From IMG/VR virus record IMGVR_UViG_3300045988_137643, positions 1 through 64,000 of that record: DNA of 64,000 bases; one strand, written 5' to 3'. The notes under the pieces are model-generated. The model was given only the letters and a program-made list of their open reading frames with translations, was not told where the DNA came from and ran no database searches. Shown here one piece after another: positions 1-64,000 of the stretch. This DNA comes from a virus. Its lineage: Duplodnaviria > Heunggongvirae > Uroviricota > Caudoviricetes. How positions within the stretch are numbered: the stretch's first letter is position 1; every line of letters begins with the position of its first letter. The position numbers and the translations under genes were made by a program.

Positions 1-20
1 CTAAACAACCATTCTTCACA

Positions 21-46
21 ATGCCCAGCGTATTGCTGGGCATTTT
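21..46 (+). terminator. rho-independent-type terminator hairpin
   Basis: GCCCAGC-GTATT-GCTGGGC stem-loop followed by TTTTC; duplicated at 891-916. Confidence 0.65.
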
Positions 47-83
47 CATATAGACGCAATCCCTTCTGATTTACTCAGCCCCT

Positions 84-98
84 AAAACAATTTGTTTT
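84..98. promoter_or_regulatory. 15-bp palindrome AAAACAA-T-TTGTTTT (operator family A)
   Basis: perfect inverted repeat; recurring upstream of early genes. Confidence 0.6.
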
Positions 99-140
99 CT
101 GCGTTCTATTATCAGTTAGAGTAACAGTATTAACAAAATA

Positions 141-848
141 ATGGAGCAAATTATGTCGATTGTTGATAAAGCTCATATGTTTGCCGTTGGAGTGTATGGT
201 GGTGTAGGTAAGAAGCGTAGATATACGGGGGAAGACTACGTTACACACCCAGTTTCTGTGCGTGAGATTGTTGCTTGGCACGGAGGCACTGTCGAAATGC
301 AGGCTGCTGCATTATTACATGGTGTTATTGAAGATACCCATATCACTATCGAAATGGTACGCGAGTATTTCGGGAATCGTATAGCTGAGATGGTACTGGC
401 GCTGGCAAACGTTGCCAAACCAGACGACGGCGATAGTCTTGCGAGATTCATTATTAATGTTCGCGAATTGCAAAAGACGTTGGATATGCAGACGCGAATG
501 ATTAAATTGGCCGACCTGTTGGACAATCTTACTGCTATTAAGCTGTGTGCACCTGGTTCCTCACCTATCTATTTTGCTGAAACAGAGCTTATGCTGGAAA
601 TGGTCTTTAACGGCAGGGCAATTGGCCCCGATGCTGGTGTTGTAGAATATTTAGAGAGTAAAGGCATTGAGCACGAATTATTAGTAAACGTACGAGCGGT
701 AGTGAATAAAGGCATATCTGACTTGAAGCCAGAGTACCGAACGCAATATGAATCCTATAAGGAGATGATTTGGCACAAATGGCGTCAATCAGAATATCAA
801 CATAGCGCGAACGTAACCTCCCATCCTGCAGCCGGATGCCGGTGCTAA
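141..848 (+). CDS. HD-domain protein with RelA/SpoT (p)ppGpp-hydrolase-like motifs; the canonical HD dyad reads HG
   Basis: ORF track; motifs HPVSVREIV and AALLHGVIEDT...FG..IAEMVLALANV resemble SpoT/Mesh1 hydrolase motifs; GGAG RBS precedes an alternative ATG at 153. Confidence 0.55.
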   Translation: MEQIMSIVDKAHMFAVGVYGGVGKKRRYTGEDYVTHPVSVREIVAWHGGTVEMQAAALLHGVIEDTHITIEMVREYFGNRIAEMVLALANVAKPDDGDSLARFIINVRELQKTLDMQTRMIKLADLLDNLTAIKLCAPGSSPIYFAETELMLEMVFNGRAIGPDAGVVEYLESKGIEHELLVNVRAVVNKGISDLKPEYRTQYESYKEMIWHKWRQSEYQHSANVTSHPAAGCRC

Positions 849-890
849 ACCTGGCCACCAGGTTAAGTAATTAAACAACCTCTCTTCGCA

Positions 891-916
891 ATGCCCGGCA
901 ACACGCCGGGCATTTT
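891..916 (+). terminator. rho-independent-type terminator after 141..848
   Basis: GCCCGGC-AACAC-GCCGGGC then TTTTC; compensatory base-pair change relative to copy at 21-46. Confidence 0.7.
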
Positions 917-953
917 CATATAGACACAATCCCTTCTGATTTACACAGTACCT

Positions 954-968
954 AAAACAATTTGTTTT
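954..968. promoter_or_regulatory. family A palindrome AAAACAA-T-TTGTTTT
   Basis: identical to 84-98; followed by GATAAT -10-like hexamer. Confidence 0.6.
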
Positions 969-1004
969 CTGCCTTTTGTTGTTAGAGATAATAAGCCACA
1001 TAAG

Positions 1005-1019
1005 AAAACAACTTGTTTT
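1005..1019. promoter_or_regulatory. family A palindrome AAAACAA-C-TTGTTTT
   Basis: second copy between -10-like hexamer and RBS of 1032..1331. Confidence 0.6.
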
Positions 1020-1031
1020 GGAGTGGTTGAA

Positions 1032-1331
1032 ATGTTGAACATTACCCAAGCCTACCAGGTGGCATTGATCAGTTCATCTCATACATCAGAGGAAGATGCT
1101 CGCCGATTCATGATCGCAAGCAATGAGCTGGATTGGGTTTCACAAATTGATGGCGGTTGTATTGTCCACGCCGGGTTACAGGATGATGTCTGGAAAGACG
1201 ACTTGCGTCGATATGGTATATCCGAAGGCGCGATTGCTAACATTCAGAAAGTACTTGATGTAGGCTTTGACTCTGTACATTTTGATTGTGGTGCGCCGGT
1301 CGTTGAAGGGCTTGAGTGCTGGAACTGGTAA
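1032..1331 (+). CDS. hypothetical early protein
   Basis: ORF track, start moved to ATG 1032 (GGAG upstream); preceded by the terminator-operator-promoter cassette. Confidence 0.45.
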   Translation: MLNITQAYQVALISSSHTSEEDARRFMIASNELDWVSQIDGGCIVHAGLQDDVWKDDLRRYGISEGAIANIQKVLDVGFDSVHFDCGAPVVEGLECWNW

Positions 1332-1738
1332 ATCTGCAAACATATTCAAACCGTTGATAATGGCGGTCACAATTTGATTCTTTTCTATAAGAATCCGTTG
1401 ATCGCCACTACTCCCCTTCCATGCCTGCAATCACATCCTTAAATATCAATAGGTTACAGTTGTTTATACCAATAAGAAAACAACTAAATAACAGATCAAC
1501 GAAACATCAACGCTTTCTCCCGATTTGGTCTAAAAAATTGACGTTTTCACACATCACTTCTTATACCCGTAATCCTACGCAGCAGACAGCTCCACAGCGT
1601 CCAATTTTCACCACAGACGACTCAACACACTACCAACAAAAACACACGCTCAAAATCGCTCCCGTTGCGTTACACAACCATATAAACAACTTATTTTCAG
1701 GCATAACAAAACAACTAAATAACACACATGCCATTCCC

Positions 1739-1802
1739 AAAAACAACCAACCTCTTTATGGCAGGCTACCGAAAAGACCCACCTCTTCTTCCCAGGCTAC
1801 CG
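1739..1802 (+). repeat. A+C-rich repeat element copy 1
   Basis: AAAAACAACCAACCTCT...CAGGCTACCG...ACCCACCTCTT...GGCTACCG; related copy at 4830-4881. Confidence 0.55.
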
Positions 1803-2408
1803 GATAACCAACCTAACTTTCACAGGCAATCCGAAAACATTCACACGCGCGATACCCACGACACGCCATTCCCCAAACAGCGAAGAAACACCAGAATCAC
1901 TGAAACCCCAACGAAGCCTGTAACCGCAAGGTTTCTCTCAATCCCAAAAGACACGAAACAGAACAATCACGGGAAACGCCATTACCCAATACACGAATAA
2001 CTACAAAAGCCTTTCACACTCCAGACAAACAACTCAAACACAATAACGAAAGGAATCGCCCACCTGCCATTACTCCATATACGGAGAAGAACAATCACCA
2101 AAACGACGAGAACACCCCATAGAAGAACCACCGCAAAACGAACGAAACCACATACACCGACAGAGAAAACAACACACCCAATTCACCAACAGAAATAGTC
2201 GCCGTATAGAACATTCTGGAAGGAGTGAGCATTAACGCCTATAGAGAGGTTGAGACAGATAAAACACGAAGAAAACACAACATGTATAGCGAAGAAGCCA
2301 GGTATGTATAAGTGGAGAGGGAAGGAGGGGTGTCGCCTCCTTTTTCGTATTTATTCAACTCCTGATTTTATCCCCCGTAACACCCCTACGGTCAGCCTTC
2401 GGTCCATA

Positions 2409-2549
2409 CAGGGAAAAGGCTGCATCCCGCTACAGAAACGGCTGGGTTGCCTTCGGGGAACGGCTGGAGGTTTTCAGGGAAACGGTCGAGTTGCCTGTGT
2501 GAATTTCGGGAAAAGGTTCGATGCCGGTTCAGGAACGGCGGCGTACCGG
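2409..2549. repeat. iteron-like array of about six degenerate 21-31-bp tandem units with core GGGAAA(A/C)GG
   Basis: units begin CAGGGAAAAGGCTG, GAAACGGCTGG, GGAACGGCTGG, GGGAAACGGTCG, GGGAAAAGGTTCG, GGAACGGCGG. Confidence 0.6.
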
Positions 2550-2902
2550 TATAGCGTGAGGGAGAGTTGCGACTGCCCACCTGTAATGTGCGGGAAGAAG
2601 AGAGGCGCTCACGTGCAGGCGAACTTACTTCCCGCTGGATTCCCTCTGAATGCCCAGCTACAGCGTAATTGTGCCAGACAGCCAGCGGGTCACAATCGAT
2701 TTCAGTAGGTTTTCGGGGAGAGGATTATTCTGCCCACCAGCCATCTTCGGCCACTAAATCAGAATAATGTAAAAAGTGTACTCGGTACTGAACCTGAAAA
2801 CTCACTGCCAAAACCACATTCACCGGAATAAAATCCTTTTTCGCCTATACGTTATTACGATAATAACACCAATAAGAAAACATGTTGTTTAAGGATTGCT
2901 TT

Positions 2903-3232
2903 ATGTTTGCACATATCGACATCAACCAAATTAAGAAATTGACTCAAAAAGAGTTTGACCAGTTCTGTGAGCTGGAAGGTTGGTCTTCCACTCTGATCAA
3001 TTCGCGGTGGGTGCTTGAGCTGATGACTCGTGATGACGCTCCTGCTTTGATGATTTGCGACATGGGTGAAGATGCTGACTTTATGGATATGAGCGAATTT
3101 TGTGTGGACACATACAACCGCAGCCAGAAGTACTACTTCACATGCGATAGCGAGAATGACGTGATTTCTAAGGTCTATCTTCACCTTGTCCAGCATTGGG
3201 ACGTTCAGGAGTTTCTTGAAGTATTCGCGTAA
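2903..3232 (+). CDS. hypothetical acidic early protein
   Basis: ORF track; ATG 2903 follows AAGGA RBS at 2891-2895; the track start at 2882 lies inside a palindromic element; D/E-rich product. Confidence 0.45.
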   Translation: MFAHIDINQIKKLTQKEFDQFCELEGWSSTLINSRWVLELMTRDDAPALMICDMGEDADFMDMSEFCVDTYNRSQKYYFTCDSENDVISKVYLHLVQHWDVQEFLEVFA

Positions 3233-3385
3233 CCTCAACCAAAGCCAGCAATGCTGGCTTAACTTCTCTGTGGCCGCAGGGAAGAACCCGCATATCGCTC
3301 ATGCGCCTGATCAATATGCTTTGTAGCCGTTTTCTTACTGGTATTATTTACGCCATTGAGAAAATAAGTTGTTTACGGAGTTGTG

Positions 3386-3697
3386 ATGAAAAAATCATTG
3401 GTTCTTGGTCTGGACAAAGACCAGAAGCGAAAAGAGAAGCCTGCGCTGGTTGCTCAATTAACTTTGCTGGACATCGTTGCCAATGGAACCTCTATTCGTC
3501 TGTTCCGTGAAACAGCGGTGTCTTTCGATAAAAACACCTTTACTCGTTATGTAATGAATGTTCGTCGCCAGCGTGGAAAAGGCTGGGTGGCATTTCAAAG
3601 AATGTGGCCGGAACATCAGCTCGAACTGGCTTTGATGGAAGTTAACCGCGTGGCCCAACAAGAAATTCAGAGAGCATCAGTGATGGCAATAGCCTGA
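3386..3697 (+). CDS. hypothetical protein
   Basis: ORF track; ATG 3386 after ACGGAG RBS; followed by terminator 3732-3759. Confidence 0.5.
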   Translation: MKKSLVLGLDKDQKRKEKPALVAQLTLLDIVANGTSIRLFRETAVSFDKNTFTRYVMNVRRQRGKGWVAFQRMWPEHQLELALMEVNRVAQQEIQRASVMAIA

Positions 3698-3731
3698 TAA
3701 TGTGCAAGTGGTAATTAGTCGACAGTACGAC

Positions 3732-3759
3732 AGCCCCGCCATCCTTACGGGGCTTTTTT
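3732..3759 (+). terminator. rho-independent-type terminator
   Basis: AGCCCCG...CGGGGCT stem followed by TTTTTT. Confidence 0.7.
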
Positions 3760-3764
3760 GTATT

Positions 3765-3780
3765 GTAAGTACATACTTAC
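3765..3780. promoter_or_regulatory. family B palindrome GTAAGTA-CA-TACTTAC
   Basis: 7-bp arms; immediately after terminator, upstream of 3824..4219. Confidence 0.55.
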
Positions 3781-3823
3781 GGTTATAAAATAGAAAAATA
3801 ACCAAGACACTACGGAGAGTGAA

Positions 3824-4219
3824 ATGACCGTTAAACGCGAAAAACTGACAGTTGATGTTTACTATGCCTCTGAAACTGCCGAAGGTAAGAATGTGGCAAA
3901 AATCACCGTTGTTACGTACAACACCGAAACTGGTGCCGAAGTACAGGCCAGTACGATCGTGCGTAAAGGTGATGCCTCCGGCGGCGAGTACGCGACTCAA
4001 TACCAGTCCATTCTCGATGCAACTGACCCGCTGCTGCTGAAAATCGAGAACTACTTCCGCCAGGTTGATGAAGAGGTGTTTGAAACCATGATGAGTATGG
4101 TTAATTCCGTATTCACCTCCAGCCTGAACACCAGCACCACCTGGATTGGCCAGTACGGTCTGCGTATTACCTCCGGCATTCCTGCTGACACCTTAATCCC
4201 TGAAAGCGTATTCGCTTAA
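3824..4219 (+). CDS. hypothetical protein
   Basis: ORF track; GGAGAG RBS; followed by terminator 4230-4256. Confidence 0.55.
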   Translation: MTVKREKLTVDVYYASETAEGKNVAKITVVTYNTETGAEVQASTIVRKGDASGGEYATQYQSILDATDPLLLKIENYFRQVDEEVFETMMSMVNSVFTSSLNTSTTWIGQYGLRITSGIPADTLIPESVFA

Positions 4220-4229
4220 TCCTCTTTAA

Positions 4230-4256
4230 ATGGCGCGTAAACCGCGCCATTTTCTT
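4230..4256 (+). terminator. rho-independent-type terminator
   Basis: TGGCGCG-TAAAC-CGCGCCA followed by TTTTCTT. Confidence 0.7.
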
Positions 4257-4263
4257 ATGCCCG

Positions 4264-4278
4264 ATAACAATTTGTTTT
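4264..4278. promoter_or_regulatory. family A palindrome (ATAACAA-T-TTGTTTT)
   Basis: one mismatch to consensus; same cassette context as 84-98 and 954-968. Confidence 0.55.
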
Positions 4279-4346
4279 CTGCCTTTATCTTACTGCGATA
4301 ATTACAACAACAAGAAAACAACGTGTTTATTAGGTGGTGAAATAAT

Positions 4347-4499
4347 ATGGAATACATTGTTACTGTCGCTTCGTCAGATCGGGAGTCGTTACTTGAGGCT
4401 ATCAGAAGCATGGAAAACATCATCATGTCAGAGCAGGAGCTTAATGGTTATCTTGAGATGGATGATTTTTCTATCAAAATGGAGGTGAAGAATGACTGA
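4347..4499 (+). CDS. small hypothetical protein (50 aa)
   Basis: ATG 4347 after AGGTGGTG RBS; not in ORF track (below size cut-off); 3' end overlaps the next start. Confidence 0.35.
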   Translation: MEYIVTVASSDRESLLEAIRSMENIIMSEQELNGYLEMDDFSIKMEVKND

Positions 4500-4773
4500 C
4501 TTCACCATTACCCCTAAAGCACAAAATGTATTTCTTGAATCATGGCTGGACTTGCCGGAAACAGAACAGCAAGAAATGGATCATGTGGATTATGACGAGC
4601 AGGTAAGCACGCGATTCTTCCACTTTGAGGGATGCGTTTACGACATTGCCGACTTCATGCGAGATGACCGCTTCCCTGAATGGCACGCAAGCTATCCACT
4701 AAACGCCTTTGCCATGCTGATGATCCGTGTGGATGATTCAGGGGATACCATCGACATCGGTCTGCTCCACTGA
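4492..4773 (+). CDS. hypothetical protein
   Basis: ORF track; overlaps upstream small ORF, suggesting translational coupling. Confidence 0.5.
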   Translation: MTDFTITPKAQNVFLESWLDLPETEQQEMDHVDYDEQVSTRFFHFEGCVYDIADFMRDDRFPEWHASYPLNAFAMLMIRVDDSGDTIDIGLLH

Positions 4774-4829
4774 ATAATAAGGTCACCAATGCTGGTGGCC
4801 TTAAATGACCATCCTGTTCCCCGCAGGCT

Positions 4830-4881
4830 AAAAACACCAACCTCTTACCTCCAGGCAACCGACAAACCCACCTGTTCCCGT
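4830..4881 (+). repeat. A+C-rich repeat element copy 2
   Basis: AAAAACACCAACCTCT...CAGGCAACCG...ACCCACCTGTT...GGCTACCG. Confidence 0.55.
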
Positions 4882-4943
4882 CCGGCTACCGCAACTTTCC
4901 ACTTTGACGCCTTATTCGTACAACGATAATTAACGCCAACAAG

Positions 4944-4958
4944 AAAACAATTTGTTAT
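4944..4958. promoter_or_regulatory. family A palindrome AAAACAA-T-TTGTTAT
   Basis: between GATAAT hexamer and RBS of 4978..5460. Confidence 0.55.
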
Positions 4959-4977
4959 TTACGATAAGGAATTAATC

Positions 4978-5460
4978 ATGAATTTTATCGCTACTGTAAA
5001 CGCACCCGCACATGGCAATATCGCTGTAACGTTCTCTGACATTGAAAAACGAGTACTTGGTGCATGGCGCGACAATGAGACGGTAGAACTGTCAGCACAA
5101 GAAAAATGCATTATTGCACGCGACATCATTGGCAATCGTCGTTACTCGCGGGTATTTGAGAAAGCGTATGTGGTAAATTCTGGATTCGGAACGTTCGTCT
5201 TTCCGGTGCGCTCCGGGCGATTCTGCCAGTCCAAGCTGATTGAGTTCGCTACGCAGATTTCGGTCTGGATTAAAACTCAATCGTCGTTCAAATTTTCCGA
5301 CGATGAAGCAGTATCGCAGGGGATGCGGATCGCCAACAATGCAATTAAATGCAAAAACATTACGTATACCGCTGGCGTTGATACATGGAAACTGTTTTGC
5401 GCTAACTTTATGTTGAATGTATACGCAAGCAACCGCATCCACATCCTTGATGGCGTGTAA
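4978..5460 (+). CDS. hypothetical protein
   Basis: ORF track; AAGGA RBS; operator palindrome 4944-4958 upstream; terminator 5468-5492 downstream. Confidence 0.55.
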   Translation: MNFIATVNAPAHGNIAVTFSDIEKRVLGAWRDNETVELSAQEKCIIARDIIGNRRYSRVFEKAYVVNSGFGTFVFPVRSGRFCQSKLIEFATQISVWIKTQSSFKFSDDEAVSQGMRIANNAIKCKNITYTAGVDTWKLFCANFMLNVYASNRIHILDGV

Positions 5461-5467
5461 CTGAGAA

Positions 5468-5492
5468 GAGGGCCAGAAACGGCCCTTTCTCT
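5468..5492 (+). terminator. terminator-like hairpin after 4978..5460
   Basis: GGGCC-AGAAAC-GGCCC followed by TTTCTC. Confidence 0.5.
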
Positions 5493-5507
5493 ATAGCCAC
5501 CAGCTGC

Positions 5508-5597
5508 CGCAGGGAAATTTTCAGAAACGGCGAGGAACGCATTCATGAGCCGACGGGAAACGGCCAGGATTTTTTCGGGAAACGGCTGCATTCGCCT
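5508..5597. repeat. second array of GGGAAACGG-type repeats
   Basis: CAGGGAAATTTTCAGAAACGGCG, CGGGAAACGGCCAGG, CGGGAAACGGCTGCAT; shares GGGAAA-GGCTGCAT with first array. Confidence 0.55.
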
Positions 5598-5997
5598 TTA
5601 TGTAGAAAAAACATCGGGAAGCTGGTGGAATCCAACCAGCGGTTGTCGGACAGGTGAGCGGGGAAAATTATGATGACTTTCGTCGCCTGAGACATCCAGA
5701 TTTCTTTCGTAGCATAATCACATACGTGATTAAGTGGTGTGATTATGTGAAAAATCACGCGCACATAATACGCGAGCGGATACGGAACAAAACGAAATGC
5801 CGATCCGCGCCGACAAATAAACGCGGATCATAAAGCAAGACTAAAAGCCAATGATTAACCATACTCTATAACGCAATATAACGCGTTTTAAGCGCGTTAA
5901 TGTGTTAAGTAATGGGTATGTACTGGTAAGGATATAAAAGCGCGTCTATGGCGTTATTTTGGTGCTTATTTTTATGTTGTTGGAGTGAGTTAAAGAC

Positions 5998-6026
5998 AAT
6001 AAAAAACGCGCCAATGATGGCGCGTT
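5998..6026 (-). terminator. minus-strand rho-independent-type terminator
   Basis: AACGCGCCA-ATGA-TGGCGCGTT; A-run on + strand gives U-run after the hairpin on minus strand. Confidence 0.6.
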
Positions 6027-6046
6027 ATGGTGGGAGTATTGGAAAC

Positions 6047-6071
6047 GAAAAAAGCGCCCATAGTGGGCGCT
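6047..6071 (-). terminator. minus-strand rho-independent-type terminator after 6077..6304
   Basis: AGCGCCCA-TAG-TGGGCGCT with U6 on the minus strand; hairpin sequence repeated at 6546-6566. Confidence 0.7.
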
Positions 6072-6076
6072 CGATT

Positions 6077-6304
6077 TTATTTATGTAAACTGATTTCAAA
6101 TCCCATTTCTACAAACACTTTTAACATTAAAAATATATCAGCGTCGTTCACGTCTGCTTTTTTTCGCTCCTGGTCGCTCAATAAGTCAATTTTGCGCGTC
6201 GTTTCATCTATAAGCTCAACAGATCCAGCGTAACCAGCGATCCCAGCAATATCATTAACACAATATTCATTGTGGACGTTAACGCCAGCGATAAGAACAA
6301 ACAT
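6077..6304 (-). CDS. hypothetical protein
   Basis: ORF track; AAGGAG RBS on minus strand; followed by tandem minus-strand terminators. Confidence 0.5.
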   Translation of the reverse strand: MFVLIAGVNVHNEYCVNDIAGIAGYAGSVELIDETTRKIDLLSDQERKKADVNDADIFLMLKVFVEMGFEISLHK

Positions 6305-6324
6305 GATTAAGCTCCTTAAAAAAA

Positions 6325-6528
6325 TTAAATAGAATTTTGAAGTTTTCCGATTAATGCGCTTAAACGTAAGTATTCACGTTTGCGCTTGCAATCTCGCTTG
6401 CTGTTAAGCAAATCAGAAAACGTAAAATTTAATTGGTCGCGTTGCGCGATCAAATCATCGATTAATTCCAGTTTATAAGCGCGATACTTTGCGCGATATT
6501 CCGCGCGGATCTTGTCATAGCTGACCAT
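6325..6528 (-). CDS. hypothetical protein
   Basis: ORF track 6325..6573 shortened to internal ATG 6528, which has an AAGGAG RBS; the first 15 codons of the track ORF are a hairpin also found at 6053-6071. Confidence 0.45.
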   Translation of the reverse strand: MVSYDKIRAEYRAKYRAYKLELIDDLIAQRDQLNFTFSDLLNSKRDCKRKREYLRLSALIGKLQNSI

Positions 6529-6576
6529 TTTTAAAGCTCCTTTAAAGCGCCCATAGTGGGCGCTTGATTCCATTAA

Positions 6577-7227
6577 TTACGCTTTGAAAGCATCAGCTAA
6601 ATAATTGTAGAAATCATTTTTAATGAAGCGATATTGCTGAGTACCAGCTTTTGCGCTCCCAGCTCCTTTGACTTTCTCAACAAGTCCGAGACGTTCGCAA
6701 AGATTGATCAACTGGTTGGCTTGAGTATAGCCAGCGTCCAATTTAATTTCGCACGCTTTTTTAGCTTCATTCATTAAATCGAAAACAGCGCCATTAGTGA
6801 ACGTGTCGATCTCGTCGTTAATCATATCGATTAAAGCGAATACACGAGATCCTGACATATCAGCGACGGAATAAACGCATTTACCAGCTTTAATGGATTT
6901 AACCAGATAAACCAGTTTTTCCAGTGAATAACTATTAGTCATAGCATCACGGAAAAATACTTCTGGCGCTTGTTTGCTTGCTTTAATCGCATAGTAGAAA
7001 ACAGAGCATAATTTTTCGTCTTCTACTGCGTTTACGACGTTGTTGATGAAGTAAGCAAGTTTAGTGGTCGCAGCTTGCATATTTGCTTTGTCTGCTTTAG
7101 TGTGCGTACCATTTTTATAATGTTCGTTATATGTTTGAGTTGCCAGATCTGCTTTTTCGCGCAGTTCATCGGATACAATGGAAGCAGCTTCAATGATGGA
7201 TTTTTTAGAAATGATAATGTTAGCCAT
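6577..7227 (-). CDS. hypothetical protein
   Basis: ORF track, 216 aa; AGGA RBS. Confidence 0.55.
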   Translation of the reverse strand: MANIIISKKSIIEAASIVSDELREKADLATQTYNEHYKNGTHTKADKANMQAATTKLAYFINNVVNAVEDEKLCSVFYYAIKASKQAPEVFFRDAMTNSYSLEKLVYLVKSIKAGKCVYSVADMSGSRVFALIDMINDEIDTFTNGAVFDLMNEAKKACEIKLDAGYTQANQLINLCERLGLVEKVKGAGSAKAGTQQYRFIKNDFYNYLADAFKA

Positions 7228-7465
7228 GATAATTTTTCCTTATGTAAATTTAAAATTTATTGTCGTTAGCGTCTTCGCTTTCGACGAGTTCAATTATCGA
7301 TACGCGAAAAAAGATTGCAAGTGTTTTTTTAAAATTTTTTGCAGGGATGAAAGTCCTAGAAATAAAAGCGAGATCGTCGAAGGTGTTCCCTAAATAAATA
7401 ATCGATTCCGGCTTTCGATCTTATATATATTTAGGTTATTTGATTTATAGATATAAAGAAGTGAT

Positions 7466-7498
7466 GTGAAAAATAATAACCGGACTTAGCCGGTTATT
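7466..7498 (-). terminator. minus-strand rho-independent-type terminator after 7511..7819
   Basis: AATAACCGG-ACTTAG-CCGGTTATT 9-bp stem; U-rich tract on minus strand. Confidence 0.65.
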
Positions 7499-7510
7499 AA
7501 CCTTATAGAT

Positions 7511-7819
7511 TTATTGAACAGACTCTACAGCCTTACGATTGGTGTCAAATAGCGCATCAACGAACTGTGCCGATGACTCGCTAGATTCGCAATCCAACAT
7601 TGCCCGTTCTTCATTTGCCACTTTCTTACACAGTTCCACATTCTCACCTATCGCTTTTCCTGCTTTTACGGCTGCCGAAAATTGATACATGCAAACTGAT
7701 ACATTCTGAGACGTTGAGCACACGTCATTCATCAGCGACTGAATGACAGGCTTATAGTCCATTGCATTTGCCGCAACTGAGCAAAGTAAAAATAATGGTG
7801 GTAACAATATCGATTTCAT
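7511..7819 (-). CDS. secreted small Cys-containing protein
   Basis: N-terminal signal peptide MKSILLPPLFLLCSVAANA with AxA cleavage site; minus-strand terminator directly downstream. Confidence 0.55.
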   Translation of the reverse strand: MKSILLPPLFLLCSVAANAMDYKPVIQSLMNDVCSTSQNVSVCMYQFSAAVKAGKAIGENVELCKKVANEERAMLDCESSESSAQFVDALFDTNRKAVESVQ

Positions 7820-7822
7820 AAC

Positions 7823-8347
7823 TCAAAAAGGCAAAATTCGCTCAACCCAATCGAACAAAACAACTATTTTTCTACCGTTCTCGACACGTAGTGTAACCTG
7901 ACAAGCATCTGCGCCTGCTGACACCCCCTCAATTTCACGGCCATCCGCCATGTACACCCTTATAGATTTGTTTGCTTTGTAGGCTTGGTTGCAAATTGCA
8001 AAAAAATCGCGGCGTGATGGCCGATTATCGACATAATCAGGGTGAACTGTTAGTCGACCTTTGAAATCGTGAGCGATACTGTCAACCACACCTGATTCAA
8101 TTGTACTAATGCGTTCAAGTGGGAGCCTTATGCGATTTTCTTTATCAAAAGGGGCTGGGCAAAGGTCAACTTTGTTACGAGATGGCATGAGGCCATAAAC
8201 GTACATGCAAAACGCCTGACCATCTTCGAGAGTGGCCCTTACAGGAATTTGTTCTCTGCGCCAGAACATCAGTAGTTTTTCAACGTTAGTGTAATCTCGA
8301 GGCCAGACTTCTGCTGGCACACCGTAGGTGATGTCTTTCGTCGTCAT
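7823..8347 (-). CDS. hypothetical protein
   Basis: ORF track 7823..8386 shortened to Met 14 (8347) to remove overlap with the upstream lipoprotein gene. Confidence 0.5.
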   Translation of the reverse strand: MTTKDITYGVPAEVWPRDYTNVEKLLMFWRREQIPVRATLEDGQAFCMYVYGLMPSRNKVDLCPAPFDKENRIRLPLERISTIESGVVDSIAHDFKGRLTVHPDYVDNRPSRRDFFAICNQAYKANKSIRVYMADGREIEGVSAGADACQVTLRVENGRKIVVLFDWVERILPF

Positions 8348-8351
8348 ATCA

Positions 8352-8771
8352 TTATAAAGTGGTTGGCAATATATCCATTGTACCATCCCAGGTAGTGAAA
8401 ACCCGATATGTTTTCGCGTCGCCTTGCTTTAGTTTTATTTCTCGCTCCATCCTGGAGGGGTTAAATGCGCAAAGACCTGAACTTTCAATTGATGTCCCAA
8501 CGATCCAATCTCCTTCATTAAGATAGAAAGTTGCTTTTTCACCAGGTTCCAATTTTGCTGCCGTTTCTCCATTGATGAATATAGAAGCGTTACATCCAGA
8601 ACCAACCAGCCCTTTGTCTCTAACTATTGTTAGACTAGACTCATGTGGTGTTTGATATTTAAATGTTCTGCTTTGAGGTGCATACTTTGCCTTTGAAACA
8701 GATATAGATGAAGATGAACACCCAATTAGTGATGTGGCTAGTGTTAGAATAATTAGGTTTGTTGCTTTCAT
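8352..8771 (-). CDS. lipoprotein
   Basis: signal peptide with lipobox LIGC (MKATNLIILTLATSLIGC). Confidence 0.6.
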   Translation of the reverse strand: MKATNLIILTLATSLIGCSSSSISVSKAKYAPQSRTFKYQTPHESSLTIVRDKGLVGSGCNASIFINGETAAKLEPGEKATFYLNEGDWIVGTSIESSGLCAFNPSRMEREIKLKQGDAKTYRVFTTWDGTMDILPTTL

Positions 8772-8798
8772 ATTTGTCTGGCTATGATTAATGGATGG

Positions 8799-9341
8799 TT
8801 ACACGTTAACTTGGGTTCTATTGTAAATATCTATTAAGAGGTCGTCCCTTTTTATATCTCCGCAGATTTTGTTGAAATTTAATTCGCCTGATATTATTCC
8901 TTCATTGTATTTTTCGATGAAATCTTTCAATGCGAGATGATTCTTAAAGAGAAACGAAAATCCATAGGACGAAGTGCTATCGTTTATCAGTTTTTGAGCA
9001 TTTGGGTAATCGTATAAGTTTGAATGCAACTCTAATTTACCTGGAGCTACGCCGACACAGGATTTCATAATGGAGAACAGTCTTGATATATCATAGGGAT
9101 AAAAGATAATACCGCAATTTGTCTTGGTACCTTCAATATCCTTTACGTATATATAGTGCTCATAACGATCTTTGCGCGAAGCCTTTAGTTTATATTTGAT
9201 GAGTTTGTGCTCTCCTTTTTGAGAAGATGTTAGGTACGCCTGCTTTTCTAAACAAGACTGCTTTGATTTACAATAGATATGAACACATTCCTTTATTCGC
9301 CTTGCACTTAAGTAATTACTATCAATGTCAAGTACACCCAT
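8799..9341 (-). CDS. hypothetical protein, first gene of A+T-rich island
   Basis: ORF track, 180 aa; visibly A+T-rich coding sequence; CRP-like site and a 16-bp palindrome in its upstream region. Confidence 0.5.
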   Translation of the reverse strand: MGVLDIDSNYLSARRIKECVHIYCKSKQSCLEKQAYLTSSQKGEHKLIKYKLKASRKDRYEHYIYVKDIEGTKTNCGIIFYPYDISRLFSIMKSCVGVAPGKLELHSNLYDYPNAQKLINDSTSSYGFSFLFKNHLALKDFIEKYNEGIISGELNFNKICGDIKRDDLLIDIYNRTQVNV

Positions 9342-9432
9342 TCACACCTCCGGCTATAAACATTGATAAGCCTACAAATATCATTCAGCCAATCAAGAAC
9401 TTTTTTCAGCCGGAGACTTATGCGGTTAAAAA

Positions 9433-9448
9433 TGTGACAAATGTCACA
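9433..9448. promoter_or_regulatory. CRP-type site TGTGA-N6-TCACA
   Basis: AAATGTGACAAATGTCACATGA matches the TGTGA-N6-TCACA core exactly; about 100 bp upstream of minus-strand start codon at 9341. Confidence 0.5.
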
Positions 9449-9524
9449 TGAGAATGCCCTGTTGGACACTATCGTAGTCTATTAATCATTCAATGTTTGT
9501 CTTGATTAAATTCATTCTCTAGGC

Positions 9525-9540
9525 CACATCAATTGATGTG
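9525..9540. promoter_or_regulatory. perfect 16-bp palindrome CACATCAATTGATGTG
   Basis: perfect inverted repeat in the 250-bp intergenic region upstream of 8799..9341. Confidence 0.45.
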
Positions 9541-9595
9541 CTCCTTTTACAAGTAAGCACATCTTGGAATTGGCGGATGGAGGGAATGCGAAATG

Positions 9596-9874
9596 TTATG
9601 GCAGTTTGCTTAGAATTTGTTCTAGGTCTTCCTTTGTCATATTAGAGTTTTCATAGATGCGCATGATTTTCTCACGAGCCTTAGCAGAGACTCCAACGGC
9701 AGAGGAAACTTTATCAAACTCAGCCATCGTCATCGCCTCTAGGATGGTATTGATAACTTCAGCCTTAGACATTTTGATGTTTTTTTCTTTTAGTTTCATT
9801 TGAAACTTTCCAAGTTTGTCATTGGCCTTATCAGACAATGCCACCTGACAATAAGTTGTTTTCTTTTCGCTCAT
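9596..9874 (-). CDS. small hypothetical protein, possibly DNA-binding
   Basis: ORF track, 92 aa, Lys-rich; immediately downstream of the helicase gene on the same strand. Confidence 0.45.
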   Translation of the reverse strand: MSEKKTTYCQVALSDKANDKLGKFQMKLKEKNIKMSKAEVINTILEAMTMAEFDKVSSAVGVSAKAREKIMRIYENSNMTKEDLEQILSKLP

Positions 9875-9876
9875 AA

Positions 9877-11436
9877 CTAATCTCGTTTCAGAACTCCAAA
9901 ATCGAATGCGCCATCAATAGGCAATACACCTTCTGCAAAGCCAGGTGTGGTGTCGATGATGTGTTTTCGCTCATAAGAGTGAGACAACAGATATTTGTTG
10001 CTAATGTCAATAAAATCAGTGATAAAACATACGTTTGCCTGATTCTTCTTGGCTCGTAAGCCACGACCGACACGCTGCCTCATTTCAACTTCTGCTTTCC
10101 CACCACCAGCAAGAATGACCGCACCAACGCTTGGCACATCAACACCGACATCCAGAATAGTCGAGCCTATTAAAACATCTATTTCTCCAGACGCTAAACT
10201 GTTCAGCTTTGCTTGCCTTGTCGCCTGGTTAGATTCCCCATAGATGAAGTCAACTCTAAGGCCGGACTCTTTCATCATTTCCATCAGGATTTGCCCGTGG
10301 CGTTTAAGGCGAACCAGAGTCATACAATTGAGAGAATGTTGCTTATAGAGCAATGCTTCGCGAACAATGGCCTCGTTACGTCCCAAATTATACACGATCC
10401 CCAACTGATAAGCCTTTTGGTAGGCAGTACTCATACCTACTCTAAAATTGAGGTGTTTGTTGGCAAGTTCTGCCTTGATTCTGGCCTCGTCTGGTTTGTA
10501 GGCAACTTTATGATAAAGGAAGTACGGCTTTGCCAGAATGCCTCGATCAATCAGGTACTTTTCTGTGACTTTAATTTCAATTCGCCCGGCCACCGCCATC
10601 AGGCGCATGTTGGCTTCCGTCGAATCCTTCATGAACGGCGTGGCTGTAAGCGCCAGACGATAGTCTGCGTTCACACATAATCTGGCGATGTCATAGAAAT
10701 TTGAGCCTGAAGACTCATGCGCCTCTTCCAGAATAAGAAGAGAGACACTTGAAAGGAAGCGTTTCACCAACTCCCGACGTTTGAGGTGGTAGCTTTTCTT
10801 ATCTGGTGTTGCATCGCGTGGTGGTTCTTCGAGGAAACTTGCAAGAGTTTGAACTGTAGCGACGTTGATATGTCGTGATACCTGGAACTCACCCGAGCCA
10901 ATGACTCCAACCTTTTGGTCTTTTAACCACGGTTCGCCATTTTCGGCGCGGTAGTCGATGGATCTCTGGAAGTTATCGGCCATCTGAAACATCAGAACAG
11001 ATCGGGTTGTTAAAAATAATGTCATTCGACCGATACGTGCAGCTGCTTTGCAGGCAACGTTAGATTTCCCGCCACCAGTAGCGATCTGCGCAATCATCAT
11101 TCCCTCGCGAACTAGTGTTTCCACAGCCTGATCCTGATACGCATAATCAGGATTGTATGGGAATGGGTTAACCGCCGGATTTGGCTTTCCAAGCGCCGGG
11201 ACTTTGTCTTTGCGGATATGAACACATTTGATGCCCGCCTTGTTCAAGTTCGCCACTACAGGCTTGGCAAAGCCAGCAGGGAACGAGTTTTTACTCCAGT
11301 TGAACATCGTGCTTGTGCCCTTCCAGTCGCCAGTCTCGACTTCGTAGCTCAACATTTGCTGCACCAGTTGCTTTACCTTGTCATCTGCGCCAGAAATAAG
11401 CGCATTAACTGCGTTAGATACAATCCGAACAGTCAT
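9877..11436 (-). CDS. superfamily-2 helicase (DEAH-type)
   Basis: motif I TGGGKS, motif II LILEEAHE, motif III TATP, motif VI QRVGRGLR; GAGG RBS. Confidence 0.75.
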   Translation of the reverse strand: MTVRIVSNAVNALISGADDKVKQLVQQMLSYEVETGDWKGTSTMFNWSKNSFPAGFAKPVVANLNKAGIKCVHIRKDKVPALGKPNPAVNPFPYNPDYAYQDQAVETLVREGMMIAQIATGGGKSNVACKAAARIGRMTLFLTTRSVLMFQMADNFQRSIDYRAENGEPWLKDQKVGVIGSGEFQVSRHINVATVQTLASFLEEPPRDATPDKKSYHLKRRELVKRFLSSVSLLILEEAHESSGSNFYDIARLCVNADYRLALTATPFMKDSTEANMRLMAVAGRIEIKVTEKYLIDRGILAKPYFLYHKVAYKPDEARIKAELANKHLNFRVGMSTAYQKAYQLGIVYNLGRNEAIVREALLYKQHSLNCMTLVRLKRHGQILMEMMKESGLRVDFIYGESNQATRQAKLNSLASGEIDVLIGSTILDVGVDVPSVGAVILAGGGKAEVEMRQRVGRGLRAKKNQANVCFITDFIDISNKYLLSHSYERKHIIDTTPGFAEGVLPIDGAFDFGVLKRD

Positions 11437-11482
11437 AAACCTCTTTCCTTAGTGCCTTTTGTATGTTATTTGGCTATTATAA

Positions 11483-11500
11483 TAAGTAAGTAGTTACTTA
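11483..11500. promoter_or_regulatory. family B palindrome TAAGTAA-GTAG-TTACTTA in divergent helicase/ParB-like intergenic region
   Basis: 7-bp arms, 4-bp spacer. Confidence 0.55.
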
Positions 11501-11518
11501 GTGGATTGTAGCAATAAA

Positions 11519-12199
11519 ATGGATGTAAAAATCACGATTTTGCAGGTTGATGTTGCCAACCTTCGCCCGAATACCTGGAACACCAATTCGGTTGGTGCGC
11601 AGAATTTTGAAAAACTGAAAGGTTCTATCGAAAAATTGGGCTTTTTTAAGCCAATTTTGGCTCGTGAACTTGAAGATGGATGTTTTGAAATCCTCGGCGG
11701 CGAACATCGCTGGCGTGCTGCTATTGAGCAAGGAATTTCAACGGTTCCGGTGCTTTCTGTGGGCAAAATTAGCGATGTCGTGGCTAAACAGATGTCACTG
11801 GTGGACAACGAGCGATACGGTGAAGACGACCAAATCGCATTGCAACGCTTCATTGAAGAAATTCAGTCAGAACTTGACTATCAACTGTCTGAAATCGCCC
11901 CGTATGACGACGAAATCTCGATGGTTTTAGCAAAAGAGGCGGCAATCGACCTTGAAGCACTGGAGGCGTTGTCTCGTGGTAGTGATGAGCCTGTCGATAC
12001 CGACAAACGAGAGAAAACCGAACGTGTGGGTGCGGAACATCAGACCATGCGCTTCAAAGTAACTTTCGATGCGTCAGATCGTGTTGCAGAAACCATAAAA
12101 AACATCATCAAAGAGCAGGCTATTAACACCGGTAATGAAATGGAGAACGCTGGTGAGGCTCTGGTGTGGCTGGTCGACTACTACAAGGAGCGTATGTAA
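11519..12199 (+). CDS. ParB N-terminal-domain (ParB/Srx fold) protein
   Basis: ParB box GGEHRWRAA; start moved to ATG 11519; palindrome 11483-11500 upstream. Confidence 0.7.
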   Translation: MDVKITILQVDVANLRPNTWNTNSVGAQNFEKLKGSIEKLGFFKPILARELEDGCFEILGGEHRWRAAIEQGISTVPVLSVGKISDVVAKQMSLVDNERYGEDDQIALQRFIEEIQSELDYQLSEIAPYDDEISMVLAKEAAIDLEALEALSRGSDEPVDTDKREKTERVGAEHQTMRFKVTFDASDRVAETIKNIIKEQAINTGNEMENAGEALVWLVDYYKERM

Positions 12200-12867
12200 T
12201 GACCAAAAAGTTTGAAATCGTATATCGCGACCCGGCAGATCTTATTCCCTATGAGATGAATGCCAAAAAGCATGATGAACAGCAGATCCGAGATCTGGCC
12301 GCAGCCATTAAAAAGCGCGGGTTTGACCAGCCAATTACGGTCGATAAGAACGACGTAATTATTACTGGCCACGGCCGCCGTGAGGCTGCAATTTTTGCTG
12401 GACTTGAGCGCGTACCGGTTATTGTTCGCGATGATCTCAGTGATGACGAGGTTCGTGCGAAGCGCCTTGAAGATAACCGACTTGCCAGCATTGATTACGA
12501 TGCAATTAAGCTACAGAAAGAGCTTGAGTCGCTTGTTCTGGACGATATCGAGGTTTTCGGCTTTGAAGAGCGTGAGTTGAATGTTCTCGTTGGCAGCATG
12601 ACAGAAGAAATGGACACCGACTCGCTAGTTATCGATCTTGGCGAAGAAACTAAACGACAGAAGGATGAACACACCGAGATCAGTCGTGAAGTTGCAGCGG
12701 AAGAAGTACGTGTTGTCGACGTATTGGGCTTTAAAACGCTCCCTGCTGGCTCTGCCATTGTTGTTGGTGATTTGCTTGCCCACATGGAAGAAATGACGGG
12801 AGAAAGCGGGGTAGACGCATTTGTGGCATATGCGGAGAAGATCTCTTCCGGGGAGATGGCTGCATGA
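12199..12867 (+). CDS. second ParB N-terminal-domain protein
   Basis: motif ITGHGRREAA; start ATG 12199 overlaps the previous stop (TAATG) with AAGGAG RBS. Confidence 0.7.
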   Translation: MTKKFEIVYRDPADLIPYEMNAKKHDEQQIRDLAAAIKKRGFDQPITVDKNDVIITGHGRREAAIFAGLERVPVIVRDDLSDDEVRAKRLEDNRLASIDYDAIKLQKELESLVLDDIEVFGFEERELNVLVGSMTEEMDTDSLVIDLGEETKRQKDEHTEISREVAAEEVRVVDVLGFKTLPAGSAIVVGDLLAHMEEMTGESGVDAFVAYAEKISSGEMAA

Positions 12868-13529
12868 GCAAATACATCATCAACGTATCGTTTCAGACAC
12901 GCGTAAATAAAACCACGCGCACGTTGGAAATCGCTGAGTCGTTCGGGCTTGGCCTGGACGAAAAAGAGTGGACGCTTTACGACAATCTGGAGCTGGAAGT
13001 GAAGCAGGGCGATGTGGTGTACATCACCGGCCAATCCGGTTCCGGCAAATCCGTTGTGCTGCGCGAGTTGCAACGACAGATGAAGGATGAAGGGCTGTCT
13101 GTAGCCTCCATCGATGATTTTACCTTCGATAATGAGGTTAACGTCATCGATCAGTTGGGCAAAACGACCAGTGATGCGCTTGGGTTGTTATCTATGGCTG
13201 GTCTGAACGATGCATATCTGTTTGTTCGCAAGCCTTCTGAAATGTCAGACGGCCAGAAATATCGTCTCAAGATTGCCAAACTGATTGAGTCAGGCGCTAA
13301 AGTGTGGGCTGCTGACGAGTTCGGCGCTGTTCTCGACCGTGTAACCGCTCAGGTTGTGGCGTCTAACCTCCAGCGTGCCGCTCGAAAGGTTGGTGCGACG
13401 GTAATGGTGGCGACGACTCACGAAGACCTGAAGAACGCGCTGCGCCCGGATATGCAGATCACCAAGCACTACAAAGAACGCGTGAAGGTGGAATATCACA
13501 ATGGTAGTCACGATGAGGTCCATTCATGA
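12864..13529 (+). CDS. P-loop NTPase
   Basis: Walker A GQSGSGKS, Walker B-like VWAADEFG; ATGA start/stop overlap with upstream gene. Confidence 0.65.
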   Translation: MSKYIINVSFQTRVNKTTRTLEIAESFGLGLDEKEWTLYDNLELEVKQGDVVYITGQSGSGKSVVLRELQRQMKDEGLSVASIDDFTFDNEVNVIDQLGKTTSDALGLLSMAGLNDAYLFVRKPSEMSDGQKYRLKIAKLIESGAKVWAADEFGAVLDRVTAQVVASNLQRAARKVGATVMVATTHEDLKNALRPDMQITKHYKERVKVEYHNGSHDEVHS

Positions 13530-14416
13530 CGGACATCATCATTAAACGCTACCGCCCTGAAGAGTTTCCGCGTCATCTGGACTTTCTGGAGCGAATGACT
13601 GTTACAAAGGGAACTGTAGAGGACTGGCACGCTCTTAAGTCGCTTCACTACAAAACAGACGGCAAACCTTTCGCGCCAACTTACTATCGCTGCGAACTTG
13701 ATGACCGTCTGGTGGGCGTCGTGGTTATGGCTTACCCGAAACTACTGTTGGCACCTCGCCACCGCATGTTTCCTAAGTTGAAACCAACCACTAATACCAC
13801 CGTGGCTAACCAGTACTGGGGTCGGTACGTGAATAACAACTTTGCGGTGATCAGTCGCTCAGTTGTGGATACTCAGTATCGTGGCGTAGGCGTCTCTTAT
13901 CGAATGATTAACCTGGTTAGCAGGATGCATGACCGGCCAATCATTGAGATCCAGTCCTCGATGAGCAAATACAATCCCTTCGCCATGAAAGCAGGGTTTA
14001 AGTTCATCCGCCCTGAGCGACCGAAGAGCTATGAAAGTGCACTGCGTGTATTCCAGCGCCATTTCCGTTCCGACCCGGGTGATAACGAGGCGATCGTCAA
14101 AGAGTTGTTCGCAATGAGCGAGTCTCGTCGTCGCCGTGCACTGCGTGATCTGGTGGCGGACTACCACAAGAACAGTTCCCTGGCAAAAGCTGGGCGGAAT
14201 CGTGGCACGACGATTCAGGACATTGCCGACAGTCTGGTGGACGAGGCCAGCATTGTGAAGCTGCTCAAGGACATTCACAACCTGAGCTTTACGTCTCCGT
14301 TATATGGTGTGTATCGAAACCCTGACTTTGGTCGTCGACTGCCTGACACGCTGCCACTGCTGGCATTCGACAAACAACCTTTGGATAAACCGTTGGAAAT
14401 TGCTTTACCGGCATAA
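13526..14416 (+). CDS. GNAT-fold acetyltransferase-like protein
   Basis: QYRGVGVS (Q/RxxGxG/A motif A) and NPFAMKAGFKFI motif-B-like segment; ATGA overlap with upstream ATPase gene. Confidence 0.5.
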   Translation: MTDIIIKRYRPEEFPRHLDFLERMTVTKGTVEDWHALKSLHYKTDGKPFAPTYYRCELDDRLVGVVVMAYPKLLLAPRHRMFPKLKPTTNTTVANQYWGRYVNNNFAVISRSVVDTQYRGVGVSYRMINLVSRMHDRPIIEIQSSMSKYNPFAMKAGFKFIRPERPKSYESALRVFQRHFRSDPGDNEAIVKELFAMSESRRRRALRDLVADYHKNSSLAKAGRNRGTTIQDIADSLVDEASIVKLLKDIHNLSFTSPLYGVYRNPDFGRRLPDTLPLLAFDKQPLDKPLEIALPA

Positions 14417-14425
14417 GGATTTGCC

Positions 14426-14692
14426 ATGACGTTAACCGATAAACAAAAGGACATCATCAAAACGCTCAATCTCGGTTATGAGCGAGGTCATCTACTTGAT
14501 CTGGACGAATTGCTTGAAGTTTTGCCGTACAAGACAACAAAGCAAAGTATCCAGTTCTCAATTCGCGCTCTGATAAAAAAGGGGCTGGTGGAGAAAGGGC
14601 ATACGCGCCAACGCAGTGACAATCGCTATCACCGCAGGACTCTTGGGTTAACCACTTTAGGTCGAGCCAAAGCGAAGTTACTGGTGATGTAA
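14426..14692 (+). CDS. small basic protein, possible winged-helix DNA binder
   Basis: ORF track, 88 aa; AAGGA RBS; followed by large palindrome 14717-14771. Confidence 0.45.
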   Translation: MTLTDKQKDIIKTLNLGYERGHLLDLDELLEVLPYKTTKQSIQFSIRALIKKGLVEKGHTRQRSDNRYHRRTLGLTTLGRAKAKLLVM

Positions 14693-14716
14693 TCGGTCTG
14701 GGAGCTTATTTAAAGA

Positions 14717-14771
14717 CCTGCTTCTGTATATATAAATAATAAGTAACTTATTAAATATATACGGAAGCAGG
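14717..14771. repeat. large (~55 bp) palindromic hairpin element with 17-bp perfect core TAATAAGTAACTTATTA; copy 1
   Basis: outer stem CCTGCTTCTGTATATAT/ATATATACGGAAGCAGG around the core; near-identical copy at 46136-46190. Confidence 0.75.
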
Positions 14772-14834
14772 CTTAGTAAGACATGCCAGACCTAATTAAA
14801 CACCCCAGAAAACAAGTTGGTTAGCAGATGCAGT

Positions 14835-14847
14835 AAACAAGTTGTTT
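14835..14847. promoter_or_regulatory. family A palindrome AAACAA-G-TTGTTT upstream of terS
   Basis: perfect 6+1+6 inverted repeat; weaker copy at 14808-14822. Confidence 0.55.
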
Positions 14848-14887
14848 TAGAGCGCATGGACGCGCTCTGTGTGTTTTAGAGGGATCT

Positions 14888-15520
14888 ATGACGGTCGAAA
14901 AAGACGAGGTAAAAACTCGCCTGACACCAGCGGAGTGGGCCGAAGCTGAAGCCAAATGGACGTCAGGCGAATATACACTCTCAAAGCTGGAGGAAGAGTA
15001 CGGCATTCGTCGTGAAACACTCTCCAGACATTTCAAAAAGCGAGGATTAGAGAAAGGCGCGGACTCTGTTGGGAAGATGGTTCGTGAGTCTCTTAAATCT
15101 GACGCAGAGCTTCGCGCTAAAGCCCGTGCGGAAAAGATAGAAGAACGTCGTACACGTTATGACGGCTGGGCGTATGCGTTGGGGCAGATGGTGATGGTCG
15201 AAGTCACTACGGCCAAACGTGATGGTAAGCCTTTAGGGGCGATTGAGGATTCTCTCAAGAGCTTACAGAGAGCCAGTAATACCCTTGCAAAATGCTTTGA
15301 AGTTTCGTCCAAAGCATTGGGCATGGATCATGCGGAAAATGACGAGGAAGAAATTCCGAACCTGGTATTTGGTGAGCTTACGCCTTCCCAGGTGGCGAAA
15401 TTACGTCAGGAAGACGACGAGCCTGAAATCATCGATGACGAATTGCTTGAGACGTTGGAAGAAGAAGCTCTAAGCGAATTTGATGCGACAGATGATGGAA
15501 GTGAAGGGGAGGACGAATAA
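14888..15520 (+). CDS. terS: terminase small subunit (putative)
   Basis: position immediately upstream of the large terminase with ATGA-type overlap; HTH-like N-terminus and highly acidic C-terminus. Confidence 0.6.
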   Translation: MTVEKDEVKTRLTPAEWAEAEAKWTSGEYTLSKLEEEYGIRRETLSRHFKKRGLEKGADSVGKMVRESLKSDAELRAKARAEKIEERRTRYDGWAYALGQMVMVEVTTAKRDGKPLGAIEDSLKSLQRASNTLAKCFEVSSKALGMDHAENDEEEIPNLVFGELTPSQVAKLRQEDDEPEIIDDELLETLEEEALSEFDATDDGSEGEDE

Positions 15521-16776
15521 TGGCAATCCCATCCTCGCTCAGTCTTGTGCAACTGCATTCTGGACAGATGAAAGTCTTCCAGTCTCCGCATCGATTTAAA
15601 GTTGTTTGTGCTGGTCGACGCTGGGGAAAATCCCGGTTGTCGATCTCCACTATTATTCGTGCGGCGGCAAAGGAAAAAAAGCAAAGGGTCTGGTATGTCG
15701 CTCCTACTTACCAGATGGCTCGCCAGATTTTGTGGGACGATCTACAGGAAGTTCTGCCTCGTAAGTGGGTTAGGAAAAAGAACGACACCACGATGACAAT
15801 CGTGTTGAAGAACGGTTCGGAGATCGCCCTCAAAGGTGCTGATAAGCCTGACACTCTGCGCGGCGTAGCGTTGCATTTTGTAGTGCTTGATGAATTTCAG
15901 GATATGAAGGCTGACACCTGGTACAAGGTGTTACGACCTACTCTTTCATCGACACGCGGCGGTGCACTGATCATTGGTACGCCAAAAGGCTTCTCGGAAT
16001 TTCACAAACTGTGGACTATAGGCCAGAACGTAGAGCTGCAAAGAAAGGGACAGTGGAAGAGCTGGCAGTTTGTAACTGCTGATTCTCCGTTTGTGCCTAC
16101 GGCGGAAATTGAAGCTGCTAAGAACGATATGGACCCTAAATCGTTCGCTCAGGAGTACCTGGCCAGCTTTGAAAATATGTCCGGGCGCGTTTACTACCCG
16201 TTCGATCGTAACGTGCATGTAAAACCGCTTCAGTTCAACCCTCGGTTGCCTATATGGGTAGGGCAGGACTTCAACATTGACCCGATGTCTTCCGTAATTT
16301 TGCAACCTCAGCCAAACGGTGAGCTATGGGCAATTGATGAACTGGTACTCTTTTCCTCTAACACGGCAGAGGTTTGTGATGAGCTTGAGAGACGCTTCTG
16401 GCGCTGGAAATCACAGATAACGGTATTTCCAGATCCGGCAGGTGCTTATCGCCAACATGCTCGCGGGGAGTCTGACGTCGACATATTCAAAGAGAAGGGA
16501 TTCTTACGTGTCGATTATTCGAAAAAGCACCCGCCAATTGCGGATCGTGTTAATGCTGTTAACCGAATGCTGATGACCGCATCTGGAGATATCCGGTTGT
16601 ATATCGATCCGAAGTGCAAGCATTTGATTGATTCACTGGAAAAAGTCATCTACAAGCCTGGAACACGAGATATGGATAAGACAGGTGGCATTGAGCATAG
16701 TGCAGACGCATTGGGCTATCCAGTACATCGTAGGTATCCAGTCAAAAACCGTGTTATTCTTGGTGGCTCTCGATAG
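15520..16776 (+). CDS. terL: terminase large subunit
   Basis: N-terminal ATPase with deviant Walker A CAGRRWGKS and VVLDEFQD Walker B; followed by portal gene. Confidence 0.85.
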   Translation: MAIPSSLSLVQLHSGQMKVFQSPHRFKVVCAGRRWGKSRLSISTIIRAAAKEKKQRVWYVAPTYQMARQILWDDLQEVLPRKWVRKKNDTTMTIVLKNGSEIALKGADKPDTLRGVALHFVVLDEFQDMKADTWYKVLRPTLSSTRGGALIIGTPKGFSEFHKLWTIGQNVELQRKGQWKSWQFVTADSPFVPTAEIEAAKNDMDPKSFAQEYLASFENMSGRVYYPFDRNVHVKPLQFNPRLPIWVGQDFNIDPMSSVILQPQPNGELWAIDELVLFSSNTAEVCDELERRFWRWKSQITVFPDPAGAYRQHARGESDVDIFKEKGFLRVDYSKKHPPIADRVNAVNRMLMTASGDIRLYIDPKCKHLIDSLEKVIYKPGTRDMDKTGGIEHSADALGYPVHRRYPVKNRVILGGSR

Positions 16777-16802
16777 GTAAGTAATTATCTAAGGTTATTC
16801 AA

Positions 16803-18377
16803 ATGGAATTGAACGACAAACAAATTAAGGATCTGGTGGCGCGACGCCACCCGGAATACGAAAAGAAAAAAGAACATTGGGACTTCCTCGCCAGCACTTA
16901 CGCTGGCGGGCGTGGTTGGTTTACAGACAATATCTTTCGTTACTTTAAAGAGGGAGATCAGGAGTTTAAGGAGCGAGTTGAGCGTGCTTATCGCTTCAAC
17001 CACACTCGTGAGGTGGTAAACCTCATCAACAAATATCTCTTTAAAGAAGACATTCATAGAAATATCGAAGAGGCACCAGAGCAGATCCGCAATTTCTGGA
17101 AACGTGCGACTCGCCAGAATGCCTCTATTGACTCATTTATGGCCGCTATTGATTTGCAGTCGTCTATTTACGGTCGCATATGGGTTGTTGTCGATAGCAC
17201 GATGAGTGGTGATGTTGAGTCAGTAGCTGACGAGAAAAAGAAAGATGCTCGCGCCTACGCCTACTGGATTTCACCTCAGCAAATGCTGGATGTGGCATGG
17301 GACGACGACGGGAATATGTTGTGGGCGTTAATTGTGGAAGTCGCTCGTGATGACGCAGATCCTTTTACTTCTACAGGTCAGGAATACCAACGTTATCGTC
17401 TGTGGACACAAAACGAGTGGTATCTGTTCCGTGAGGAAGTGAAGAAGGGCGCTGGTGGAGCAGGTCGCCGTCAGGCAAAAGTTATTTTAGAGGATAGCGG
17501 TGAGCATAATCTCGGCGTAGTTCCTGTGTTTCCTGTTGATTGTATTGGAGAAAGTGAATCACCGTATTTCAGCCCATCGTTGATCGATGATATCGCTTAT
17601 CTTGATCGTGCGGTTGCAAACTATCTGTCAAACCTTGATGCCATTATTCAGGATCAGACATTTAGCCAGTTGGCTATACCGGTACAGTCGCTTTTACCTG
17701 GTGATGAAAACCACACTAAAGTGCTTGAAATGGGCACAAAGCGAGTCTTCACCTACGATTCTGAAGGTGGAAACCAGCCGTTTTATCTGTCACCAGACCC
17801 GAAACAAGCTCAGATGATCATCACTACGATTAAGACGGTGATTAACGAAATCTACCATTCAGTTGGTGTAGCTGGTGAGCGAACGAAGCAGGACAACGCA
17901 CAGGGAATCGATAACTCATCTGGTGCCGCAAAAATGTATGACTTCCAGCGTGTAAATAGCTTGCTTGTCACAAAAGCAGAGCGTCTGGAAAGGGCTGAAC
18001 GCCAAATCATGCTACTGGTTGCGAAATGGATGGGGGTAGATCTGGACGAAGACCACTCTTTAATAGCGTATCCAGAAAGTTTCGATATTCGTGGCCTTAC
18101 AGATGAATTTTCTGTTGCCGAGAAACTGTCATTACTTCAGGCACCGGACTCTGTACGTCGTCACCAGATGGAAATGCTTATTGAGAAGATTTTCCCGAAC
18201 ATTACTGAGGCGATGAAAAAGGAATTTGATAAAGATCTCTTGAATTTTCCGCCAAAAAATGATCTAAATACCCTTGAAAATAAGTCAGTACTTACTTATG
18301 ATCGTGGTGCAGCCCAAGAAAGCGGGCAAGATCAACCCCGAGGGAATGGGGACTCATCTACTCAAGAGAACGAGTGA
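16803..18377 (+). CDS. portal protein
   Basis: 524 aa ORF directly after terL, before scaffold and capsid genes. Confidence 0.75.
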   Translation: MELNDKQIKDLVARRHPEYEKKKEHWDFLASTYAGGRGWFTDNIFRYFKEGDQEFKERVERAYRFNHTREVVNLINKYLFKEDIHRNIEEAPEQIRNFWKRATRQNASIDSFMAAIDLQSSIYGRIWVVVDSTMSGDVESVADEKKKDARAYAYWISPQQMLDVAWDDDGNMLWALIVEVARDDADPFTSTGQEYQRYRLWTQNEWYLFREEVKKGAGGAGRRQAKVILEDSGEHNLGVVPVFPVDCIGESESPYFSPSLIDDIAYLDRAVANYLSNLDAIIQDQTFSQLAIPVQSLLPGDENHTKVLEMGTKRVFTYDSEGGNQPFYLSPDPKQAQMIITTIKTVINEIYHSVGVAGERTKQDNAQGIDNSSGAAKMYDFQRVNSLLVTKAERLERAERQIMLLVAKWMGVDLDEDHSLIAYPESFDIRGLTDEFSVAEKLSLLQAPDSVRRHQMEMLIEKIFPNITEAMKKEFDKDLLNFPPKNDLNTLENKSVLTYDRGAAQESGQDQPRGNGDSSTQENE

Positions 18378-18398
18378 TAAGTAACAAAAGGAATTTTT

Positions 18399-19286
18399 AT
18401 GAATCTGTGGCAAATGCTTTTGGCCCGTCGTGGTCTGATGGATGTCGCTGAAGCGCATGAGCGTGGAGGCGCTGGCGGTGTAGCTGCTGATAATGAGCAG
18501 AGTACACAAGATCCTGACAAACAGGGTGAACAAAAAGAGCAGCCGAAGGGCGATGACGAATACGCTGGCATGACTCAGGAAGAGTTACTGGCCGAACTTC
18601 GTAAAACCAAGAAAGCTGGTGCTGAACTGCTGAAGGAGAACATGAAGCGCAAAGAGAAAGAGCGCACATTGGCCGATCAGCTTGCTCAGTACGGTGATAT
18701 CGATCCGGCGCGTGCTCGCCAGCTTTTAGAAGCTGAACAGGCCGCAGAAAACGCACGTCGTGAGGCGGAGCAAGCTGAACTGGAGCGTCGTGGTGAGTTC
18801 GATGCTGTTAAAAAACAGATGATCGAAGCACACCAGGCAGAGCTGGCACAGCGTGACGAACGTTATGCAGCACTGGAAAGTGAAAACGCATCACTGAAAT
18901 CTCAATTAGTCGAGATGACCGTGGGCGCTTCCTTCAGTAACTCTCTCTTCCTACGTGACAAAGTTCTGATGACTCCGGCAAAAGCCCGCGTGATCTACGG
19001 TTCTCATTTTGAAGTGGGTGAAGACGGTAGCGTAGTGGGTTATGACAAACCGGCAGGTCATAAAGAACGAGCTGTTCTGGTTGACGGTGAAGGTAAGCCG
19101 TTGCCGTTTGAATCCGCGATTGAACGCATTGTGCGGGCAGATCCGGAAGCTGACGCATTGATGCGTAGCGAAGCCAAGCAGGGTGTAGGCTCACATTCCA
19201 AATCGACCTACACAATATCCCAACCGAAGAACAAGTCGACTATGGATAAGTTGGCCTCCGGTCTGGGGAAAATTGGACTTAAGTAA
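18399..19286 (+). CDS. scaffolding protein (putative)
   Basis: position between portal and major capsid; charged, helix-prone central region. Confidence 0.5.
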   Translation: MNLWQMLLARRGLMDVAEAHERGGAGGVAADNEQSTQDPDKQGEQKEQPKGDDEYAGMTQEELLAELRKTKKAGAELLKENMKRKEKERTLADQLAQYGDIDPARARQLLEAEQAAENARREAEQAELERRGEFDAVKKQMIEAHQAELAQRDERYAALESENASLKSQLVEMTVGASFSNSLFLRDKVLMTPAKARVIYGSHFEVGEDGSVVGYDKPAGHKERAVLVDGEGKPLPFESAIERIVRADPEADALMRSEAKQGVGSHSKSTYTISQPKNKSTMDKLASGLGKIGLK

Positions 19287-19311
19287 CATCTAAATCAAAG
19301 GGAATTGATAG

Positions 19312-20187
19312 ATGCCATTACTGCGTGAAGAAGCTGAAAAGCTGTCTAACAACGAACTCGAACAGGGTGTGATCGAAACTATCATTGATCGCGATGACCT
19401 GTTTGCCATCCTGCCTTTTATGAAAATTAATTCAAAGGCATATCTGTACAATCGTGAAAAAACGCTGAGTGAAGCTACCTTCATCGACGTTAACGACACC
19501 ATCCCTGAAGGTGCAGCAACCTTCGAAGAATGCGTTGCGAAACTGCGTATTCTGGCTGGTGACGTAGACGTTGATAAATTCCTGGCAACCACTATGGCCG
19601 ACACCAATAACCAGTTGGCTATTCAGGTTCGTCAGAAAGTTAAAGGTCTGGCTCGTGCGTTCCGCCGCAATCTGATTTTGGGTGACTCCAGCACCAACAA
19701 CAAAGCGTTTGACGGCATTCCACGCCTGATGCACGCAGATCAGAAGATCGATATCGCCGGTGCATCTATGACTTTCTCTATGTTCGACGAACTGGTCGAT
19801 GCGGTGAAAGATCTTGGTGCTGACTGCATCATGATGCGTTCAGAGCACCTTCGTGCTTACCGTGCGCTGCTGCGTACAGTAAACGTAGGTCCGTCTGAAA
19901 TCATGATGGAGAACTTTGGTCGTCCGATGCTGTGTCATAACGGCGTTCCGTTCATCATCAACGACTTCATCCCGACCGATGCTGGCAAAGCAAGCATCTA
20001 CTGCCTGCATCTGTCAGAAGAGAACGGCGTTACTGGTCTGTATGGCGGCGACAACGCAGGTATCGTTGTTGAAAACATTGGTACTGTACAGAACAAAGAC
20101 GCAGTACGTACCCGTGTGAAGTGGTACTGCTCTCTGGCGAATAAGCACGATAAGGCTATCGCTGCACTGACCAATGTAAAAATTTAA
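19312..20187 (+). CDS. major capsid protein (putative)
   Basis: 291 aa ORF in the canonical position; strong terminator downstream. Confidence 0.65.
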   Translation: MPLLREEAEKLSNNELEQGVIETIIDRDDLFAILPFMKINSKAYLYNREKTLSEATFIDVNDTIPEGAATFEECVAKLRILAGDVDVDKFLATTMADTNNQLAIQVRQKVKGLARAFRRNLILGDSSTNNKAFDGIPRLMHADQKIDIAGASMTFSMFDELVDAVKDLGADCIMMRSEHLRAYRALLRTVNVGPSEIMMENFGRPMLCHNGVPFIINDFIPTDAGKASIYCLHLSEENGVTGLYGGDNAGIVVENIGTVQNKDAVRTRVKWYCSLANKHDKAIAALTNVKI

Positions 20188-20218
20188 TCAGTGTAGTAGA
20201 TAAGTAGTTATCTATGTT

Positions 20219-20247
20219 AAAGGGTGGGCTATACGCCCACCCTTTTT
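20219..20247 (+). terminator. rho-independent-type terminator after major capsid gene
   Basis: AGGGTGGGC-TATAC-GCCCACCCT followed by TTTTT. Confidence 0.8.
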
Positions 20248-20260
20248 GTAGGAGCAAGAA

Positions 20261-21181
20261 ATGCCAGAACAAAAGATGAAGATTACGGAAGAGGTATTTT
20301 CGGATTTTACGGGGCATATGTGCCGCGCCGGATTTACCAATTCTATCTCCGATGAACCTTTAACCGAGCGGCAACAAAGTCAGCTATCTGCTTGTTTGCA
20401 GGCGGTTCCCCTCTCCCAATCCGTAAACATAACCCCGGCTTCACCGTCAGTTTTGGTTGGGAAAACTGTTCAACTTAGTGCAGGTATTAGTATGGGTAAG
20501 AGTGCCAGTTCATTCACCTGGAAGTCAGCCAATGATCAAATTGCAACCGTTAACGGCACTGGATTAGTAACTGGCGTAGCACCAGGCAAAGTAAAAATTA
20601 CTGCAACTGATCAGGAAACCCAGCTTTCCGCGTCAGTGGAAGTCACCGTAAATCCGGTAGCCGTTCAATCCGTAACGGTAACGCCAGACTCAACCTCTGT
20701 TGAGAAAGGGAAATCAGTCAGTCTGAAAGCGAATGTTCAGCCGTCAAATGCGACGAATAAGGCTGTTACCTGGTCTTCTAAAAATGAAGACAAGGCAACG
20801 GTAGACCAGAGCGGGAACGTTACTGGTGTAGAAGTTGGCACTGCGACGATTGAGATCGTTTCCCAAGATGGCAGCAAAAAGGCAACTGCAACGGTGGAAG
20901 TAACTGCGCCTGTTGTGGCTGTTACTGGTGTCGAAATCGACCCAAATAGCACAACCGTTGAGGCAAACAAAACTGTTCAGCTGACCGCAAATGTCGAGCC
21001 TGCAGGAGCAACAAATAAAACCGTTACTTGGGAATCCAAAAATACCGAGTTTGCAACGGTGGATAGCGAAACCGGTGTTGTAACTGGCGTTGCGGCTGGT
21101 ACTGCCACAATCGAGGTTACTACCCAAGATGGTAGCCACAAAGCGACAGCGACCGTAGAAGTCACTGCTGCACAGGAATAA
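20261..21181 (+). CDS. Ig-like (Big_2-type) repeat protein, probable capsid decoration protein
   Basis: three tandem ~90-aa Ig-like repeats (VTGVEIDPNSTTVEANKTVQLTANVEPAGATNKTVTW...); AGGAG RBS. Confidence 0.6.
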   Translation: MPEQKMKITEEVFSDFTGHMCRAGFTNSISDEPLTERQQSQLSACLQAVPLSQSVNITPASPSVLVGKTVQLSAGISMGKSASSFTWKSANDQIATVNGTGLVTGVAPGKVKITATDQETQLSASVEVTVNPVAVQSVTVTPDSTSVEKGKSVSLKANVQPSNATNKAVTWSSKNEDKATVDQSGNVTGVEVGTATIEIVSQDGSKKATATVEVTAPVVAVTGVEIDPNSTTVEANKTVQLTANVEPAGATNKTVTWESKNTEFATVDSETGVVTGVAAGTATIEVTTQDGSHKATATVEVTAAQE

Positions 21182-21225
21182 TCAATATTGGGCGGCGAAA
21201 GCCGCCCATGTAGAGAGAATGCGTT

Positions 21226-21660
21226 ATGAAACCAGCAAAAATTGTTTTATTAGAACCGCAATTTTCCGGTTATTCGGGAATGTTGTGCGGCGTTCAGTTC
21301 GAGAACGGGGTGTCCGTAGCGGAGTTGCCTTTTATCGATCAGCAAAGGATTTGTGCCTCAATGCGAGCATCAACAGTCGAGGGCAAAAATGTTTCTCCGT
21401 CTGCCGCATACAGTGATCGTGGCGAGTTGACCGCAGACCTGATTACCGAGCCAGCAGCACCTGACATTGTGCCAATGAAACGTGGGACACCAGATGAACC
21501 GGCCAAACAGATCCAGACTTTCACACGAGAAGAGTTGGAGTCAATTGCAGACAATGAAGGCATTGCCGGTCTACGTGTGATTGGTAATCAGGTTGGTGTC
21601 AAAGCGAAAGGAATTGTCGAGATGATTGAAGGCATCCTGAAAGCACAAGGCGGTGAGTAA
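21226..21660 (+). CDS. hypothetical head-module protein
   Basis: ORF track; position in the head-tail joining region. Confidence 0.45.
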   Translation: MKPAKIVLLEPQFSGYSGMLCGVQFENGVSVAELPFIDQQRICASMRASTVEGKNVSPSAAYSDRGELTADLITEPAAPDIVPMKRGTPDEPAKQIQTFTREELESIADNEGIAGLRVIGNQVGVKAKGIVEMIEGILKAQGGE

Positions 21661-22493
21661 TGGCGCAGATCGACTCGTATCGTAGCGGTGAAGCTGTTTC
21701 TCTTTCATTTGCCTTCAACGTGCTGGATATCGAATCTGCCACCTACACAGTAAAGGACAGCACCGGGGCTATTCTCGTTGATGGCGAGCCGCTAGAAATT
21801 ACCAGCGGTCAAATGTCGATTCCGGTTGTCGTGTCGGCTGAATATAACCAGCTCTCTGAGAAAGAGCGAGATCTGCGGTACGTCATTGTGAAGGCTGTTG
21901 CATCGGGCCTGACGCATGAAGAGCGTCAAATGTATGTTCTGCTGAATAGTTTTGAACTGTCGATACCAGAACAGTCGTTTGCAACTGTCGCTGATGCTCA
22001 AATGCAGGCGATCGATATGCTGAATGGGGACACTTTGCTGTCGGATGGTGAAGGCTTAATGCGCAAGCGTCTCATTGAGGCTACCAGACGTATTAAAACT
22101 TTACCGTTCTCAATCCGCAAAATTCTACGTATCGACTTTGACCGATACGATCGCCCTCAAAATATGCTGAATGTGTATGACATTCCGTGGGGAGCAGATG
22201 GAGCGTACCGGCATGATTTAGTCGATTGGGAAAAGATGACGCAGGAGAAGTTTGAAGAGTTCCCTGACTACTTCAAAGAAGCGTTGATGCTTGCCGTTGT
22301 CAACGAAGCGTGTGAGATCGCAAATGGCAATGATGTTGCCGCAGCACGAGAGGATGGCATTTTGTCAGAGTCAATCGGTGAAACAACCAACATGTACCGT
22401 ACCGGTAAAGCTGCAAACGTGCATGTGGCTCGCAGTACCTGGCGCTTGCTGGTCAGTTACATCAACAACCGTATGATTGTTCGCCGTGCGTAA
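21660..22493 (+). CDS. hypothetical head-tail connector module protein
   Basis: ORF track; start overlaps upstream stop. Confidence 0.45.
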   Translation: MAQIDSYRSGEAVSLSFAFNVLDIESATYTVKDSTGAILVDGEPLEITSGQMSIPVVVSAEYNQLSEKERDLRYVIVKAVASGLTHEERQMYVLLNSFELSIPEQSFATVADAQMQAIDMLNGDTLLSDGEGLMRKRLIEATRRIKTLPFSIRKILRIDFDRYDRPQNMLNVYDIPWGADGAYRHDLVDWEKMTQEKFEEFPDYFKEALMLAVVNEACEIANGNDVAAAREDGILSESIGETTNMYRTGKAANVHVARSTWRLLVSYINNRMIVRRA

Positions 22494-22572
22494 CGCCAGT
22501 CGCATTATTTACTTTTGGTCGAAAGGGTTTTTGGCCAGTAATGAGAGCGACCGACAACAACAGAGAGAGAGC

Positions 22573-22917
22573 ATGAATATTTCGTGGCAAACAGAAATTG
22601 CGATCTACCGCTTTGGCGCAAAGAACGTTTACGGCGAGGCGCAATTACAATTCGTCAGGAAGACGAATGTCGGCGTGGTTAAGTTCGAACAGAGTAATGA
22701 GAAATCGTCAGTTCGTGCTGATAGCTCTGGTAGTCGTGGTAAGGCGAGTCTGGAGCTGTTTGATGCTGTGTTAGTTGTCCCTTTAGAAGCGGCTGTACAA
22801 CTTGATGATGTGCTGATCCTTGAAGGTCAAAAATTAAAGGTGTCCAGTGTTCATCGCCGCTGGGGGCTACGAGGAAGACCTGGGCATCTTGAAGTGGGGG
22901 CGAATATATGGGTCTGA
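22573..22917 (+). CDS. hypothetical head-tail joining protein
   Basis: ORF track 22477.. shortened to ATG 22573 with GAGAGAGA RBS. Confidence 0.45.
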   Translation: MNISWQTEIAIYRFGAKNVYGEAQLQFVRKTNVGVVKFEQSNEKSSVRADSSGSRGKASLELFDAVLVVPLEAAVQLDDVLILEGQKLKVSSVHRRWGLRGRPGHLEVGANIWV

Positions 22918-23381
22918 AATACGATGCGCATCAGTTCAAACGTGCGGGGAATAGACTCAATAACAGCCAGAAAGCATTTAAGCGATATCTTATTCGGGAC
23001 ATGGAAAAGCTGGCGCGTTTGGTTGAGCGTCTCAGCCGTGCAATGGCCCCGCTCGAAACCGGATCTCTGGAGACAGCCATCTTTGCCAGGGTGATTAAAG
23101 AAGGTTATTCAGGGCTGCGCATTGAGCTTTCTGTGTCTGGAGCAAAACCACGTCAGGGGCATCCGGGCGTAGAAGTCGGTGACTATGCTAAGTACATGGA
23201 GCTGGGTAAATACCGACTCGGTTATCTTTCTCGAATGAAGAACGTGACAAACCCACCAATTGCCGGTGTTAAACCTCGTGTTGGGCCACACTTTCTGGAA
23301 AGAGCGGTGGAAATTAGCGAGAAGCAGTTCTCAGAAGCGATTCTTGAGGCTGCCAGAAAAGCCGGTTTTACGAGAGGTTAA
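22908..23381 (+). CDS. hypothetical head-tail joining protein
   Basis: ORF track; overlaps neighbours. Confidence 0.45.
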   Translation: MGLKYDAHQFKRAGNRLNNSQKAFKRYLIRDMEKLARLVERLSRAMAPLETGSLETAIFARVIKEGYSGLRIELSVSGAKPRQGHPGVEVGDYAKYMELGKYRLGYLSRMKNVTNPPIAGVKPRVGPHFLERAVEISEKQFSEAILEAARKAGFTRG

Positions 23382-23382
23382 T

Positions 23383-23766
23383 GTGTTTATTGAAGCGTTT
23401 GCAAGTTTGATGCAGAAGGCAAAGATTGGCACGGTCGGGACTGACATTTTCTGTCACTACTTGCCTGCCAATGTGAAATCTGGCGTCCTGCTTATTAACC
23501 CAAATACCGGTATCAGCATCGATCATGAGCTACAGGGCTTTTACCACGAATCATTCACAATAATTGTGCGTGGTTCGTCAATTACTACGACGGTTGAGAA
23601 AGCCAATAAAATCATTGAGATGTTTCCAGTAGAGGAAACGGAATCTGGTGGTGTTTATTTTCGACTGGTACGACCGATGGCGATGCCAATCATTTATCCC
23701 AAAAATGATGGAGCATTAATAGAAGCAGGCATTCCTGTTGAATTTGCTGGCTATTTATTGAATTAA
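23383..23766 (+). CDS. hypothetical tail completion-type protein
   Basis: track ORF 23260.. shortened to GTG 23383 after GAGAGG RBS, immediately after upstream stop. Confidence 0.4.
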   Translation: MFIEAFASLMQKAKIGTVGTDIFCHYLPANVKSGVLLINPNTGISIDHELQGFYHESFTIIVRGSSITTTVEKANKIIEMFPVEETESGGVYFRLVRPMAMPIIYPKNDGALIEAGIPVEFAGYLLN

Positions 23767-23774
23767 GTTAATTG

Positions 23775-23790
23775 GTAAGTATATACTTAC
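23775..23790. promoter_or_regulatory. family B perfect 16-bp palindrome GTAAGTATATACTTAC upstream of major tail gene
   Basis: perfect palindrome about 50 nt before ATG 23841. Confidence 0.6.
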
Positions 23791-23840
23791 TATTAGCGCA
23801 ATGAATGCGTAGAATTAACGGAAAAAGGAGTTTTCCATCA

Positions 23841-24587
23841 ATGTCTAATACCCATGTAAAAAACATCAAACTTGGTGCCTGTAAGGTGTCGTTTGGTGGT
23901 GTGGATTTGGGTTACACCAAAGGTGGTGTTCAGGTTGAAGTAGCCACTGAAACGCTGAAAGTCACTGTCGACCAGCACGGCCAGACAATTATGTCCGAGC
24001 TGGTGCAGGGTCGTAACATTACCATTACTGCGCCGCTGGCCGAGTCTGTGTTGAAAAATATGGTCGATCTGATGCCGGGGTCTACTCTGAACGAAGACGA
24101 CAACGCTGTGACCATCACTTCCGCACAGGGTGTCAACCTGATCGACGTAGCCAAAGAGCTGGTTCTGACTCCGCAGGACACTACCGACTACGTTCTGACC
24201 ATCCCGAAAGCTGCGACCGCAGGTAACTTCACCATGACTTACCAGTCTGATGATGTTCGTGTGTTCTCTGTTCAGTTCAGTGCGTACCCTGATGACGAAG
24301 GCGTTCTGGGAAGAATGAGCGGCCCTAAACCGGTAAAAACCGTGTCGATCAAACCGGAATCTCCAACTGTAAAAGCAGGGGAGACTGTGCAACTGACAGC
24401 AGAAATCACTCCAGATGATGCCGCAGATAAAACCGGTGTTTGGGAATCCGAAGACCAGGAAAAGGCCACGGTAGATCAAACGGGTCTGGTACGTGGTGTG
24501 GCGCAGGGTACTGCAAACATCTCCTTCACCAGCAATAGCGGCGCTAAGAAGGCAACTAAGTCAGTAACGATTAACTCCGCAGATTAA
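23841..24587 (+). CDS. major tail protein with C-terminal Ig-like domain
   Basis: ATG 23841 after AAGGAG RBS; C-terminal Big_2-like segment; terminator downstream as is typical. Confidence 0.65.
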   Translation: MSNTHVKNIKLGACKVSFGGVDLGYTKGGVQVEVATETLKVTVDQHGQTIMSELVQGRNITITAPLAESVLKNMVDLMPGSTLNEDDNAVTITSAQGVNLIDVAKELVLTPQDTTDYVLTIPKAATAGNFTMTYQSDDVRVFSVQFSAYPDDEGVLGRMSGPKPVKTVSIKPESPTVKAGETVQLTAEITPDDAADKTGVWESEDQEKATVDQTGLVRGVAQGTANISFTSNSGAKKATKSVTINSAD

Positions 24588-24599
24588 TCAGTAACTAAG

Positions 24600-24626
24600 C
24601 AGAGGCTCAGGATGAGCCTCTCTTTT
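24600..24626 (+). terminator. rho-independent-type terminator after major tail gene
   Basis: GAGGCTC-AGGAT-GAGCCTC followed by TCTTTT. Confidence 0.7.
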
Positions 24627-24642
24627 AAAAGGATTTAAACCA

Positions 24643-24960
24643 ATGACCAAATTACTCGATCTCGATTCCATTCTGCCTCCGAAGAAAAGCATCAAATTTG
24701 GCGGTCAGGAATATCCCATCGTTGAAATGACGGTAGGTTTGTTCGTTTCCATCAAGCAGATGGAAGGCAAAGATCTCATGAACATGTCTCCTGTTGAGCA
24801 AGTGACAGCTTATGCAGATCTGGTTCGTAAGGTTATCCCTTCAGTGCCTGATGAAGTTCTTGAAAAACTGACTGTTCCGCAACTCCAGCAGATCTTCACC
24901 TTCGCTATGGAAGTGATTGATGAAGAAAACGAAAAAGCGGCTGGCGAAGGGGCAAAGTAA
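24643..24960 (+). CDS. tail assembly chaperone (lambda G-like)
   Basis: small acidic ORF immediately upstream of the tape measure gene; overlapping -1 frame open from 24924. Confidence 0.6.
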   Translation: MTKLLDLDSILPPKKSIKFGGQEYPIVEMTVGLFVSIKQMEGKDLMNMSPVEQVTAYADLVRKVIPSVPDEVLEKLTVPQLQQIFTFAMEVIDEENEKAAGEGAK

Positions 24961-25040
24961 TTTCCCGCGATGAATCCGGGACAAGGACCGTCTCAATAGA
25001 TCTCGGATTCTATTTCAGTCGTGTAGTTGCTCACTACGCC

Positions 25041-25310
25041 GTGTCGCCATTAGAGCTACTGAACGTTCCTCTCACGATGTTCTGGATGCTCAGTCGCAAT
25101 ATAGACCGTCTGCGTGCGGAAGAGGATGTCCGCAACTTACAAGTCGCCCGTGCGTCCCAGGCGGATGGCGAGGCTGTGAAGGCGTTCATGGAGGGTTTGC
25201 AACTCAGGATTGGAAGACCAGTCGTAACAGATAAAGTCTACGATCCAAGCCAGGATAAGGCAGACCCTGACGCCAAAGAGCAACTGATGCAAATATTTGG
25301 CAGAGGATGA
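25041..25310 (+). CDS. tail assembly chaperone extension (GT-like, candidate frameshift product)
   Basis: reading frame -1 relative to 24643..24960 is open from 24924 to 25310; no RBS before the GTG at 25041. Confidence 0.45.
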   Translation: MSPLELLNVPLTMFWMLSRNIDRLRAEEDVRNLQVARASQADGEAVKAFMEGLQLRIGRPVVTDKVYDPSQDKADPDAKEQLMQIFGRG

Positions 25311-25317
25311 CAAGGGA

Positions 25318-28300
25318 ATGTCACAAAACGTAGAGTTTATCCTGTCGCTGGAAGACAAACAGTTTACAGCGTCAATCGATCGTGCGGGGAAACTGCTTAC
25401 TCGATTTGGTGAGCAGGTAACAAAGCCTGCTCAAAAAATCCAAACCTTTGAACGCTCTTTGGGTTCGGTCGCCCGTATCATTGGCGTTCTGGAAAGCAAG
25501 CTCGATTCTACGGCAGATAAACTACAGGATGTAGCTGCCGGTTTTGAGCTTGCTTCAGATGCTACGCGTAAAATGCGTGGCAACATCACCAGCCTCAATT
25601 CTGGTCTTAAAGCCCTGATTGAGCGCGTCGATACGACAACTTCTTCAGTAGATAAACTCACCGCGTCATTACGTAAAGTGCAATCAGAGCTAAATGATTT
25701 CTCTGATTGGGCGACCTATGCAAGCAAAAGCGCAAGCCGCTTTGGTACGGAGGTCAAAGAAGCCTCTGCGTCCGTGAGTGGCATGAATACGCGCCTTAAT
25801 ACCACGACGAAGCGACTCAGTAATTGGGGTGTCACAACGAGTCAGGCTGCCGAGGGACTGAAAAAGGTTCGTGAGCAGATGGACGAAGTTATCGGACGTC
25901 AGCAACTGATTAGCAAGCCGGTACGCGTTCGTACATCTGGAAGTGGCGATGGTGGTAGCGGTAGCAGGCAGCGTAGCGGCGCTTCTGGCCACAGCGGTAA
26001 AAATAACGAAGGAGGTATGTTCTCTGGCCTTCGTGGCAACATTTTCCTGCTTGGCGAGATCGGAGATGCAGCCAGAACGGTTACTGACATCATGTTTGGG
26101 TGGCAGAAGCCTATTGTTGAAGCTGCGGCCGAAATGGAACGTATGCGGGTGATGCTTCGAGGGTTGAATAAGGAGAAGTCCAACCCTGGCCAGGCTGCCG
26201 CTGATGATATGAAGTACATCGTAGACATGGCTCAAAATGCGCCGTTCGCGATGCAGGCGTTAACAGACTCCTTCGTGAAGTTTCGTTCTGCTGGCTTAGA
26301 TCCAACCGATGGTTCTCTGAAGGCGCTGGTGGACTCCGTTGCTCGTTTTGGTGGTGATAGTGAGCTGTTGAAACGTGCGGCTGTGGCCGTTCAGCAGATG
26401 TCCGGTAAGGGCGTCGTGTCAATGGAAGAGCTACGTCAGCAATTAGGTGAAGCCGTTCCTAACGCGATGCAGGCAATGGCAGACGCCGCAGGCATCACTA
26501 TGGGGGAACTAACTAAAGCCGTTGCCAGCGGTACGGTTGAGGCAAAGCAGGCGTTGTCTCTGATGTTTGTTGGTCTGCGTGCGGAGAACGAGAACGCAGC
26601 GAAAGACATGATGCAAACCTACACAGGTGCGCTGGCGCAACTTCAGACGTCATTCACGTTATTTGCTGATCGAGTTGGTCAGGCCGGATATCTGGATTCT
26701 CTATCAAAGGGGATGAAAGAACTGGCTTCAATCATGAATAGCGCCGAAGGGATTTCGTTTGCCAATTCTTTAGGTTCGGGGTTAACGACGGCAATCGATG
26801 GGTTGCGTCAGCTTGCTCAATGGTTAGCAAAGAACCAAGAGCTGGTAATTAATCTCGGTAAGGTCGTGGCCGCGATGGTTGCGTTCAAACTGATGCGAGC
26901 AGGGATCATGGGGGTAGTTGGCGCTGGCAGCCAGATGGTTAGCACCTTTGCCACGATGGCGACCGCCATACAGACTCCATTTAACCTCGGCGCTACAGCC
27001 GTAACTCGATTCAATCGTGCGGCACGTATGGGGCTGGCTCCGATCCCCTCTCTTATTTTCGCCATCCGTGGGGCGATTACGGGGCTTAAAGGCGCTTTTG
27101 CAGGATTAACGGCGTTCATTGCAGCAAACCCTATAGGGGCAGCATTTACAGTTGCCACTGTAGCTGTTGCTGGCCTAATCACGTACATGACCATGCTCCG
27201 CAGCGAAACTTCAAAGGTCGTTGACGAGATTAGGAAAATACCAGAAGCGATGACAGCGGCCAAACGTGCACAAATGGCCGACCGCGCAGAAAAGCTCGAA
27301 AAGCAGATTCTTGCTGATCAACGAGCATTAAAAACTGGTGAGGGTGTTAATTACGTATCTAACTCTGCCGGTGTTATTACTCACAAAGAGTCGAAGGCTG
27401 ACATCGAAGCACGCCTGAAAAAAAATCAGGAAGAGTATCAAAAGATAACCGGCACGATAGCTCTTGGTGACGGCGCTGTAGCAAAGCGTTTGGCTAAAGA
27501 GGCTGCCGAATCTCAGATTGAGAAAATTCGAGCGGAAAACCAGATTTTTGCGGCAACATTCGTGAAAGCCCGGCAGGAGGCTCTGGACAAGATCCAGAAA
27601 ATCAATGATGACGGTTCACTTTCAGATGACGAAAAGAACAAGCTATTGGCACCGTTACGTGAAACGGTAAACAAAAGCTATCTGGAGCCTGCGCAAAAAC
27701 TGGTTGATTCACTTTCTTCTCGTAAGAATGCGACCGAGAAGCAAATAGCGACTCTTAATGATCAGCTTGAAAAAGCCAAAAAGGATGGAAATACCGAGCA
27801 GATCCAGAAACTGCAAGGCAGTATCCGTGGTTATCAGGAGCATTTGGAAGCCGTTGCTCAGGAGCTGACTCAGGCAGAGTTCGAGAGAGATAACGCGGCC
27901 AAAACTGGTAAGGGCGTAATGTCAAACCAGGGGACTGTTCTTGGGTTAGGTACAACTGATAAAGCTGCTCAGAAGGCACTGGCGCAATATATGCGAAACC
28001 AGATGGATTCTGCGACTTATCAACGTACTTTGCCTGACGGCACTCCGATGATGGACTTCGAAGGTAAGCCGATTATTGGGCCTAAACAACTCAAGACGCA
28101 GCTTAATTTGCAGAAAGCATCCAGCGCCAGCTCTCTGGAGAAAATGAGCGATGAAGAGCGTGCCGCAGCCATTGCTGCACTAACTAAAGCTCGTGAACAG
28201 GATGCAGCAGCTGCCGAGAAAGCAGCCCAACGATCAGCTAACGCCTCGCAGCGTGCGGCCAAGAAGGAACAGGCAGCGCAACAGAAACTGGCAGCCGGAT

Positions 28301-29877
28301 ACCAGAAGGCTCTGGACAAAGCCGATCAGCTTATGGGGCAAATGGGTGAAAGCTCTAAGGCTACGGTATCGTTTGATCAGTCTCTTCGCGATACAACGAA
28401 ATCGCTGACAGATTTGGCTAATGCGGTTCCTAACGAGTTCATCACTCAAGAGATGATCGACAAGGCGAAAAAACGTCTTGAAGACCTCAAAAATGCGACA
28501 CCTGAATATCGCGAGATGTTTAATCGCCGCAATGTTGAGCAGATGATCTCCACTTGGGCACCGGAGGCGGATTCCATTATTAGTGCTGGCTATACGCCGT
28601 CTCGCGAAGAGAAAGTTGCTGATTTCGAAGACACCTACAACCGCAATCTCAAAGCGTTGATAGAACTTCGTGATAAGGCGTCTGATCCTAAAGTCGTGGC
28701 GCTTTATACAAAGAAAATCAATCAACTTATTGCTGCTGGCAATACCGCGCTTATTAAAGAGACGGGGACTGCGACGCAGAAGTTGGCACTGGAATACGAA
28801 AACCTGGCAGAGCAGATCGAAAGCACCTGGACTGATTTGTTTAGTGGCTTAACTGATGTCCTGACTGATTTCGTTATTAACGGGAAGATGAGCTTCTCCA
28901 GCCTATCTCAGTCCATTTTGAAAGATATCACCAATATGGTCGTGAAGTCGCAGATCACGCTGCCTCTAATGAACATGTTGGGGATGGGAACCACCGCAGC
29001 TGGTAGTTCACAGAGTGGTAATTTGCTGACCGGGGTTGCTTCCGCCGTTGCTAATCAAGGTGTACGAATGGGTAACACTGTTAACGGCGACAAGTCAGTA
29101 GGAGAAGCCACGAAGGAGACGTCCAGTTCGGTAACTGGATTGGGGCAAACAACACAGCAGACCACCAGCGCAATTGGCACAGCAACAAATGCGATTGGTA
29201 GCTGGGTATCAGGGCTATTTGATAGCACTGAAGCCAAAGATGCTGAGACAAAAGCAGTGAAGGACTCCATCTTCTCGATGCAGAACCTAAGCTCTGTTAC
29301 CGGCGCGCTGTCTGCCGCGTTTGCAATGCTTGGAGCTAATGCTTCCGGCTCTGGTAATAAGTGGTTGAGTTTTGGAGCAACGGTTGCATCTGGTCTTGTT
29401 TCAGCTTGGGCTGGCGGTGGTTTCGACAGCGTGACATCAAGCTCTGCTAAAACCGCAACCAGCAGTGTGGCTGACGGAACTAAAGGCATTCCTGCAATCC
29501 CGAAGTTTGCAAATGGAGGAATATTCGGAAAAGACGGCGTGATCCCGCTCCGGGCATACCAGAAAGGCGGTATTGCTAACTCGCCTCAATTAGCGTTGTT
29601 TGGGGAAGGTTCTATGAATGAGGCGTATGTTCCATTGCCTGATGGTCGAACAATCCCTGTAACGCTCAGTACCGATGGTATGAGTGGAGGAGGAAATGTT
29701 CTTTCTCCGGTATCAATTGAGATCAACGTCCATAGTGACGGTAGCACAACTGAATCCGGCGATGCAGAAAGCATATGGAACAATGCCGCTCAACGGATGA
29801 AAGCAATCGCGCTTGAGACTATCGCTCAAGAGAAACGCCCTGGCGGATCACTCAACCCAAACACTCAACGTAACTAA
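25318..29877 (+). CDS. tape measure protein
   Basis: about 1520 aa, coiled-coil-rich with hydrophobic segments, Gly-rich C-terminal part; start moved to ATG 25318 (AAGGGA RBS). Confidence 0.85.
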   Translation: MSQNVEFILSLEDKQFTASIDRAGKLLTRFGEQVTKPAQKIQTFERSLGSVARIIGVLESKLDSTADKLQDVAAGFELASDATRKMRGNITSLNSGLKALIERVDTTTSSVDKLTASLRKVQSELNDFSDWATYASKSASRFGTEVKEASASVSGMNTRLNTTTKRLSNWGVTTSQAAEGLKKVREQMDEVIGRQQLISKPVRVRTSGSGDGGSGSRQRSGASGHSGKNNEGGMFSGLRGNIFLLGEIGDAARTVTDIMFGWQKPIVEAAAEMERMRVMLRGLNKEKSNPGQAAADDMKYIVDMAQNAPFAMQALTDSFVKFRSAGLDPTDGSLKALVDSVARFGGDSELLKRAAVAVQQMSGKGVVSMEELRQQLGEAVPNAMQAMADAAGITMGELTKAVASGTVEAKQALSLMFVGLRAENENAAKDMMQTYTGALAQLQTSFTLFADRVGQAGYLDSLSKGMKELASIMNSAEGISFANSLGSGLTTAIDGLRQLAQWLAKNQELVINLGKVVAAMVAFKLMRAGIMGVVGAGSQMVSTFATMATAIQTPFNLGATAVTRFNRAARMGLAPIPSLIFAIRGAITGLKGAFAGLTAFIAANPIGAAFTVATVAVAGLITYMTMLRSETSKVVDEIRKIPEAMTAAKRAQMADRAEKLEKQILADQRALKTGEGVNYVSNSAGVITHKESKADIEARLKKNQEEYQKITGTIALGDGAVAKRLAKEAAESQIEKIRAENQIFAATFVKARQEALDKIQKINDDGSLSDDEKNKLLAPLRETVNKSYLEPAQKLVDSLSSRKNATEKQIATLNDQLEKAKKDGNTEQIQKLQGSIRGYQEHLEAVAQELTQAEFERDNAAKTGKGVMSNQGTVLGLGTTDKAAQKALAQYMRNQMDSATYQRTLPDGTPMMDFEGKPIIGPKQLKTQLNLQKASSASSLEKMSDEERAAAIAALTKAREQDAAAAEKAAQRSANASQRAAKKEQAAQQKLAAGYQKALDKADQLMGQMGESSKATVSFDQSLRDTTKSLTDLANAVPNEFITQEMIDKAKKRLEDLKNATPEYREMFNRRNVEQMISTWAPEADSIISAGYTPSREEKVADFEDTYNRNLKALIELRDKASDPKVVALYTKKINQLIAAGNTALIKETGTATQKLALEYENLAEQIESTWTDLFSGLTDVLTDFVINGKMSFSSLSQSILKDITNMVVKSQITLPLMNMLGMGTTAAGSSQSGNLLTGVASAVANQGVRMGNTVNGDKSVGEATKETSSSVTGLGQTTQQTTSAIGTATNAIGSWVSGLFDSTEAKDAETKAVKDSIFSMQNLSSVTGALSAAFAMLGANASGSGNKWLSFGATVASGLVSAWAGGGFDSVTSSSAKTATSSVADGTKGIPAIPKFANGGIFGKDGVIPLRAYQKGGIANSPQLALFGEGSMNEAYVPLPDGRTIPVTLSTDGMSGGGNVLSPVSIEINVHSDGSTTESGDAESIWNNAAQRMKAIALETIAQEKRPGGSLNPNTQRN

Positions 29878-29919
29878 CTATCGACTGCCCCGATCGGGGC
29901 AGTCTCACAAGGATGTGAG

Positions 29920-30255
29920 ATGGAAAGACAAACGTTTAATTGGTATCCAGATTACGAATCTGAAAAGAGCGTAAAACCGAATGTAACGGTACTTAATTTT
30001 GGTGATGACTACGAGCAGCGACAGGCTCAAGGTCTTAATCGTATTAAAGAAGAATGGTCGTTAACCTTTACCAGATCATACAACGAAATTAATGCAATCG
30101 ATGACTTCTTGACTGAGCGATCAGGCGTTGAATCGTTCTATTGGGTTAATCCAAGAGGCAAGCAGATTGTAGTTGTATGTGACAGTCATACGGTCAAGCG
30201 ATATCAGGGGTACTGTGTCTTAACTGCTACATTCAGACAAGTATTTGAGGCTTAA
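29920..30255 (+). CDS. minor tail protein (lambda M-like)
   Basis: 111 aa ORF directly after the tape measure gene. Confidence 0.6.
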   Translation: MERQTFNWYPDYESEKSVKPNVTVLNFGDDYEQRQAQGLNRIKEEWSLTFTRSYNEINAIDDFLTERSGVESFYWVNPRGKQIVVVCDSHTVKRYQGYCVLTATFRQVFEA

Positions 30256-30337
30256 GTATCTGGATAAGTAAGTACTAATTTACTATTATTGTGGCGCTGA
30301 CAGGATGTTAGCGCCTACTTATTTCAAGGATGAAACA

Positions 30338-31036
30338 ATGGGAATTAAAGCTGATATTCAGAGCTTATCTCCCTCTGCACTCATTGAGTTGTTCGTACTG
30401 GATATGTCGAACACAACTTCAGGGGGGAAGCTATTCTTCCACGCCGGAACAAACGAACTGATGCAACCGGTCGTCTGGCAAGGAGTGACATATGAGCCGT
30501 GGCCAATCAAAGCCTCAGGTTTTGACAAAACGGGCCAGGGAACGTTGCCACGTCCAAAAATTCAGGTATCGAACTTTGCCGGAACCGTCTCTGCGGAAGT
30601 TCAGGCAAACGACGATCTTGTTGGCTGCCGCATTATTCGCAAGATGACGCTGGCTCGCTTCCTCGATGCCGTTAATTTTAAAGACGGCAACCCAACAGCA
30701 GATCCAAACCAACATTTCCCGGATGAAATGTGGTTTATCGAACAGAAAACTCTCGAAACTCATCAGGTTGTCGAGTTTGAATTGTCCAGTGTGTTCGATT
30801 TGATGGGGGTGCAACTGCCGTATCGTCAGATCATTAAAAACACCTGCCCGTGGAAATACCGAGGGCCAGAATGCGGCTATACCGGTCCATATTTCGACAA
30901 AAATAACCAGCAGACGTCTATGTCTGGTGCGGATTACTGCACAAAACGTTATGACGCCTGTAATGCGCGTCGGAATTATTTTGCCAACGGAGTGATCCAT
31001 TTTGGCGGGTTTATTGGAGCTACGCGATATGGGTAA
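30338..31036 (+). CDS. minor tail protein (lambda L-like)
   Basis: Cys cluster CPWKYRGPECGYTGPYF..C..C typical of L-like proteins; ATG 30338 after AAGGA. Confidence 0.65.
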   Translation: MGIKADIQSLSPSALIELFVLDMSNTTSGGKLFFHAGTNELMQPVVWQGVTYEPWPIKASGFDKTGQGTLPRPKIQVSNFAGTVSAEVQANDDLVGCRIIRKMTLARFLDAVNFKDGNPTADPNQHFPDEMWFIEQKTLETHQVVEFELSSVFDLMGVQLPYRQIIKNTCPWKYRGPECGYTGPYFDKNNQQTSMSGADYCTKRYDACNARRNYFANGVIHFGGFIGATRYG

Positions 31037-31826
31037 TAAAGCAATCCCTGAGCTTGGCTCTGATGTTATGCAGCAAATCTATCTCTGCGCCATAAATCGC
31101 TACCCTAATGAAGCGTGTGGCTTTCTGGTTAGAACTAATGGCGACAAATATCGCTTTATGGAAGCGCGGAATGTTTCGGAGAACCCGCAGAACACTTTTG
31201 TAATGCACGTTGACGACATTATGGCGGCAGAGGATGCGGGTGATGTTATCGCAATCTGGCATTCACATACTGATGAATCAGCAGAAGCATCTGATGCCGA
31301 TCGTGCAGGCTGCGAAGCGACGGAAGTTCCGTGGATGATTCTGGCTATTCGCAAGAATGTTGAGGGAGATGCCCCTTTCCATTTTAGCGAGATGAATGTG
31401 ATCACACCTGATGGTTTCGAAATGCCATACCTGGGCAGACCGTATGTATTTGGCGTATTCGATTGCTGGATGTTGTGTCGGGACTATTTGAAGCGTGAGT
31501 TTAACGTCGAACTAAACCCGAACGCACACCTGCATATTCCATCGTGGTACACCGGCGATAACGACATTCTAGACCAGAACTACCGAAACGAAGGATTGGT
31601 GCGTCTTGCGCCCGGAACAGAGCCTCAACGTGGGGACATCTTCTTTATCCAATACGGGAAAATGCCTGACCACTGCGCGGTTTATATCGGCGATGGAATG
31701 ATTCTTCATCACCAGATCGACCGCCTAAGTTGTCGTGCTTATTACGGCGGGATGTATCAGAAACATACGACGCATCACTTGCGTCACAGAGACTTGCTCA
31801 AGGGAGATGAGACGTGTCTGAGTTAG
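31029..31826 (+). CDS. tail protein with JAB/MPN and NlpC/P60-like motifs (lambda K-like)
   Basis: AIWHSHTDESAEASDAD (HxH...D JAMM-like) and GVFDCWMLCRDY (Cys-peptidase-like). Confidence 0.7.
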   Translation: MGNKAIPELGSDVMQQIYLCAINRYPNEACGFLVRTNGDKYRFMEARNVSENPQNTFVMHVDDIMAAEDAGDVIAIWHSHTDESAEASDADRAGCEATEVPWMILAIRKNVEGDAPFHFSEMNVITPDGFEMPYLGRPYVFGVFDCWMLCRDYLKREFNVELNPNAHLHIPSWYTGDNDILDQNYRNEGLVRLAPGTEPQRGDIFFIQYGKMPDHCAVYIGDGMILHHQIDRLSCRAYYGGMYQKHTTHHLRHRDLLKGDETCLS

Positions 31827-32404
31827 TTCATGTGCAGCTTGGCGGCCCTATGGCCAAACATTTTGGCCGCCACTGGCATCTAAAGGTGCGCAATACAAAA
31901 CAGGCTCTGGATTTAATTGAGGCCAACAAGCCGGGGTTTAAAGCATGGATGAAGCGCAATATCAAAACCTATGACAGATACCACATCCAGATCACCAATA
32001 AACAGGGCCACAAGTGGTCTGTGGACGAGAGTGAATATCAGATGATGGGGCAGTCTGACAACATTGCCAAAATCCGCATTACCCCTGTTCCGCGAGGAAG
32101 TGGCGGATCTGCTTTTGGATGGTTTCAGACGGTTGTTGGAGCAGTGTTAATGGTTGCCTCGATATGGGTGCCCGCTCTTGCGCCTCTCGGTTTGTCACTG
32201 ATGATGGGTGGTATAGCGCAAATCATATCTCCGCAAGCCACTAACGAAAGTGTGAGGCAGGCGGATAACTCGAACTCTTATTACTTCGATGGACCTCAAA
32301 ACACAACAAACCAGGGGAACCCTGTACAGCTTATCTATGGTGAGGAAATTTTAGTTGGCTCACAGGTCGTGAGTTCTTCTATCACCATCGACCAGCTTAT
32401 GTAA
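31814..32404 (+). CDS. tail assembly protein (lambda I-like)
   Basis: position; C-terminal hydrophobic segment; GTG start after GGGAG RBS. Confidence 0.6.
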   Translation: MSELVHVQLGGPMAKHFGRHWHLKVRNTKQALDLIEANKPGFKAWMKRNIKTYDRYHIQITNKQGHKWSVDESEYQMMGQSDNIAKIRITPVPRGSGGSAFGWFQTVVGAVLMVASIWVPALAPLGLSLMMGGIAQIISPQATNESVRQADNSNSYYFDGPQNTTNQGNPVQLIYGEEILVGSQVVSSSITIDQLM

Positions 32405-32421
32405 TCAAGGATTTTTTGGAC

Positions 32422-35400
32422 ATGGAACAGTTCAAGAAGAAAAAATTACCGCTTCTTATTGCCGGTGCTGGTGGCAAGAAAAGTAAAAGCTCCAGCCGTA
32501 CTCCGGTTGAAGCTGATGATACTGTCAATTCTCGTGCTATGGCAGCCATCCTCGACCTTCTTGGCGAGGGGGTTATCGGTGGCCTGGTAAATGGCGCAAA
32601 GTCGATCTTCATCGACGATTTACCGATCTTGAATGAAGATGGCTCTTCCAACTTCAGCGGTATTACATGGGATTTTCGTGACGGCTCACAAGACCAGACG
32701 CCAATGGCTGGTTTTGATTTTGTCGAAACGCCTAAGTCCGTAAATATTCAGCTTAAAAAAACACACGACGTTACGGTTTCAATCGATAACGATGAAGCTG
32801 ATCGCGTTCGTGTCATCATGAAATTCCCATCTTTACGTAGCGTTGATAAAAGCTCTGGCGATACAAATGGCACTACGGTGAAGTACAAATTCCAGATCGC
32901 CAACGGAGACGCAACATTTTCTGATGTAGTGGCAGAAGGTGAGAAAAGCGTTGATATCACGCTAACGGCAAAGAAAACCGGCGTGTATTACCGTAGCTAT
33001 GAGCTGAAACTGCCTAAGCCTGGTCGTGCATACAAGGTTAGGGTGATTCGTCTTACAGATGATAACAGTAGCCAGTACCTCTACAACGACACATGGGTTG
33101 ATTCCATCGGTGAGATTGTCGACACGCCAATGAACTACCCTAACTCAGCTCTTGTTGGCTTGAAGGTCAATTCAGAGCAGTTTGGTAGCACAATGCCTTC
33201 CCGTTCGTATTTGGTGCGCGGTATCAAAATCCGAGTACCGTCAAACTACAACGAATACACCAATACTTATGTCGGCGTATGGGACGGTACTTTTAAGCTG
33301 TTGTCTTCTTCAAACCCTGCGTGGATTCTCTACGATTTGCTTACCAATACTCGGTATGGTCTTGGGCAATTTGTGTCGGAATCCATGATTGACCTCGGCC
33401 AGCTCTACCAGATTGGTCGATATTGTGACGAAGAGGTCGATGATGGCTTTGGGGGTAAAGAGAAACGCTTTGCAATCAATACGCAGATCACCAGTCGACA
33501 AGACGCATACCGATTAATTCAGGATATTGCCGGTGCATTCCGCGGCATGGTGTTTTGGGCTGGTGGCATGGTTAACATCATGCAGGATAGCCCATCAGAT
33601 CCGGTAATGATGTTTACCAACTCCAACGTCAAAGATGGACTATTTACCTATAAAGGTTCTGCGCGTAAAGATCGCCCATCCGTTGCGCTCGTAACCTACA
33701 ACAACAAGGAGGACGGTTATAAGCAAAACATCGAGTACGTTGAAGATCAGGACGCAATGCGCCGTTATGGTGAGCGTAAAACAGAAGTCGTAGCATTTGG
33801 ATGTACAAGCCGAGGCCAGGCTCACCGAGTTGGTTTGTGGCTTTTGTATACCGCCAGAATGGAGTCGGATGTAATTACATTTACTGCCGGCTTAGACGCC
33901 TCATTTCTGATGCCCGGTGAAACCGTTCTGATTCAGAACAAATATCGTGCAGGTAAACGTAACTCCGGTCGAATTGTGGAGTTTACCAAAAACAGCATCA
34001 CTCTCGATGCGCCTGTGTCGTTAGCTAAAAGCGGCAGCTTTATTCGGATATTGAATCAGGAAGGCAAAATCGTTGAACGCGATGTTCTTGAAACTGGCGA
34101 AAACATAACAAAGGTTACGTTTTCAAAAGCTCTGTCGTCAGCGGAAACGCCTGTTTTGAACGGTGTCTGGACAATTACAGAACCAGATCTCGAACCTATG
34201 CGCGTTCGCATCGTTAACATCGCGCAGGGGGAAACGCCGGGTAGCTTTGACATCACCGCTGTTGAGAACAATCCGTCTAAATATGAGGCAATCGACAATG
34301 GTGCAACGCTTATCCCGCAGAATACGACGGTATTGGACCCGACTTACTCTAAGCCATCTAATTTGCAAATCACTGAAGGGACTTACCTCTCAAGCCCGGG
34401 AAACCTGTCAGTAAAACTGACTGCAACATGGGAAGGGAAATCTCCAGAGTATTGGATCAGTTGGCGACGTTCTGATGAAAACAATGTATCGAACTGGCAA
34501 TCGGCGCGTGTAACCGAAGAGCAATACGAAATCGTTAATGTAGCGGAGAATGGACGCTACGACTTCCAACTGTATGCGGTTTCATTCAACGGTAAAAAAA
34601 CAGAAATTATCAGTACCGTTTATCAGGTGCTGGGAACAATGACACCGCCGGATGCACCAACGTCATTAACGGCCGTTGGAGACTATCGTAATGTGATACT
34701 GAATTGGGTTAATCCAGATTCGGTAGACCTTGATCACATTAATGTTTACGCATCCCAGACCAACAATCTGGATACGGCGAAACTGATCGCAGAGTCTGCA
34801 AGCACCACCTTTACACATGCTGGTCTTGGGGATAGCGAAACGTGGTATTACTGGGTTCGAGCATCGAACAAGCGAGGTATGTTAAGCCCTCCGAACTCAA
34901 ACTTGGGTACAGAGGCGACAACTCGCGATGTACTGTCGTTCCTGGCTGGCAAAATTACATCTTCCGAGCTTGGTCAGGCTCTGCTTGAGGACATCAACAG
35001 CAAAGCCTCTCAAGAAGCAGTTGACGAGTTAAATGAGCATATCAACCAGAGCGTCGAATCTTTGGAGGGGTCGGTAAACGACGTTAAGGAAGATATAGCT
35101 GAATTAGATAAGCAGTTCAGCGATAACCTCGCGGATTTTGAAATAAAATTCAACGAGCGTAGCGATGCTTTGGAGAACGCACAAACCGAACTTAAAGGTG
35201 AGGTTTCGGCAACGATCGACAAGGTCAATGAAGCGTTTGAAAAAATTGATGCTACTGATGCTGCAATTGTTGAAATCGAAAACACCGTATCTGAACACGA
35301 TAAAGCTCTCGCTAATACAGTCGAGGCAATAAAGGCTGCAAGAGATGAAGCAGCAGCTCTTATTGCTAAGGAAAGCGAGGCTCGTGTTGAAGGCGATGCT

Positions 35401-37146
35401 GCAAACGCTAAACAACTGGAAGTGTTGCAGTCAACGGTAGAGGAAAGCTCCGCTGCCGTTGAAGAAATGAAAAAGACGGTTGCAGAGGTCGATCGTGCCA
35501 GTGCAGAACTGACTACGAACATTGAGGCGTTAGCCAAAACAAATATTGACCTGGCTCTTCGTCAAGATGAAGACCAGCACAAGCAGATGGTCAATAACGC
35601 GAAGATCGCAACAACACAGAAAACCTTTGCTGATGATATGTCTGCAATGGCCACGAAGGTTGAGGAAATTCGCGTAGAAATTGGCGAAGACATTAAGGCC
35701 AGTATTCTGGAAGAGTCCACCGCTCGTGCCGATGGCGATGAAGCGTTGGCAAAGCGTGTCACTCAGCTGCAATCTAAGTTTGAAGGAGATATCAGCGCGG
35801 CGATTAGTACAGAGCAGGAGGCTCGTACATCTGCCGATGAAGCTCTGACGACACAGATCACTCAGCTTGAGTCGAAAGTAAGCAACGATATCGTCGCAGC
35901 TATTAAGGAAGAGCAAGAAGCCCGAGCAACGGAAGATTCGGCTCTGGCAAGCCAGATCACCCAACTACAGGCAAAGGTTGATGATGATATTTCTGCTGCA
36001 ATACGTAGTGAGCAGGAGGCTCGAGCAAGCGGGGACTCTGCATTAGCCAAACAAATAAACCAGCTTCAGTCAAAGGTTGACGGTGATATATCCGCTGCCA
36101 TCACTCAGGAGCAGGAGGCCAGGGCAAGTGCTGACCAGGCGCTCTCACGAGAAATTAACAGCCTGCGAGCACAGACCGGAACTGATATTGCCGCAGCGGT
36201 TGCTGTAGAGACAAAGGCAAGGACTGATGCCGATAGTGCATTGTCCACTCAGATTACGTCTCTTACAGCAAAAGCTAATGATCTCGAGGCATCTCTTGCC
36301 AGAGAAACAACGGCTCGTGCAGATGGTGATACCGCTTTAACAAAAGAGGTTTCAAGTTTAAAAGCACAGACTGCGAAAGATATTAGTGCGGCCGTTGCAG
36401 TTGAAACGCAGGCTCGAACTGATGCTGACTCGGCGTTGTCATCTCAGATCACCAAGCTGACCTCTCAATACAAAGAGGATATTAAAGCGGCTGTAGCAAC
36501 CGAAACGAAAACGCGTACAGAGCAAGATGCGGCACTGGCGACTCAAATCACAAACTTAGAGTCTCAAACAGCAGCCAACATTTCTGCGGCTGTCACAACT
36601 GAAACGACAGCGAGAACGCAGGCAGATAATGCTCTAAGTGGGCGAATCGATACTCTGAAAGCAGAGGTGGATGGAAATACCGCGACAATTCAACAGCAGG
36701 CAACAGCCATTGCTGATACCAACAAAAAAGTCTCAACCGCGTGGACGTTGAAAATGGAGACTTCAACGAGCGGAGGGCAGAAGTATGTTGCCGGTATTGC
36801 GCTTGGTATCGACACCACCGGTCTTTCTCAGTTTTTGGTGCAGGCGGACAGATTTGGTTTGGTCAACTCTGTTAACGGGAAGATCACCACGCCATTTGTT
36901 ATCGAAAACAGTATCGCCTATATGAATGGTGCGTATATCAAGGATGGCACAATCACCAATGCAAAAGTAGGCGATCTGCAATCTACCAATTTTGTTAGCG
37001 GTAGATCTGGATGGCGGTTCGGCAAAAATGGAACGCTTGAGATCAACGGTAATAGCGGCGGCAATGGGCGACTGGTCATAAATGGTCAGCGGATTGACGT
37101 TTATGACGATAACAACGTACTACGAGTAAGAATTGGCCTTCTGTAA
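32422..37146 (+). CDS. tail tip / host-specificity protein (lambda J-like) with C-terminal tandem-repeat region
   Basis: about 1575 aa; position after K/I-like genes; FN3-like central part; about ten ~29-aa tandem repeats near C-terminus. Confidence 0.8.
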   Translation: MEQFKKKKLPLLIAGAGGKKSKSSSRTPVEADDTVNSRAMAAILDLLGEGVIGGLVNGAKSIFIDDLPILNEDGSSNFSGITWDFRDGSQDQTPMAGFDFVETPKSVNIQLKKTHDVTVSIDNDEADRVRVIMKFPSLRSVDKSSGDTNGTTVKYKFQIANGDATFSDVVAEGEKSVDITLTAKKTGVYYRSYELKLPKPGRAYKVRVIRLTDDNSSQYLYNDTWVDSIGEIVDTPMNYPNSALVGLKVNSEQFGSTMPSRSYLVRGIKIRVPSNYNEYTNTYVGVWDGTFKLLSSSNPAWILYDLLTNTRYGLGQFVSESMIDLGQLYQIGRYCDEEVDDGFGGKEKRFAINTQITSRQDAYRLIQDIAGAFRGMVFWAGGMVNIMQDSPSDPVMMFTNSNVKDGLFTYKGSARKDRPSVALVTYNNKEDGYKQNIEYVEDQDAMRRYGERKTEVVAFGCTSRGQAHRVGLWLLYTARMESDVITFTAGLDASFLMPGETVLIQNKYRAGKRNSGRIVEFTKNSITLDAPVSLAKSGSFIRILNQEGKIVERDVLETGENITKVTFSKALSSAETPVLNGVWTITEPDLEPMRVRIVNIAQGETPGSFDITAVENNPSKYEAIDNGATLIPQNTTVLDPTYSKPSNLQITEGTYLSSPGNLSVKLTATWEGKSPEYWISWRRSDENNVSNWQSARVTEEQYEIVNVAENGRYDFQLYAVSFNGKKTEIISTVYQVLGTMTPPDAPTSLTAVGDYRNVILNWVNPDSVDLDHINVYASQTNNLDTAKLIAESASTTFTHAGLGDSETWYYWVRASNKRGMLSPPNSNLGTEATTRDVLSFLAGKITSSELGQALLEDINSKASQEAVDELNEHINQSVESLEGSVNDVKEDIAELDKQFSDNLADFEIKFNERSDALENAQTELKGEVSATIDKVNEAFEKIDATDAAIVEIENTVSEHDKALANTVEAIKAARDEAAALIAKESEARVEGDAANAKQLEVLQSTVEESSAAVEEMKKTVAEVDRASAELTTNIEALAKTNIDLALRQDEDQHKQMVNNAKIATTQKTFADDMSAMATKVEEIRVEIGEDIKASILEESTARADGDEALAKRVTQLQSKFEGDISAAISTEQEARTSADEALTTQITQLESKVSNDIVAAIKEEQEARATEDSALASQITQLQAKVDDDISAAIRSEQEARASGDSALAKQINQLQSKVDGDISAAITQEQEARASADQALSREINSLRAQTGTDIAAAVAVETKARTDADSALSTQITSLTAKANDLEASLARETTARADGDTALTKEVSSLKAQTAKDISAAVAVETQARTDADSALSSQITKLTSQYKEDIKAAVATETKTRTEQDAALATQITNLESQTAANISAAVTTETTARTQADNALSGRIDTLKAEVDGNTATIQQQATAIADTNKKVSTAWTLKMETSTSGGQKYVAGIALGIDTTGLSQFLVQADRFGLVNSVNGKITTPFVIENSIAYMNGAYIKDGTITNAKVGDLQSTNFVSGRSGWRFGKNGTLEINGNSGGNGRLVINGQRIDVYDDNNVLRVRIGLL
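35700..36680 (+). repeat. in-frame tandem repeats (~87 bp / 29 aa, about 10 copies) in J-like tail tip gene
   Basis: repeated peptide pattern EQEAR-SAD-AL---ITQLQSKV--DISAAI in translation. Confidence 0.7.
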
Positions 37147-37176
37147 TGTAGAAAAAAATATTTACATCGGTAAAAA

Positions 37177-37190
37177 TAAGTATGTACTTA
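37177..37190. promoter_or_regulatory. family B palindrome TAAGTA-TG-TACTTA upstream of tail fibre gene
   Basis: 6-bp arms. Confidence 0.55.
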
Positions 37191-37238
37191 CTTAATGGCG
37201 GGCAAGGATAGCTCGCCAAATCAAGGAGCATATTCAAC

Positions 37239-40200
37239 ATGTGGTACAGGGAAGGTACTATCACATTTACACAGGGTAGCAATACTCTGGTTGGGGTTGG
37301 GACAGCCTGGAACGTAACAGCTAATGGTGTGTTGCCGGGGATGATCGTCATTGGCCCCGACAATAAGCTGTATGAGATCAAGCGCGTAACAAGCGATACG
37401 AATATTGTTCTCTCAGAACCTTATACCGGCGAAACTCAGTCTGAAGTTCCGTGCCGAATCATTACGACCTATGAAGGCGACTTAACACAGTTTAGCGCGC
37501 GCTTTACTGCGCTAATGTCGCGTATGTCGGCTGATTCCAAGTCCATGCGCAGTTGGTTGACTGCGCTGGATGAGGTGACAATCGAGCGTGAAGACGGTAC
37601 AGAAGTGACCGTTAAGCCGCTGATGCAGATCGTCAACGAGCACAACGAAAACGTTGAGTGGTATAAAAATAACACCGATGCGATTGACGCTGCTGGCGAC
37701 AAAGCTCGTGAGGCGGCGGCCAGTGCTGCCGCAGCAGCAGAAAGCGCCAATACCGCTGGAGAAAAAGCCTCTCAAGCGTCTCAAAGTGCATCCGCTGCGG
37801 CTTCCTCACAAAGTGCTGCAAGTGCGAGTGCAACTGCTGCGAAAAAATCTGAAACAAACGCAGAATCAGCATATGTCGCGGCAGCAGAATCAGCATCTGT
37901 AGCGTCGACTAAAGCATCGGAGGCGGCCACATCTGCGTCCAGTGCCTCTGCATCTAAGGATGCGGCTAAAGCATCAGAGACTAACGCGTCATCGAGTGCA
38001 AACGCGGCGGCATCATTTGCAACAGAAGCTGAAAATTCGTCTAAGGCAGCAAAAGCGTCAGAGACAAACGCAAAAGCATCTGAAACGGCAGCCGGGCAGA
38101 GTGCATCGTCTGCAAACAGTTCGAAATCTGCGGCAGAAGCGTCAGCAAGCGCAGCCTCAGCAAGTGCGGATAGTGCTTCATCAAGTGCAACTGCGGCAGG
38201 AAAATCTGCGGAAAGCGCGTCGTCATCAGCGACAACAGCTACCGCAAAAGCGACTGAGGCGACGAATCAGGCTACAGCCGCTAAAAATTCAGCATCGGCA
38301 GCAAAATCCTCTGAAACAAATGCAAAGACTTCAGAAGACAATGCCGCTTCCTCTAAGGCTGCAGCTGCTGAATCTGCAAGTTCTGCGTCAGCATCAGCCA
38401 CCTCGGCGTCTGCTTCAAAGGATGAGGCGACCAAGCAGGCATCAGCTGCGAAGGGTAGTGCTTCAACGGCATCCACGAAAGCAACAGAGGCGGCAGGCAG
38501 TGCGACGGCTGCATCTCAGAGCAAAACTGCTGCTGAATCCGCTGCGGCCCGTGCAGAAGCTGCCGCTGATCGTGCTGAAGAGATTGCCGGTGCAGTTGCG
38601 ATGGAAGACGCAAGCCTTACAACTAAAGGTGTTGTGAAACTTAGCAGTGCTGTCGATAGCACCAGCGAATCACTGGCTGCAACTCCAAAGGCAGTTAAAG
38701 CTGCGAATGACAATGCGAATAGCCGATTGGCGAAGAACCAGAATGGTGCTGATATACCAGGTAAGGATACCTTCACGAAAAATATTGGCGCTGGGCGAGC
38801 ATTTGGAGGCTCTGTAAGCACAACAGCAGGAAACTGGACTACGGCACAGTTTGTCGAATGGTTGGACTCTCAAGGGGCGTTTAATCATCCGTACTGGATG
38901 TGTAAAGGCTCATGGTCGTATGGCAACAACAAAATCATTACTGATACTGGTTGTGGCGATATTCATCTTGCCGGGGCAGTAATTGAGGTAATGGGGATAA
39001 AGTCCGCAATGACGATCCGCGTTACCACACCAACAACATCTAGCGGTGGTGGTACTGCTAACGCTCAATTTACTTATATTAACCACGGGACAGATTATTC
39101 TCCAGGCTGGCGACGAGACTACAATACAAAATACAAACCTACGCCATCGGATATAGGTGCATTATCAACATCAGGAGGGACGGTTTCAGGTCCGTTGTCT
39201 GTTACTGGTGGATTAACTGGTTCATTGAATGGCAATGCGAGTACCGCCACGAAATTGCAGACTGCAAGAACTATCGGCGGCGTGGCCTTCGATGGATCTG
39301 CGAACATAAATTTGCCTGGTGTAAACACGGCAGGTAATCAGAGCACTACTGGTAATGCCGCAACCGCTACAAAACTTCAAACGGCAAGAACGATTGGTGG
39401 CGTTTCATTTAACGGAACTGCCAACATCGACTTGCCCGGAGTTAACAAAGCTGGCAACCAAAGCACCACAGGTAATGCTGCTACAGCTACTAAATTGCAG
39501 ACAGCAAGAACCATCGGTGGTGTTAGCTTCGATGGCACTGCGAATATTAATTTGCCTGGTGTTAATGCTGCCGGTAATCAGAACACTACCGGTAACGCGG
39601 CCACAGCGACCAAGTTGCAAACTGCTAGAACTATTAACGGGGTGTCGTTTAACGGCTCTGCGAATATTTCAATACCAACAATTACGTCCAGAGGACGCGT
39701 TACTGCGCTCACAGGTACAACACAAGGTGCTGCGACTGGATTGCAGATGTACGAGGCATATAACAATGGCTACCCTTCGACTTACGGGAATGTGCTTCAT
39801 CTTAAGGGCGCAACGGCCGTTGGTGAAGGTGAGTTGTTCATAGGTTGGAGCGGTACAAGTGGCGCTCATGCACCTGTACATGTACGTTCGCGACGAGATA
39901 CGGATACATCCAGTTGGTCTGAATGGGCGCAAGTTTATACGTCCAAAGACTCAATTCCAGGTGTCAATGCCACCGGTAATCAGAACACTACTGGCAACGC
40001 AGCCTCTGCAACGAAGTTGCAGACAGCCAGAACAATTGGAGGTGTGTCGTTTAATGGTACCGCCAATATTAACTTGCCGGGTGTTAATATAGCGGGTAAT
40101 CAGAATACGACTGGTAACGCAGCTTCAGCCACGAAGTTACAAACGGCTCGTACTATCGGTGGTGTTAGTTTTAACGGTACAGCCAATATTAACTTACCTG

Positions 40201-40895
40201 GTGTGAATACGACCGGTAATCAGAACACTACTGGTAATGCTGCAACCGCCACAAAATTGCAGACAGCAAGGAAAATTGCTGGTGTGGCGTTTGATGGCTC
40301 TGCCGATATTACTTTGACTGCGGCTAACCTTAATGCTTATACGAAAACTGAGGTAACAAACCTTCTAAGTTCCTATGCAAGCAGATCATCACTGACAGGC
40401 TATAGTGGCAACCTGGATATTATCGCTGAAACACTGGTTGTCAAATCAGGCGGTAGTGGAGGGTTTGCTATATGGGATATTGGCACAACTACTAGCGGTG
40501 CCAATATGTACATTGATCCAAACCCAGGTATCAATACAGTTTGGCGTTCAACATCTTCAAGGCGCTATAAAAAGGATATTGAAACATTACAAGATCGATA
40601 TGCTGATGAACTTTTGTCATTAAGACCTGTTTGGTATCGTTCAATTTGTCGAGGTGACCGAAAGGATTGGGGGTATTACGGCCTTATTGCTGAAGAGGTT
40701 GGTGAGATTGCCCCGCAATATGTCCATTGGCGTGAACCAACAAATAATGATTCTCCAGAAGATATTTCCTCAAATGGTATGGTCGCTGAAGGGGTGATGT
40801 ATGAGCGTTTGGTTGTACCACTCATTCATCATATTCAGCAATTGACCAAAAGGGTTGAGGAGCTTGAAACGAAGTTAAATTCACCTAAAGAATAA
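37239..40895 (+). CDS. tail fibre protein with C-terminal intramolecular-chaperone (peptidase S74-like) domain
   Basis: Ala/Ser-rich N-terminal region, eight ~39-aa tandem repeats (GNQNTTGNAATATKLQTARTIGGVSFNGTANINLPGVN), C-terminal SSRRYKKDIE...LRPVWYR segment typical of self-cleaving chaperone domains. Confidence 0.8.
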   Translation: MWYREGTITFTQGSNTLVGVGTAWNVTANGVLPGMIVIGPDNKLYEIKRVTSDTNIVLSEPYTGETQSEVPCRIITTYEGDLTQFSARFTALMSRMSADSKSMRSWLTALDEVTIEREDGTEVTVKPLMQIVNEHNENVEWYKNNTDAIDAAGDKAREAAASAAAAAESANTAGEKASQASQSASAAASSQSAASASATAAKKSETNAESAYVAAAESASVASTKASEAATSASSASASKDAAKASETNASSSANAAASFATEAENSSKAAKASETNAKASETAAGQSASSANSSKSAAEASASAASASADSASSSATAAGKSAESASSSATTATAKATEATNQATAAKNSASAAKSSETNAKTSEDNAASSKAAAAESASSASASATSASASKDEATKQASAAKGSASTASTKATEAAGSATAASQSKTAAESAAARAEAAADRAEEIAGAVAMEDASLTTKGVVKLSSAVDSTSESLAATPKAVKAANDNANSRLAKNQNGADIPGKDTFTKNIGAGRAFGGSVSTTAGNWTTAQFVEWLDSQGAFNHPYWMCKGSWSYGNNKIITDTGCGDIHLAGAVIEVMGIKSAMTIRVTTPTTSSGGGTANAQFTYINHGTDYSPGWRRDYNTKYKPTPSDIGALSTSGGTVSGPLSVTGGLTGSLNGNASTATKLQTARTIGGVAFDGSANINLPGVNTAGNQSTTGNAATATKLQTARTIGGVSFNGTANIDLPGVNKAGNQSTTGNAATATKLQTARTIGGVSFDGTANINLPGVNAAGNQNTTGNAATATKLQTARTINGVSFNGSANISIPTITSRGRVTALTGTTQGAATGLQMYEAYNNGYPSTYGNVLHLKGATAVGEGELFIGWSGTSGAHAPVHVRSRRDTDTSSWSEWAQVYTSKDSIPGVNATGNQNTTGNAASATKLQTARTIGGVSFNGTANINLPGVNIAGNQNTTGNAASATKLQTARTIGGVSFNGTANINLPGVNTTGNQNTTGNAATATKLQTARKIAGVAFDGSADITLTAANLNAYTKTEVTNLLSSYASRSSLTGYSGNLDIIAETLVVKSGGSGGFAIWDIGTTTSGANMYIDPNPGINTVWRSTSSRRYKKDIETLQDRYADELLSLRPVWYRSICRGDRKDWGYYGLIAEEVGEIAPQYVHWREPTNNDSPEDISSNGMVAEGVMYERLVVPLIHHIQQLTKRVEELETKLNSPKE
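39231..40320 (+). repeat. in-frame tandem repeats (~117 bp / 39 aa, 8 copies, one interrupted) in tail fibre gene
   Basis: GNQNTTGNAATATKLQTARTIGGVSFNGTANINLPGVN repeated with minor variation. Confidence 0.75.
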
Positions 40896-40955
40896 ACAAC
40901 TTCAATCGGGGCTGGAACTAAACCAGCCCCTGCTTAAAAGTATAAGGATATATTT

Positions 40956-41210
40956 ATGAGCTATGGTGCACAGGTTTGGTCGCCATCAAGACAGGAGATG
41001 GTCGATGCGTTGGCCCCTGTTTATTACCTCGATTATTTTACTCCCTCTGGTTCTGGAAGTAGAACATATGATGTTGAGGCGGGATTGGGAATCGACTATT
41101 ACATAATGGACGTAACCAATGGGAAATACACAAGTCTTACGGTTTCTGGAAATACCATTTCATGGTCTGGAGCTAGTGGTAATTTAAACATATTGGTTTT
41201 TCAAAAATAA
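40956..41210 (+). CDS. hypothetical protein
   Basis: ORF track; downstream of fibre gene. Confidence 0.4.
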   Translation: MSYGAQVWSPSRQEMVDALAPVYYLDYFTPSGSGSRTYDVEAGLGIDYYIMDVTNGKYTSLTVSGNTISWSGASGNLNILVFQK

Positions 41211-41818
41211 TGTACGGAAGCAAGATATATCGATCTGACGGGAAGGTCTGGATGTCTCCTTCTTTGTCTCCTATCGTTTTTCAGAGAAAGCAGGTTGTTT
41301 CTTTATCCGGCGGGACAGAGTTTAACACCCAAATATCTCCAGATCGTTCACCGATGATTTTTGTTGCCTATTCGAAAGCTGTTTCATTAATAGCCAACAG
41401 AATAGTGCGTAACAACCAGGTGATTTACAGTTTCGGAGGTCAGGGTAGCGACTCTAGTGCCACGATATACGTATTTTCGAAAGGTATAGCCAAAAAAGAA
41501 ACTTGGGGCATGAGTTTTTTCAATGCACAAGGGGAGGAAATCTATAATACGGCAAATATCCCACTTTCATTTACCTTTCTTAATAATACGGAGTGGAACA
41601 GCTCTGGAGGGCATGTTTTTGATTACCCACCAGCGATAATCCCAACATATGCGAATGTGTTCGCTGTTCCAGTACCGGGCGGAGCCATGACAATGGTTTA
41701 TGGATATGCGGCATATGGAAATACTGTTAGCTCGATATTCGTAAACCAACTTAATGGCGGCCATAGTTTTAGCGTAAATGGCAGAGTACCGGTAATAAAT
41801 AGAAATCTGTATAACTGA
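41210..41818 (+). CDS. hypothetical protein, possible fibre-associated component
   Basis: ORF track; TAATG start/stop overlap with upstream ORF. Confidence 0.45.
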   Translation: MYGSKIYRSDGKVWMSPSLSPIVFQRKQVVSLSGGTEFNTQISPDRSPMIFVAYSKAVSLIANRIVRNNQVIYSFGGQGSDSSATIYVFSKGIAKKETWGMSFFNAQGEEIYNTANIPLSFTFLNNTEWNSSGGHVFDYPPAIIPTYANVFAVPVPGGAMTMVYGYAAYGNTVSSIFVNQLNGGHSFSVNGRVPVINRNLYN

Positions 41819-41825
41819 TGAGTAA

Positions 41826-42059
41826 ATGATGAAAAGATTATTTCTAACAATAGCTGTTGTTCTCTCTCTTACTGGCTGCCAGAAATTGCCGACACCTATA
41901 TGTTATGGTGAGGCTATCATTGGTGGACAGGAGACAGTCATACCTATATATGCTGTTAAAAAGGTTAACGGCTATACCTTATACAAAGCGGGTAGCATCT
42001 ATAACTGGCGATGGGTTGGAGTAGGTGCTTTCTCATCTGTGCGTTGCAATGCTGAATGA
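41826..42059 (+). CDS. small lipoprotein
   Basis: signal peptide with lipobox LTGC (MMKRLFLTIAVVLSLTGC); sits directly after the fibre genes. Confidence 0.55.
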   Translation: MMKRLFLTIAVVLSLTGCQKLPTPICYGEAIIGGQETVIPIYAVKKVNGYTLYKAGSIYNWRWVGVGAFSSVRCNAE

Positions 42060-42128
42060 TAAGTAAGTACACACCTACAACAAGAAGGTGAAATGTGATA
42101 TAAATCCGCCATCCCGATTTGACTTTTC

Positions 42129-42464
42129 ATGGAGGAAAACATGTCGAACGAGATGGCGGGCGTTACAACAGAGCAAGTTGAGCGTATTGCCGCGATCGTT
42201 GCTCGGGAGGTTGTTGGCAAATTAGGCAAAGAGCTACGTGAAGAAATTGGCCAGGAGGTCAATGATCAGCTGAAAACCTACTTTGGTGATATGACCCCGG
42301 CGCAACATAGTATTCAACACTCCAACCTGGACAAGCTCCTTAACCGGTTAGATTCCATCTCCAGTGGGTTCTTTGGCGGCATTGTTTCTAAAATAACGTC
42401 GTTCATTATTACCGCACTGCTTTTGGGGTTAGCCGCGTATGGCGTAAAAAATGGACTGCAATAA
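42129..42464 (+). CDS. membrane protein of lysis cassette (holin-like?)
   Basis: single C-terminal hydrophobic helix; position upstream of spanin genes. Confidence 0.4.
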   Translation: MEENMSNEMAGVTTEQVERIAAIVAREVVGKLGKELREEIGQEVNDQLKTYFGDMTPAQHSIQHSNLDKLLNRLDSISSGFFGGIVSKITSFIITALLLGLAAYGVKNGLQ

Positions 42465-42477
42465 CAGGAGATCAAGG

Positions 42478-43170
42478 ATGAAGACTCCGAGAGGCATTCG
42501 TAATAATAACCCCGGTAATCTTGATAAAGGATCACCGTGGCAAGGTCTGGTTGCGAATCCAGACGAACCGCGCTTTTGCACGTTTAAAGACCCTGTTTGG
42601 GGGATTCGTGCGCTGGCGGTGACTCTAATTACCTACCACGACAAACGTCGCGCAAAAGACGGCTCAAGTATCGATACCATTCGTGAAGTTATTGAACGTT
42701 GGGCACCGCCGAATGAAAACAACACTGACGCCTACATTAATGAGGTGTCTAAAGCCGTTGGTGTAACCGCAGACATGATCATCGATCTGCATGATTACGA
42801 CATCCTTCGACCTTTGGTTGAGGCAATCATTCGCCACGAGAATGGCCGGGGGCCGCTAAAAACGCTGAACACCTGGTATGCGGCAGAAGTTATTGAGGAA
42901 GGTCTGCGTCGAGCTGGCGTTGTTAAGCCGGTGAAAACCGTGAAGGCTGTTCCTGTAACTAAAGAAACAGCAGGCGCAACTGTTACAGCAGGTATTGGTC
43001 TGGCGCAACTGGCCGATGTTATGCCGCAGGTTTCCGCTGCTATGGATAAGGCACAAGGCCATATCTCTAGCGGGGATACAGTACGCATCATCTTCGGTAT
43101 TGCCACTATTGTTGTGGCCGGATTCATTGCCTGGTCGCAGGTAAGAAAACACCAGAAAGGGATGGTCTAA
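42478..43170 (+). CDS. membrane-anchored protein of lysis cassette (possible endolysin; fold not recognised)
   Basis: ATG 42478 after AGGAG RBS; C-terminal hydrophobic anchor; position immediately before the Rz-like gene. Confidence 0.35.
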   Translation: MKTPRGIRNNNPGNLDKGSPWQGLVANPDEPRFCTFKDPVWGIRALAVTLITYHDKRRAKDGSSIDTIREVIERWAPPNENNTDAYINEVSKAVGVTADMIIDLHDYDILRPLVEAIIRHENGRGPLKTLNTWYAAEVIEEGLRRAGVVKPVKTVKAVPVTKETAGATVTAGIGLAQLADVMPQVSAAMDKAQGHISSGDTVRIIFGIATIVVAGFIAWSQVRKHQKGMV

Positions 43171-43171
43171 T

Positions 43172-43423
43172 ATGCTAGGCAGCCTGATGACAAAGCTAAA
43201 AGTTGCTTTGATTACGCTGGCTGCCGTTCTTTTCGTTCTGGTCGGCGCTTACACGATGGGCGGGAATGCAGCACGACGAGCAATGGAAGAGAAGGCAAAA
43301 CAGGAAGACAGAAAACGACTTCAAAGCACAGTGGACGTCAAAAATGAAACACTTGATGAGTTACGGCGCAAGGATGCTTCTTCTGTTCATCATGAGTTGC
43401 ACAATAAGTGGTTGCGTGATTAA
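43172..43423 (+). CDS. i-spanin (Rz-like)
   Basis: N-terminal TM helix followed by charged coiled-coil-like segment; overlapping lipoprotein ORF in another frame. Confidence 0.55.
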   Translation: MLGSLMTKLKVALITLAAVLFVLVGAYTMGGNAARRAMEEKAKQEDRKRLQSTVDVKNETLDELRRKDASSVHHELHNKWLRD

Positions 43424-43574
43424 GCCTCAACCCGCTGGTGTGCTTTTCTGCGATGCGGCTACACCGCTATACATCAGTCGTGATGATCTCATGACCGAAG
43501 AGACTGAAAGAGAGGTGCTTTTTCACAATATGATAGGGGAGCGATTGTGTGGATGGGGCAGAAAATTACCATAA
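43344..43574 (+). CDS. o-spanin (Rz1-like lipoprotein), overlapping the i-spanin gene
   Basis: lipobox ISGC after hydrophobic stretch, different frame overlapping the 3' end of 43172..43423; exact start uncertain. Confidence 0.5.
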   Translation: MKHLMSYGARMLLLFIMSCTISGCVIKPQPAGVLFCDAATPLYISRDDLMTEETEREVLFHNMIGERLCGWGRKLP

Positions 43575-43750
43575 CAGAAGTGGAGTTTTCTAACATAAAA
43601 TTTGCATATTATTAGAGCACAAGGTAGATTTAAGGCACGGGTGTCAAGTAAATCATCCGTTGCTTTAAAGCTGCGAAGCATTATCGTAGCCTCTAAATCC
43701 CTTTGGGGTCGCCGCAATAACATACACTTGTTAACGGCTAAGGTGGAAAC

Positions 43751-44170
43751 ATGCTAAATTATCATGACAATACGCGTTCTATGCAGACGATCCGCACCAA
43801 TACTGCGGTTATCGACAGCTTTCCTATGCGTATTCACAACAGTGAAGACGCAGTAGAAGTGCGACGTATGTTGTGCCGTGAATCAGCTAACCGCCAGCAC
43901 TTCATCGTCACTTTTAAGAGCGATGTGGCGCGTGCCGAAAAGATCTCTAATTCTACGTCACTGGTTAAACCGTTGGCCGAGGTTGTCGCTAACGGTAAAC
44001 GAACCTCTTTTGTTTTAGATGTTGCTGAACAATATCCTGACTTGAAGTGTTTAGATCGTGATATTTCTTCACGAATCAAACAAGTTGTAGAGTCTTTTAT
44101 GAAGAAATTCTGTAAAATCGATGATATGGAACCATCAACGGCACAGAATACTTCATGGCACCATCTCTAA
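43751..44170 (+). CDS. hypothetical protein
   Basis: ORF track; overlaps downstream gene by 16 nt. Confidence 0.45.
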   Translation: MLNYHDNTRSMQTIRTNTAVIDSFPMRIHNSEDAVEVRRMLCRESANRQHFIVTFKSDVARAEKISNSTSLVKPLAEVVANGKRTSFVLDVAEQYPDLKCLDRDISSRIKQVVESFMKKFCKIDDMEPSTAQNTSWHHL

Positions 44171-44928
44171 TTGGTCAGGCGAACAGATTAATCCCTGAAA
44201 TAGAAGACTACAGCAAGGTCTTGTCTGAAATGCCGAGAGCGACGAGAATTATCGCTCTCGGTGAGTTCTATTTTATCTCCCGAGGTTTCGATCTAATTCG
44301 ATTTACCGAATACGAGCTTGTTGATTCGGCCTATGAACGCTGTATTGTTGGCGAGTGTCTTGAGTCATGTGATCCTGATTACCAAGAGCAGGAAGTTAAG
44401 CGACTCAAACGTGCTGGTTACACACCTCTTGAGATAGGAGCAGAAATTGAATCCTACAAGTTGCATGTGGGGCAGTCAGTCCAAACAGTCTTCCGCGTGG
44501 CCTACTGCGAGTTTCCAATCAAGGATAAATCTGGAGTAAAAGTCAGCGCCAAGCAGATTAGAGGGGTTTTTACTCATGCTGATTATATGGGATTAGGCAT
44601 CGCAAGTTTTGCTTACCTTTATCTCGTAGATAAGTATCAGTACTTGGTTTGCGATACGTTACAGACGGTAAAAGGCGCAACTCTTTGGGCTGTGAGTATG
44701 CGCAAACATGGACTGGTAGAAATTTACGATACGAAGAACGAAAATTTTATAGAGGAATTGGGTGAGGATGCCTGTGGCGTAAGTGGTTTTATTCCGTGGG
44801 ATATTGGTAAGTCTGACGGAGGCCAGATGCGAAGACGTGAAGAGTGGGGGACTAATAAAATCAATCTCACCCCAGGTGCTTGTACTCATATAGTGAACAT
44901 TCTGAGTAAACGATCTATGAATCCATAA
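44155..44928 (+). CDS. hypothetical protein
   Basis: ORF track, 257 aa; strong terminator directly downstream. Confidence 0.5.
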   Translation: MAPSLIGQANRLIPEIEDYSKVLSEMPRATRIIALGEFYFISRGFDLIRFTEYELVDSAYERCIVGECLESCDPDYQEQEVKRLKRAGYTPLEIGAEIESYKLHVGQSVQTVFRVAYCEFPIKDKSGVKVSAKQIRGVFTHADYMGLGIASFAYLYLVDKYQYLVCDTLQTVKGATLWAVSMRKHGLVEIYDTKNENFIEELGEDACGVSGFIPWDIGKSDGGQMRRREEWGTNKINLTPGACTHIVNILSKRSMNP

Positions 44929-44950
44929 ACCCGCTACGGCGGGTTTTTTT
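44928..44950 (+). terminator. rho-independent-type terminator
   Basis: AACCCGC-TACG-GCGGGTT followed by TTTTTTT. Confidence 0.8.
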
Positions 44951-45029
44951 GTTATTAAGCCCCCCTATGTACCTATCATTAAACCTTTACACCGCAGCCG
45001 TAGGCATTTAGGCTATATCACATATAAGA

Positions 45030-45042
45030 AAACAAGTTGTTT
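45030..45042. promoter_or_regulatory. family A palindrome AAACAA-G-TTGTTT upstream of parA
   Basis: followed by GATAAT hexamer and AAGGGA RBS. Confidence 0.6.
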
Positions 45043-45077
45043 CAGACGATAATTATATACGCAAAGGGAACTCTCCA

Positions 45078-45746
45078 ATGACCAAGATCTTTGTGGTTGG
45101 CGGCACAAAGGGCGGGCCTGGCAAATCCACCGTTGCCCAGCAAATTGCCGTTTGCCTGAAAGTCAAAAAGAAGAAGAAGGTTTATATCACCGATATAGAT
45201 ATTCAGCGCACGACAACGAGCTGGTGTGAAGACCGTCGACAGAACGAAGACCTTGAGCTGATTCCTTTTGCATACGTTCAGGATGACATCATTAAGCACC
45301 TAAAATCGCTTCAGGGTAGAGCTGAGTATGTAGTGGTAGATGCTGGTGGCTTCGACTCCGAAATTCAGCGACAAGCGATGCTGATGGCTGACGTTATCAT
45401 TATCCCGCTGCGTCCTAAGCGTCGTGATTTGAAATCTTTACGTGACATCGATCCTATTATCGACAATGTTCGCAATGTAAACGATAAAGTGAAGGTCCGC
45501 GCGGTCATGAACCAGTGCCCGGCTTTGCCATCACAAGTGTCTCGCATTCTGGCGGCTAAAGAGATTGTCGAGACGTTTGGCATCGAGTCTGCGCCTGTCA
45601 ATCTATATAACCGCAACGTCTACGATGATGCGGAAGAGTCTGGTCGTTCTATCTTTGAAATGACCGGTAGCGAGCGCGACAAAAAGGCGGAAGCCGAGTT
45701 TGAAGAATTTGTAGATTATCTGTTGAGTCTGGAGGAAGAAGAATAA
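45078..45746 (+). CDS. parA: ParA/MinD-family partition ATPase
   Basis: deviant Walker A GGTKGGPGKST; 222 aa without N-terminal HTH (type Ib-like); operator palindrome upstream. Confidence 0.85.
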   Translation: MTKIFVVGGTKGGPGKSTVAQQIAVCLKVKKKKKVYITDIDIQRTTTSWCEDRRQNEDLELIPFAYVQDDIIKHLKSLQGRAEYVVVDAGGFDSEIQRQAMLMADVIIIPLRPKRRDLKSLRDIDPIIDNVRNVNDKVKVRAVMNQCPALPSQVSRILAAKEIVETFGIESAPVNLYNRNVYDDAEESGRSIFEMTGSERDKKAEAEFEEFVDYLLSLEEEE

Positions 45747-46105
45747 TGTCCATGAAAATGGGTGACCTAGCAAAGCGCAAAGAGCCTGATGCACCGGCTA
45801 AGAACACAACTCCTTTGCGCCAACCAGTCAGACCACAGGGACGCCCGACTCGTGGCAAAGAGAAAATTAAAAGCCGCACAATGTCACTGGAAGACGAATA
45901 CTTCGAACTGCTGGAGATGATGAAGTTCATCCCTCGCTTCGAGAAATTCACCCGCTCTGATGTGATTCGTGCTGCTATTTTCCATCTTGCGGAGAAGACA
46001 CCGCAGGAAATCGAGGACATCGTGAAACTTAACGAGGCGATCACAGCTGCCGATGTAACGATGCGTACCGATGAAATCAAGCGAGAACTCATGAAAAAAG
46101 GCTGA
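45746..46105 (+). CDS. ribbon-helix-helix partition partner (ParG-like)
   Basis: ATGA-coupled to parA; C-terminal RHH-like segment; large palindrome 46136-46190 downstream. Confidence 0.6.
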   Translation: MSMKMGDLAKRKEPDAPAKNTTPLRQPVRPQGRPTRGKEKIKSRTMSLEDEYFELLEMMKFIPRFEKFTRSDVIRAAIFHLAEKTPQEIEDIVKLNEAITAADVTMRTDEIKRELMKKG

Positions 46106-46135
46106 CAACTTCCGGTCTGGCAGCTTCAATCAGAA

Positions 46136-46190
46136 CCTGTTTCTGTATTTAAATAATAAGTAACTTATTAAATATATATACGGAAGCAGG
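46136..46190. repeat. large palindromic hairpin element, copy 2, immediately downstream of partition operon
   Basis: same 17-bp core at 46154-46170 with flanking stem CCTGTTTCTGTA.../...TACGGAAGCAGG. Confidence 0.75.
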
Positions 46191-46307
46191 TCTTTTAAAA
46201 GACACCCACCAGAACAACTCCCTTCCGTTTTCACTTCCAAAAACTGACACCAGTCGCTATCATCCGCTCATTGTGATAAGTAAGTAACTACCTACCAGGT
46301 GAGCCAC

Positions 46308-47048
46308 ATGAGCCAAATCTTTTTCGATACCATCGACAACGACCAGTACGACTTCATGACAGAGTGGAATACCGCTGTTATGGACAAGTGGGTCGCTGAA
46401 AACATTGGTTTGTCGCGCTGTAAAGACGAGGCTGAACTCTTCGAGACGAAGTGGTTTGATTACCGAGACATGCATCCTCTTATGGCCACCTGTCTGTTTA
46501 CGGAGGCATACAAACGTCAGTACTCAAATATCATGCTGACGCACGGTCGCGAACACTTTGAAACAGCTCCGTTCACCACCGGGTTAAAACGCCTGCCTTA
46601 TCAGGAGTTGTCGACTGCCAATAAAACGTCGCTATGGAAAGCACGCCAGTTTGCTGATCGCTATTGCTGCTCATACGACTACTTTATCTCCACCGTGCTT
46701 TCCGCAGCTGCACGACGTCTGTGGGACAAGCTGCCTCGCCCACAGCATTTGTGGCAGCCAGAACTGATTGAGATATTTGAAGAGAAATTAGCCAGACGCG
46801 CAACAACCCGTCTGGATGACTCTCTGGTTAGTTTTAAGCATATGGGAGACATGCAGTTCAACCCGATCCAGGAAAGCTATTTTGAGTGGATTCTGGAGCG
46901 TTTACGCACCATCCCCCGCAGCAAGCGCATACGCGCAATTTTCTCCGCTATCTGGCTAATGGAAATCGTTCCAGAGCGCCTTATTTCCGCCCATTTTCCA
47001 GAAGAACTGGAGGAAGCACGGCGGTTTATTGATCCCCTATCCAATTAA
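46308..47048 (+). CDS. hypothetical protein upstream of replicative helicase (possible initiator/loader)
   Basis: ORF track with start moved to ATG 46308 (AGGTGA RBS); position. Confidence 0.45.
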   Translation: MSQIFFDTIDNDQYDFMTEWNTAVMDKWVAENIGLSRCKDEAELFETKWFDYRDMHPLMATCLFTEAYKRQYSNIMLTHGREHFETAPFTTGLKRLPYQELSTANKTSLWKARQFADRYCCSYDYFISTVLSAAARRLWDKLPRPQHLWQPELIEIFEEKLARRATTRLDDSLVSFKHMGDMQFNPIQESYFEWILERLRTIPRSKRIRAIFSAIWLMEIVPERLISAHFPEELEEARRFIDPLSN

Positions 47049-47059
47049 CTAATACTAGA

Positions 47060-47072
47060 AAACAATTTGTTT
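47060..47072. promoter_or_regulatory. family A palindrome AAACAA-T-TTGTTT upstream of helicase gene
   Basis: perfect inverted repeat 20 nt before ATG 47092. Confidence 0.6.
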
Positions 47073-47091
47073 AAAAAACAAAGGAAAGCAC

Positions 47092-48432
47092 ATGACCGAA
47101 CTTTGCCATACAGGACGCGGGCTGTCCGAAGAGTTTGATGAAGATTTCCAGAACAGATTGACGGCATATTTTTGTCGTGATCACGAGTTTCTTACTCGTG
47201 CGGGAGATCTGGTTGTACCTAGCCAATTTGCCAATGCGGCCAATGCCATATTGGTTAATATGGTTTCGGGCTATTACCGTATGTACAAGAGCGCGCCCTC
47301 TTCATCTGCAATTCTGGATATGCTTAAGCGTGCGAAACGCGATAAGACTATCCGTGAGGAACTATTCGCCGATGTTGTTGCTGCGTTTAAGCGCATCCTT
47401 GCAGAAAAATTGTCCGATACCTCGTACATGGTTGACCAGGTATCAACCTTCGCAAAAAGCGTAGCGTTTGATGATGCTCTGATTAAGGCTGCTGAACTGA
47501 AAGAGAAGGGCGACTTTCAGGGGGCGATGGCAATCATGGCCAAGGTTCAGCAGATTGGATCGAACGAAGCGACCGGAATCTATGACTACTACACCTCCGC
47601 AAGTGAGCGATTGAAAGCGCGTGAATATGAGGCTTCAGAGGAGTATGTACCAAACAGTATTACAACTGGACTCCCTCTTCTCGATAGGTTGCTGTACCAA
47701 AAAGGCTGGGCAAAGCGCGAAATGGTGCTCTTCATGGGGTTCGCTAAATCCGGTAAATCGACCGCAATGGGTGAGTTTTCCATAAACGCAACGCTTGCTG
47801 GCTACAATGTACTGTATCTCTCGCTGGAGGTTCACACCAACATTTTGTCCGACCGTTTTGATGCAAGATTGTCGGAGACGGAAATGTCCAAGCTGGTGGA
47901 ACGGCGCGATGAAGTTCATCGTAAGTTGGCAGAGTTGGGAGCCACTAAGGGGATTGGTAGTTTGTGGGTTGTTGAGCGTCCGTCAGGAAGTATGTCACCG
48001 GCAGATCTGGACCGTATGCTTAACAGTATGAAAGCCAATGGCATGGTGCCTGACATGCTTGTTGTCGACTACGCAGATTTGATGCGTGCCAGTTATGACC
48101 TTCGTGATGATCGCGCCAACATTCGTAGTATCTACACCGATTTACGTGCTCTTTATGACAAACATAACGTTGCTGGAATCACGGCATCGCAGACAAACCG
48201 TGAAGGTGGCGCGTCAGAAGTTGCCACAATGATGCACGCCGCCGACAACATCGAAAAAGTACGTATTGCTGACCTGGTAATAACGATCAACAAAACCGAA
48301 GAAGAAGAAGCGAAAGGAGAGGCTCGTCTCTACTTTGCTGGTTCACGTAACCAGCAGGGAGGGATCAGCATTCGTGTTAAACAAAACCTCGAACAAATGC
48401 GCTTCATTGAGCGGATCTTAGACGTTACCTAA
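47092..48432 (+). CDS. DnaB-like replicative helicase
   Basis: Walker A GFAKSGKST, Walker B MLVVDYADLM, RecA-like C-terminal domain. Confidence 0.8.
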   Translation: MTELCHTGRGLSEEFDEDFQNRLTAYFCRDHEFLTRAGDLVVPSQFANAANAILVNMVSGYYRMYKSAPSSSAILDMLKRAKRDKTIREELFADVVAAFKRILAEKLSDTSYMVDQVSTFAKSVAFDDALIKAAELKEKGDFQGAMAIMAKVQQIGSNEATGIYDYYTSASERLKAREYEASEEYVPNSITTGLPLLDRLLYQKGWAKREMVLFMGFAKSGKSTAMGEFSINATLAGYNVLYLSLEVHTNILSDRFDARLSETEMSKLVERRDEVHRKLAELGATKGIGSLWVVERPSGSMSPADLDRMLNSMKANGMVPDMLVVDYADLMRASYDLRDDRANIRSIYTDLRALYDKHNVAGITASQTNREGGASEVATMMHAADNIEKVRIADLVITINKTEEEEAKGEARLYFAGSRNQQGGISIRVKQNLEQMRFIERILDVT

Positions 48433-48439
48433 AAAATAA

Positions 48440-48465
48440 GCGTGGAGAACACCTCCACGCTTGAT
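48440..48465 (+). terminator. terminator-like hairpin after helicase gene
   Basis: GCGTGGAG-AACAC-CTCCACGC then T-rich TTGATTCATT. Confidence 0.5.
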
Positions 48466-48513
48466 TCATTGGTGAAACAACTTTTCTTTTGCCAAACCAC
48501 AAAAGAAAAACAC

Positions 48514-49695
48514 ATGAGCCTTTATGTTATATCAACATTTAGGTTGGTCACAATATTGCCTGTTAAAAGTGGAATTATCGTGAGCGAGCTGAAAGAGCTA
48601 ATTACCGAATTAGATTTTGAACAATGGTTGGACACTGAAGGTATCGTTTATCGACGTGGAGGCGTGAGTGCTCGCGGTCGTGAAGTGAATATCAAGGAGT
48701 GTCCGGTATGCGGCAGCTCCAACTGGAAGGTATATTTCAATCTGACCAGTGGCGTCGGCAAATGCTTCGCTGGTGATCATCCCGAAGAGATTCAGTTCAA
48801 TAAGCTGGTCTTCCTCAAGCACTACAGCGGTAAATCACGACGACAGTTCGAGGAATATGTGCAGAACGCTCTTCTTTCCCAGGGGTGGGCACCAAAGAAA
48901 GAAGAGATAGTGCTTACAAGCACAGTCGAGTTAGAGGGACCACTTGCACTCCCTCGTCATTACGAACTTCCTATAGATGGCCGTCTTCCAGACTATCTGG
49001 TTGAACGAAACATATCGCCTGAAATGGCAAAGTATTTTGACCTACGATACTGCGTCGAAGGCAAGCACGCTTATGTAGATCCGTATACAGATCAGGTTAA
49101 AGGACAGATATTCGATATGCGAATACTGATACCGGTTTACGATCTGGATGGGGTAATGAAGACATTTCAGGGGCGAGACATTACCGGTACAGCTGAACGT
49201 CGCTACCTCTTTCCTATGCAGCTTCCAGCTTCAGGCAAGTTTCTCTACAACGGCCATAATGCGGTCGGCAAACAGACTGTAGTTGTCTGTGAGGGGGCGT
49301 TCGATGTTATGGGGGTTAAACGAGCTATTTTTGATGAAGAAACATTACGTGATTACGTGGAACCGATAGGAACGTTCGGGATGCATCTATCTGGTAACAC
49401 CACTCAGGATGCAGAAGATCAGTTAGGCGCGTTCCTGACGCTCAAGGCGCGTGGGTTACGTAATGTGATCATGATGTGGGATAGTGAAAAGCAAGCTATA
49501 CGCAACACTATGGCCGCAGCCAGGCGACTGACCAGTATCGGTCTTAATGTCAAAGTTGCGTGTTTGGGTGAGGAAGGACTCGACCCGGGCGGTGCAACGC
49601 CAGAACAAATTATCAAAGCCTATTATCGGGCAAAACCGTATACCAAACAGTTGGAGTTGCAAAGCAAGGTTTTGGGCATTAAGGCTCTATCGTAA
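48514..49695 (+). CDS. DnaG-like primase (zinc ribbon plus Toprim)
   Basis: CPVCGSSNW...KCFAGDH zinc-binding motif, VVVCEGAFDVMG Toprim glutamate, MWDSEKQA acidic motif; start moved to ATG 48514. Confidence 0.75.
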   Translation: MSLYVISTFRLVTILPVKSGIIVSELKELITELDFEQWLDTEGIVYRRGGVSARGREVNIKECPVCGSSNWKVYFNLTSGVGKCFAGDHPEEIQFNKLVFLKHYSGKSRRQFEEYVQNALLSQGWAPKKEEIVLTSTVELEGPLALPRHYELPIDGRLPDYLVERNISPEMAKYFDLRYCVEGKHAYVDPYTDQVKGQIFDMRILIPVYDLDGVMKTFQGRDITGTAERRYLFPMQLPASGKFLYNGHNAVGKQTVVVCEGAFDVMGVKRAIFDEETLRDYVEPIGTFGMHLSGNTTQDAEDQLGAFLTLKARGLRNVIMMWDSEKQAIRNTMAAARRLTSIGLNVKVACLGEEGLDPGGATPEQIIKAYYRAKPYTKQLELQSKVLGIKALS

Positions 49696-49709
49696 CAAGT
49701 GCCGCTAAA

Positions 49710-49729
49710 ATAAGTAGATGATTACTTAT
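49710..49729. promoter_or_regulatory. family B palindrome ATAAGTA-GATGAT-TACTTAT
   Basis: 7-bp arms, 6-bp spacer; upstream of 49771..50553. Confidence 0.55.
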
Positions 49730-49770
49730 CTTTCTGTAAGAATACTTTCATCTGTTAGCTAGGAGTTGGT

Positions 49771-50553
49771 ATGAAAGACGAAATTCACAAATTAGCCTGC
49801 GACATCATTGATAAAACTGGTTTAGAAATCAGCGAGAGCAATCGACTAGACATCATTGAAAAAGCGGTAAAAACAGCAATGGATCATATCGCCACTCGTT
49901 TGGTTGAGATCCCGCTACCAGGGCTACCTTATCTGAAAGTTGAGTTACACGTATGGGGTGAACCTTCTTGTGCACGGCGTTCTGCATTAGTTGTTTTTAT
50001 TAGCAAAGAAAACCCGCTCAGTCTTAAAGTGCAGGTTGGTGCATGGATGGATGGCAAAGTGATCTACACAAATACCGTTTTTTGTGCGCCAAACGACAGT
50101 ATTATTGAAGAGGCTATTCAGGAATCACTTCTTACTATGCATAGCTTAGTTTTGCTGGAAGACAAGCAAAACTACGAAGAGTACTTACGGTCGATAAAAG
50201 GTGAGAGAACATTGTCACTTAAAGCCGATTTCGTTACCCCGACAAACCTGTTGGAAGTCTTGCTTAATAAAGGGGCTAATGATGCCGTAAATGTAATCAG
50301 AGAGAGTGAGTATGCGTCTCTTTGCGACATGTGCAAAAGCCAGTTGGATCTGGTGCATATCGTTATTGATGCTGGGAAGGCATGTGATGGCGTAATGGCG
50401 GAATTTGCTGGGAAGATGGTCAGGATTGCTAACGAATTACCGATGATAGAGCAAGAGGCTAAATCATACGCCACCAATCATGTCACAGAGCTTCTTGTCC
50501 CCTATCGCTTAGAAAGCAATCAGCGCAAGATGGTTAGCTGGGGAAGTTGGTAA
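49771..50553 (+). CDS. hypothetical protein
   Basis: ORF track; AGGAG RBS; palindrome 49710-49729 upstream. Confidence 0.5.
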   Translation: MKDEIHKLACDIIDKTGLEISESNRLDIIEKAVKTAMDHIATRLVEIPLPGLPYLKVELHVWGEPSCARRSALVVFISKENPLSLKVQVGAWMDGKVIYTNTVFCAPNDSIIEEAIQESLLTMHSLVLLEDKQNYEEYLRSIKGERTLSLKADFVTPTNLLEVLLNKGANDAVNVIRESEYASLCDMCKSQLDLVHIVIDAGKACDGVMAEFAGKMVRIANELPMIEQEAKSYATNHVTELLVPYRLESNQRKMVSWGSW

Positions 50554-50608
50554 TCTCTCCGCGCGTCGTTTTTTACGCAAATAACGATAGGTAAGTACAA
50601 GATTATTT

Positions 50609-51091
50609 ATGGCGGTAGTTGTGAAAACTGATTTGTCAAAAATCCCCTCTATTTCAGGAAATAATGGTTATTCACTTCGTTGTGAGGAAGTAAAGATAAA
50701 CGGTGAGTCGGCATATTGCAGCTACTCCGTTTGCCAGCACACCATTCTTGCCTTCAAAGAAAACCGTCTTCCTCGAACTTCATTCCAGTCGTGCGCAACC
50801 GCTATCAAAGCAGGCAAATGCAAGGCGTTAAAAATGATGCTTGAAGAGATTCGTAAAGGAGAATCTCTGTATTTCGAAGATATGACCGCGCTCATTAAGG
50901 AGGTTGAAGAACGGAATAAACAAGCCAGAACTTTAAAACGAAAACGTGACAGTGTAACGATTAATAGCATGGTTAAGAAGAGCGCCACATCACAAACAGC
51001 GATCACTGACGTGTATGCGGCGTTGCTTGAAGAAACAACAAAAGAAACACATGAGCAAATCGATCAACATATGGAGGCAAAACAACAATGA
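50609..51091 (+). CDS. hypothetical protein
   Basis: ORF track; overlaps ligase start. Confidence 0.5.
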   Translation: MAVVVKTDLSKIPSISGNNGYSLRCEEVKINGESAYCSYSVCQHTILAFKENRLPRTSFQSCATAIKAGKCKALKMMLEEIRKGESLYFEDMTALIKEVEERNKQARTLKRKRDSVTINSMVKKSATSQTAITDVYAALLEETTKETHEQIDQHMEAKQQ

Positions 51092-52410
51092 AAAAGTTGA
51101 TCGCACTTAAGCATAAGCTGGACGAAATGAAAGCTATGGGAACCAATGCAAAAAAAGAGGCATTGGCCAACATGGATGACTTCGAGCAAAGCATGGTTTC
51201 ATTGATGCTCAACCCTTTCATCCGTTTTGGGGTAAAGAAATACAAAGTGGCAGAGCCGCTTAGTGAGTCCGTCCCAAGTGACGAAAAAGCCATTGATATA
51301 CTGAATAAGCTGGCCTCTCGCGAGCTGACGGGGAACGCAGCAATAGCTGCTGTTGAGTCTATCGTGGCGTCAATGTGCGCCGATGGGCAGGACGTGTTCC
51401 GTCGTTTCCTCTTAAAAGATCCGAAAGCTGGCGTTGGGATTAGCCTATGCAACAAGGTTTTTGAAAATCCCATTCCGAAATTCGAGGTGCAGCTGGCGTC
51501 ACCGTATAAAGAAAAAGGTGACAAATACCCCTTCAAGCCAAATCCTAAAGCCAAATGGCCGATGATTGGCAGCCTTAAGCTCGATGGTTTGCGAGTAATT
51601 TGTGAGGTTATTGTTGACGAGGAAGAGGTTAACTTCCTTTCTCGTACTGGTAATCCAATCACGTCTCTCGATCACCTAAAGCCAGCCATGCTCGAATTAG
51701 GCAAACTTTCAGGCCACAAACACATCTTCTTCGATGGTGAAGGAACAGCCGGTTCATTTAACCAGTCCGTATCTGCATTGCGCAAAAAGAACGTGCAGGC
51801 AATTGGCGCTATTTATCATGTTTTCGACTTCTTCCTACCGGAATGGCGAGCACAGGCTAAATCCAAAGAGTATGCAAAGACAGGTATGAAGCTGAAAGAG
51901 CGCCTGGCTATGCTGGTGGCGTTGTTCAAAAACGATCGCAGTGAAGGCTACACACAAGACATTCACCTGCATCCGTTCTATATCATCCATAGCCACGAAG
52001 ACTTCATCGAACGCTTCATGAAACGCCTGGACGATAACGAAGAAGGGGAGATGGGCAAAGATCCGAACTCTGTTTACGAGTTTAAACGTACCCGCAGCTG
52101 GTGGAAGTTAAAAGACGAAGATTCAGAAGATGGTGAAATTATCGACTTTGAGCCGGGCGACCCGGACTCTGGTTTTGCCAACACACTTGGAAAAATTGTT
52201 ATTCGTCTTGAAAACGGCGTCATCGTTCGTGCGAGCGGCATTAAGCATAAATATCTGGACGAGATCTGGAACAACAAAGAGAAGTACCGTGGTCGTATTG
52301 TCGAGGTTCATTGTCACGAGAAAACACCGGACGGCAGCTTACGCCACCCACGACTGAAATGGCCGCGTTGCTTACGCGATACAGAAGATCGAATCGGAGA
52401 TAAAGAATGA
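51088..52410 (+). CDS. ATP-dependent DNA ligase
   Basis: adenylation motif I KLDGLR; size and position in replication module. Confidence 0.8.
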   Translation: MKKLIALKHKLDEMKAMGTNAKKEALANMDDFEQSMVSLMLNPFIRFGVKKYKVAEPLSESVPSDEKAIDILNKLASRELTGNAAIAAVESIVASMCADGQDVFRRFLLKDPKAGVGISLCNKVFENPIPKFEVQLASPYKEKGDKYPFKPNPKAKWPMIGSLKLDGLRVICEVIVDEEEVNFLSRTGNPITSLDHLKPAMLELGKLSGHKHIFFDGEGTAGSFNQSVSALRKKNVQAIGAIYHVFDFFLPEWRAQAKSKEYAKTGMKLKERLAMLVALFKNDRSEGYTQDIHLHPFYIIHSHEDFIERFMKRLDDNEEGEMGKDPNSVYEFKRTRSWWKLKDEDSEDGEIIDFEPGDPDSGFANTLGKIVIRLENGVIVRASGIKHKYLDEIWNNKEKYRGRIVEVHCHEKTPDGSLRHPRLKWPRCLRDTEDRIGDKE

Positions 52411-52586
52411 TGCTCGGCTGGATGATTGCATTTTTAGCGGTTGGTTTTTTAATCGGTATTGTTGTGATGTCCAGTTGCATCAATGACTACATTAAAAGCG
52501 GTGTTATAGAAAGACGCGGTCGTATTTATCGCATTGTTGAAATAACCAACACCGTGAAGGAGATTAAGGATGATCGTATTAAGTAA
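52407..52586 (+). CDS. small membrane protein (59 aa)
   Basis: ATG overlapping ligase stop; N-terminal TM helix; paralogous to 52783..52934. Confidence 0.35.
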   Translation: MMLGWMIAFLAVGFLIGIVVMSSCINDYIKSGVIERRGRIYRIVEITNTVKEIKDDRIK

Positions 52587-52785
52587 ACGGGAGAAGGAAA
52601 CGCTTCATGAAATCAGTAAGTGGCCGGAGTTCCCTGAGTACTGGAAGCCTAAAACGCGAGCTAAGTTAGAGCGTTTAGGGTTGGTTGCAAACGTTTCTGA
52701 AACGAAGTGTTCGGCCAACTACCAGTTAACTGATAAAGGGAAAGTATTGCTACAGCAATTAGTAGAATCAGGAGTGTTAAAATGA
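52570..52785 (+). CDS. hypothetical small protein
   Basis: ORF track. Confidence 0.4.
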   Translation: MIVLSKREKETLHEISKWPEFPEYWKPKTRAKLERLGLVANVSETKCSANYQLTDKGKVLLQQLVESGVLK

Positions 52786-52934
52786 TTCCATATATCTCAT
52801 TAGCTTTTATGGGTGGCTTCCTTATCGGCTTCGGCATCTGTCGTGATTTAATTAAGCAGGAACTTAAAACCAAAACACTGTGCATCGGAAAGCGCGTGTA
52901 TCGGGTAGTTCATGAAACAAAGGTGAAAAAATGA
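52783..52934 (+). CDS. small membrane protein (50 aa), paralogue of 52407..52586
   Basis: N-terminal TM helix followed by GKRVYRVVHETKVKK, similar to RRGRIYRIVEITNTVKE in the other copy. Confidence 0.35.
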
Positions 52935-53221
52935 GCAAGTTAACTTCTTGGGAATGGTGGTTGGCCACCTATTTCTTAGCGACCGGAGTCGCATTCGCCT
53001 TTTACGTAGGTCAGTTAGTCGTAAAACTGTTGCTGATTAAATTTGCTAGTCATAAACGTATCGATGATGGTCTGTGGCGTCTTGGCACCCTGGTGGAAAC
53101 TCGCTACGGGCAACTTAAGGAGAACGAAACCATTACTATCCAAGCGAAACGATTCACTGCCACCATCACAAGAACACCTGATCGTAGAGTGGCCTTGATC
53201 AAAAAAGTCACAACCGAATAA
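52931..53221 (+). CDS. small membrane protein
   Basis: ORF track; N-terminal hydrophobic helix. Confidence 0.45.
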   Translation: MSKLTSWEWWLATYFLATGVAFAFYVGQLVVKLLLIKFASHKRIDDGLWRLGTLVETRYGQLKENETITIQAKRFTATITRTPDRRVALIKKVTTE

Positions 53222-53231
53222 AAACACAATA

Positions 53232-53251
53232 ATAAGTATTTACTTACTTAT
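53232..53251. promoter_or_regulatory. family B palindrome ATAAGTA-TTTACT-TACTTAT followed by T-run
   Basis: 7-bp arms; T6 downstream, so may also act as a weak terminator. Confidence 0.5.
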
Positions 53252-53611
53252 TTTTTATGTATAAGATGACTTTGTTTTCGTTGAGACGCGACTGTTTGAA
53301 CTTAAATACAAGTGCAAACGAAGAAGTCTATCTGGCAGTAGCCTAATAAGCCAAACACCAGCGAGGTCAGTTTCCAGCCTCGTTACCGAAATGGGACACA
53401 CTGAGCGAGTGTGATTACAGAACGCAGGAGGGAACATTCATGTTCCCTCCGATGAAGTAACAGAATGGGCGGTTGGTATATTTTCAACTCCATATGACTC
53501 CCGGATTCTTAGCCACTGACCGTCCATCCTGTTACGTCATTTTGTTCAATTATGTCGTTTATACTGGGTTAAAAAGCGGCGACGTAGCCCGGCTGGTATG
53601 GTTAGCCAGCA

Positions 53612-53733
53612 CACAACGTTGAGGCCATTACATTTTTATCAATTCTAAGGTTCTATCCACAGAAAAACCGGCGAACGTTGATATGTAACATGTTGGGCAA
53701 ACATTCAATCGGAGTAGTGGCCTCAACGTTGTG
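53612..53733 (+). other. long inverted-repeat hairpin element H1 (20-bp stem, ~82-nt loop)
   Basis: CACAACGTTGAGGCCATTAC ... GTAGTGGCCTCAACGTTGTG, one wobble position. Confidence 0.6.

Positions 53734-64000: not shown

Follow-up and report, generated by a model that had tools for sequence, protein, structure and literature searches.

The closest described systems pair a ParB-fold protein with an enzyme that modifies DNA. In the 5mYOX176/ParB176 pair, ParB176 comprises an NBD and a CTD, has no DNA-binding domain and activates the adjacent thymine dioxygenase (5mYOX176) on dsDNA; mutants in its NTP site stayed active, and 5mYOX/ParB clusters often co-occur with terminase genes (PMC13229309). 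DpdB, a homodimeric ParB-fold ATPase with an alpha-helical C-domain, is indispensable for base exchange by DpdA (PMC10164549), and a bacterial ParB-acetyltransferase fusion binds GTP (PMC12704722). In the ParB-DNA methyltransferase fusions of prophages (phrog_498; PADLOC MTase_II PDLC03229), a SAM methyltransferase serves as the effector and is joined to the ParB domain in cis. In a further system, TmcA/NAT10, acylation of a nucleobase amine of RNA (ac4C) by a GNAT domain is driven by an NTPase domain.

We focus here on how these systems compare with a four-gene block at the head of the packaging/late genes of an E. coli SSU5-like phage-plasmid, which makes up the window (the whole stretch of 64,000 nucleotides that was analysed). 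The block and its surroundings are laid out as follows.

11437-11518, no strand: divergent intergenic region between a UvsW-like helicase gene (minus) and the ParB1 gene (plus), holding the ATAAGTAAGTAGTTACTTAG palindrome
11482-11501, no strand: ATAAGTAAGTAGTTACTTAG, operator/promoter-like palindrome
11519-12199, plus: ParB1, with a ParB/Srx-fold NTP-binding N-domain, an acidic linker and a conserved C-terminus; pI 4.55
12199-12867, plus: ParB2, with a DNA-methylase-associated ParB/Srx-fold N-domain and a coiled-coil/helical C-terminal region; pI 4.53
12864-13529, plus: ABC-type ATPase, the N-half of the ABC-GNAT fusion family, catalytic motifs all intact
13526-14416, plus: GNAT-fold acyl-CoA acyltransferase-like protein, the C-half of the ABC-GNAT fusion family; pI 9.8
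14426-14692, plus: 88-aa basic winged-helix-like protein (wHTH; phrog_900), putative DNA-binding; pI 10.2
14694-14772, no strand: element of about 80 bp with a 55-bp AT-centred palindrome (14717-14771), candidate cos/pac or protein-binding site
14810-14819 and 14835-14844, plus: direct repeats AAACAAGTTG, conserved in SSU5, candidate TerS-binding repeats
14848-14879, plus: GC-rich hairpin with a T-run, terminator-like, 18 bp before the terS ATG, conserved in SSU5
14888-15520, plus: TerS-like gene (phrog_867)
15520-16776, plus: TerL (Terminase_6N)
46113-46190, no strand: second copy of the palindrome element, directly after the ParA pair

The four open reading frames lie on the plus strand where the initial annotation had placed them, the overlaps that it gave between them (TAATG, ATGA and ATGA) can be read directly from the sequence, and an AAGGAG ribosome-binding site lies 5' of the second gene, that of ParB2. 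All the motifs that it had listed (GGEHRWRAA, GHGRREAA, GQSGSGKS, AADEFG, QYRGVG and NPFAMKAGFKF) occur in the translations, and its calls of two ParB-like proteins, an ATPase and a GNAT protein were right. Its 'small Walker A/B NTPase' does have the Walker motifs, but the term is too narrow for what is a complete ABC-type ATPase. The small basic protein and the 55-bp palindrome follow the GNAT gene as described. The block had also been called fused onto the packaging operon; it does precede terS/terL, but not as a simple fusion, for a cos/pac-like spacer of 195 bp, containing the palindrome, the two AAACAAGTTG repeats and the terminator-like hairpin, separates it from terS. The repeats may serve as TerS-binding sites.

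ParB1 and ParB2 both belong to the ParB/Srx (ParB-CTPase fold) superfamily, have its three-dimensional fold and are predicted from their sequences to bind NTP. They score 50.4 bits (2.3e-13) and 35.2 bits, respectively, against Pfam ParB_N (PF02195), whose gathering cut-off is 26.3 bits. ParB1, of PHROG family phrog_723, carries canonical-like GGxHR and DNxRYGxDD boxes, and its best PDB matches in a sequence search are Spo0J, ParB and Noc. Among 64 relatives, N18, W20, N21, N23, G60, G61, H63, R64, D96, N97 and R99 are invariant, and the catalytic Glu of the 'GxER' box varies across the lineage. ParB2 has NxKxH, GHGR and RxxxN boxes (N21, K23, H25, G57, H58, G59, R60, R89 and N93 being invariant) and matches the ParB domains of methyltransferases; KorB is one of the top structural matches to its model, and PadC and ParB are top structural neighbours of both ParB2 and DpdB. 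Neither protein shows an HTH or RHH domain in Pfam or in a PDB sequence search, and beyond its N-domain the ParB2 model has only helical/coiled-coil structure, with no DNA-binding domain. Both are acidic, whereas the GNAT protein is basic. Canonical ParABS/KorB clamps share with ParB1 an N-domain with GxxR and Asn boxes; the block, on the other hand, lacks an HTH/parS-binding domain and a ParA-interaction motif, and ParA is not encoded beside it. It had been considered that the two proteins might prove to be ordinary small-terminase or DNA-methylase-associated domains. ParB2 is indeed of the latter type, which informs the mechanism and does not trivialise the finding, but the ParB proteins match no terminase family. 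We thus reject them as small terminases, a separate TerS-like gene being present.

The ABC ATPase matches Pfam ABC_tran at 50.1 bits (cut-off 25; 5.8e-13). Its motif set is complete, with a GQSGSGKS Walker A, an SDGQ signature, an AADEF Walker B with DE, an LD D-loop and an H-loop at H186, and these motifs are invariant in 74 relatives. The database annotation as an ABC transporter is rejected, since more than 300 neighbourhoods hold no transmembrane permease partner; the partner is a GNAT domain, fused or adjacent. The GNAT protein has the GNAT fold, into which a basic helical segment is inserted around residues 165-255, and no Pfam GNAT model exceeds its gathering score (the best is Acetyltransf_10, E=0.037, 14.4 bits vs 23.6). 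Its QYRGVG, in which R119 and G122 are invariant, fits the acyl-CoA pyrophosphate-binding motif Q/R-x-x-G-x-G/A, and the RG-x-G form of this motif is kept in the fused and short-type families. Compared with fused representatives, the ABC protein matches the N-halves mostly at 1e-40 to 1e-63 and the GNAT protein the C-halves mostly at 1e-12 to 1e-24; the two genes correspond to the halves of fusion proteins of 450-500 aa, with the order kept and the motifs shared in alignment. They are two halves of one protein family, ABC-GNAT, here split. No member of the fusion family is solved or characterised. Its homologues, and CYRAN_122 of Cyrano, carry the label 'ABC-type ATPase fused to predicted acetyltransferase domain' (COG2401-type), to which no function, structure or study is attached and for which a literature search found no paper; as against the labelled fusion, there are two genes here, and the GNAT protein has a helical insertion. 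All the NTP-, ATP- and CoA-binding motifs of the block are conserved, and acyl transfer is predicted.

The block is real and no local oddity. It belongs to the core of the SSU5-like lineage and is syntenic throughout it; the four genes keep strict synteny down to about 40% identity, far beyond chance, and the order HEL, ParB1-ParB2-ABC-GNAT-wHTH-TerS-TerL-portal recurs in about 80 diverse loci. Many members of the lineage keep the 88-aa wHTH gene, whose product has weak Sta1/Lrs14 matches, behind the GNAT gene; many others lack it, as do the other phage groups. The core of ParB2 and ABC-GNAT is common in unrelated phages. A ParB gene of the ParB2 type lies immediately 5' of ABC-GNAT in 61 of 69 unrelated short-type viral contigs, usually followed by terS/terL of differing families; it is also found there in phages of Gordonia, Streptococcus, Lactococcus, Oenococcus, Leptospira, Pasteurella and Arthrobacter, with homology to ParB2 at up to 9.5e-26. 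Furthermore, P0198, P0218, P0221 and P0226 are ParB2-like-Zn-ribbon-ABC-GNAT fusions (hhalign probability 97.6%, E=4.6e-12). Since such fusions exist and synteny holds across unrelated phages, the parts belong together. Among 77 short-type contigs, at least 34 have TerL downstream; among 80 ParB-less contigs, at least 30 have it directly upstream. These TerLs are mutually non-homologous. ParB1 is an extra ParB paralogue and a lineage-specific second switch subunit. A formyltransferase (PF00551, Fmt/PurN family) and an ASCH (PUA-like) domain are recurrent neighbours; the hosts include archaea, Gram-positive and Gram-negative bacteria and spirochaetes, and both integrative and strictly lytic phages have the module. 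What the SSU5 lineage carries is its own form of a phage module that is widespread but uncharacterised, with split genes and an extra ParB paralogue.

How, then, does this module relate to known DNA-modifying systems? The S. pyogenes prophages Javan460 and 315.4 have TerLs that are 100% identical, but they differ in what lies just upstream of the terminase: one has ParB_N+N6_N4_Mtase there, the other a stand-alone ParB gene and then ABC-GNAT. The ParB domain of the fusion and that of the stand-alone protein share 90% identity. ParB-DNA methyltransferase fusions thus share with the block both the ParB2-type N-domain and the slot upstream of terS/terL, whereas the block has an ABC ATPase and an acyl-CoA-type GNAT as separate genes, and a second ParB paralogue. 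The 5mYOX176/ParB176 pair likewise has a ParB-fold protein without a DNA-binding domain encoded beside an enzyme, and 5mYOX has ParB-dependent and ParB-independent subclasses, as do the ABC-GNAT loci; its enzyme, however, belongs to the Fe/2OG dioxygenases and is accompanied by neither an ABC ATPase nor a GNAT protein, and the need for ParB, established there, is putative for the block. DpdB resembles ParB2 in combining a ParB fold with a helical C-domain and in being the partner of an enzyme, but DpdA is a TGT-like transglycosylase and the system serves bacterial restriction-modification, not a phage late module. In each case, as in the block, a ParB-fold protein without a DNA-binding domain is encoded with or fused to an enzyme. 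TmcA/NAT10 follows the same logic of NTPase plus GNAT, with a helicase-type ATPase instead of an ABC one and RNA as the substrate, and no homology between it and the module was detected. DNA modification of the Mom type can be set aside on grounds of homology: a profile search of PDB sequences gave no similarity between the GNAT protein and Mom of phage Mu (PDB 8bv8), an enzyme of GNAT fold that modifies DNA adenine, the likeness being one of generic fold, and Mom has no ABC ATPase or ParB partner, the formyltransferase partner occurring only with ABC-GNAT. PADLOC gives generic ATPase and methyltransferase-ParB-domain matches, and none for the GNAT protein. The view that the block cannot be assigned to a known system therefore stands, as neither PADLOC nor NCBIfam nor PDB yields a relative other than by generic fold, and literature searches aimed at the four-gene module found no paper on it.

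Expression data come from Cyrano, a 99%-identical element whose RNA-seq covers the lysogenic state only: the block (CYRAN_119-122) is at 5.0-9.5 against a background of 9.8, terS/terL are at 7-8, and the ParA/MinD-like CYRAN_99 is at 92 (PMC9928086). In the plasmid-prophage state, then, neither the block nor the terminase genes are expressed above background, and from the position of the block we infer late timing.

It is highly probable that the four genes form one lytic-cycle, packaging-linked enzyme complex. Most likely, the module modifies phage DNA, or something bound to DNA, before packaging, and here we concur with the initial annotation, which had guessed at an action on DNA around packaging. 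That the target of the complex is DNA itself has, in our judgement, slightly less than an even chance; it is the methyltransferase swap, together with analogy, that leads us to infer that the enzyme may modify DNA. Our best reading, to which we give the same odds, is a lytic-cycle complex whose ParB switches bring an ATP-driven acyltransferase onto phage DNA, or turn it on there, ahead of packaging; the substrate is putative. The core would consist of ParB2, a ParB/Srx-fold NTP switch without a DNA-binding domain, and the ABC-ATPase-GNAT acyltransferase, with the 88-aa wHTH protein as a possible DNA-targeting factor. During lytic growth, the ParB proteins would dimerise upon nucleotide binding, and the dimers would keep the ATP-dimerised ABC-GNAT enzyme on phage DNA that has been replicated, or switch it on there. 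Using acyl-CoA as donor, the GNAT domain would then acylate an amine of a DNA base, or a DNA-associated amine substrate, as packaging is about to begin or is under way. How the switch works is uncertain because the ParB1 Glu is variable and NTP-site mutants of ParB176 were active (PMC13229309). If this proposal is true, the module is the acyl counterpart of ParB-methyltransferase, ParB-5mYOX and DpdB-DpdA. Several points speak against DNA as the target. First, the tight terminase linkage, on either side, could mean a direct role in packaging. Second, the formyltransferase and ASCH neighbours fit RNA/tRNA or another amine equally well. Third, the ABC domain resembles, in sequence, the nucleotide-binding domains of transporters and ABC-F proteins and not the DNA-acting SMC/Rad50/UvrA types. 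No DNA modification is documented for SSU5-like phages.

Terminase linkage would also suit a packaging accessory: a complex at concatemeric DNA or the terminase that acetylates TerS, TerL, portal, HU-like nucleoid proteins or co-packaged polyamines. We regard such a role as unlikely, and an acetylation that would license or clear DNA for translocation as equally so. In BcepMu-like phages the ABC-GNAT gene follows those for the tail fibre, and the region displayed contains no terminase gene; one lineage has it beside PolB; the terminase does not need ABC-GNAT, because TerL is identical despite the methyltransferase swap; and a universal protein target is hard to name across archaeal, Gram-positive, Gram-negative and spirochaete viruses.

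The recurrent formyltransferase and ASCH neighbours would suit an RNA/tRNA acyltransferase, TmcA/NAT10-like or acting on aminoacyl-tRNA, that tunes or protects late translation, and TmcA/NAT10 is a precedent for ATPase plus GNAT on RNA. ABC-F proteins are among the sequence matches, a similarity that is generic, and ParB folds are known fused to PUA-like and RNA-methyltransferase-like domains (PMC12704722). This reading is nevertheless improbable, in that the ParB2-type domain is 90% identical to that of a DNA N6/N4-methyltransferase fusion, the two experimentally characterised ParB-fold partners considered here, DpdB (PMC10164549) and ParB176 (PMC13229309), act on DNA-modifying enzymes, and the position beside the terminase has no rationale.

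Regulation of the KorB/KorA kind, in which ParB clamps and the 88-aa wHTH protein would bind palindromes and control late/packaging genes, seems to us more improbable still. Candidate sites would be the 20-bp ATAAGTAAGT.ACTTACTTAT and/or the 55-bp element. The operator-like 20-bp motif has 12 copies in the window, where 0.9 would be expected, lies 5' of ParB1 and upstream of many other plus-strand genes and operons, and is conserved in distant relatives; the 55-bp palindrome lies directly 3' of the wHTH gene, KorB is among the top structural matches to ParB2, and KorB-KorA offers a precedent (cited in PMC13229309). Such control, however, leaves the covalent ParB-ABC-GNAT fusion and the conserved ABC/GNAT catalytic motifs unexplained, the ParBs are without any DNA-binding domain, and the wHTH protein is missing from many lineage members and other phage groups.

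A role in defence or anti-defence, also raised in the initial annotation, is supported by no specific evidence. AcrVA5, a GNAT anti-CRISPR, inactivates Cas12a by acylation and is a precedent for an effector that acylates a host defence protein or signalling molecule, possibly packaged with the DNA; orphan phage ParB fusions have been suggested for anti-defence or phage-host interaction (PMC12704722). We consider this very improbable: unlike fast-turnover anti-defence genes, the module is core and strictly syntenic to about 40% identity, it occurs in viruses of archaea and distant bacterial phyla, PADLOC gives no specific match, and a late-operon position is ill-suited to early counter-defence.

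Finally, a second plasmid-partition/incompatibility system, which two ParB-fold proteins and a palindrome copy beside the ParA pair might suggest, is effectively refuted, as the initial annotation had anticipated, by the lack of an HTH in the ParBs, by neighbours that are a helicase (minus strand) and an ABC ATPase with ParA 33 kb away, by background-level expression in the plasmid state of the 99%-identical element, by the occurrence of the same module in integrative and strictly lytic phages and by the fusion of ParB to an enzyme. The separate ParA is confirmed at 45078-45746; the 'RHH' label of its 119-aa partner is tentative because there is no Pfam match behind it. The 55-bp palindrome folds as DNA at -17.9 kcal/mol (z=-6.7), and the database records of SSU5 and Cyrano are linearised inside the palindrome element of about 80 bp.

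The four-gene block of the window belongs to a module that is common in phages, mis-annotated and uncharacterised, and is not peculiar to this stretch. The identity of the block region to the E. coli SSU5-like phage-plasmids Cyrano (OV696614) and CMS-2020a is 98–99%, and to Salmonella phage SSU5 it is 85%; of the 792 plasmid records that match, 719 contain at least 80% of its 3.3 kb. Database labels for the four genes are 'ParB protein', 'ParB-like nuclease', 'ABC transporter' and 'ABC-type ATPase fused to a predicted acetyltransferase'. The four ORFs, their TAATG, ATGA and ATGA overlaps and every motif quoted in the initial annotation were all found in the sequence or its translations, and the first two proteins, ParB1 (11519–12199, + strand) and ParB2 (12199–12867, +), both score above the Pfam ParB_N threshold. 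The third (12864–13529, +), described earlier as a small Walker A/B NTPase, is indeed an NTPase, but more fully it carries a complete ABC motif set, invariant across 74 relatives, and scores above threshold for Pfam ABC_tran. The fourth (13526–14416, +) is a basic GNAT protein, in which the order of secondary-structure elements points to a basic helical insertion at residues ~165–255, between the last two GNAT strands.

A GNAT profile search gave 887 representative relatives, and outside the SSU5 lineage most of these are 450–500-aa fusions with an N-terminal ABC and a C-terminal GNAT half. Matches between the window's ABC protein and the N-halves of most fusions reach 1e-40 to 1e-63, and its match to any transporter is far poorer; the alignment contains idiosyncratic motifs common to the members of this ABC-GNAT family. 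ABC and GNAT are thus two halves of one protein. A short type of 366–400 aa has more than 600 matches in IMG/VR. A scan of genome contigs was dominated by generic ABC patterns and recovered only six true loci. Solved structures in the PDB cover only generic ABC nucleotide-binding domains and none matched the GNAT half, and literature searches on the ParB-ABC-GNAT module and the ABC-GNAT family found no study of either. The initial annotation had refrained from assigning the block to any known system, and this caution was justified; PADLOC and NCBIfam searches for a known defence or anti-defence system yielded generic matches only.

Several lines of evidence link ParB to ABC-GNAT. First of all, four representatives of 666–699 aa are fusions of a ParB2-like domain, a Zn ribbon, ABC and GNAT, in which the ParB call rests on profile-profile comparison (probability 97.6%, E=4.6e-12, 125 columns), Pfam ParB_N being weak there (E=0.01). 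Second, of the 69 contigs with room for it, 61 (88%) have a ParB gene immediately before the short-type ABC-GNAT and in the same orientation, and at least 34 of 77 contigs have a TerL 0.3–1.6 kb downstream of it. The order ParB, ABC-GNAT, small gene(s), TerL is annotated in Gordonia, Streptococcus, Lactococcus, Leptospira and Pasteurella phages, and Oenococcus and Arthrobacter phages likewise carry ParB followed by ABC-GNAT. Third, the partner ParBs of those phages are homologous to ParB2 (up to 9.5e-26) and their TerLs are mutually unrelated. Some other genomes have the ParB gene placed after the ABC-GNAT fusion. There is also a ParB-less subclass in Thaumarchaeota-type viral contigs, with TerL directly upstream and a ParB within 7 kb in 0 of 80. 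In many of the comparison loci L171–L250, no further gene follows ABC-GNAT before the contig ends, and TerL immediately precedes it; this terminal position suggests a genome terminus beside the gene in that lineage. Judged from fusion and neighbourhood, ParB and ABC-GNAT belong to the same machine, with ParB2 as the universal partner and ParB1 specific to the SSU5 lineage.

The most telling comparison comes from two S. pyogenes prophages, Javan460 and 315.4, whose TerL proteins are 100% identical. Upstream of the terminase, Javan460 encodes a single protein with ParB_N and an N6_N4 DNA methylase; 315.4 encodes a stand-alone ParB, 90% identical to the Javan460 ParB domain over 135 residues, followed by ABC-GNAT and then an ASCH-domain gene. 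In one slot of one backbone, the same ParB domain is thus paired now with a DNA methyltransferase, now with ABC-GNAT, and serves the one or the other. A search with the ParB2 N-domain returned 295 phage records, many annotated as DNA methylase. The ASCH gene of 315.4 (L167:5972–6349), which is PUA-like and weakly DUF3850-like, separates ABC-GNAT from the terminase genes; the reported fusion partners of phage ParB folds include PUA-like DUF3850.

ParB1 and ParB2 are both acidic (pI 4.5) and both devoid of an HTH, and their nucleotide-pocket residues are invariant in both paralogues across the lineage, ParB1 being the more canonical and closest to Spo0J/Noc. Protein-family searches gave no support for a small-terminase or HNH-like nuclease role of the two ParBs. 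The architecture, an NBD with a helical CTD and no DNA-binding domain, is that of two proteins known from experiment to be partners of DNA-modifying enzymes: ParB176, which is needed by a phage thymine dioxygenase acting on dsDNA (PMC13229309), and DpdB, an ATPase that DpdA base exchange requires (PMC10164549). A survey of ParB folds describes phage fusions to methyltransferases, as well as a ParB-acetyltransferase fusion that binds GTP (PMC12704722).

The order helicase (− strand), ParB1, ParB2, ABC, (variable inserts), GNAT, (wHTH), TerS, TerL, portal is kept wherever the contig is long enough among 80 diverse viral contigs, a set obtained by a scan seeded with distant sequences, the initial seed having given near-identical relatives only. 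GNAT in this set is 41–82% identical to the distant seed and ~42–50% to the window, and Ectothiorhodospira and a 3.3-Mb metagenome contig share this gene order; the block belongs to the core genes of a large lineage. Lineage-specific inserts occupy the ABC/GNAT gap, such as an 84-aa ORF in SSU5 (SSU5_128, L002:6013–6267) and Phage_gp49_66 and RyR-domain genes in the Ectothiorhodospira relative (L003:6961–7999).

RNA-seq of the Cyrano lysogen (strain LF82; PMC9928086 S1 Table) gives 5.0, 9.5, 9.2 and 8.0 for CYRAN_119–122, against an element background median of 9.8, and 7.1, 8.4 and 9.8 for terS, terL and portal. A ParA/MinD-like gene reaches 92, the divergent UvsW-like helicase (window 9877–11436, − strand) 46 and the 92-aa ORF beside it (CYRAN_117; window 9596–9874, −) 114. 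The block is thus switched off while the element persists as a plasmid-prophage, as are the morphogenesis genes. Lambdoid and Gram-positive phages have the module placed after late activator or lysis genes, and we infer that the block is expressed late in the lytic cycle.

Between the GNAT gene and terS, the small basic protein (14426–14692, +) is confirmed as an 88-aa, basic, winged-helix-like product, and the 55-bp palindrome is genuine. The block had been described as fused onto the packaging operon; adjacency stands, but a 195-bp spacer with a palindrome element, repeats and a hairpin precedes terS (14888–15520, +), and the junction is thus not a simple fusion.

Elements of the junction and the second copy of one of them
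14694–14772: ~80-bp element with the 55-bp palindrome (14717–14771), in the spacer
spacer: two AAACAAGTTG repeats
14848–14879: conserved GC hairpin with T-run, terminator-like, 18 bp before the terS start
46113–46190: second copy of the ~80-bp element, directly after the ParA/119-aa pair

Of the ParA/RHH pair reported earlier, ParA is present at 45078, but the RHH nature of its partner was not confirmed. The hairpin suggests that the packaging genes are controlled by attenuation or antitermination. In GenBank/ENA, SSU5 and Cyrano are both linearised inside the palindrome (window 14744–14754; L002 end, L165 start; L001 end), and these two database linearisation points suggest candidate cos-type packaged-genome ends there; no experimental statement of the termini was found. 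For the twice-present element, a dispersed centromere, a terminator and a cos-like site are all conceivable. A known RNA in the spacer is rejected, Rfam yielding nothing there beyond sub-threshold chance hairpin matches. Furthermore, a 20-bp palindromic motif, ATAAGTAAGT.ACTTACTTAT, has 12 copies in the window (at most one mismatch to ATAAGTAAGTA) versus 0.9 expected.

Copies of the 20-bp motif
11482, 16773, 18280, 30264, 37176, 42059, 46276, 50587, 53251 (− strand), 60883

Copies on the + strand lie ~20–80 bp before + strand gene starts, including ParB1, portal, a DUF6651 gene and tail protein L, and TAAGTAAGTA-type palindromes are 6–7-fold enriched upstream of TerS and ParB1 in relatives at only 40–50% protein identity. 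The motif is probably a promoter or operator used throughout the lineage.

The components make up a single conserved unit, in which the NTP-, ATP- and CoA-binding sites are intact. The unit is encoded with packaging genes and a ParB-methyltransferase can take its place, and we are largely confident that its components constitute one lytic, packaging-linked enzyme complex. That DNA is its target we hold more tentatively, at a little under an even chance. The ParB proteins would hold or activate an ATP-dimerised ABC-GNAT on replicated phage DNA, a ParB1/ParB2 heterodimer being a possible form of the ParB switch in the SSU5-type lineage, and the GNAT domain would acylate a DNA base amine before packaging. 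The basic GNAT protein is consistent with this mechanism, as is the GNAT fold of Mom. BcepMu-like phages carry ABC-GNAT at the end of the late operon, the place of mom on the Mu genome map, which is likewise consistent with DNA acylation. On the other hand, the ABC domain is of transporter/ABC-F rather than SMC/UvrA type, which is among the points that do not fit a DNA target. An RNA/tRNA or other amine substrate would suit as well, and the ASCH and formyltransferase neighbours of ABC-GNAT fit it equally. The latter, a PurN-size enzyme (PF00551), is encoded downstream of ABC-GNAT, with translational coupling, in three unrelated lineages, namely Gordonia, BcepMu-like and Porphyromonas phages, and is mis-annotated as 'tRNA-methyltransferase' in Gordonia phage Shatter.

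Formyltransferase copies in comparison loci
L166:1805–2452
L252:5011–5625
L253:4999–5472
L255:5023–5640

A direct role in packaging is kept alive by the tight linkage to the terminase genes. An ABC transporter is rejected, as there is no permease and the ATPase is fused to GNAT, and so is a partition system, the block being without ParA, without HTH and silent in the plasmid state. A further-reaching proposal for a DNA target, which we consider rather unlikely as a whole, is a new class of phage hypermodification, in which a nucleotide-gated ParB clamp loads an ATP-driven GNAT that N-acylates bases on replicated concatemers right before packaging, a coupled formyltransferase adding N-formylation in some lineages, the result being an anti-restriction mark interchangeable with ParB-methyltransferases. 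We place the module with the ParB-associated systems of nucleic-acid modification; none of the relatives of its ABC-GNAT effector has been characterised.

Phages have many orphan ParB-fold proteins, whose binding of various NTPs and activation of a DNA-modifying enzyme were shown only in 2025–2026. The locus ties the fold to a second enzyme family, ABC ATPase-GNAT, so far uncharacterised, which databases mislabel, across hundreds of plasmids and phages, as 'ABC transporter' and 'partition protein'; triple fusions, 88% ParB adjacency, terminase linkage in unrelated phages and the clean methyltransferase swap between prophage backbones that are otherwise identical turn a vague annotation into testable questions. 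If DNA is the target, phages would have a new DNA modification, with possible effects on restriction evasion, on sequencing artefacts and on the host range of SSU5-like phage-plasmids, a group in which resistance genes such as CTX-M-15 have been reported. If the packaging machinery is the target, the module would be a new terminase accessory. Hypermodification, if true, would be the second GNAT-based DNA modification after Mom and would give the ABC-GNAT ('COG2401-type') family its first function, reaching archaeal viruses. Individual family members have features of their own: P0163 carries an intein with a LAGLIDADG endonuclease inside its ABC domain, P0179 and P0207 (and L208:3354–6998) sit immediately behind a family-B DNA polymerase or are called as a fusion with it, and the archaeal member P0154 has a TFIIB repeat at its C-terminus.

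Follow-up and report, generated by a model that had tools for sequence, protein, structure and literature searches.

The window, meaning the whole 64,000-nucleotide stretch of DNA analysed here, is an SSU5-like phage-plasmid. It carries two 55-bp palindromic elements, both listed without a strand: site 1 at 14717–14771 (CCTGCTTCTGTATATATAAATAATAAGTAACTTATTAAATATATACGGAAGCAGG) and site 2 at 46136–46190 (CCTGTTTCTGTATTTAAATAATAAGTAACTTATTAAATATATATACGGAAGCAGG). The first-pass annotation had reported both, and we confirm them at exactly these coordinates and far from chance. We found no earlier description of the elements in the literature.

Site 1 lies between the end of a ParB-like operon and terS, as the first-pass annotation placed it. 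The last gene of the operon encodes an 88-aa protein (phrog_900; 14426–14692, + strand), and its stop codon is 24 nt 5′ of site 1. The first gene past the element is terS (14888–15520, + strand), for a small terminase or DNA-binding protein (phrog_867), followed directly by the TerL gene (15520–16776, + strand). An ordinary hairpin resembling an intrinsic terminator, with TGTGTTTTAG, is found in the terS leader 77 nt past site 1 (14848–14879, + strand). In 51 related loci, site 1 keeps this place, with the 88-aa gene before it and terS after it.

Site 2 lies between a partition operon and orf249. The operon (45078–46105, + strand) is type Ib-like and consists of parA (45078–45746) and a gene for a 119-aa RHH-like protein (45746–46105). 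Site 2 begins 30 nt past the stop of the latter, just past the RHH gene as annotated; this adjacency without intervening cargo holds in the window and not in cargo-bearing relatives. Beyond site 2, orf249 (phrog_2500; 46299–47048, + strand) is the first gene of a helicase-primase module, and its product is all-helical with no known fold. A weak sigma-70-like match, TTCCAA-17-TATCAT, occurs past site 2 at 46235–46263 and was not listed by the promoter scan.

The two elements share a 17-nt core, TAATAAGTAACTTATTA, which occurs exactly twice in the window, at 14737–14753 in site 1 (by sequence match and in relatives) and at 46154–46170 in site 2 (by sequence match). A search allowing 3 mismatches on both strands finds 5 matches where 0.21 are expected, a number reached in 0 of 100 shuffles. 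Described at first as a perfect palindrome, the core is an 8+1+8 arrangement, TAATAAGT-A-ACTTATTA at site 1, with one mismatch on the reverse strand and a central base that is free among relatives (A, G, C and T all occur). Around it, the site 1 arms CCTGCTTCTGTATA and TATACGGAAGCAGG enclose an AT-rich centre, and the left arm of site 2 is CCTGTTTCTGTAT. Both stems have a GC-rich clamp of 8–9 bp at the hairpin base, in line with the proposed GC clamps, except that the left clamp of site 2 is CCTGTTTC and hence makes a T:G opposite the right one. The extended AT-rich stem is likewise less regular than proposed, as its arms hold a small internal loop and differ in TA repeat number.

Each element is nested in a larger imperfect palindrome. 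At site 1 this spans 14695–14792, as seen in the sequence and by folding, and its outer boxes GGTCTGG(GAG) (14695–14704) and CCAGACC (14786–14792) pair in the fold. At site 2 it spans 46114–46215, with the boxes GGTCTGG (46114–46120) and CCAGAAC (46209–46215). The outer boxes are found again at all three sites in relatives (the third is described below), and TCTGG persists in most site 2 left flanks, which are otherwise unrelated. As 64-nt RNAs, both sites alone form a single hairpin, of −28.1 kcal/mol (z −7.9) at site 1 and −20.1 kcal/mol (z −5.7) at site 2. With its flanks, site 1 forms a hairpin of about 98 nt (14695–14792) of −48.9 kcal/mol as RNA (z −10.3) and −24.9 as DNA (z −7.9), and site 2 folds more weakly, with −29.1 as RNA and −12.6 kcal/mol as DNA (z −2.7).

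A third copy, site 0, lies outside the window, about 30 kb upstream of site 1 and after a Dam methylase gene. The three copies are about 30, 32 and 48 kb apart and delimit three modules: replication/nucleotide, accessory and virion/lysis/par. In each of them a pair of inverted 14-mers (CCTGCTTCYGTATA) flanks an AT-rich centre of 25–29 bp, and the resulting element of about 55 bp lies within a weaker palindrome of about 100 bp. Site 0 and the site 2 of the relative Cyrano lack the 17-bp core and have non-palindromic AT-rich sequence instead. Every copy is located 13–45 nt past the last stop of a co-directional block and 100–145 nt before the next gene, whichever gene is upstream.

All three positions are retained across the E. 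coli, Salmonella and Klebsiella relatives, so that the conservation extends to every copy rather than to a single one. Site 2 is found 137–145 nt 5′ of the orf249 homologues in 65 loci, while the distance from the RHH gene varies from 0 to more than 2 kb of unrelated cargo. Thus, site 2 is anchored to orf249 and not to the par operon. Its position is also the border of a cargo hotspot, where at least 10 unrelated left flanks are joined to the same left arm. The genomes are mosaic, their site types differ in ancestry, and the E. coli-type site 2 has an inner arm of the site 1 type. The near-identity of the copies probably derives from sequence exchange among them.

At about 45% probability, we consider the elements most likely to be terminator or insulator hairpins at the module boundaries, rather than a plasmid centromere. 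The location of the copies supports this reading, together with their hairpin stability and the module-delimiting layout. So do the sequences past the right arm on the + strand. Directly 3′ of site 2 come the T-tract TCTTTTAAA (46191–46199, + strand) and a C-rich, G-poor, rut-like tract (46191–46270, + strand) with 29 C and 7 G in 80 nt, at the 99.9th percentile of the 80-nt windows of the window. In the 9 nt past the right arm, T occurs on average 5.1 times at site 0 and 5.5 times at site 2 (over 27 unique site 2 variants) against a background of 2.3, with opposite-strand means of 3.0 and 3.8, respectively. The 80 nt past site 0 contain 24 C and 11 G, at the 97.5th percentile. In addition, the distant relatives Morganella and Xenorhabdus carry, where site 2 is positioned, a compact terminator of canonical form that uses the same arm motif, ATGGGAGCA..TGCTCCCAT and then TTTCTTTC.

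Transcript levels in a relative point in the same direction. In the LF82/Cyrano RNA-seq, the log2 FPKM is 8.2–10.1 for parA, 9.1–10.8 for the RHH gene and 8.6–10.4 for the cargo gene CYRAN_30, and it is 2.3–4.2 for CYRAN_31, the orf249 of Cyrano (PMC9928086, S1 table). This drop of at least 60-fold (6–7 log2) occurs across a 193-nt gap where the site 2 palindrome is the sole structured element, though such data, coming from a relative, cannot distinguish termination at a hairpin from Rho-dependent termination or RNA processing. In our reading the hairpin itself would be the cause of the drop, and sites 0 and 1 would behave like site 2. Of these other two sites, the data inform on site 1, across which the drop in Cyrano is just 2–3.5-fold (1–1.8 log2), near background levels.

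In the proposed mechanism, RNA polymerase coming from the upstream module would transcribe the element, and the GC-rich stem base of 8–14 bp would close over the AT-rich interior. Where the hairpin is followed by the U-tract and the C-rich, G-poor stretch, as at sites 0 and 2, the transcript would be released through intrinsic termination, perhaps with help from Rho. The next module would then stay silent, that is, the replication genes past site 2. For the late genes past site 1, silencing would fall jointly to site 1 and the ordinary terS-leader terminator. A by-product is that the conserved elements serve as joints where relatives swap cargo and modules.

Several observations weaken the terminator reading. 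Site 1 lacks a T-tract (3.0 T in the 9 nt 3′ of the right arm) and a C-rich tail (15 C and 15 G in the 80 nt downstream), and its transcript drop is small. Of the strong bidirectional terminators suggested by the first-pass annotation, termination is supported at sites 2 and 0, but it looks directional, on the + strand, and site 1 is without such support. One Klebsiella lineage (L157) has an equivalent palindrome between divergent genes, and ordinary short terminators serve other operon ends in this genome. Moreover, the near-invariant arms show no covariation above shuffles: paired cells amount to 94.4% (93.7% in shuffles), and 3 pairs have changed on both sides (1.3 ± 1.0 in shuffles). Arm position 9 has all four Y:R combinations including C:A.

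Compared with typical intrinsic terminators, the elements share the GC-rich hairpin base followed by a T-tract (at sites 0 and 2), the post-stop position and the transcript drop (at the Cyrano site 2). They differ in having a 24–27-bp stem with an AT-rich upper part, or a 21–25-nt loop in some lineages (the non-palindromic centres of L131, L158 and Cyrano site 2), and in having conserved sequence instead of free covariation, besides the missing T-tract of site 1. The strong sequence conservation, this missing tract and the lineages with one arm leave room for a DNA site recognised by a protein. Such duplex sites would be bound by a phage-plasmid protein as ParA/RHH dispersed centromeres, ParB_N (KorB-like) loading or operator sites, or repressor roadblocks, with each 14-bp arm acting as a half-site and the AT-rich centre as a spacer that can bend or melt. 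We consider this possible but not probable.

Several features of the arms favour protein recognition. The arm CCTGCTTCYGTATA is near-invariant at all three sites in E. coli, Salmonella and Klebsiella, although the flanks differ by 20–30%. In the Xenorhabdus/Morganella lineage, the arms have changed jointly at all three sites, to TATGGGAGCA(A/C)GG. The right arm alone remains after loss of its partner in L150, L151 and L230–L236, and an ordinary terminator lies directly beside the element in L132 and L230–L236. These one-armed lineages and adjoining terminators suggest that the arm sequence itself matters, and they count against the terminator reading. However, the arm spacing is 25–29 bp in the Escherichia group and 52–105 bp in Xenorhabdus and Moellerella and varies between the sites of one lineage, too wide a range for a rigid dimer.

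Other facts speak against such a site. The beta-strand of the RHH protein is invariant between lineages with differing arms. In the lysogen the ParB-like genes are not expressed, and they therefore cannot serve plasmid partition. The absence of the 17-bp core, which resembles a parS site, from site 0 and the Cyrano site 2 also counts against a protein site, whereas the likeness of the core to a dispersed motif, ATAAGTAAGTACTTACTTA, present upstream of many genes, counts for one. The core shows no similarity to TGTTNCACGTGAAACA, compared as a parS or KorB operator.

The parS-like centromere proposed by the first-pass annotation is weakened but, given the N15 precedent below, not rejected. Site 2 is tied to orf249 instead of the par operon, cargo can intervene before the RHH gene, the copies are three and dispersed, and the elements and their surroundings show none of the short-repeat arrays that characterise RHH centromeres. 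Neither is there such an array upstream of parA able to act as a centromere, which counts in favour of the protein-site reading.

Dispersed sites of this kind have precedents. The KorB operator sites of plasmid RK2 are small palindromes. The N15 prophage-plasmid has palindromic centromeres, IR1–4, dispersed around it, according to a passage in PMC7205306 that cites Ravin & Lane 1999. Both resemble the present elements in being few scattered copies of one palindrome beside operon starts. They are unlike them in being 13–18-bp palindromes bound by ParB-family HTH proteins, whereas the element here is 55–100 bp, only a candidate site, and partition relies on a small RHH-like adaptor. The parH centromere of TP228, bound by the RHH protein ParG (PMC3130281), resembles the element in its length of about 100 bp, its AT-richness and its ParA plus small-RHH partition system. 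Unlike parH, the element is a palindrome without a visible short-repeat array and lies downstream of the operon, with cargo genes between them in relatives.

A more specific version is that one phage-plasmid protein reads the 14-bp arms at all three module borders, coupling segregation or genome-wide silencing with read-through control, and this we regard as rather unlikely. The reader in that dedicated cis-acting system would be the RHH partition adaptor, the paired ParB_N proteins or the 88-aa protein. If true, it would be a new kind of dispersed centromere or insulator specific to SSU5-like elements.

Returning to the terminator reading, there is a likeness with the PeSL (promoter-early stem-loop) cassettes of T4-like phages (PMC2839356, PMC4122927), which are short conserved composite regulatory repeats with a terminator stem-loop between gene blocks and sites of unrelated-gene exchange. 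Site 2 likewise is a repeat with a putative terminator at the junctions of swapped unrelated genes, with at least 10 cargo junctions abutting its left arm. The elements differ in their three copies per genome at major module borders, while PeSLs lie within hyperplastic regions, and in a much longer, AT-rich palindrome (55 bp, about 100 bp with the outer arms). For the early promoter of a PeSL, the sole counterpart here is the weak sigma-70-like match past site 2. There is no sequence relation between the two.

Phage-plasmids of the SSU5 type are widespread in Enterobacteriaceae, occurring here in about 5% of complete E. coli genomes. Among them are pHCM2 of S. Typhi and some that carry dfrA and carbapenemase genes. 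If the elements limit transcription between the plasmid-maintenance, replication and virion modules, they would be part of how the prophage silences its lytic genes while par and cargo are expressed, and they would also mark a joint for acquiring new cargo genes.

Another reading is that the copies are unwinding or cruciform sites where lytic replication or recombination starts, the AT-rich centre melting or extruding between the GC clamps. A transcript ending within the element might even prime synthesis. The clamped AT-rich centre fits this, as do the site 2 location directly 5′ of the orf249/DnaB-like helicase/primase module, a long perfect palindrome also 5′ of a distant Methylobacterium orf249 homologue, and the replisome and SbcCD-like pair encoded by the genome itself. 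Analogues with multiple origins would be the oriS palindromes of herpesviruses and the oriL/oriR pair of SPP1. Still, the reading is improbable: there are no iterons or DnaA boxes, the cumulative GC skew climbs monotonically without a turning point at any site, the plasmid origin (repA) is about 31 kb from the nearest copy, orf249 is not similar to any initiator, and the DNA-level hairpin energy at site 2 is weak (z −2.7).

The cargo hotspot at site 2 and the sequence exchange between copies in the mosaic genomes could also be taken for signs of site-specific recombination (by a tyrosine recombinase, invertase or telomere resolvase) or of mobile MITE-like repeats. The telRL, or tos, of N15-type linear plasmid prophages is a telomere-resolution site. 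It shares with the element a palindrome of about 56 bp, a central palindromic core, 14-bp flanking inverted repeats and further outer repeats. But no protelomerase is annotated, the records including the complete plasmid are circular, and the genome has three copies with an imperfect dyad, so we reject a protelomerase target. About 200 related loci show no inversion or deletion between copies, the spacer is much too long for tyrosine recombinases, and the recombinase gene of the plasmid is about 11 kb from the nearest copy. The recombination sites suggested by the first-pass annotation are therefore highly unlikely, and this whole group of explanations is the least probable one.

A dispersed repeat of the REP, ERIC or MITE type was also rejected by distribution. 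The element is carried by 260 of 5426 E. coli genomes (about 5% of the complete genomes), with a median of 4 places per genome, which are 2 sites each counted on both strands. Among the E. coli matches, 1041 of 1043 are on plasmids of about 100–190 kb and 2 are chromosomal, hence it is no spreading MITE. Of the matches in viral contigs, 117 of 118 lie in the two SSU5-type contexts.

Finally, site 1 could be the terminase packaging site (pac or cos) with the other copies secondary, as it lies 117 nt 5′ of terS and the SSU5 and Cyrano GenBank records open inside it, just past the core. This is very improbable, for each genome has three near-identical copies and TerL matches Terminase_6N / Terminase_3 and no lambda-type terminase family. 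TerLs of this type are usually headful packagers, which counts against cos but not against pac. The two record starts are not independent, Cyrano being plasmid pLF82 re-annotated and compared with SSU5, and an assembly break explains the SSU5 start equally well. Practically, these records could let the element be mistaken for a physical genome end, and short-read assemblies tend to break at the elements. Among 118 draft-contig loci, at least 16 stop no further than 300 nt from a copy, which is what assemblies breaking at a repeated palindrome would produce.

The first-pass annotation had described two ~55-bp palindromes with a perfect core, and both are confirmed at 14717-14771 (site 1, CCTGCTTCTGTATATATAAATAATAAGTAACTTATTAAATATATACGGAAGCAGG) and 46136-46190 (site 2, CCTGTTTCTGTATTTAAATAATAAGTAACTTATTAAATATATATACGGAAGCAGG). 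Their common 17-nt core occurs exactly twice in the window and, with 3 mismatches allowed, matches 5 times against 0.21 expected, a count reached by none of the shuffles. The core is 8+1+8, which is not a strict palindrome. In the repeat search, the two sites align with each other in direct orientation over 33 nt (97%) and in inverted orientation over 73 nt (81%). A small internal loop interrupts the arms, which also differ in their number of TA repeats, and the clamps of site 2 oppose each other with a T:G.

As 64-nt RNAs, both sites fold into single hairpins, of −28.1 kcal/mol (z −7.9) for site 1 and −20.1 kcal/mol (z −5.7) for site 2. When the flanks are included, the site 1 hairpin grows to ~98 nt (14695-14792), with GGTCTGG/CCAGACC boxes closing it; its energy is −48.9 kcal/mol for RNA and −24.9 for DNA. 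The flanked site 2 is weaker than this, above all as DNA (z −2.7). No Rfam family matches the elements, the only matches being sub-threshold ones to generic hairpins (miRNA precursor).

A third copy, site 0, lies outside the window. Among Escherichia phage-plasmids, CMS-2020a, PhiR41_1 and Cyrano (= pLF82) share 97–99% identity with the window; identity is ~80% for Salmonella phage SSU5 and ~78% for Klebsiella relatives. The closest complete plasmid, NZ_AP025215.1 (110,874 bp), has clamp-paired elements at three places, 16,395, 46,724 and 78,852 in the window orientation, spaced by 30.3, 32.1 and 48.4 kb. The window covers about 29.7–97.5 kb of this map, so site 0 lies ~13 kb before the window start. 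It is found 3′ of a Dam methylase gene at record positions 94,426-94,480 (locus L161, about 14,426-14,480, minus strand; also L162-L241), has identical clamps and occurs in 80 related viral contigs.

The three copies are the borders of three modules. From site 1 to site 2 run the virion, lysis, toxin-antitoxin, partition and cargo genes, from site 2 to site 0 the replication and nucleotide-metabolism genes plus repA, and between sites 0 and 1 lie small regulatory and accessory genes, with the ParB-like operon last. A pattern scan of viral contigs gave 118 loci, and 117 of them are in a site 1 or site 2 context with constant order and relative orientation of the flanking genes. The remaining one, L102, is an unrelated chance match inside a coding region. 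Among complete E. coli genomes, 260/5426 have the element, on plasmids in 1041/1043 places and typically with 2 detectable sites, both strands counted. Three readings are contradicted: site-specific recombination, which the first pass listed as a recombination site, since ~200 related loci show neither inversion nor deletion between copies; telomere resolution, since the records are circular and annotate no protelomerase; and a MITE, since nearly all E. coli places are on plasmids.

Two further readings are weaker. A pac site at site 1 would draw on the GenBank records of Cyrano (OV696614; L001/L002) and SSU5 (JQ965645; L003/L004), which are opened inside site 1 just after the core. However, there are three copies per genome, and Cyrano was re-annotated against SSU5. 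Draft loci stop no more than 300 nt from a copy in at least 16/118 cases, and the start of the SSU5 and Cyrano records is probably a place where assembly broke at a repeated palindrome. Unless there is evidence at read level, record ends inside site 1 should not be taken for physical ends of the genome. A replication origin would have to do without iterons and with repA ~31 kb away; the GC-skew search for it gave no signal, the skew being monotonic because nearly all genes are on one strand.

Transcription termination or insulation is favoured at site 2. In every copy, the element comes 13–45 nt after a stop codon. The mean number of T in the 9 nt after the right arm on the transcribed strand is 5.1 at site 0, 5.5 at site 2 and 3.0 at site 1, over a background of 2.3. 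The next 80 nt are C-rich after site 2 (C29/G7, 99.9th percentile) and site 0 (C24/G11, 97.5th percentile), and balanced after site 1 (C/G 15/15).

The sole experimental evidence on the candidate roles is RNA-seq of LF82, which carries the relative Cyrano (PMC9928086). Its log2 FPKM values are 8.2–10.1 for parA, 9.1–10.8 for the following gene (the RHH gene) and 8.6–10.4 for the cargo gene CYRAN_30, and then 2.3–4.2 for CYRAN_31, which is orf249, the first gene after site 2. A stretch of 193 nt separates CYRAN_30 from CYRAN_31, and the site 2 palindrome with its CTTTTAAAG tail is all that it contains. At site 1 the transcript drops by 1–1.8 log2 units at low expression, and site 0 is in a silent region (PMC9928086). 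Of the roles suggested at first pass, that of a terminator is supported at one copy, site 2, by data from a relative; site 1 has no tail features.

We do not rate the terminator reading higher for several reasons. Site 1 is the most stable and most conserved copy, yet it is without a T-tract or C-rich tail. Some lineages have an ordinary terminator beside the element or retain the right arm alone, and one positional equivalent sits between divergent genes. The arms are conserved as sequence beyond mere pairing, and other operon ends of the same genome use ordinary short terminators. All these points fit a DNA site recognised by a protein, although arm spacings of 25 to 105 bp speak against a rigid dimer on duplex DNA. 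An additional protein-binding role is a candidate alongside termination.

Conventional terminators are at hand elsewhere. A GC-stem/T-run terminator-like sequence, AAAGCGCCCATAGTGGGCGCT..., is present in two copies of 88% identity at 6051-6084 and 6544-6577, so the genome reuses conventional terminators too. The terS leader (14807-14879) has two AAACAAGTTG boxes and, 77 nt 3′ of site 1, an ordinary, canonical terminator hairpin (14848-14869) plus TGTGTTTTAG, directly before the terS ribosome-binding site. This layout suggests that the late operon may be controlled by attenuation or antitermination.

The arms vary within narrow bounds. Among 90 unique variants, the clamp-to-clamp length is 49–57 bp with a median of 54–55 at each site. 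The 14-nt arm consensus is CCTGCTTCYGTATA, and lineages of the SSU5 supergroup carry CCTGCTTC, CCTGGCTC, CCTTGCTCCC or CCGTGCTCCC. Positions 1–3, 7 and 11 are invariant, 4 and 12–14 change in single variants only, and every Y:R combination of the four is seen at 9. Both arms sometimes change at positions 5, 6 and 8, as in site 2 of pJN2-26 (CCTGTTTC/GAAACAGG), locus L203 (CCTGCGTC/GACGCAGG) and loci L149 and L202 (CCTGCTTT/AAAGCAGG).

Formal covariation of the arms is not above shuffles (94.4% of cells paired vs 93.7%; two-sided pairs 3 vs 1.3 ± 1.0) and therefore gives no proof of structure. The G:U versus A:C strand-bias test for an RNA-level role is uninformative because T:G and C:A are equally frequent at site 0 position 9, with 14 each. 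In the window, the AT-rich centre of both sites is a good palindrome with a free central base. It is non-palindromic at site 0, at Cyrano site 2 and in the L131/L158 lineage, where 15-bp perfect arms enclose a 25-nt non-palindromic spacer. Outer boxes, (G)GTCTGGGAG ... CTCCCAGAC(C), surround all three sites and extend each to ~100 bp.

Site 2 goes with the module downstream of it. From the core centre to the orf249 start the distance is steady at 137–145 nt, and from the core centre to the RHH gene it ranges from 60 nt (the window, L034) to about 2 kb (L117, L028, L036). Between the RHH gene and site 2 there is one extra gene in Cyrano and there are three each in SSU5 and pJN2-26; across relatives (L005, L006, L008 and many IMG/VR loci) this gap takes up from 0 to >2 kb of unrelated genes, and in the window (46106-46135) it is free of cargo. 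At least 10 unrelated sequences join the same left arm of site 2. Genomes are mosaic in site type: for instance, one of E. coli type has an SSU5-type site 2 and another an SSU5-type site 0, while site 2 of the E. coli lineage has an inner arm of site 1 type. Together, the unrelated junctions, the mosaic types and the borrowed inner arm point to an exchange of sequence among the copies and to the element as the border of a cargo hotspot.

Deeper relatives were examined by folding and direct reading, since the ungapped palindrome finder misses diverged copies. Locus L149 keeps the element with compensated arms, and L132 (site 2) and L152 (site 1) have a common GAGCCAGG variant. In Raoultella, the right arm TTTATATATAT[C/G]GGAAGCAGGT is common to sites 1 and 2 and the site 1 left arm is decayed. 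Xenorhabdus, Morganella and Moellerella have TATGGGAGCA(A/C)GG at all three positions, with its inverted partner 52–105 nt off across AT-rich DNA; at site 2, the motif is also within a compact canonical terminator.

In a 102-kb lineage of K. pneumoniae, positions 1 and 2 are occupied by strong, unrelated hairpins, and the one at position 2 is between divergent genes. A perfect 40-bp palindrome of the 102-kb plasmid (L157, about 3340-3385) and a perfect 48-bp one in Methylobacterium soli (L138, 3893-3940), both unrelated to the element, are each 5′ of a distant orf249 homologue. What is conserved, then, is an inverted pair of GC-rich arms that enclose AT-rich DNA and keep their place in the genome, and copies within one genome resemble each other.

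The boundary hairpin is unusually long, sequence-conserved and present in three copies. In function, the nearest known counterpart is the PeSL promoter/terminator cassette found in T4-like phages, through which genes are shuffled as well (PMC2839356, PMC4122927). For a protein-recognised site, the closest analogue is the dispersed IR1-4 centromeres of N15 (PMC7205306). Full-text literature searches that covered SSU5, phage-plasmids, palindromes, termini and relatives by name gave no paper that describes the element or the SSU5 virion ends.

The operon 5′ of site 1 (11501-14692) encodes two ParB_N proteins, an ABC-type ATPase, a 296-aa protein and an 88-aa protein. The 296-aa protein is elsewhere annotated as an ATPase fused to an acetyltransferase and has no Pfam match here. 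This operon is conserved beside terS in relatives out to Xenorhabdus, and in the Cyrano lysogen it is silent. Cyrano CYRAN_122 and CYRAN_123 are homologues of 13526-14416 and 14426-14692. In the published Cyrano RNA-seq, the 88-aa gene directly 5′ of site 1 has 4–8× the abundance of the preceding gene, an excess that could come from an internal promoter or a hairpin-protected 3′ fragment. On the 3′ side of site 1 are terS and then a TerL of Terminase_6N / Terminase_3 type.

Site 2 is preceded by ParA and a 119-aa protein (45746-46105) with a disordered basic N-tail and then a strand-helix-helix pattern. Its low-confidence model (pLDDT 64) is consistent with an RHH fold. PDB sequence searches gave no match for the 88-aa and 119-aa proteins. 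After site 2 come orf249 (46299-47048), a DnaB-like helicase and a primase. The orf249 model is confident (pLDDT 85.6), with no Pfam family, PDB sequence match or PDB fold match.

Two shorter palindromic motifs are dispersed over the window. The first, AGAAAACAAGTTGTTTT, starts on the + strand at 82, 952, 1003, 2875, 3359, 4262, 4313, 4942, 9846, 14807, 14832, 41285, 45027, 47057 and 58722. These ~15 occurrences are mostly 4–65 nt 5′ of ORF starts, including those of terS (two copies), parA and the helicase, and the motif probably serves as a dispersed operator or promoter. The second, ATAAGTAAGTACTTACTTA, is at 11482, 16773, 18280, 23771, 30264, 37172, 42059, 46276, 49710, 53228 and 56165, and 10/11 copies are 1–100 nt 5′ of ORF starts. 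Its half-site resembles the big-palindrome core TAATAAGT, so a single factor might read both. The exception among the 11, at 53228, precedes a cluster of three tRNA genes (54000-54243), and 1.1 kb separates it from the next called ORF.

Repeats with a 120-nt period are also found at 39195-40376, 61–74% identical to the reference copy, inside a 1218-aa ORF (37239-40895). From its position and the tail-protein annotation of a related plasmid, this ORF is a probable tail-fibre gene.

What the first reader, a model, noticed from the sequence alone, without database searches (positions are those of the whole stretch)
45030..46190. Plasmid-type partition module inside a phage genome (phage-plasmid lifestyle)
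A ParA with deviant Walker A (GGTKGGPGKST, 222 aa, no HTH) is translationally coupled to a 119-aa RHH protein, i.e. a type Ib partition system. Together with the replisome genes (47092..52410, dnaE at 62377), the XRE repressor and an integrase-family recombinase, this argues the element is maintained as an extrachromosomal prophage. From memory the gene content (CobS/CobT-like pair, DnaE, ligase, tRNAs) resembles SSU5/pHCM2-type phage-plasmids; this was not verified.
Basis: partly seen in the sequence, partly recalled or inferred. Interest (0 to 1): 0.5.

Follow-up and report, generated by a model that had tools for sequence, protein, structure and literature searches.

The report
Partition genes of SSU5-like phage-plasmid

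Summary
A 222-aa ParA ATPase gene (45078-45746) has a deviant Walker A motif and no N-terminal DNA-binding domain. It overlaps by one base (TAATG) a 119-aa ORF (45746-46105).

The whole 64-kb window is collinear, at 95-98% identity, with about 110-kb circular, non-mobilizable Escherichia plasmids such as pECOH89. It also matches isolated phages (Cyrano, PhiR41_1) and is 83% identical to Salmonella phage SSU5. In 5,426 complete E. coli genomes the cassette occurs in 263, at 555 places, all on plasmids and none on a chromosome.

ParA's closest solved relative is the type Ib ATPase ParF of TP228. The 119-aa partner has no annotated function (PHROG 5111). Four lines support it as the centromere-binding adaptor:
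- It follows a ParA gene in four divergent lineages.
- It is under strong purifying selection (dN/dS 0.03-0.06).
- Its N-terminal 46 residues are predicted disordered.
- It gives five sub-threshold matches to ribbon-helix-helix families, all in one register.

The RHH fold is therefore likely but unproven. The centromere was not located.

The parAB promoter carries a 13-bp palindrome shared with at least 12 other promoters of the element.

The parts
44927..44946 (+). Intrinsic terminator of the upstream cargo gene (44155-44928). It marks the 5' boundary of the parAB transcription unit.
   Evidence: 8-bp stem with 5 GC pairs, followed by TTTTTGTTATT. Sequence.
44980..45045 (+). Conserved non-coding block upstream of parA. 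It holds an inferred promoter (-35 TTTACA 44986-44991, 17-nt spacer, -10 TAGGCT 45009-45014) followed by the operator palindrome. It is the best candidate for the regulatory site and possibly the centromere.
   Evidence: The block is 92-97% identical (61-64 of 66 bases) to SSU5, Klebsiella pJN2-26, Kluyvera and Buttiauxella elements, although synonymous divergence of the adjacent genes is 0.7-2.2 and the DNA just upstream is unrelated. The promoter hexamers are inferred by geometry. The consensus scan did not call them, because TAGGCT matches only 3 of 6.
45030..45042 (.). 13-bp palindrome AAACAAGTTGTTT. It is one of at least 13 copies of an operator-like site shared by promoters across the element.
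   Evidence: 33 matches with up to 2 mismatches, against 2.9 expected; the position is constant, 13-15 nt after a GATAAT-like -10 and 20-35 nt before the ATG; the site is kept in pMT1, which lacks this ParA/ParB pair.
45078..45746 (+). parA: a 222-aa ParA/ParF-type partition ATPase with a deviant Walker A motif (KGGPGKST) and no N-terminal HTH.
   Evidence: (ParF 4dzz and ParA 5u1g, E 3e-10, aligned over residues 9-200). dN/dS 0.04-0.065.
45746..46105 (+). 119-aa partner gene, the proposed centromere-binding adaptor. Residues 1-46 are predicted disordered and basic. Residues about 42-82 are a probable ribbon-helix-helix. Two further helices span 86-118.
   Evidence: invariant I41 R44 S47 E49 R70 D72 R75 L81. 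Models. Sub-threshold RHH matches in one register. Conserved pairing with ParA. dN/dS 0.025-0.057.
46113..46198 (.). AT-rich imperfect palindrome of about 80 bp directly after the partner gene. A second copy lies at 14694-14771. It is probably a bidirectional terminator or module insulator, and a less likely centromere candidate.
   Evidence: 84% identity between the two copies, and self-complementary. RNA fold -26.4 and -41.7 kcal/mol, z -4.3 and -8.8; 3-5 copies in SSU5, Cyrano, PhiR41_1 and CMS-2020a; the terS-side copy is kept in pMT1.

Best explanation
The region is the active-partition cassette of an SSU5-supergroup phage-plasmid, a siphovirus-type temperate phage whose prophage is a low-copy circular plasmid of about 110 kb. 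The cassette is its own transcription unit. A terminator closes the upstream cargo gene. A conserved promoter-operator block drives parA, and the 119-aa gene is translationally coupled to it.

Inferred mechanism, by analogy with type Ib systems such as ParF/ParG of TP228:
- The 119-aa protein dimerises through a ribbon-helix-helix core (residues about 42-82) and binds a centromere site on the plasmid prophage.
- Its disordered, basic N-terminal tail (conserved MGDLAK...PxRxPxxPQGRPxRGK) contacts ATP-bound ParA dimers spread over the nucleoid and stimulates their ATPase.
- The resulting ParA gradient moves sister plasmid copies apart before division.

Shown here: gene structure, family relationships, purifying selection, conserved gene pairing, the plasmid location of every close relative, and the identity of the element.

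Inferred: the RHH fold, the ParA-stimulating tail, the promoter hexamers, and the position of the centromere. The most likely position is the conserved 66-bp block upstream of parA. The alternative is the multi-copy palindrome.

The parAB promoter also carries the palindrome AAACAAnTTGTTT found at at least 12 other promoters of the element. Partition gene expression is therefore probably tied to an element-wide regulator rather than, or in addition to, autoregulation by the partner protein.
For: - ORFs and the one-base overlap.
- ParA family: Pfam AAA_31/MipZ/CbiA/ParA/VirC1; ParF and ParA of TP228 as closest solved structures, aligned over nearly the full length with Walker A, A' and B motifs matching; NCBIfam ParA_partition full length, 115 bits; phrog_164.
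- Partner protein: always directly downstream of a 221-229-aa ParA in four lineages at 25-40% identity; the family is small, with 18 representatives among 1.84 billion proteins; conservation is concentrated in the predicted beta-strand (I41, S43, R44, T45, S47) and at the start of helix 2 (R70, S71, D72, R75).
- RHH-family matches below threshold, all aligning to the same residues: Pfam RHH_1 in P0027 (E 0.005) and P0035 (E 0.11); the RHH protein ORF56 of pRN1, 2k9i (E 1.2); the NCBIfam aCcr1 RHH family (E 2e-4; aCcr1 is an RHH factor, PMC9976878); hhalign E 0.03 to the RHH-like partner of a 40%-identical ParA in Thalassotalea.
- Purifying selection on both genes.
- Own transcription unit and conserved upstream block.
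- Element identity and lifestyle; literature PMC7969092, PMC3999498 and PMC12977533.
Against: - The two AlphaFold monomer models are of low confidence (pLDDT 65 and 67) and show no strand. This is expected for an obligate-dimer RHH but is not evidence for one.
- hhalign against ParG itself found nothing.
- No array of iterated repeats typical of type Ib centromeres was found up- or downstream.
- ParA scores below NCBIfam's equivalog cut-off (115 versus 180 bits).
- No experiment on this cassette was found in the searched literature.
Confidence: 0.85

Rival explanations
1. The ParA-like ATPase and its small partner are not a plasmid-partition system. They serve another positioning or regulatory role in the phage cycle, for example a VirC1/VirC2-like DNA-processing accessory pair, a MipZ/MinD-like spatial regulator, or a transcription regulator pair acting on late genes.
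For: Pfam also matches MipZ (E 2.7e-13) and VirC1 (24.1 bits, at its cut-off). PGAP sometimes names the protein 'division plane positioning ATPase MipZ'. A 40%-identical ParA plus small partner sits in a conserved chromosomal position (radC-rpmB) in Alteromonadales, where plasmid partition is not the obvious role. The parAB promoter shares an operator with lytic and replication promoters.
Against: The best full-length matches are partition ATPases (ParF, ParA_partition, phrog_164). The hosts are about 110-kb, non-mobilizable, extrachromosomal replicons, which need active partition, and no other ParA was seen in the window. pMT1, which lacks this pair, carries a P1-type ParAB instead, which looks like functional replacement. 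No relaxase is present.
Confidence: 0.07
2. The true centromere-binding protein for this ParA is one of the two ParB_N-domain proteins encoded at 11501-12867, and the 119-aa ORF has an unrelated function.
For: Two adjacent ORFs carry the ParB N-terminal domain (E 2.4e-13 and 1.5e-8). A published screen used an SSU5 'parB' marker (10.1101/2025.09.12.675607).
Against: These genes lie 33 kb away in the packaging module, next to an ABC-type ATPase. They are retained in pMT1 alongside its own complete P1-type ParAB, so they are not tied to this ParA. The 119-aa gene, by contrast, is overlapped with parA and stays paired with it in four divergent lineages.
Confidence: 0.04
3. The 119-aa ORF is a RelE/ParE-type toxin, as annotated in phage Cyrano, which would make the pair an addiction module rather than a partition module.
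For: The annotation 'RelE/ParE putative toxin' on CYRAN_29.
Against: No RelE/ParE match appears in Pfam, NCBIfam, PADLOC or PDB. The predicted structure is a disordered tail plus four helices, not the RelE alpha/beta fold. No antitoxin-like partner is present, and the upstream gene is a ParA ATPase.
Confidence: 0.01

Closest known systems
ParF-ParG-parH of plasmid TP228 (type Ib partition)
   Same: Small Walker-type ATPase without an HTH; ParF is the closest solved relative (E 3e-10). A small downstream partner with a disordered N-terminal tail and a short DNA-binding core. The operon is preceded by a conserved regulatory block of about 100 bp, and parH is also about 100 bp upstream (PMC3130281).
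   Different: The partner is 119 aa rather than 76 and has two extra C-terminal helices. It has no detectable sequence similarity to ParG. No array of tetramer boxes was demonstrated. The promoter carries an operator shared with many other promoters of the element.
ParA-ParB of pCXC100 (type Ib, RHH ParB without recognisable sequence motif)
   Same: [quoted passage not shown] The 119-aa protein here presents the same situation.
   Different: No sequence relationship was tested or found. The host and replicon type differ (Gram-positive small plasmid versus a 110-kb phage-plasmid).
P1 ParA-ParB-parS and N15 SopA-SopB (partition systems of the classical phage-plasmids)
   Same: The same biological role: active segregation of an extrachromosomal prophage. 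N15 has dispersed palindromic centromeres, a possible analogy to the multi-copy palindrome seen here (own knowledge; PMC2394991 is cited in PMC11652158).
   Different: Those are type Ia systems, with a large ParA carrying an N-terminal HTH and a large HTH/ParB_N-type ParB. pMT1, an SSU5-supergroup member, carries such a P1-type pair instead of this cassette.
SSU5 gene pair SSU5_033 / SSU5_034 and the pECOH89, pHCM2, Cyrano and PhiR41_1 homologues
   Same: Direct orthologues. ParA is 92% and the partner 92% identical in amino acids to SSU5. The DNA is 97-98% identical to the E. coli elements.
   Different: Only annotation differs. SSU5 RefSeq calls a truncated 96-aa ORF, Cyrano calls it a toxin, and PGAP calls it hypothetical. 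Cargo genes inserted on either side of the cassette vary between relatives.

Membership tests
Type Ib ParA-based partition system | Small (about 200-230 aa) Walker-type ParA with deviant Walker A xKGGxxK[ST] and no N-terminal HTH domain | tested here: met
   222 aa, TKGGPGKST at residues 11-19, with the P-loop at the very N-terminus. It aligns over residues 9-200 to ParF.
Type Ib ParA-based partition system | Small centromere-binding protein gene immediately downstream in the same operon | tested here: met
   One-base overlap TAATG. The same arrangement occurs in four lineages at 25-40% identity.
Type Ib ParA-based partition system | Partner protein has a ribbon-helix-helix (or other non-ParB_N) DNA-binding fold | tested here: inconclusive
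   No ParB_N or HTH domain. Five sub-threshold RHH matches fall in one register. The helix pattern 48-61 / 70-82 fits, but the monomer models are of low confidence and fold searches returned nothing.
Type Ib ParA-based partition system | Centromere of repeated binding sites next to the operon | tested here: inconclusive
   No repeat array beyond chance. A conserved 66-bp block upstream and an 80-bp palindrome downstream are candidates only.
Type Ib ParA-based partition system | Partner stimulates ParA ATPase and the cassette stabilises a plasmid | not testable with these tools
   Requires biochemistry and plasmid-loss assays.
SSU5 supergroup of phage-plasmids | Shared gene repertoire and collinearity with SSU5, pHCM2 and pECOH89 | tested here: met
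   83% DNA identity to SSU5 and 95-98% to pECOH89-type plasmids over 92-96% of 25-kb segments. The gene order matches: tail fibre, lysis, parAB, helicase, primase, ligase.
SSU5 supergroup of phage-plasmids | Extrachromosomal (plasmid) prophage state | tested here: met
   For relatives: 555 of 555 places in 263 complete E. coli genomes are on plasmid records. The replicon of the window's own source cannot be seen, but no chromosomal flank lies within the 64 kb.
SSU5 supergroup of phage-plasmids | Forms infectious virions | not testable with these tools
   Close relatives are deposited as phage isolates (Cyrano, PhiR41_1, SSU5), and SSU5_pHCM2-type elements were found packaged after mitomycin C induction (PMC12977533). 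This particular element was not tested.
ParB/Spo0J (type Ia) centromere-binding proteins | ParB N-terminal (CTPase) domain plus HTH | tested here: not met
   The 119-aa protein has no ParB_N or HTH match. ParB_N proteins exist elsewhere in the window, at 11501-12867.
RelE/ParE toxins | RelE/ParE fold or family match | tested here: not met
   No match in Pfam, NCBIfam, PADLOC or PDB.

The most novel reading that the evidence does not exclude
The 119-aa protein (PHROG 5111, 'unknown function') founds an undescribed, narrowly distributed family of centromere-binding adaptors: an RHH-like core with a long basic tail and a two-helix C-terminal extension. In addition, the partition operon is wired into an element-wide regulon through the shared operator AAACAAnTTGTTT, so that segregation, replication (helicase promoter), packaging (terS promoter) and early genes answer to one regulator. 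In a stronger form, the multi-copy 80-bp palindromes would act as dispersed centromeres, as in N15.
Probability: 0.3. Interest if true: 0.4.

Novelty: already known. Interest (0 to 1): 0.18.

Why it matters
SSU5-type phage-plasmids are common in clinical Escherichia, Shigella, Salmonella and Klebsiella and can carry resistance genes such as CTX-M-15 (pECOH89, PMC3999498; PMC9600943). Their stable inheritance depends on cassettes like this one. The element and its ParA are already catalogued, so the finding adds no new biology. What it does show is that the partner protein is still annotated as hypothetical, truncated, or a toxin in public records, and that neither the centromere nor the shared operator has been mapped.

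Tried and rejected
- **A wider family to gain annotation.** The exhaustive profile search found just 18 cluster representatives, none annotated.
- **Centromere hunt.** A repeat search and a shared k-mer search across five divergent parAB loci returned only the A-rich word AAAACAA. On inspection this was mostly compositional and not palindromic outside the SSU5-like loci, so it was rejected as a ParB site.
- **The 119-aa protein as the binder of the AAACAAnTTGTTT operator (omega/KorB-style global regulator).** This is made unlikely because pMT1 lacks the gene yet keeps six well-conserved sites at homologous promoters, together with two HTH regulators.
- **The 80-bp palindrome as a centromere specific to this cassette.** This is weakened because pMT1 keeps the terS-side copy, and because relatives have genes inserted between parB and the palindrome.
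- **Toxin annotation from Cyrano.** Rejected.
- **Tetramers TAGG/TAGG/TAAG/CAAG at 8-bp phase (45001-45036).** Noted as a parH-like idea, but it is post hoc and not reproduced in L044. It is left as a lead only.

Full report
**1. Observation**

The window carries an ORF at 45078..45746 (+, 222 aa) beginning MTKIFVVGGTKGGPGKST, and an ORF at 45746..46105 (+, 119 aa). The junction reads GAATAATGTCC. The TAA stop of the first gene therefore shares its last A with the ATG of the second, and GGAGG lies 10 nt upstream. This is the arrangement expected for translational coupling.

- The first protein has the deviant Walker A motif of ParA/MinD ATPases and starts at the P-loop, so it has no N-terminal DNA-binding domain.
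- It matches Pfam AAA_31, MipZ, CbiA, ParA and VirC1.
- It matches NCBIfam ParA_partition over the full model, at 115 bits, below the equivalog cut-off of 180.
- It matches PHROG 164, 'ParA-like partition protein'.
- Its closest solved relatives are ParF and ParA of plasmid TP228, the type Ib paradigm (E 3e-10). Walker A, A' and B segments align.

An intrinsic terminator (44927-44946) closes the preceding gene, so parAB is a separate transcription unit.

**2. What the element is**

- The 3.5 kb around the cassette is 97-98% identical to Escherichia phages PhiR41_1, Cyrano and CMS-2020a, and 83% identical to Salmonella phage SSU5, where the gene is annotated 'ParA-like partition protein'.
- It matches 724 PLSDB plasmids, 691 of them non-mobilizable. 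These include pECOH89 (NC_023916) and about 109-kb circular E. coli plasmids at 98% identity.
- The first 25 kb and the last 25 kb of the window are collinear with the same plasmids, at 92-96% coverage and 95-98% identity.
- Among 5,426 complete E. coli genomes, 263 carry the cassette. All 555 matching places are on plasmid records and none is on a chromosome.

This is the SSU5 supergroup of phage-plasmids (PMC7969092; pECOH89 in PMC3999498). Members of it have been shown to be packaged after induction (PMC12977533).

**3. The 119-aa partner**

The protein has no Pfam family, and PHROG 5111 is 'unknown function'. PGAP calls it hypothetical. SSU5 RefSeq annotates a truncated 96-aa version, although the conserved ORF is 119 aa. 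Cyrano labels it a RelE/ParE toxin, for which no support was found.

The family is very small: 25 clusters in the 5.8-billion-protein set and 18 representatives among 1.84 billion.

The evidence that it is ParA's adaptor is contextual and evolutionary.

- In four lineages only 25-40% identical to it, the homologue lies directly after a 221-229-aa ParA/MipZ-type ATPase, with a gap of 0-10 nt or an overlap.
- dN/dS is 0.025-0.057 at dS 0.7-2.2.
- Conservation is concentrated in an N-terminal MGDLAK motif, a basic PxRxPxxPQGRPxRGK stretch, the segment I41-S43-R44-T45-x-S47-x-E49, and R70-S71-D72-x-x-R75.
- Two AlphaFold monomer models (pLDDT 65 and 67) give a disordered 1-46 followed by helices 48-61, 70-82, 86-98 and 101-118.

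A short conserved segment followed by two helices, with the second helix starting at an S/T-R-S-D cap, is the ribbon-helix-helix pattern. Five independent matches, all sub-threshold, align RHH families to exactly these residues:

- Pfam RHH_1 in homologue P0027 (E 0.005) and in P0035 (E 0.11).
- The RHH protein ORF56 of pRN1 (E 1.2).
- The NCBIfam aCcr1 family (E 2e-4). aCcr1 is an RHH factor (PMC9976878).
- The partner of a 40%-identical ParA in Thalassotalea (hhalign E 0.03). That partner itself gives RHH_1 at E 0.12.

**4. Cis elements**

The 66 bp at 44980-45045 are 92-97% identical in SSU5, Klebsiella, Kluyvera and Buttiauxella elements. The DNA just upstream is unrelated, and synonymous sites of the neighbouring genes are near saturation.

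The block contains TTTACA, a 17-nt spacer, TAGGCT, and then the palindrome AAACAAGTTGTTT (45030-45042). The hexamers are an inference. The consensus scan did not call them, but the same geometry recurs in the divergent loci L044 and L045.

The palindrome is not specific to parAB.

- With up to two mismatches it gives 33 matches in the window, against 2.9 expected.
- It sits at a fixed distance, 13-15 nt after a GATAAT-like -10 and 20-35 nt before the ATG. It does so in front of the helicase gene (47060), CobT (58725), the terminase-side operon (14810, 14835) and a series of small early genes (85-4945).
- pMT1 of Yersinia pestis has replaced this ParA/partner pair and the helicase-primase module by IncFIB RepA and a P1-type ParAB. 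It still keeps six such sites at homologous promoters, and it keeps both HTH regulators.

The operator is therefore most probably read by one of those regulators, not by the 119-aa protein.

Directly after the partner gene lies an AT-rich palindrome of about 80 bp (46113-46198), with a second copy at 14694-14771.

- It folds strongly as RNA (-26 and -42 kcal/mol).
- It occurs 3-5 times in related phages.
- In SSU5 and Cyrano it is separated from parB by inserted genes.
- Its terS-side copy survives in pMT1.

I read it as a terminator or insulator between modules. A role as a dispersed centromere is not excluded. No repeat array typical of type Ib centromeres was found, so the centromere remains unlocated.

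**5. Mechanism**

The best-supported reading is a type Ib-like segregation machine.

- Dimers of the partner bind a centromere. The conserved block upstream of parA is the first candidate.
- The partner's basic, disordered tail engages nucleoid-bound ParA-ATP and triggers hydrolysis.
- The resulting ParA depletion zone moves plasmid copies apart.

The steps shown here are gene structure, family assignment of ParA, conserved pairing, selection, and the plasmid location of all relatives. The inferred steps are the fold, the tail function and the centromere position.

The tyrosine recombinase at 56710-57813 is then more plausibly a multimer-resolution enzyme, as Cre is in P1, than an integrase. 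This is an inference only; it is consistent with the absence of chromosomal copies.

**6. Comparison, novelty and score**

The cassette works like ParF/ParG-parH (PMC3130281, PMC7308502) and plays the role that ParAB plays in P1 and SopAB in N15. As a sequence it is an orthologue of SSU5_033/034 and of hundreds of deposited plasmid genes. No experimental study of this particular cassette turned up in the searched literature.

The finding is correct but already known. What remains open is the fold and binding site of the partner protein, and the meaning of the shared operator. Interest is low, about 0.18.

Noticed in passing
window 85, 955, 1006, 1684, 2878, 3362, 4265, 4316, 4945, 14810, 14835, 45030, 47060, 58725 (13-bp sites): An element-wide operator-like palindrome, aaGAAAACAAnTTGTTT, lies 13-15 nt after a GATAAT-like -10 and 20-35 nt before the start codon of many operons, including parAB, the helicase gene, CobT, the terminase side and small early genes. 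There are 33 matches against 2.9 expected. It is conserved in pMT1, which lacks this ParA/partner pair. The candidate binders are the HTH proteins 57808-58194 (-) and 7823-8386 (-).
   Followed up: partly
window 46113-46198 and 14694-14771: Two copies (84% identical) of an AT-rich palindrome of about 80 bp, each starting within 8 nt of a stop codon and ahead of the next operon. Related phages have 3-5 copies, pMT1 keeps one copy, and in locus L045 the two arms are about 190 bp apart. It is probably a terminator or insulator. A role as centromere or origin is not excluded.
   Followed up: partly
window 43751-44928 and 46106-46298; L001, L002, L039: Both flanks of the parAB cassette are variable cargo slots. 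Between the lysis genes and parA, this window has two unknown ORFs (PHROG 2594 and 3307), while Cyrano has a KacT toxin-antitoxin pair. Between the partner gene and the palindrome, relatives carry GIY-YIG, DUF2971 or other genes, and this window carries none.
   Followed up: partly
window 11501-13529: Two adjacent ParB_N-domain proteins and an ABC-type ATPase lie upstream of the packaging genes. They are conserved even in pMT1, so they are unlikely to be partition proteins. Their function is unknown.
   Followed up: no
L001 6826-7185 (SSU5 31162-31521); L002 6776-7135 (Cyrano CYRAN_29): There are annotation problems in public records. SSU5 RefSeq calls a truncated 96-aa version of the conserved 119-aa gene, and Cyrano labels it 'RelE/ParE putative toxin' with no supporting similarity.
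   Followed up: yes
L024 2956-4003 (Thalassotalea piscium chromosome) and L007-L037: Some thirty Alteromonadales genomes (Colwellia, Thalassotalea and relatives), including a complete chromosome and several contigs over 100 kb, carry a ParA 40% identical to this one. In L024, the only locus inspected, it is followed by an overlapping 130-aa protein with an RHH-like C-terminus and lies between radC and rpmB. Such a chromosomal setting suggests a role other than plasmid partition.
   Followed up: partly
L003 (JAEWTL010000041.1, 'Bacillota bacterium' MAG): A 10-kb contig binned as Bacillota encodes a ParA 93% identical to this enterobacterial one, with the same upstream block. It is most likely a mis-binned phage-plasmid contig.
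   Followed up: no
window 41-110 and 911-980: Two near-identical copies of a promoter-like segment (gcattttcatatagac.caatcccttctgatttac.cag..cctaAAACAATTTGTTTtctgc), about 870 bp apart, at the start of the early small-gene region.
   Followed up: no
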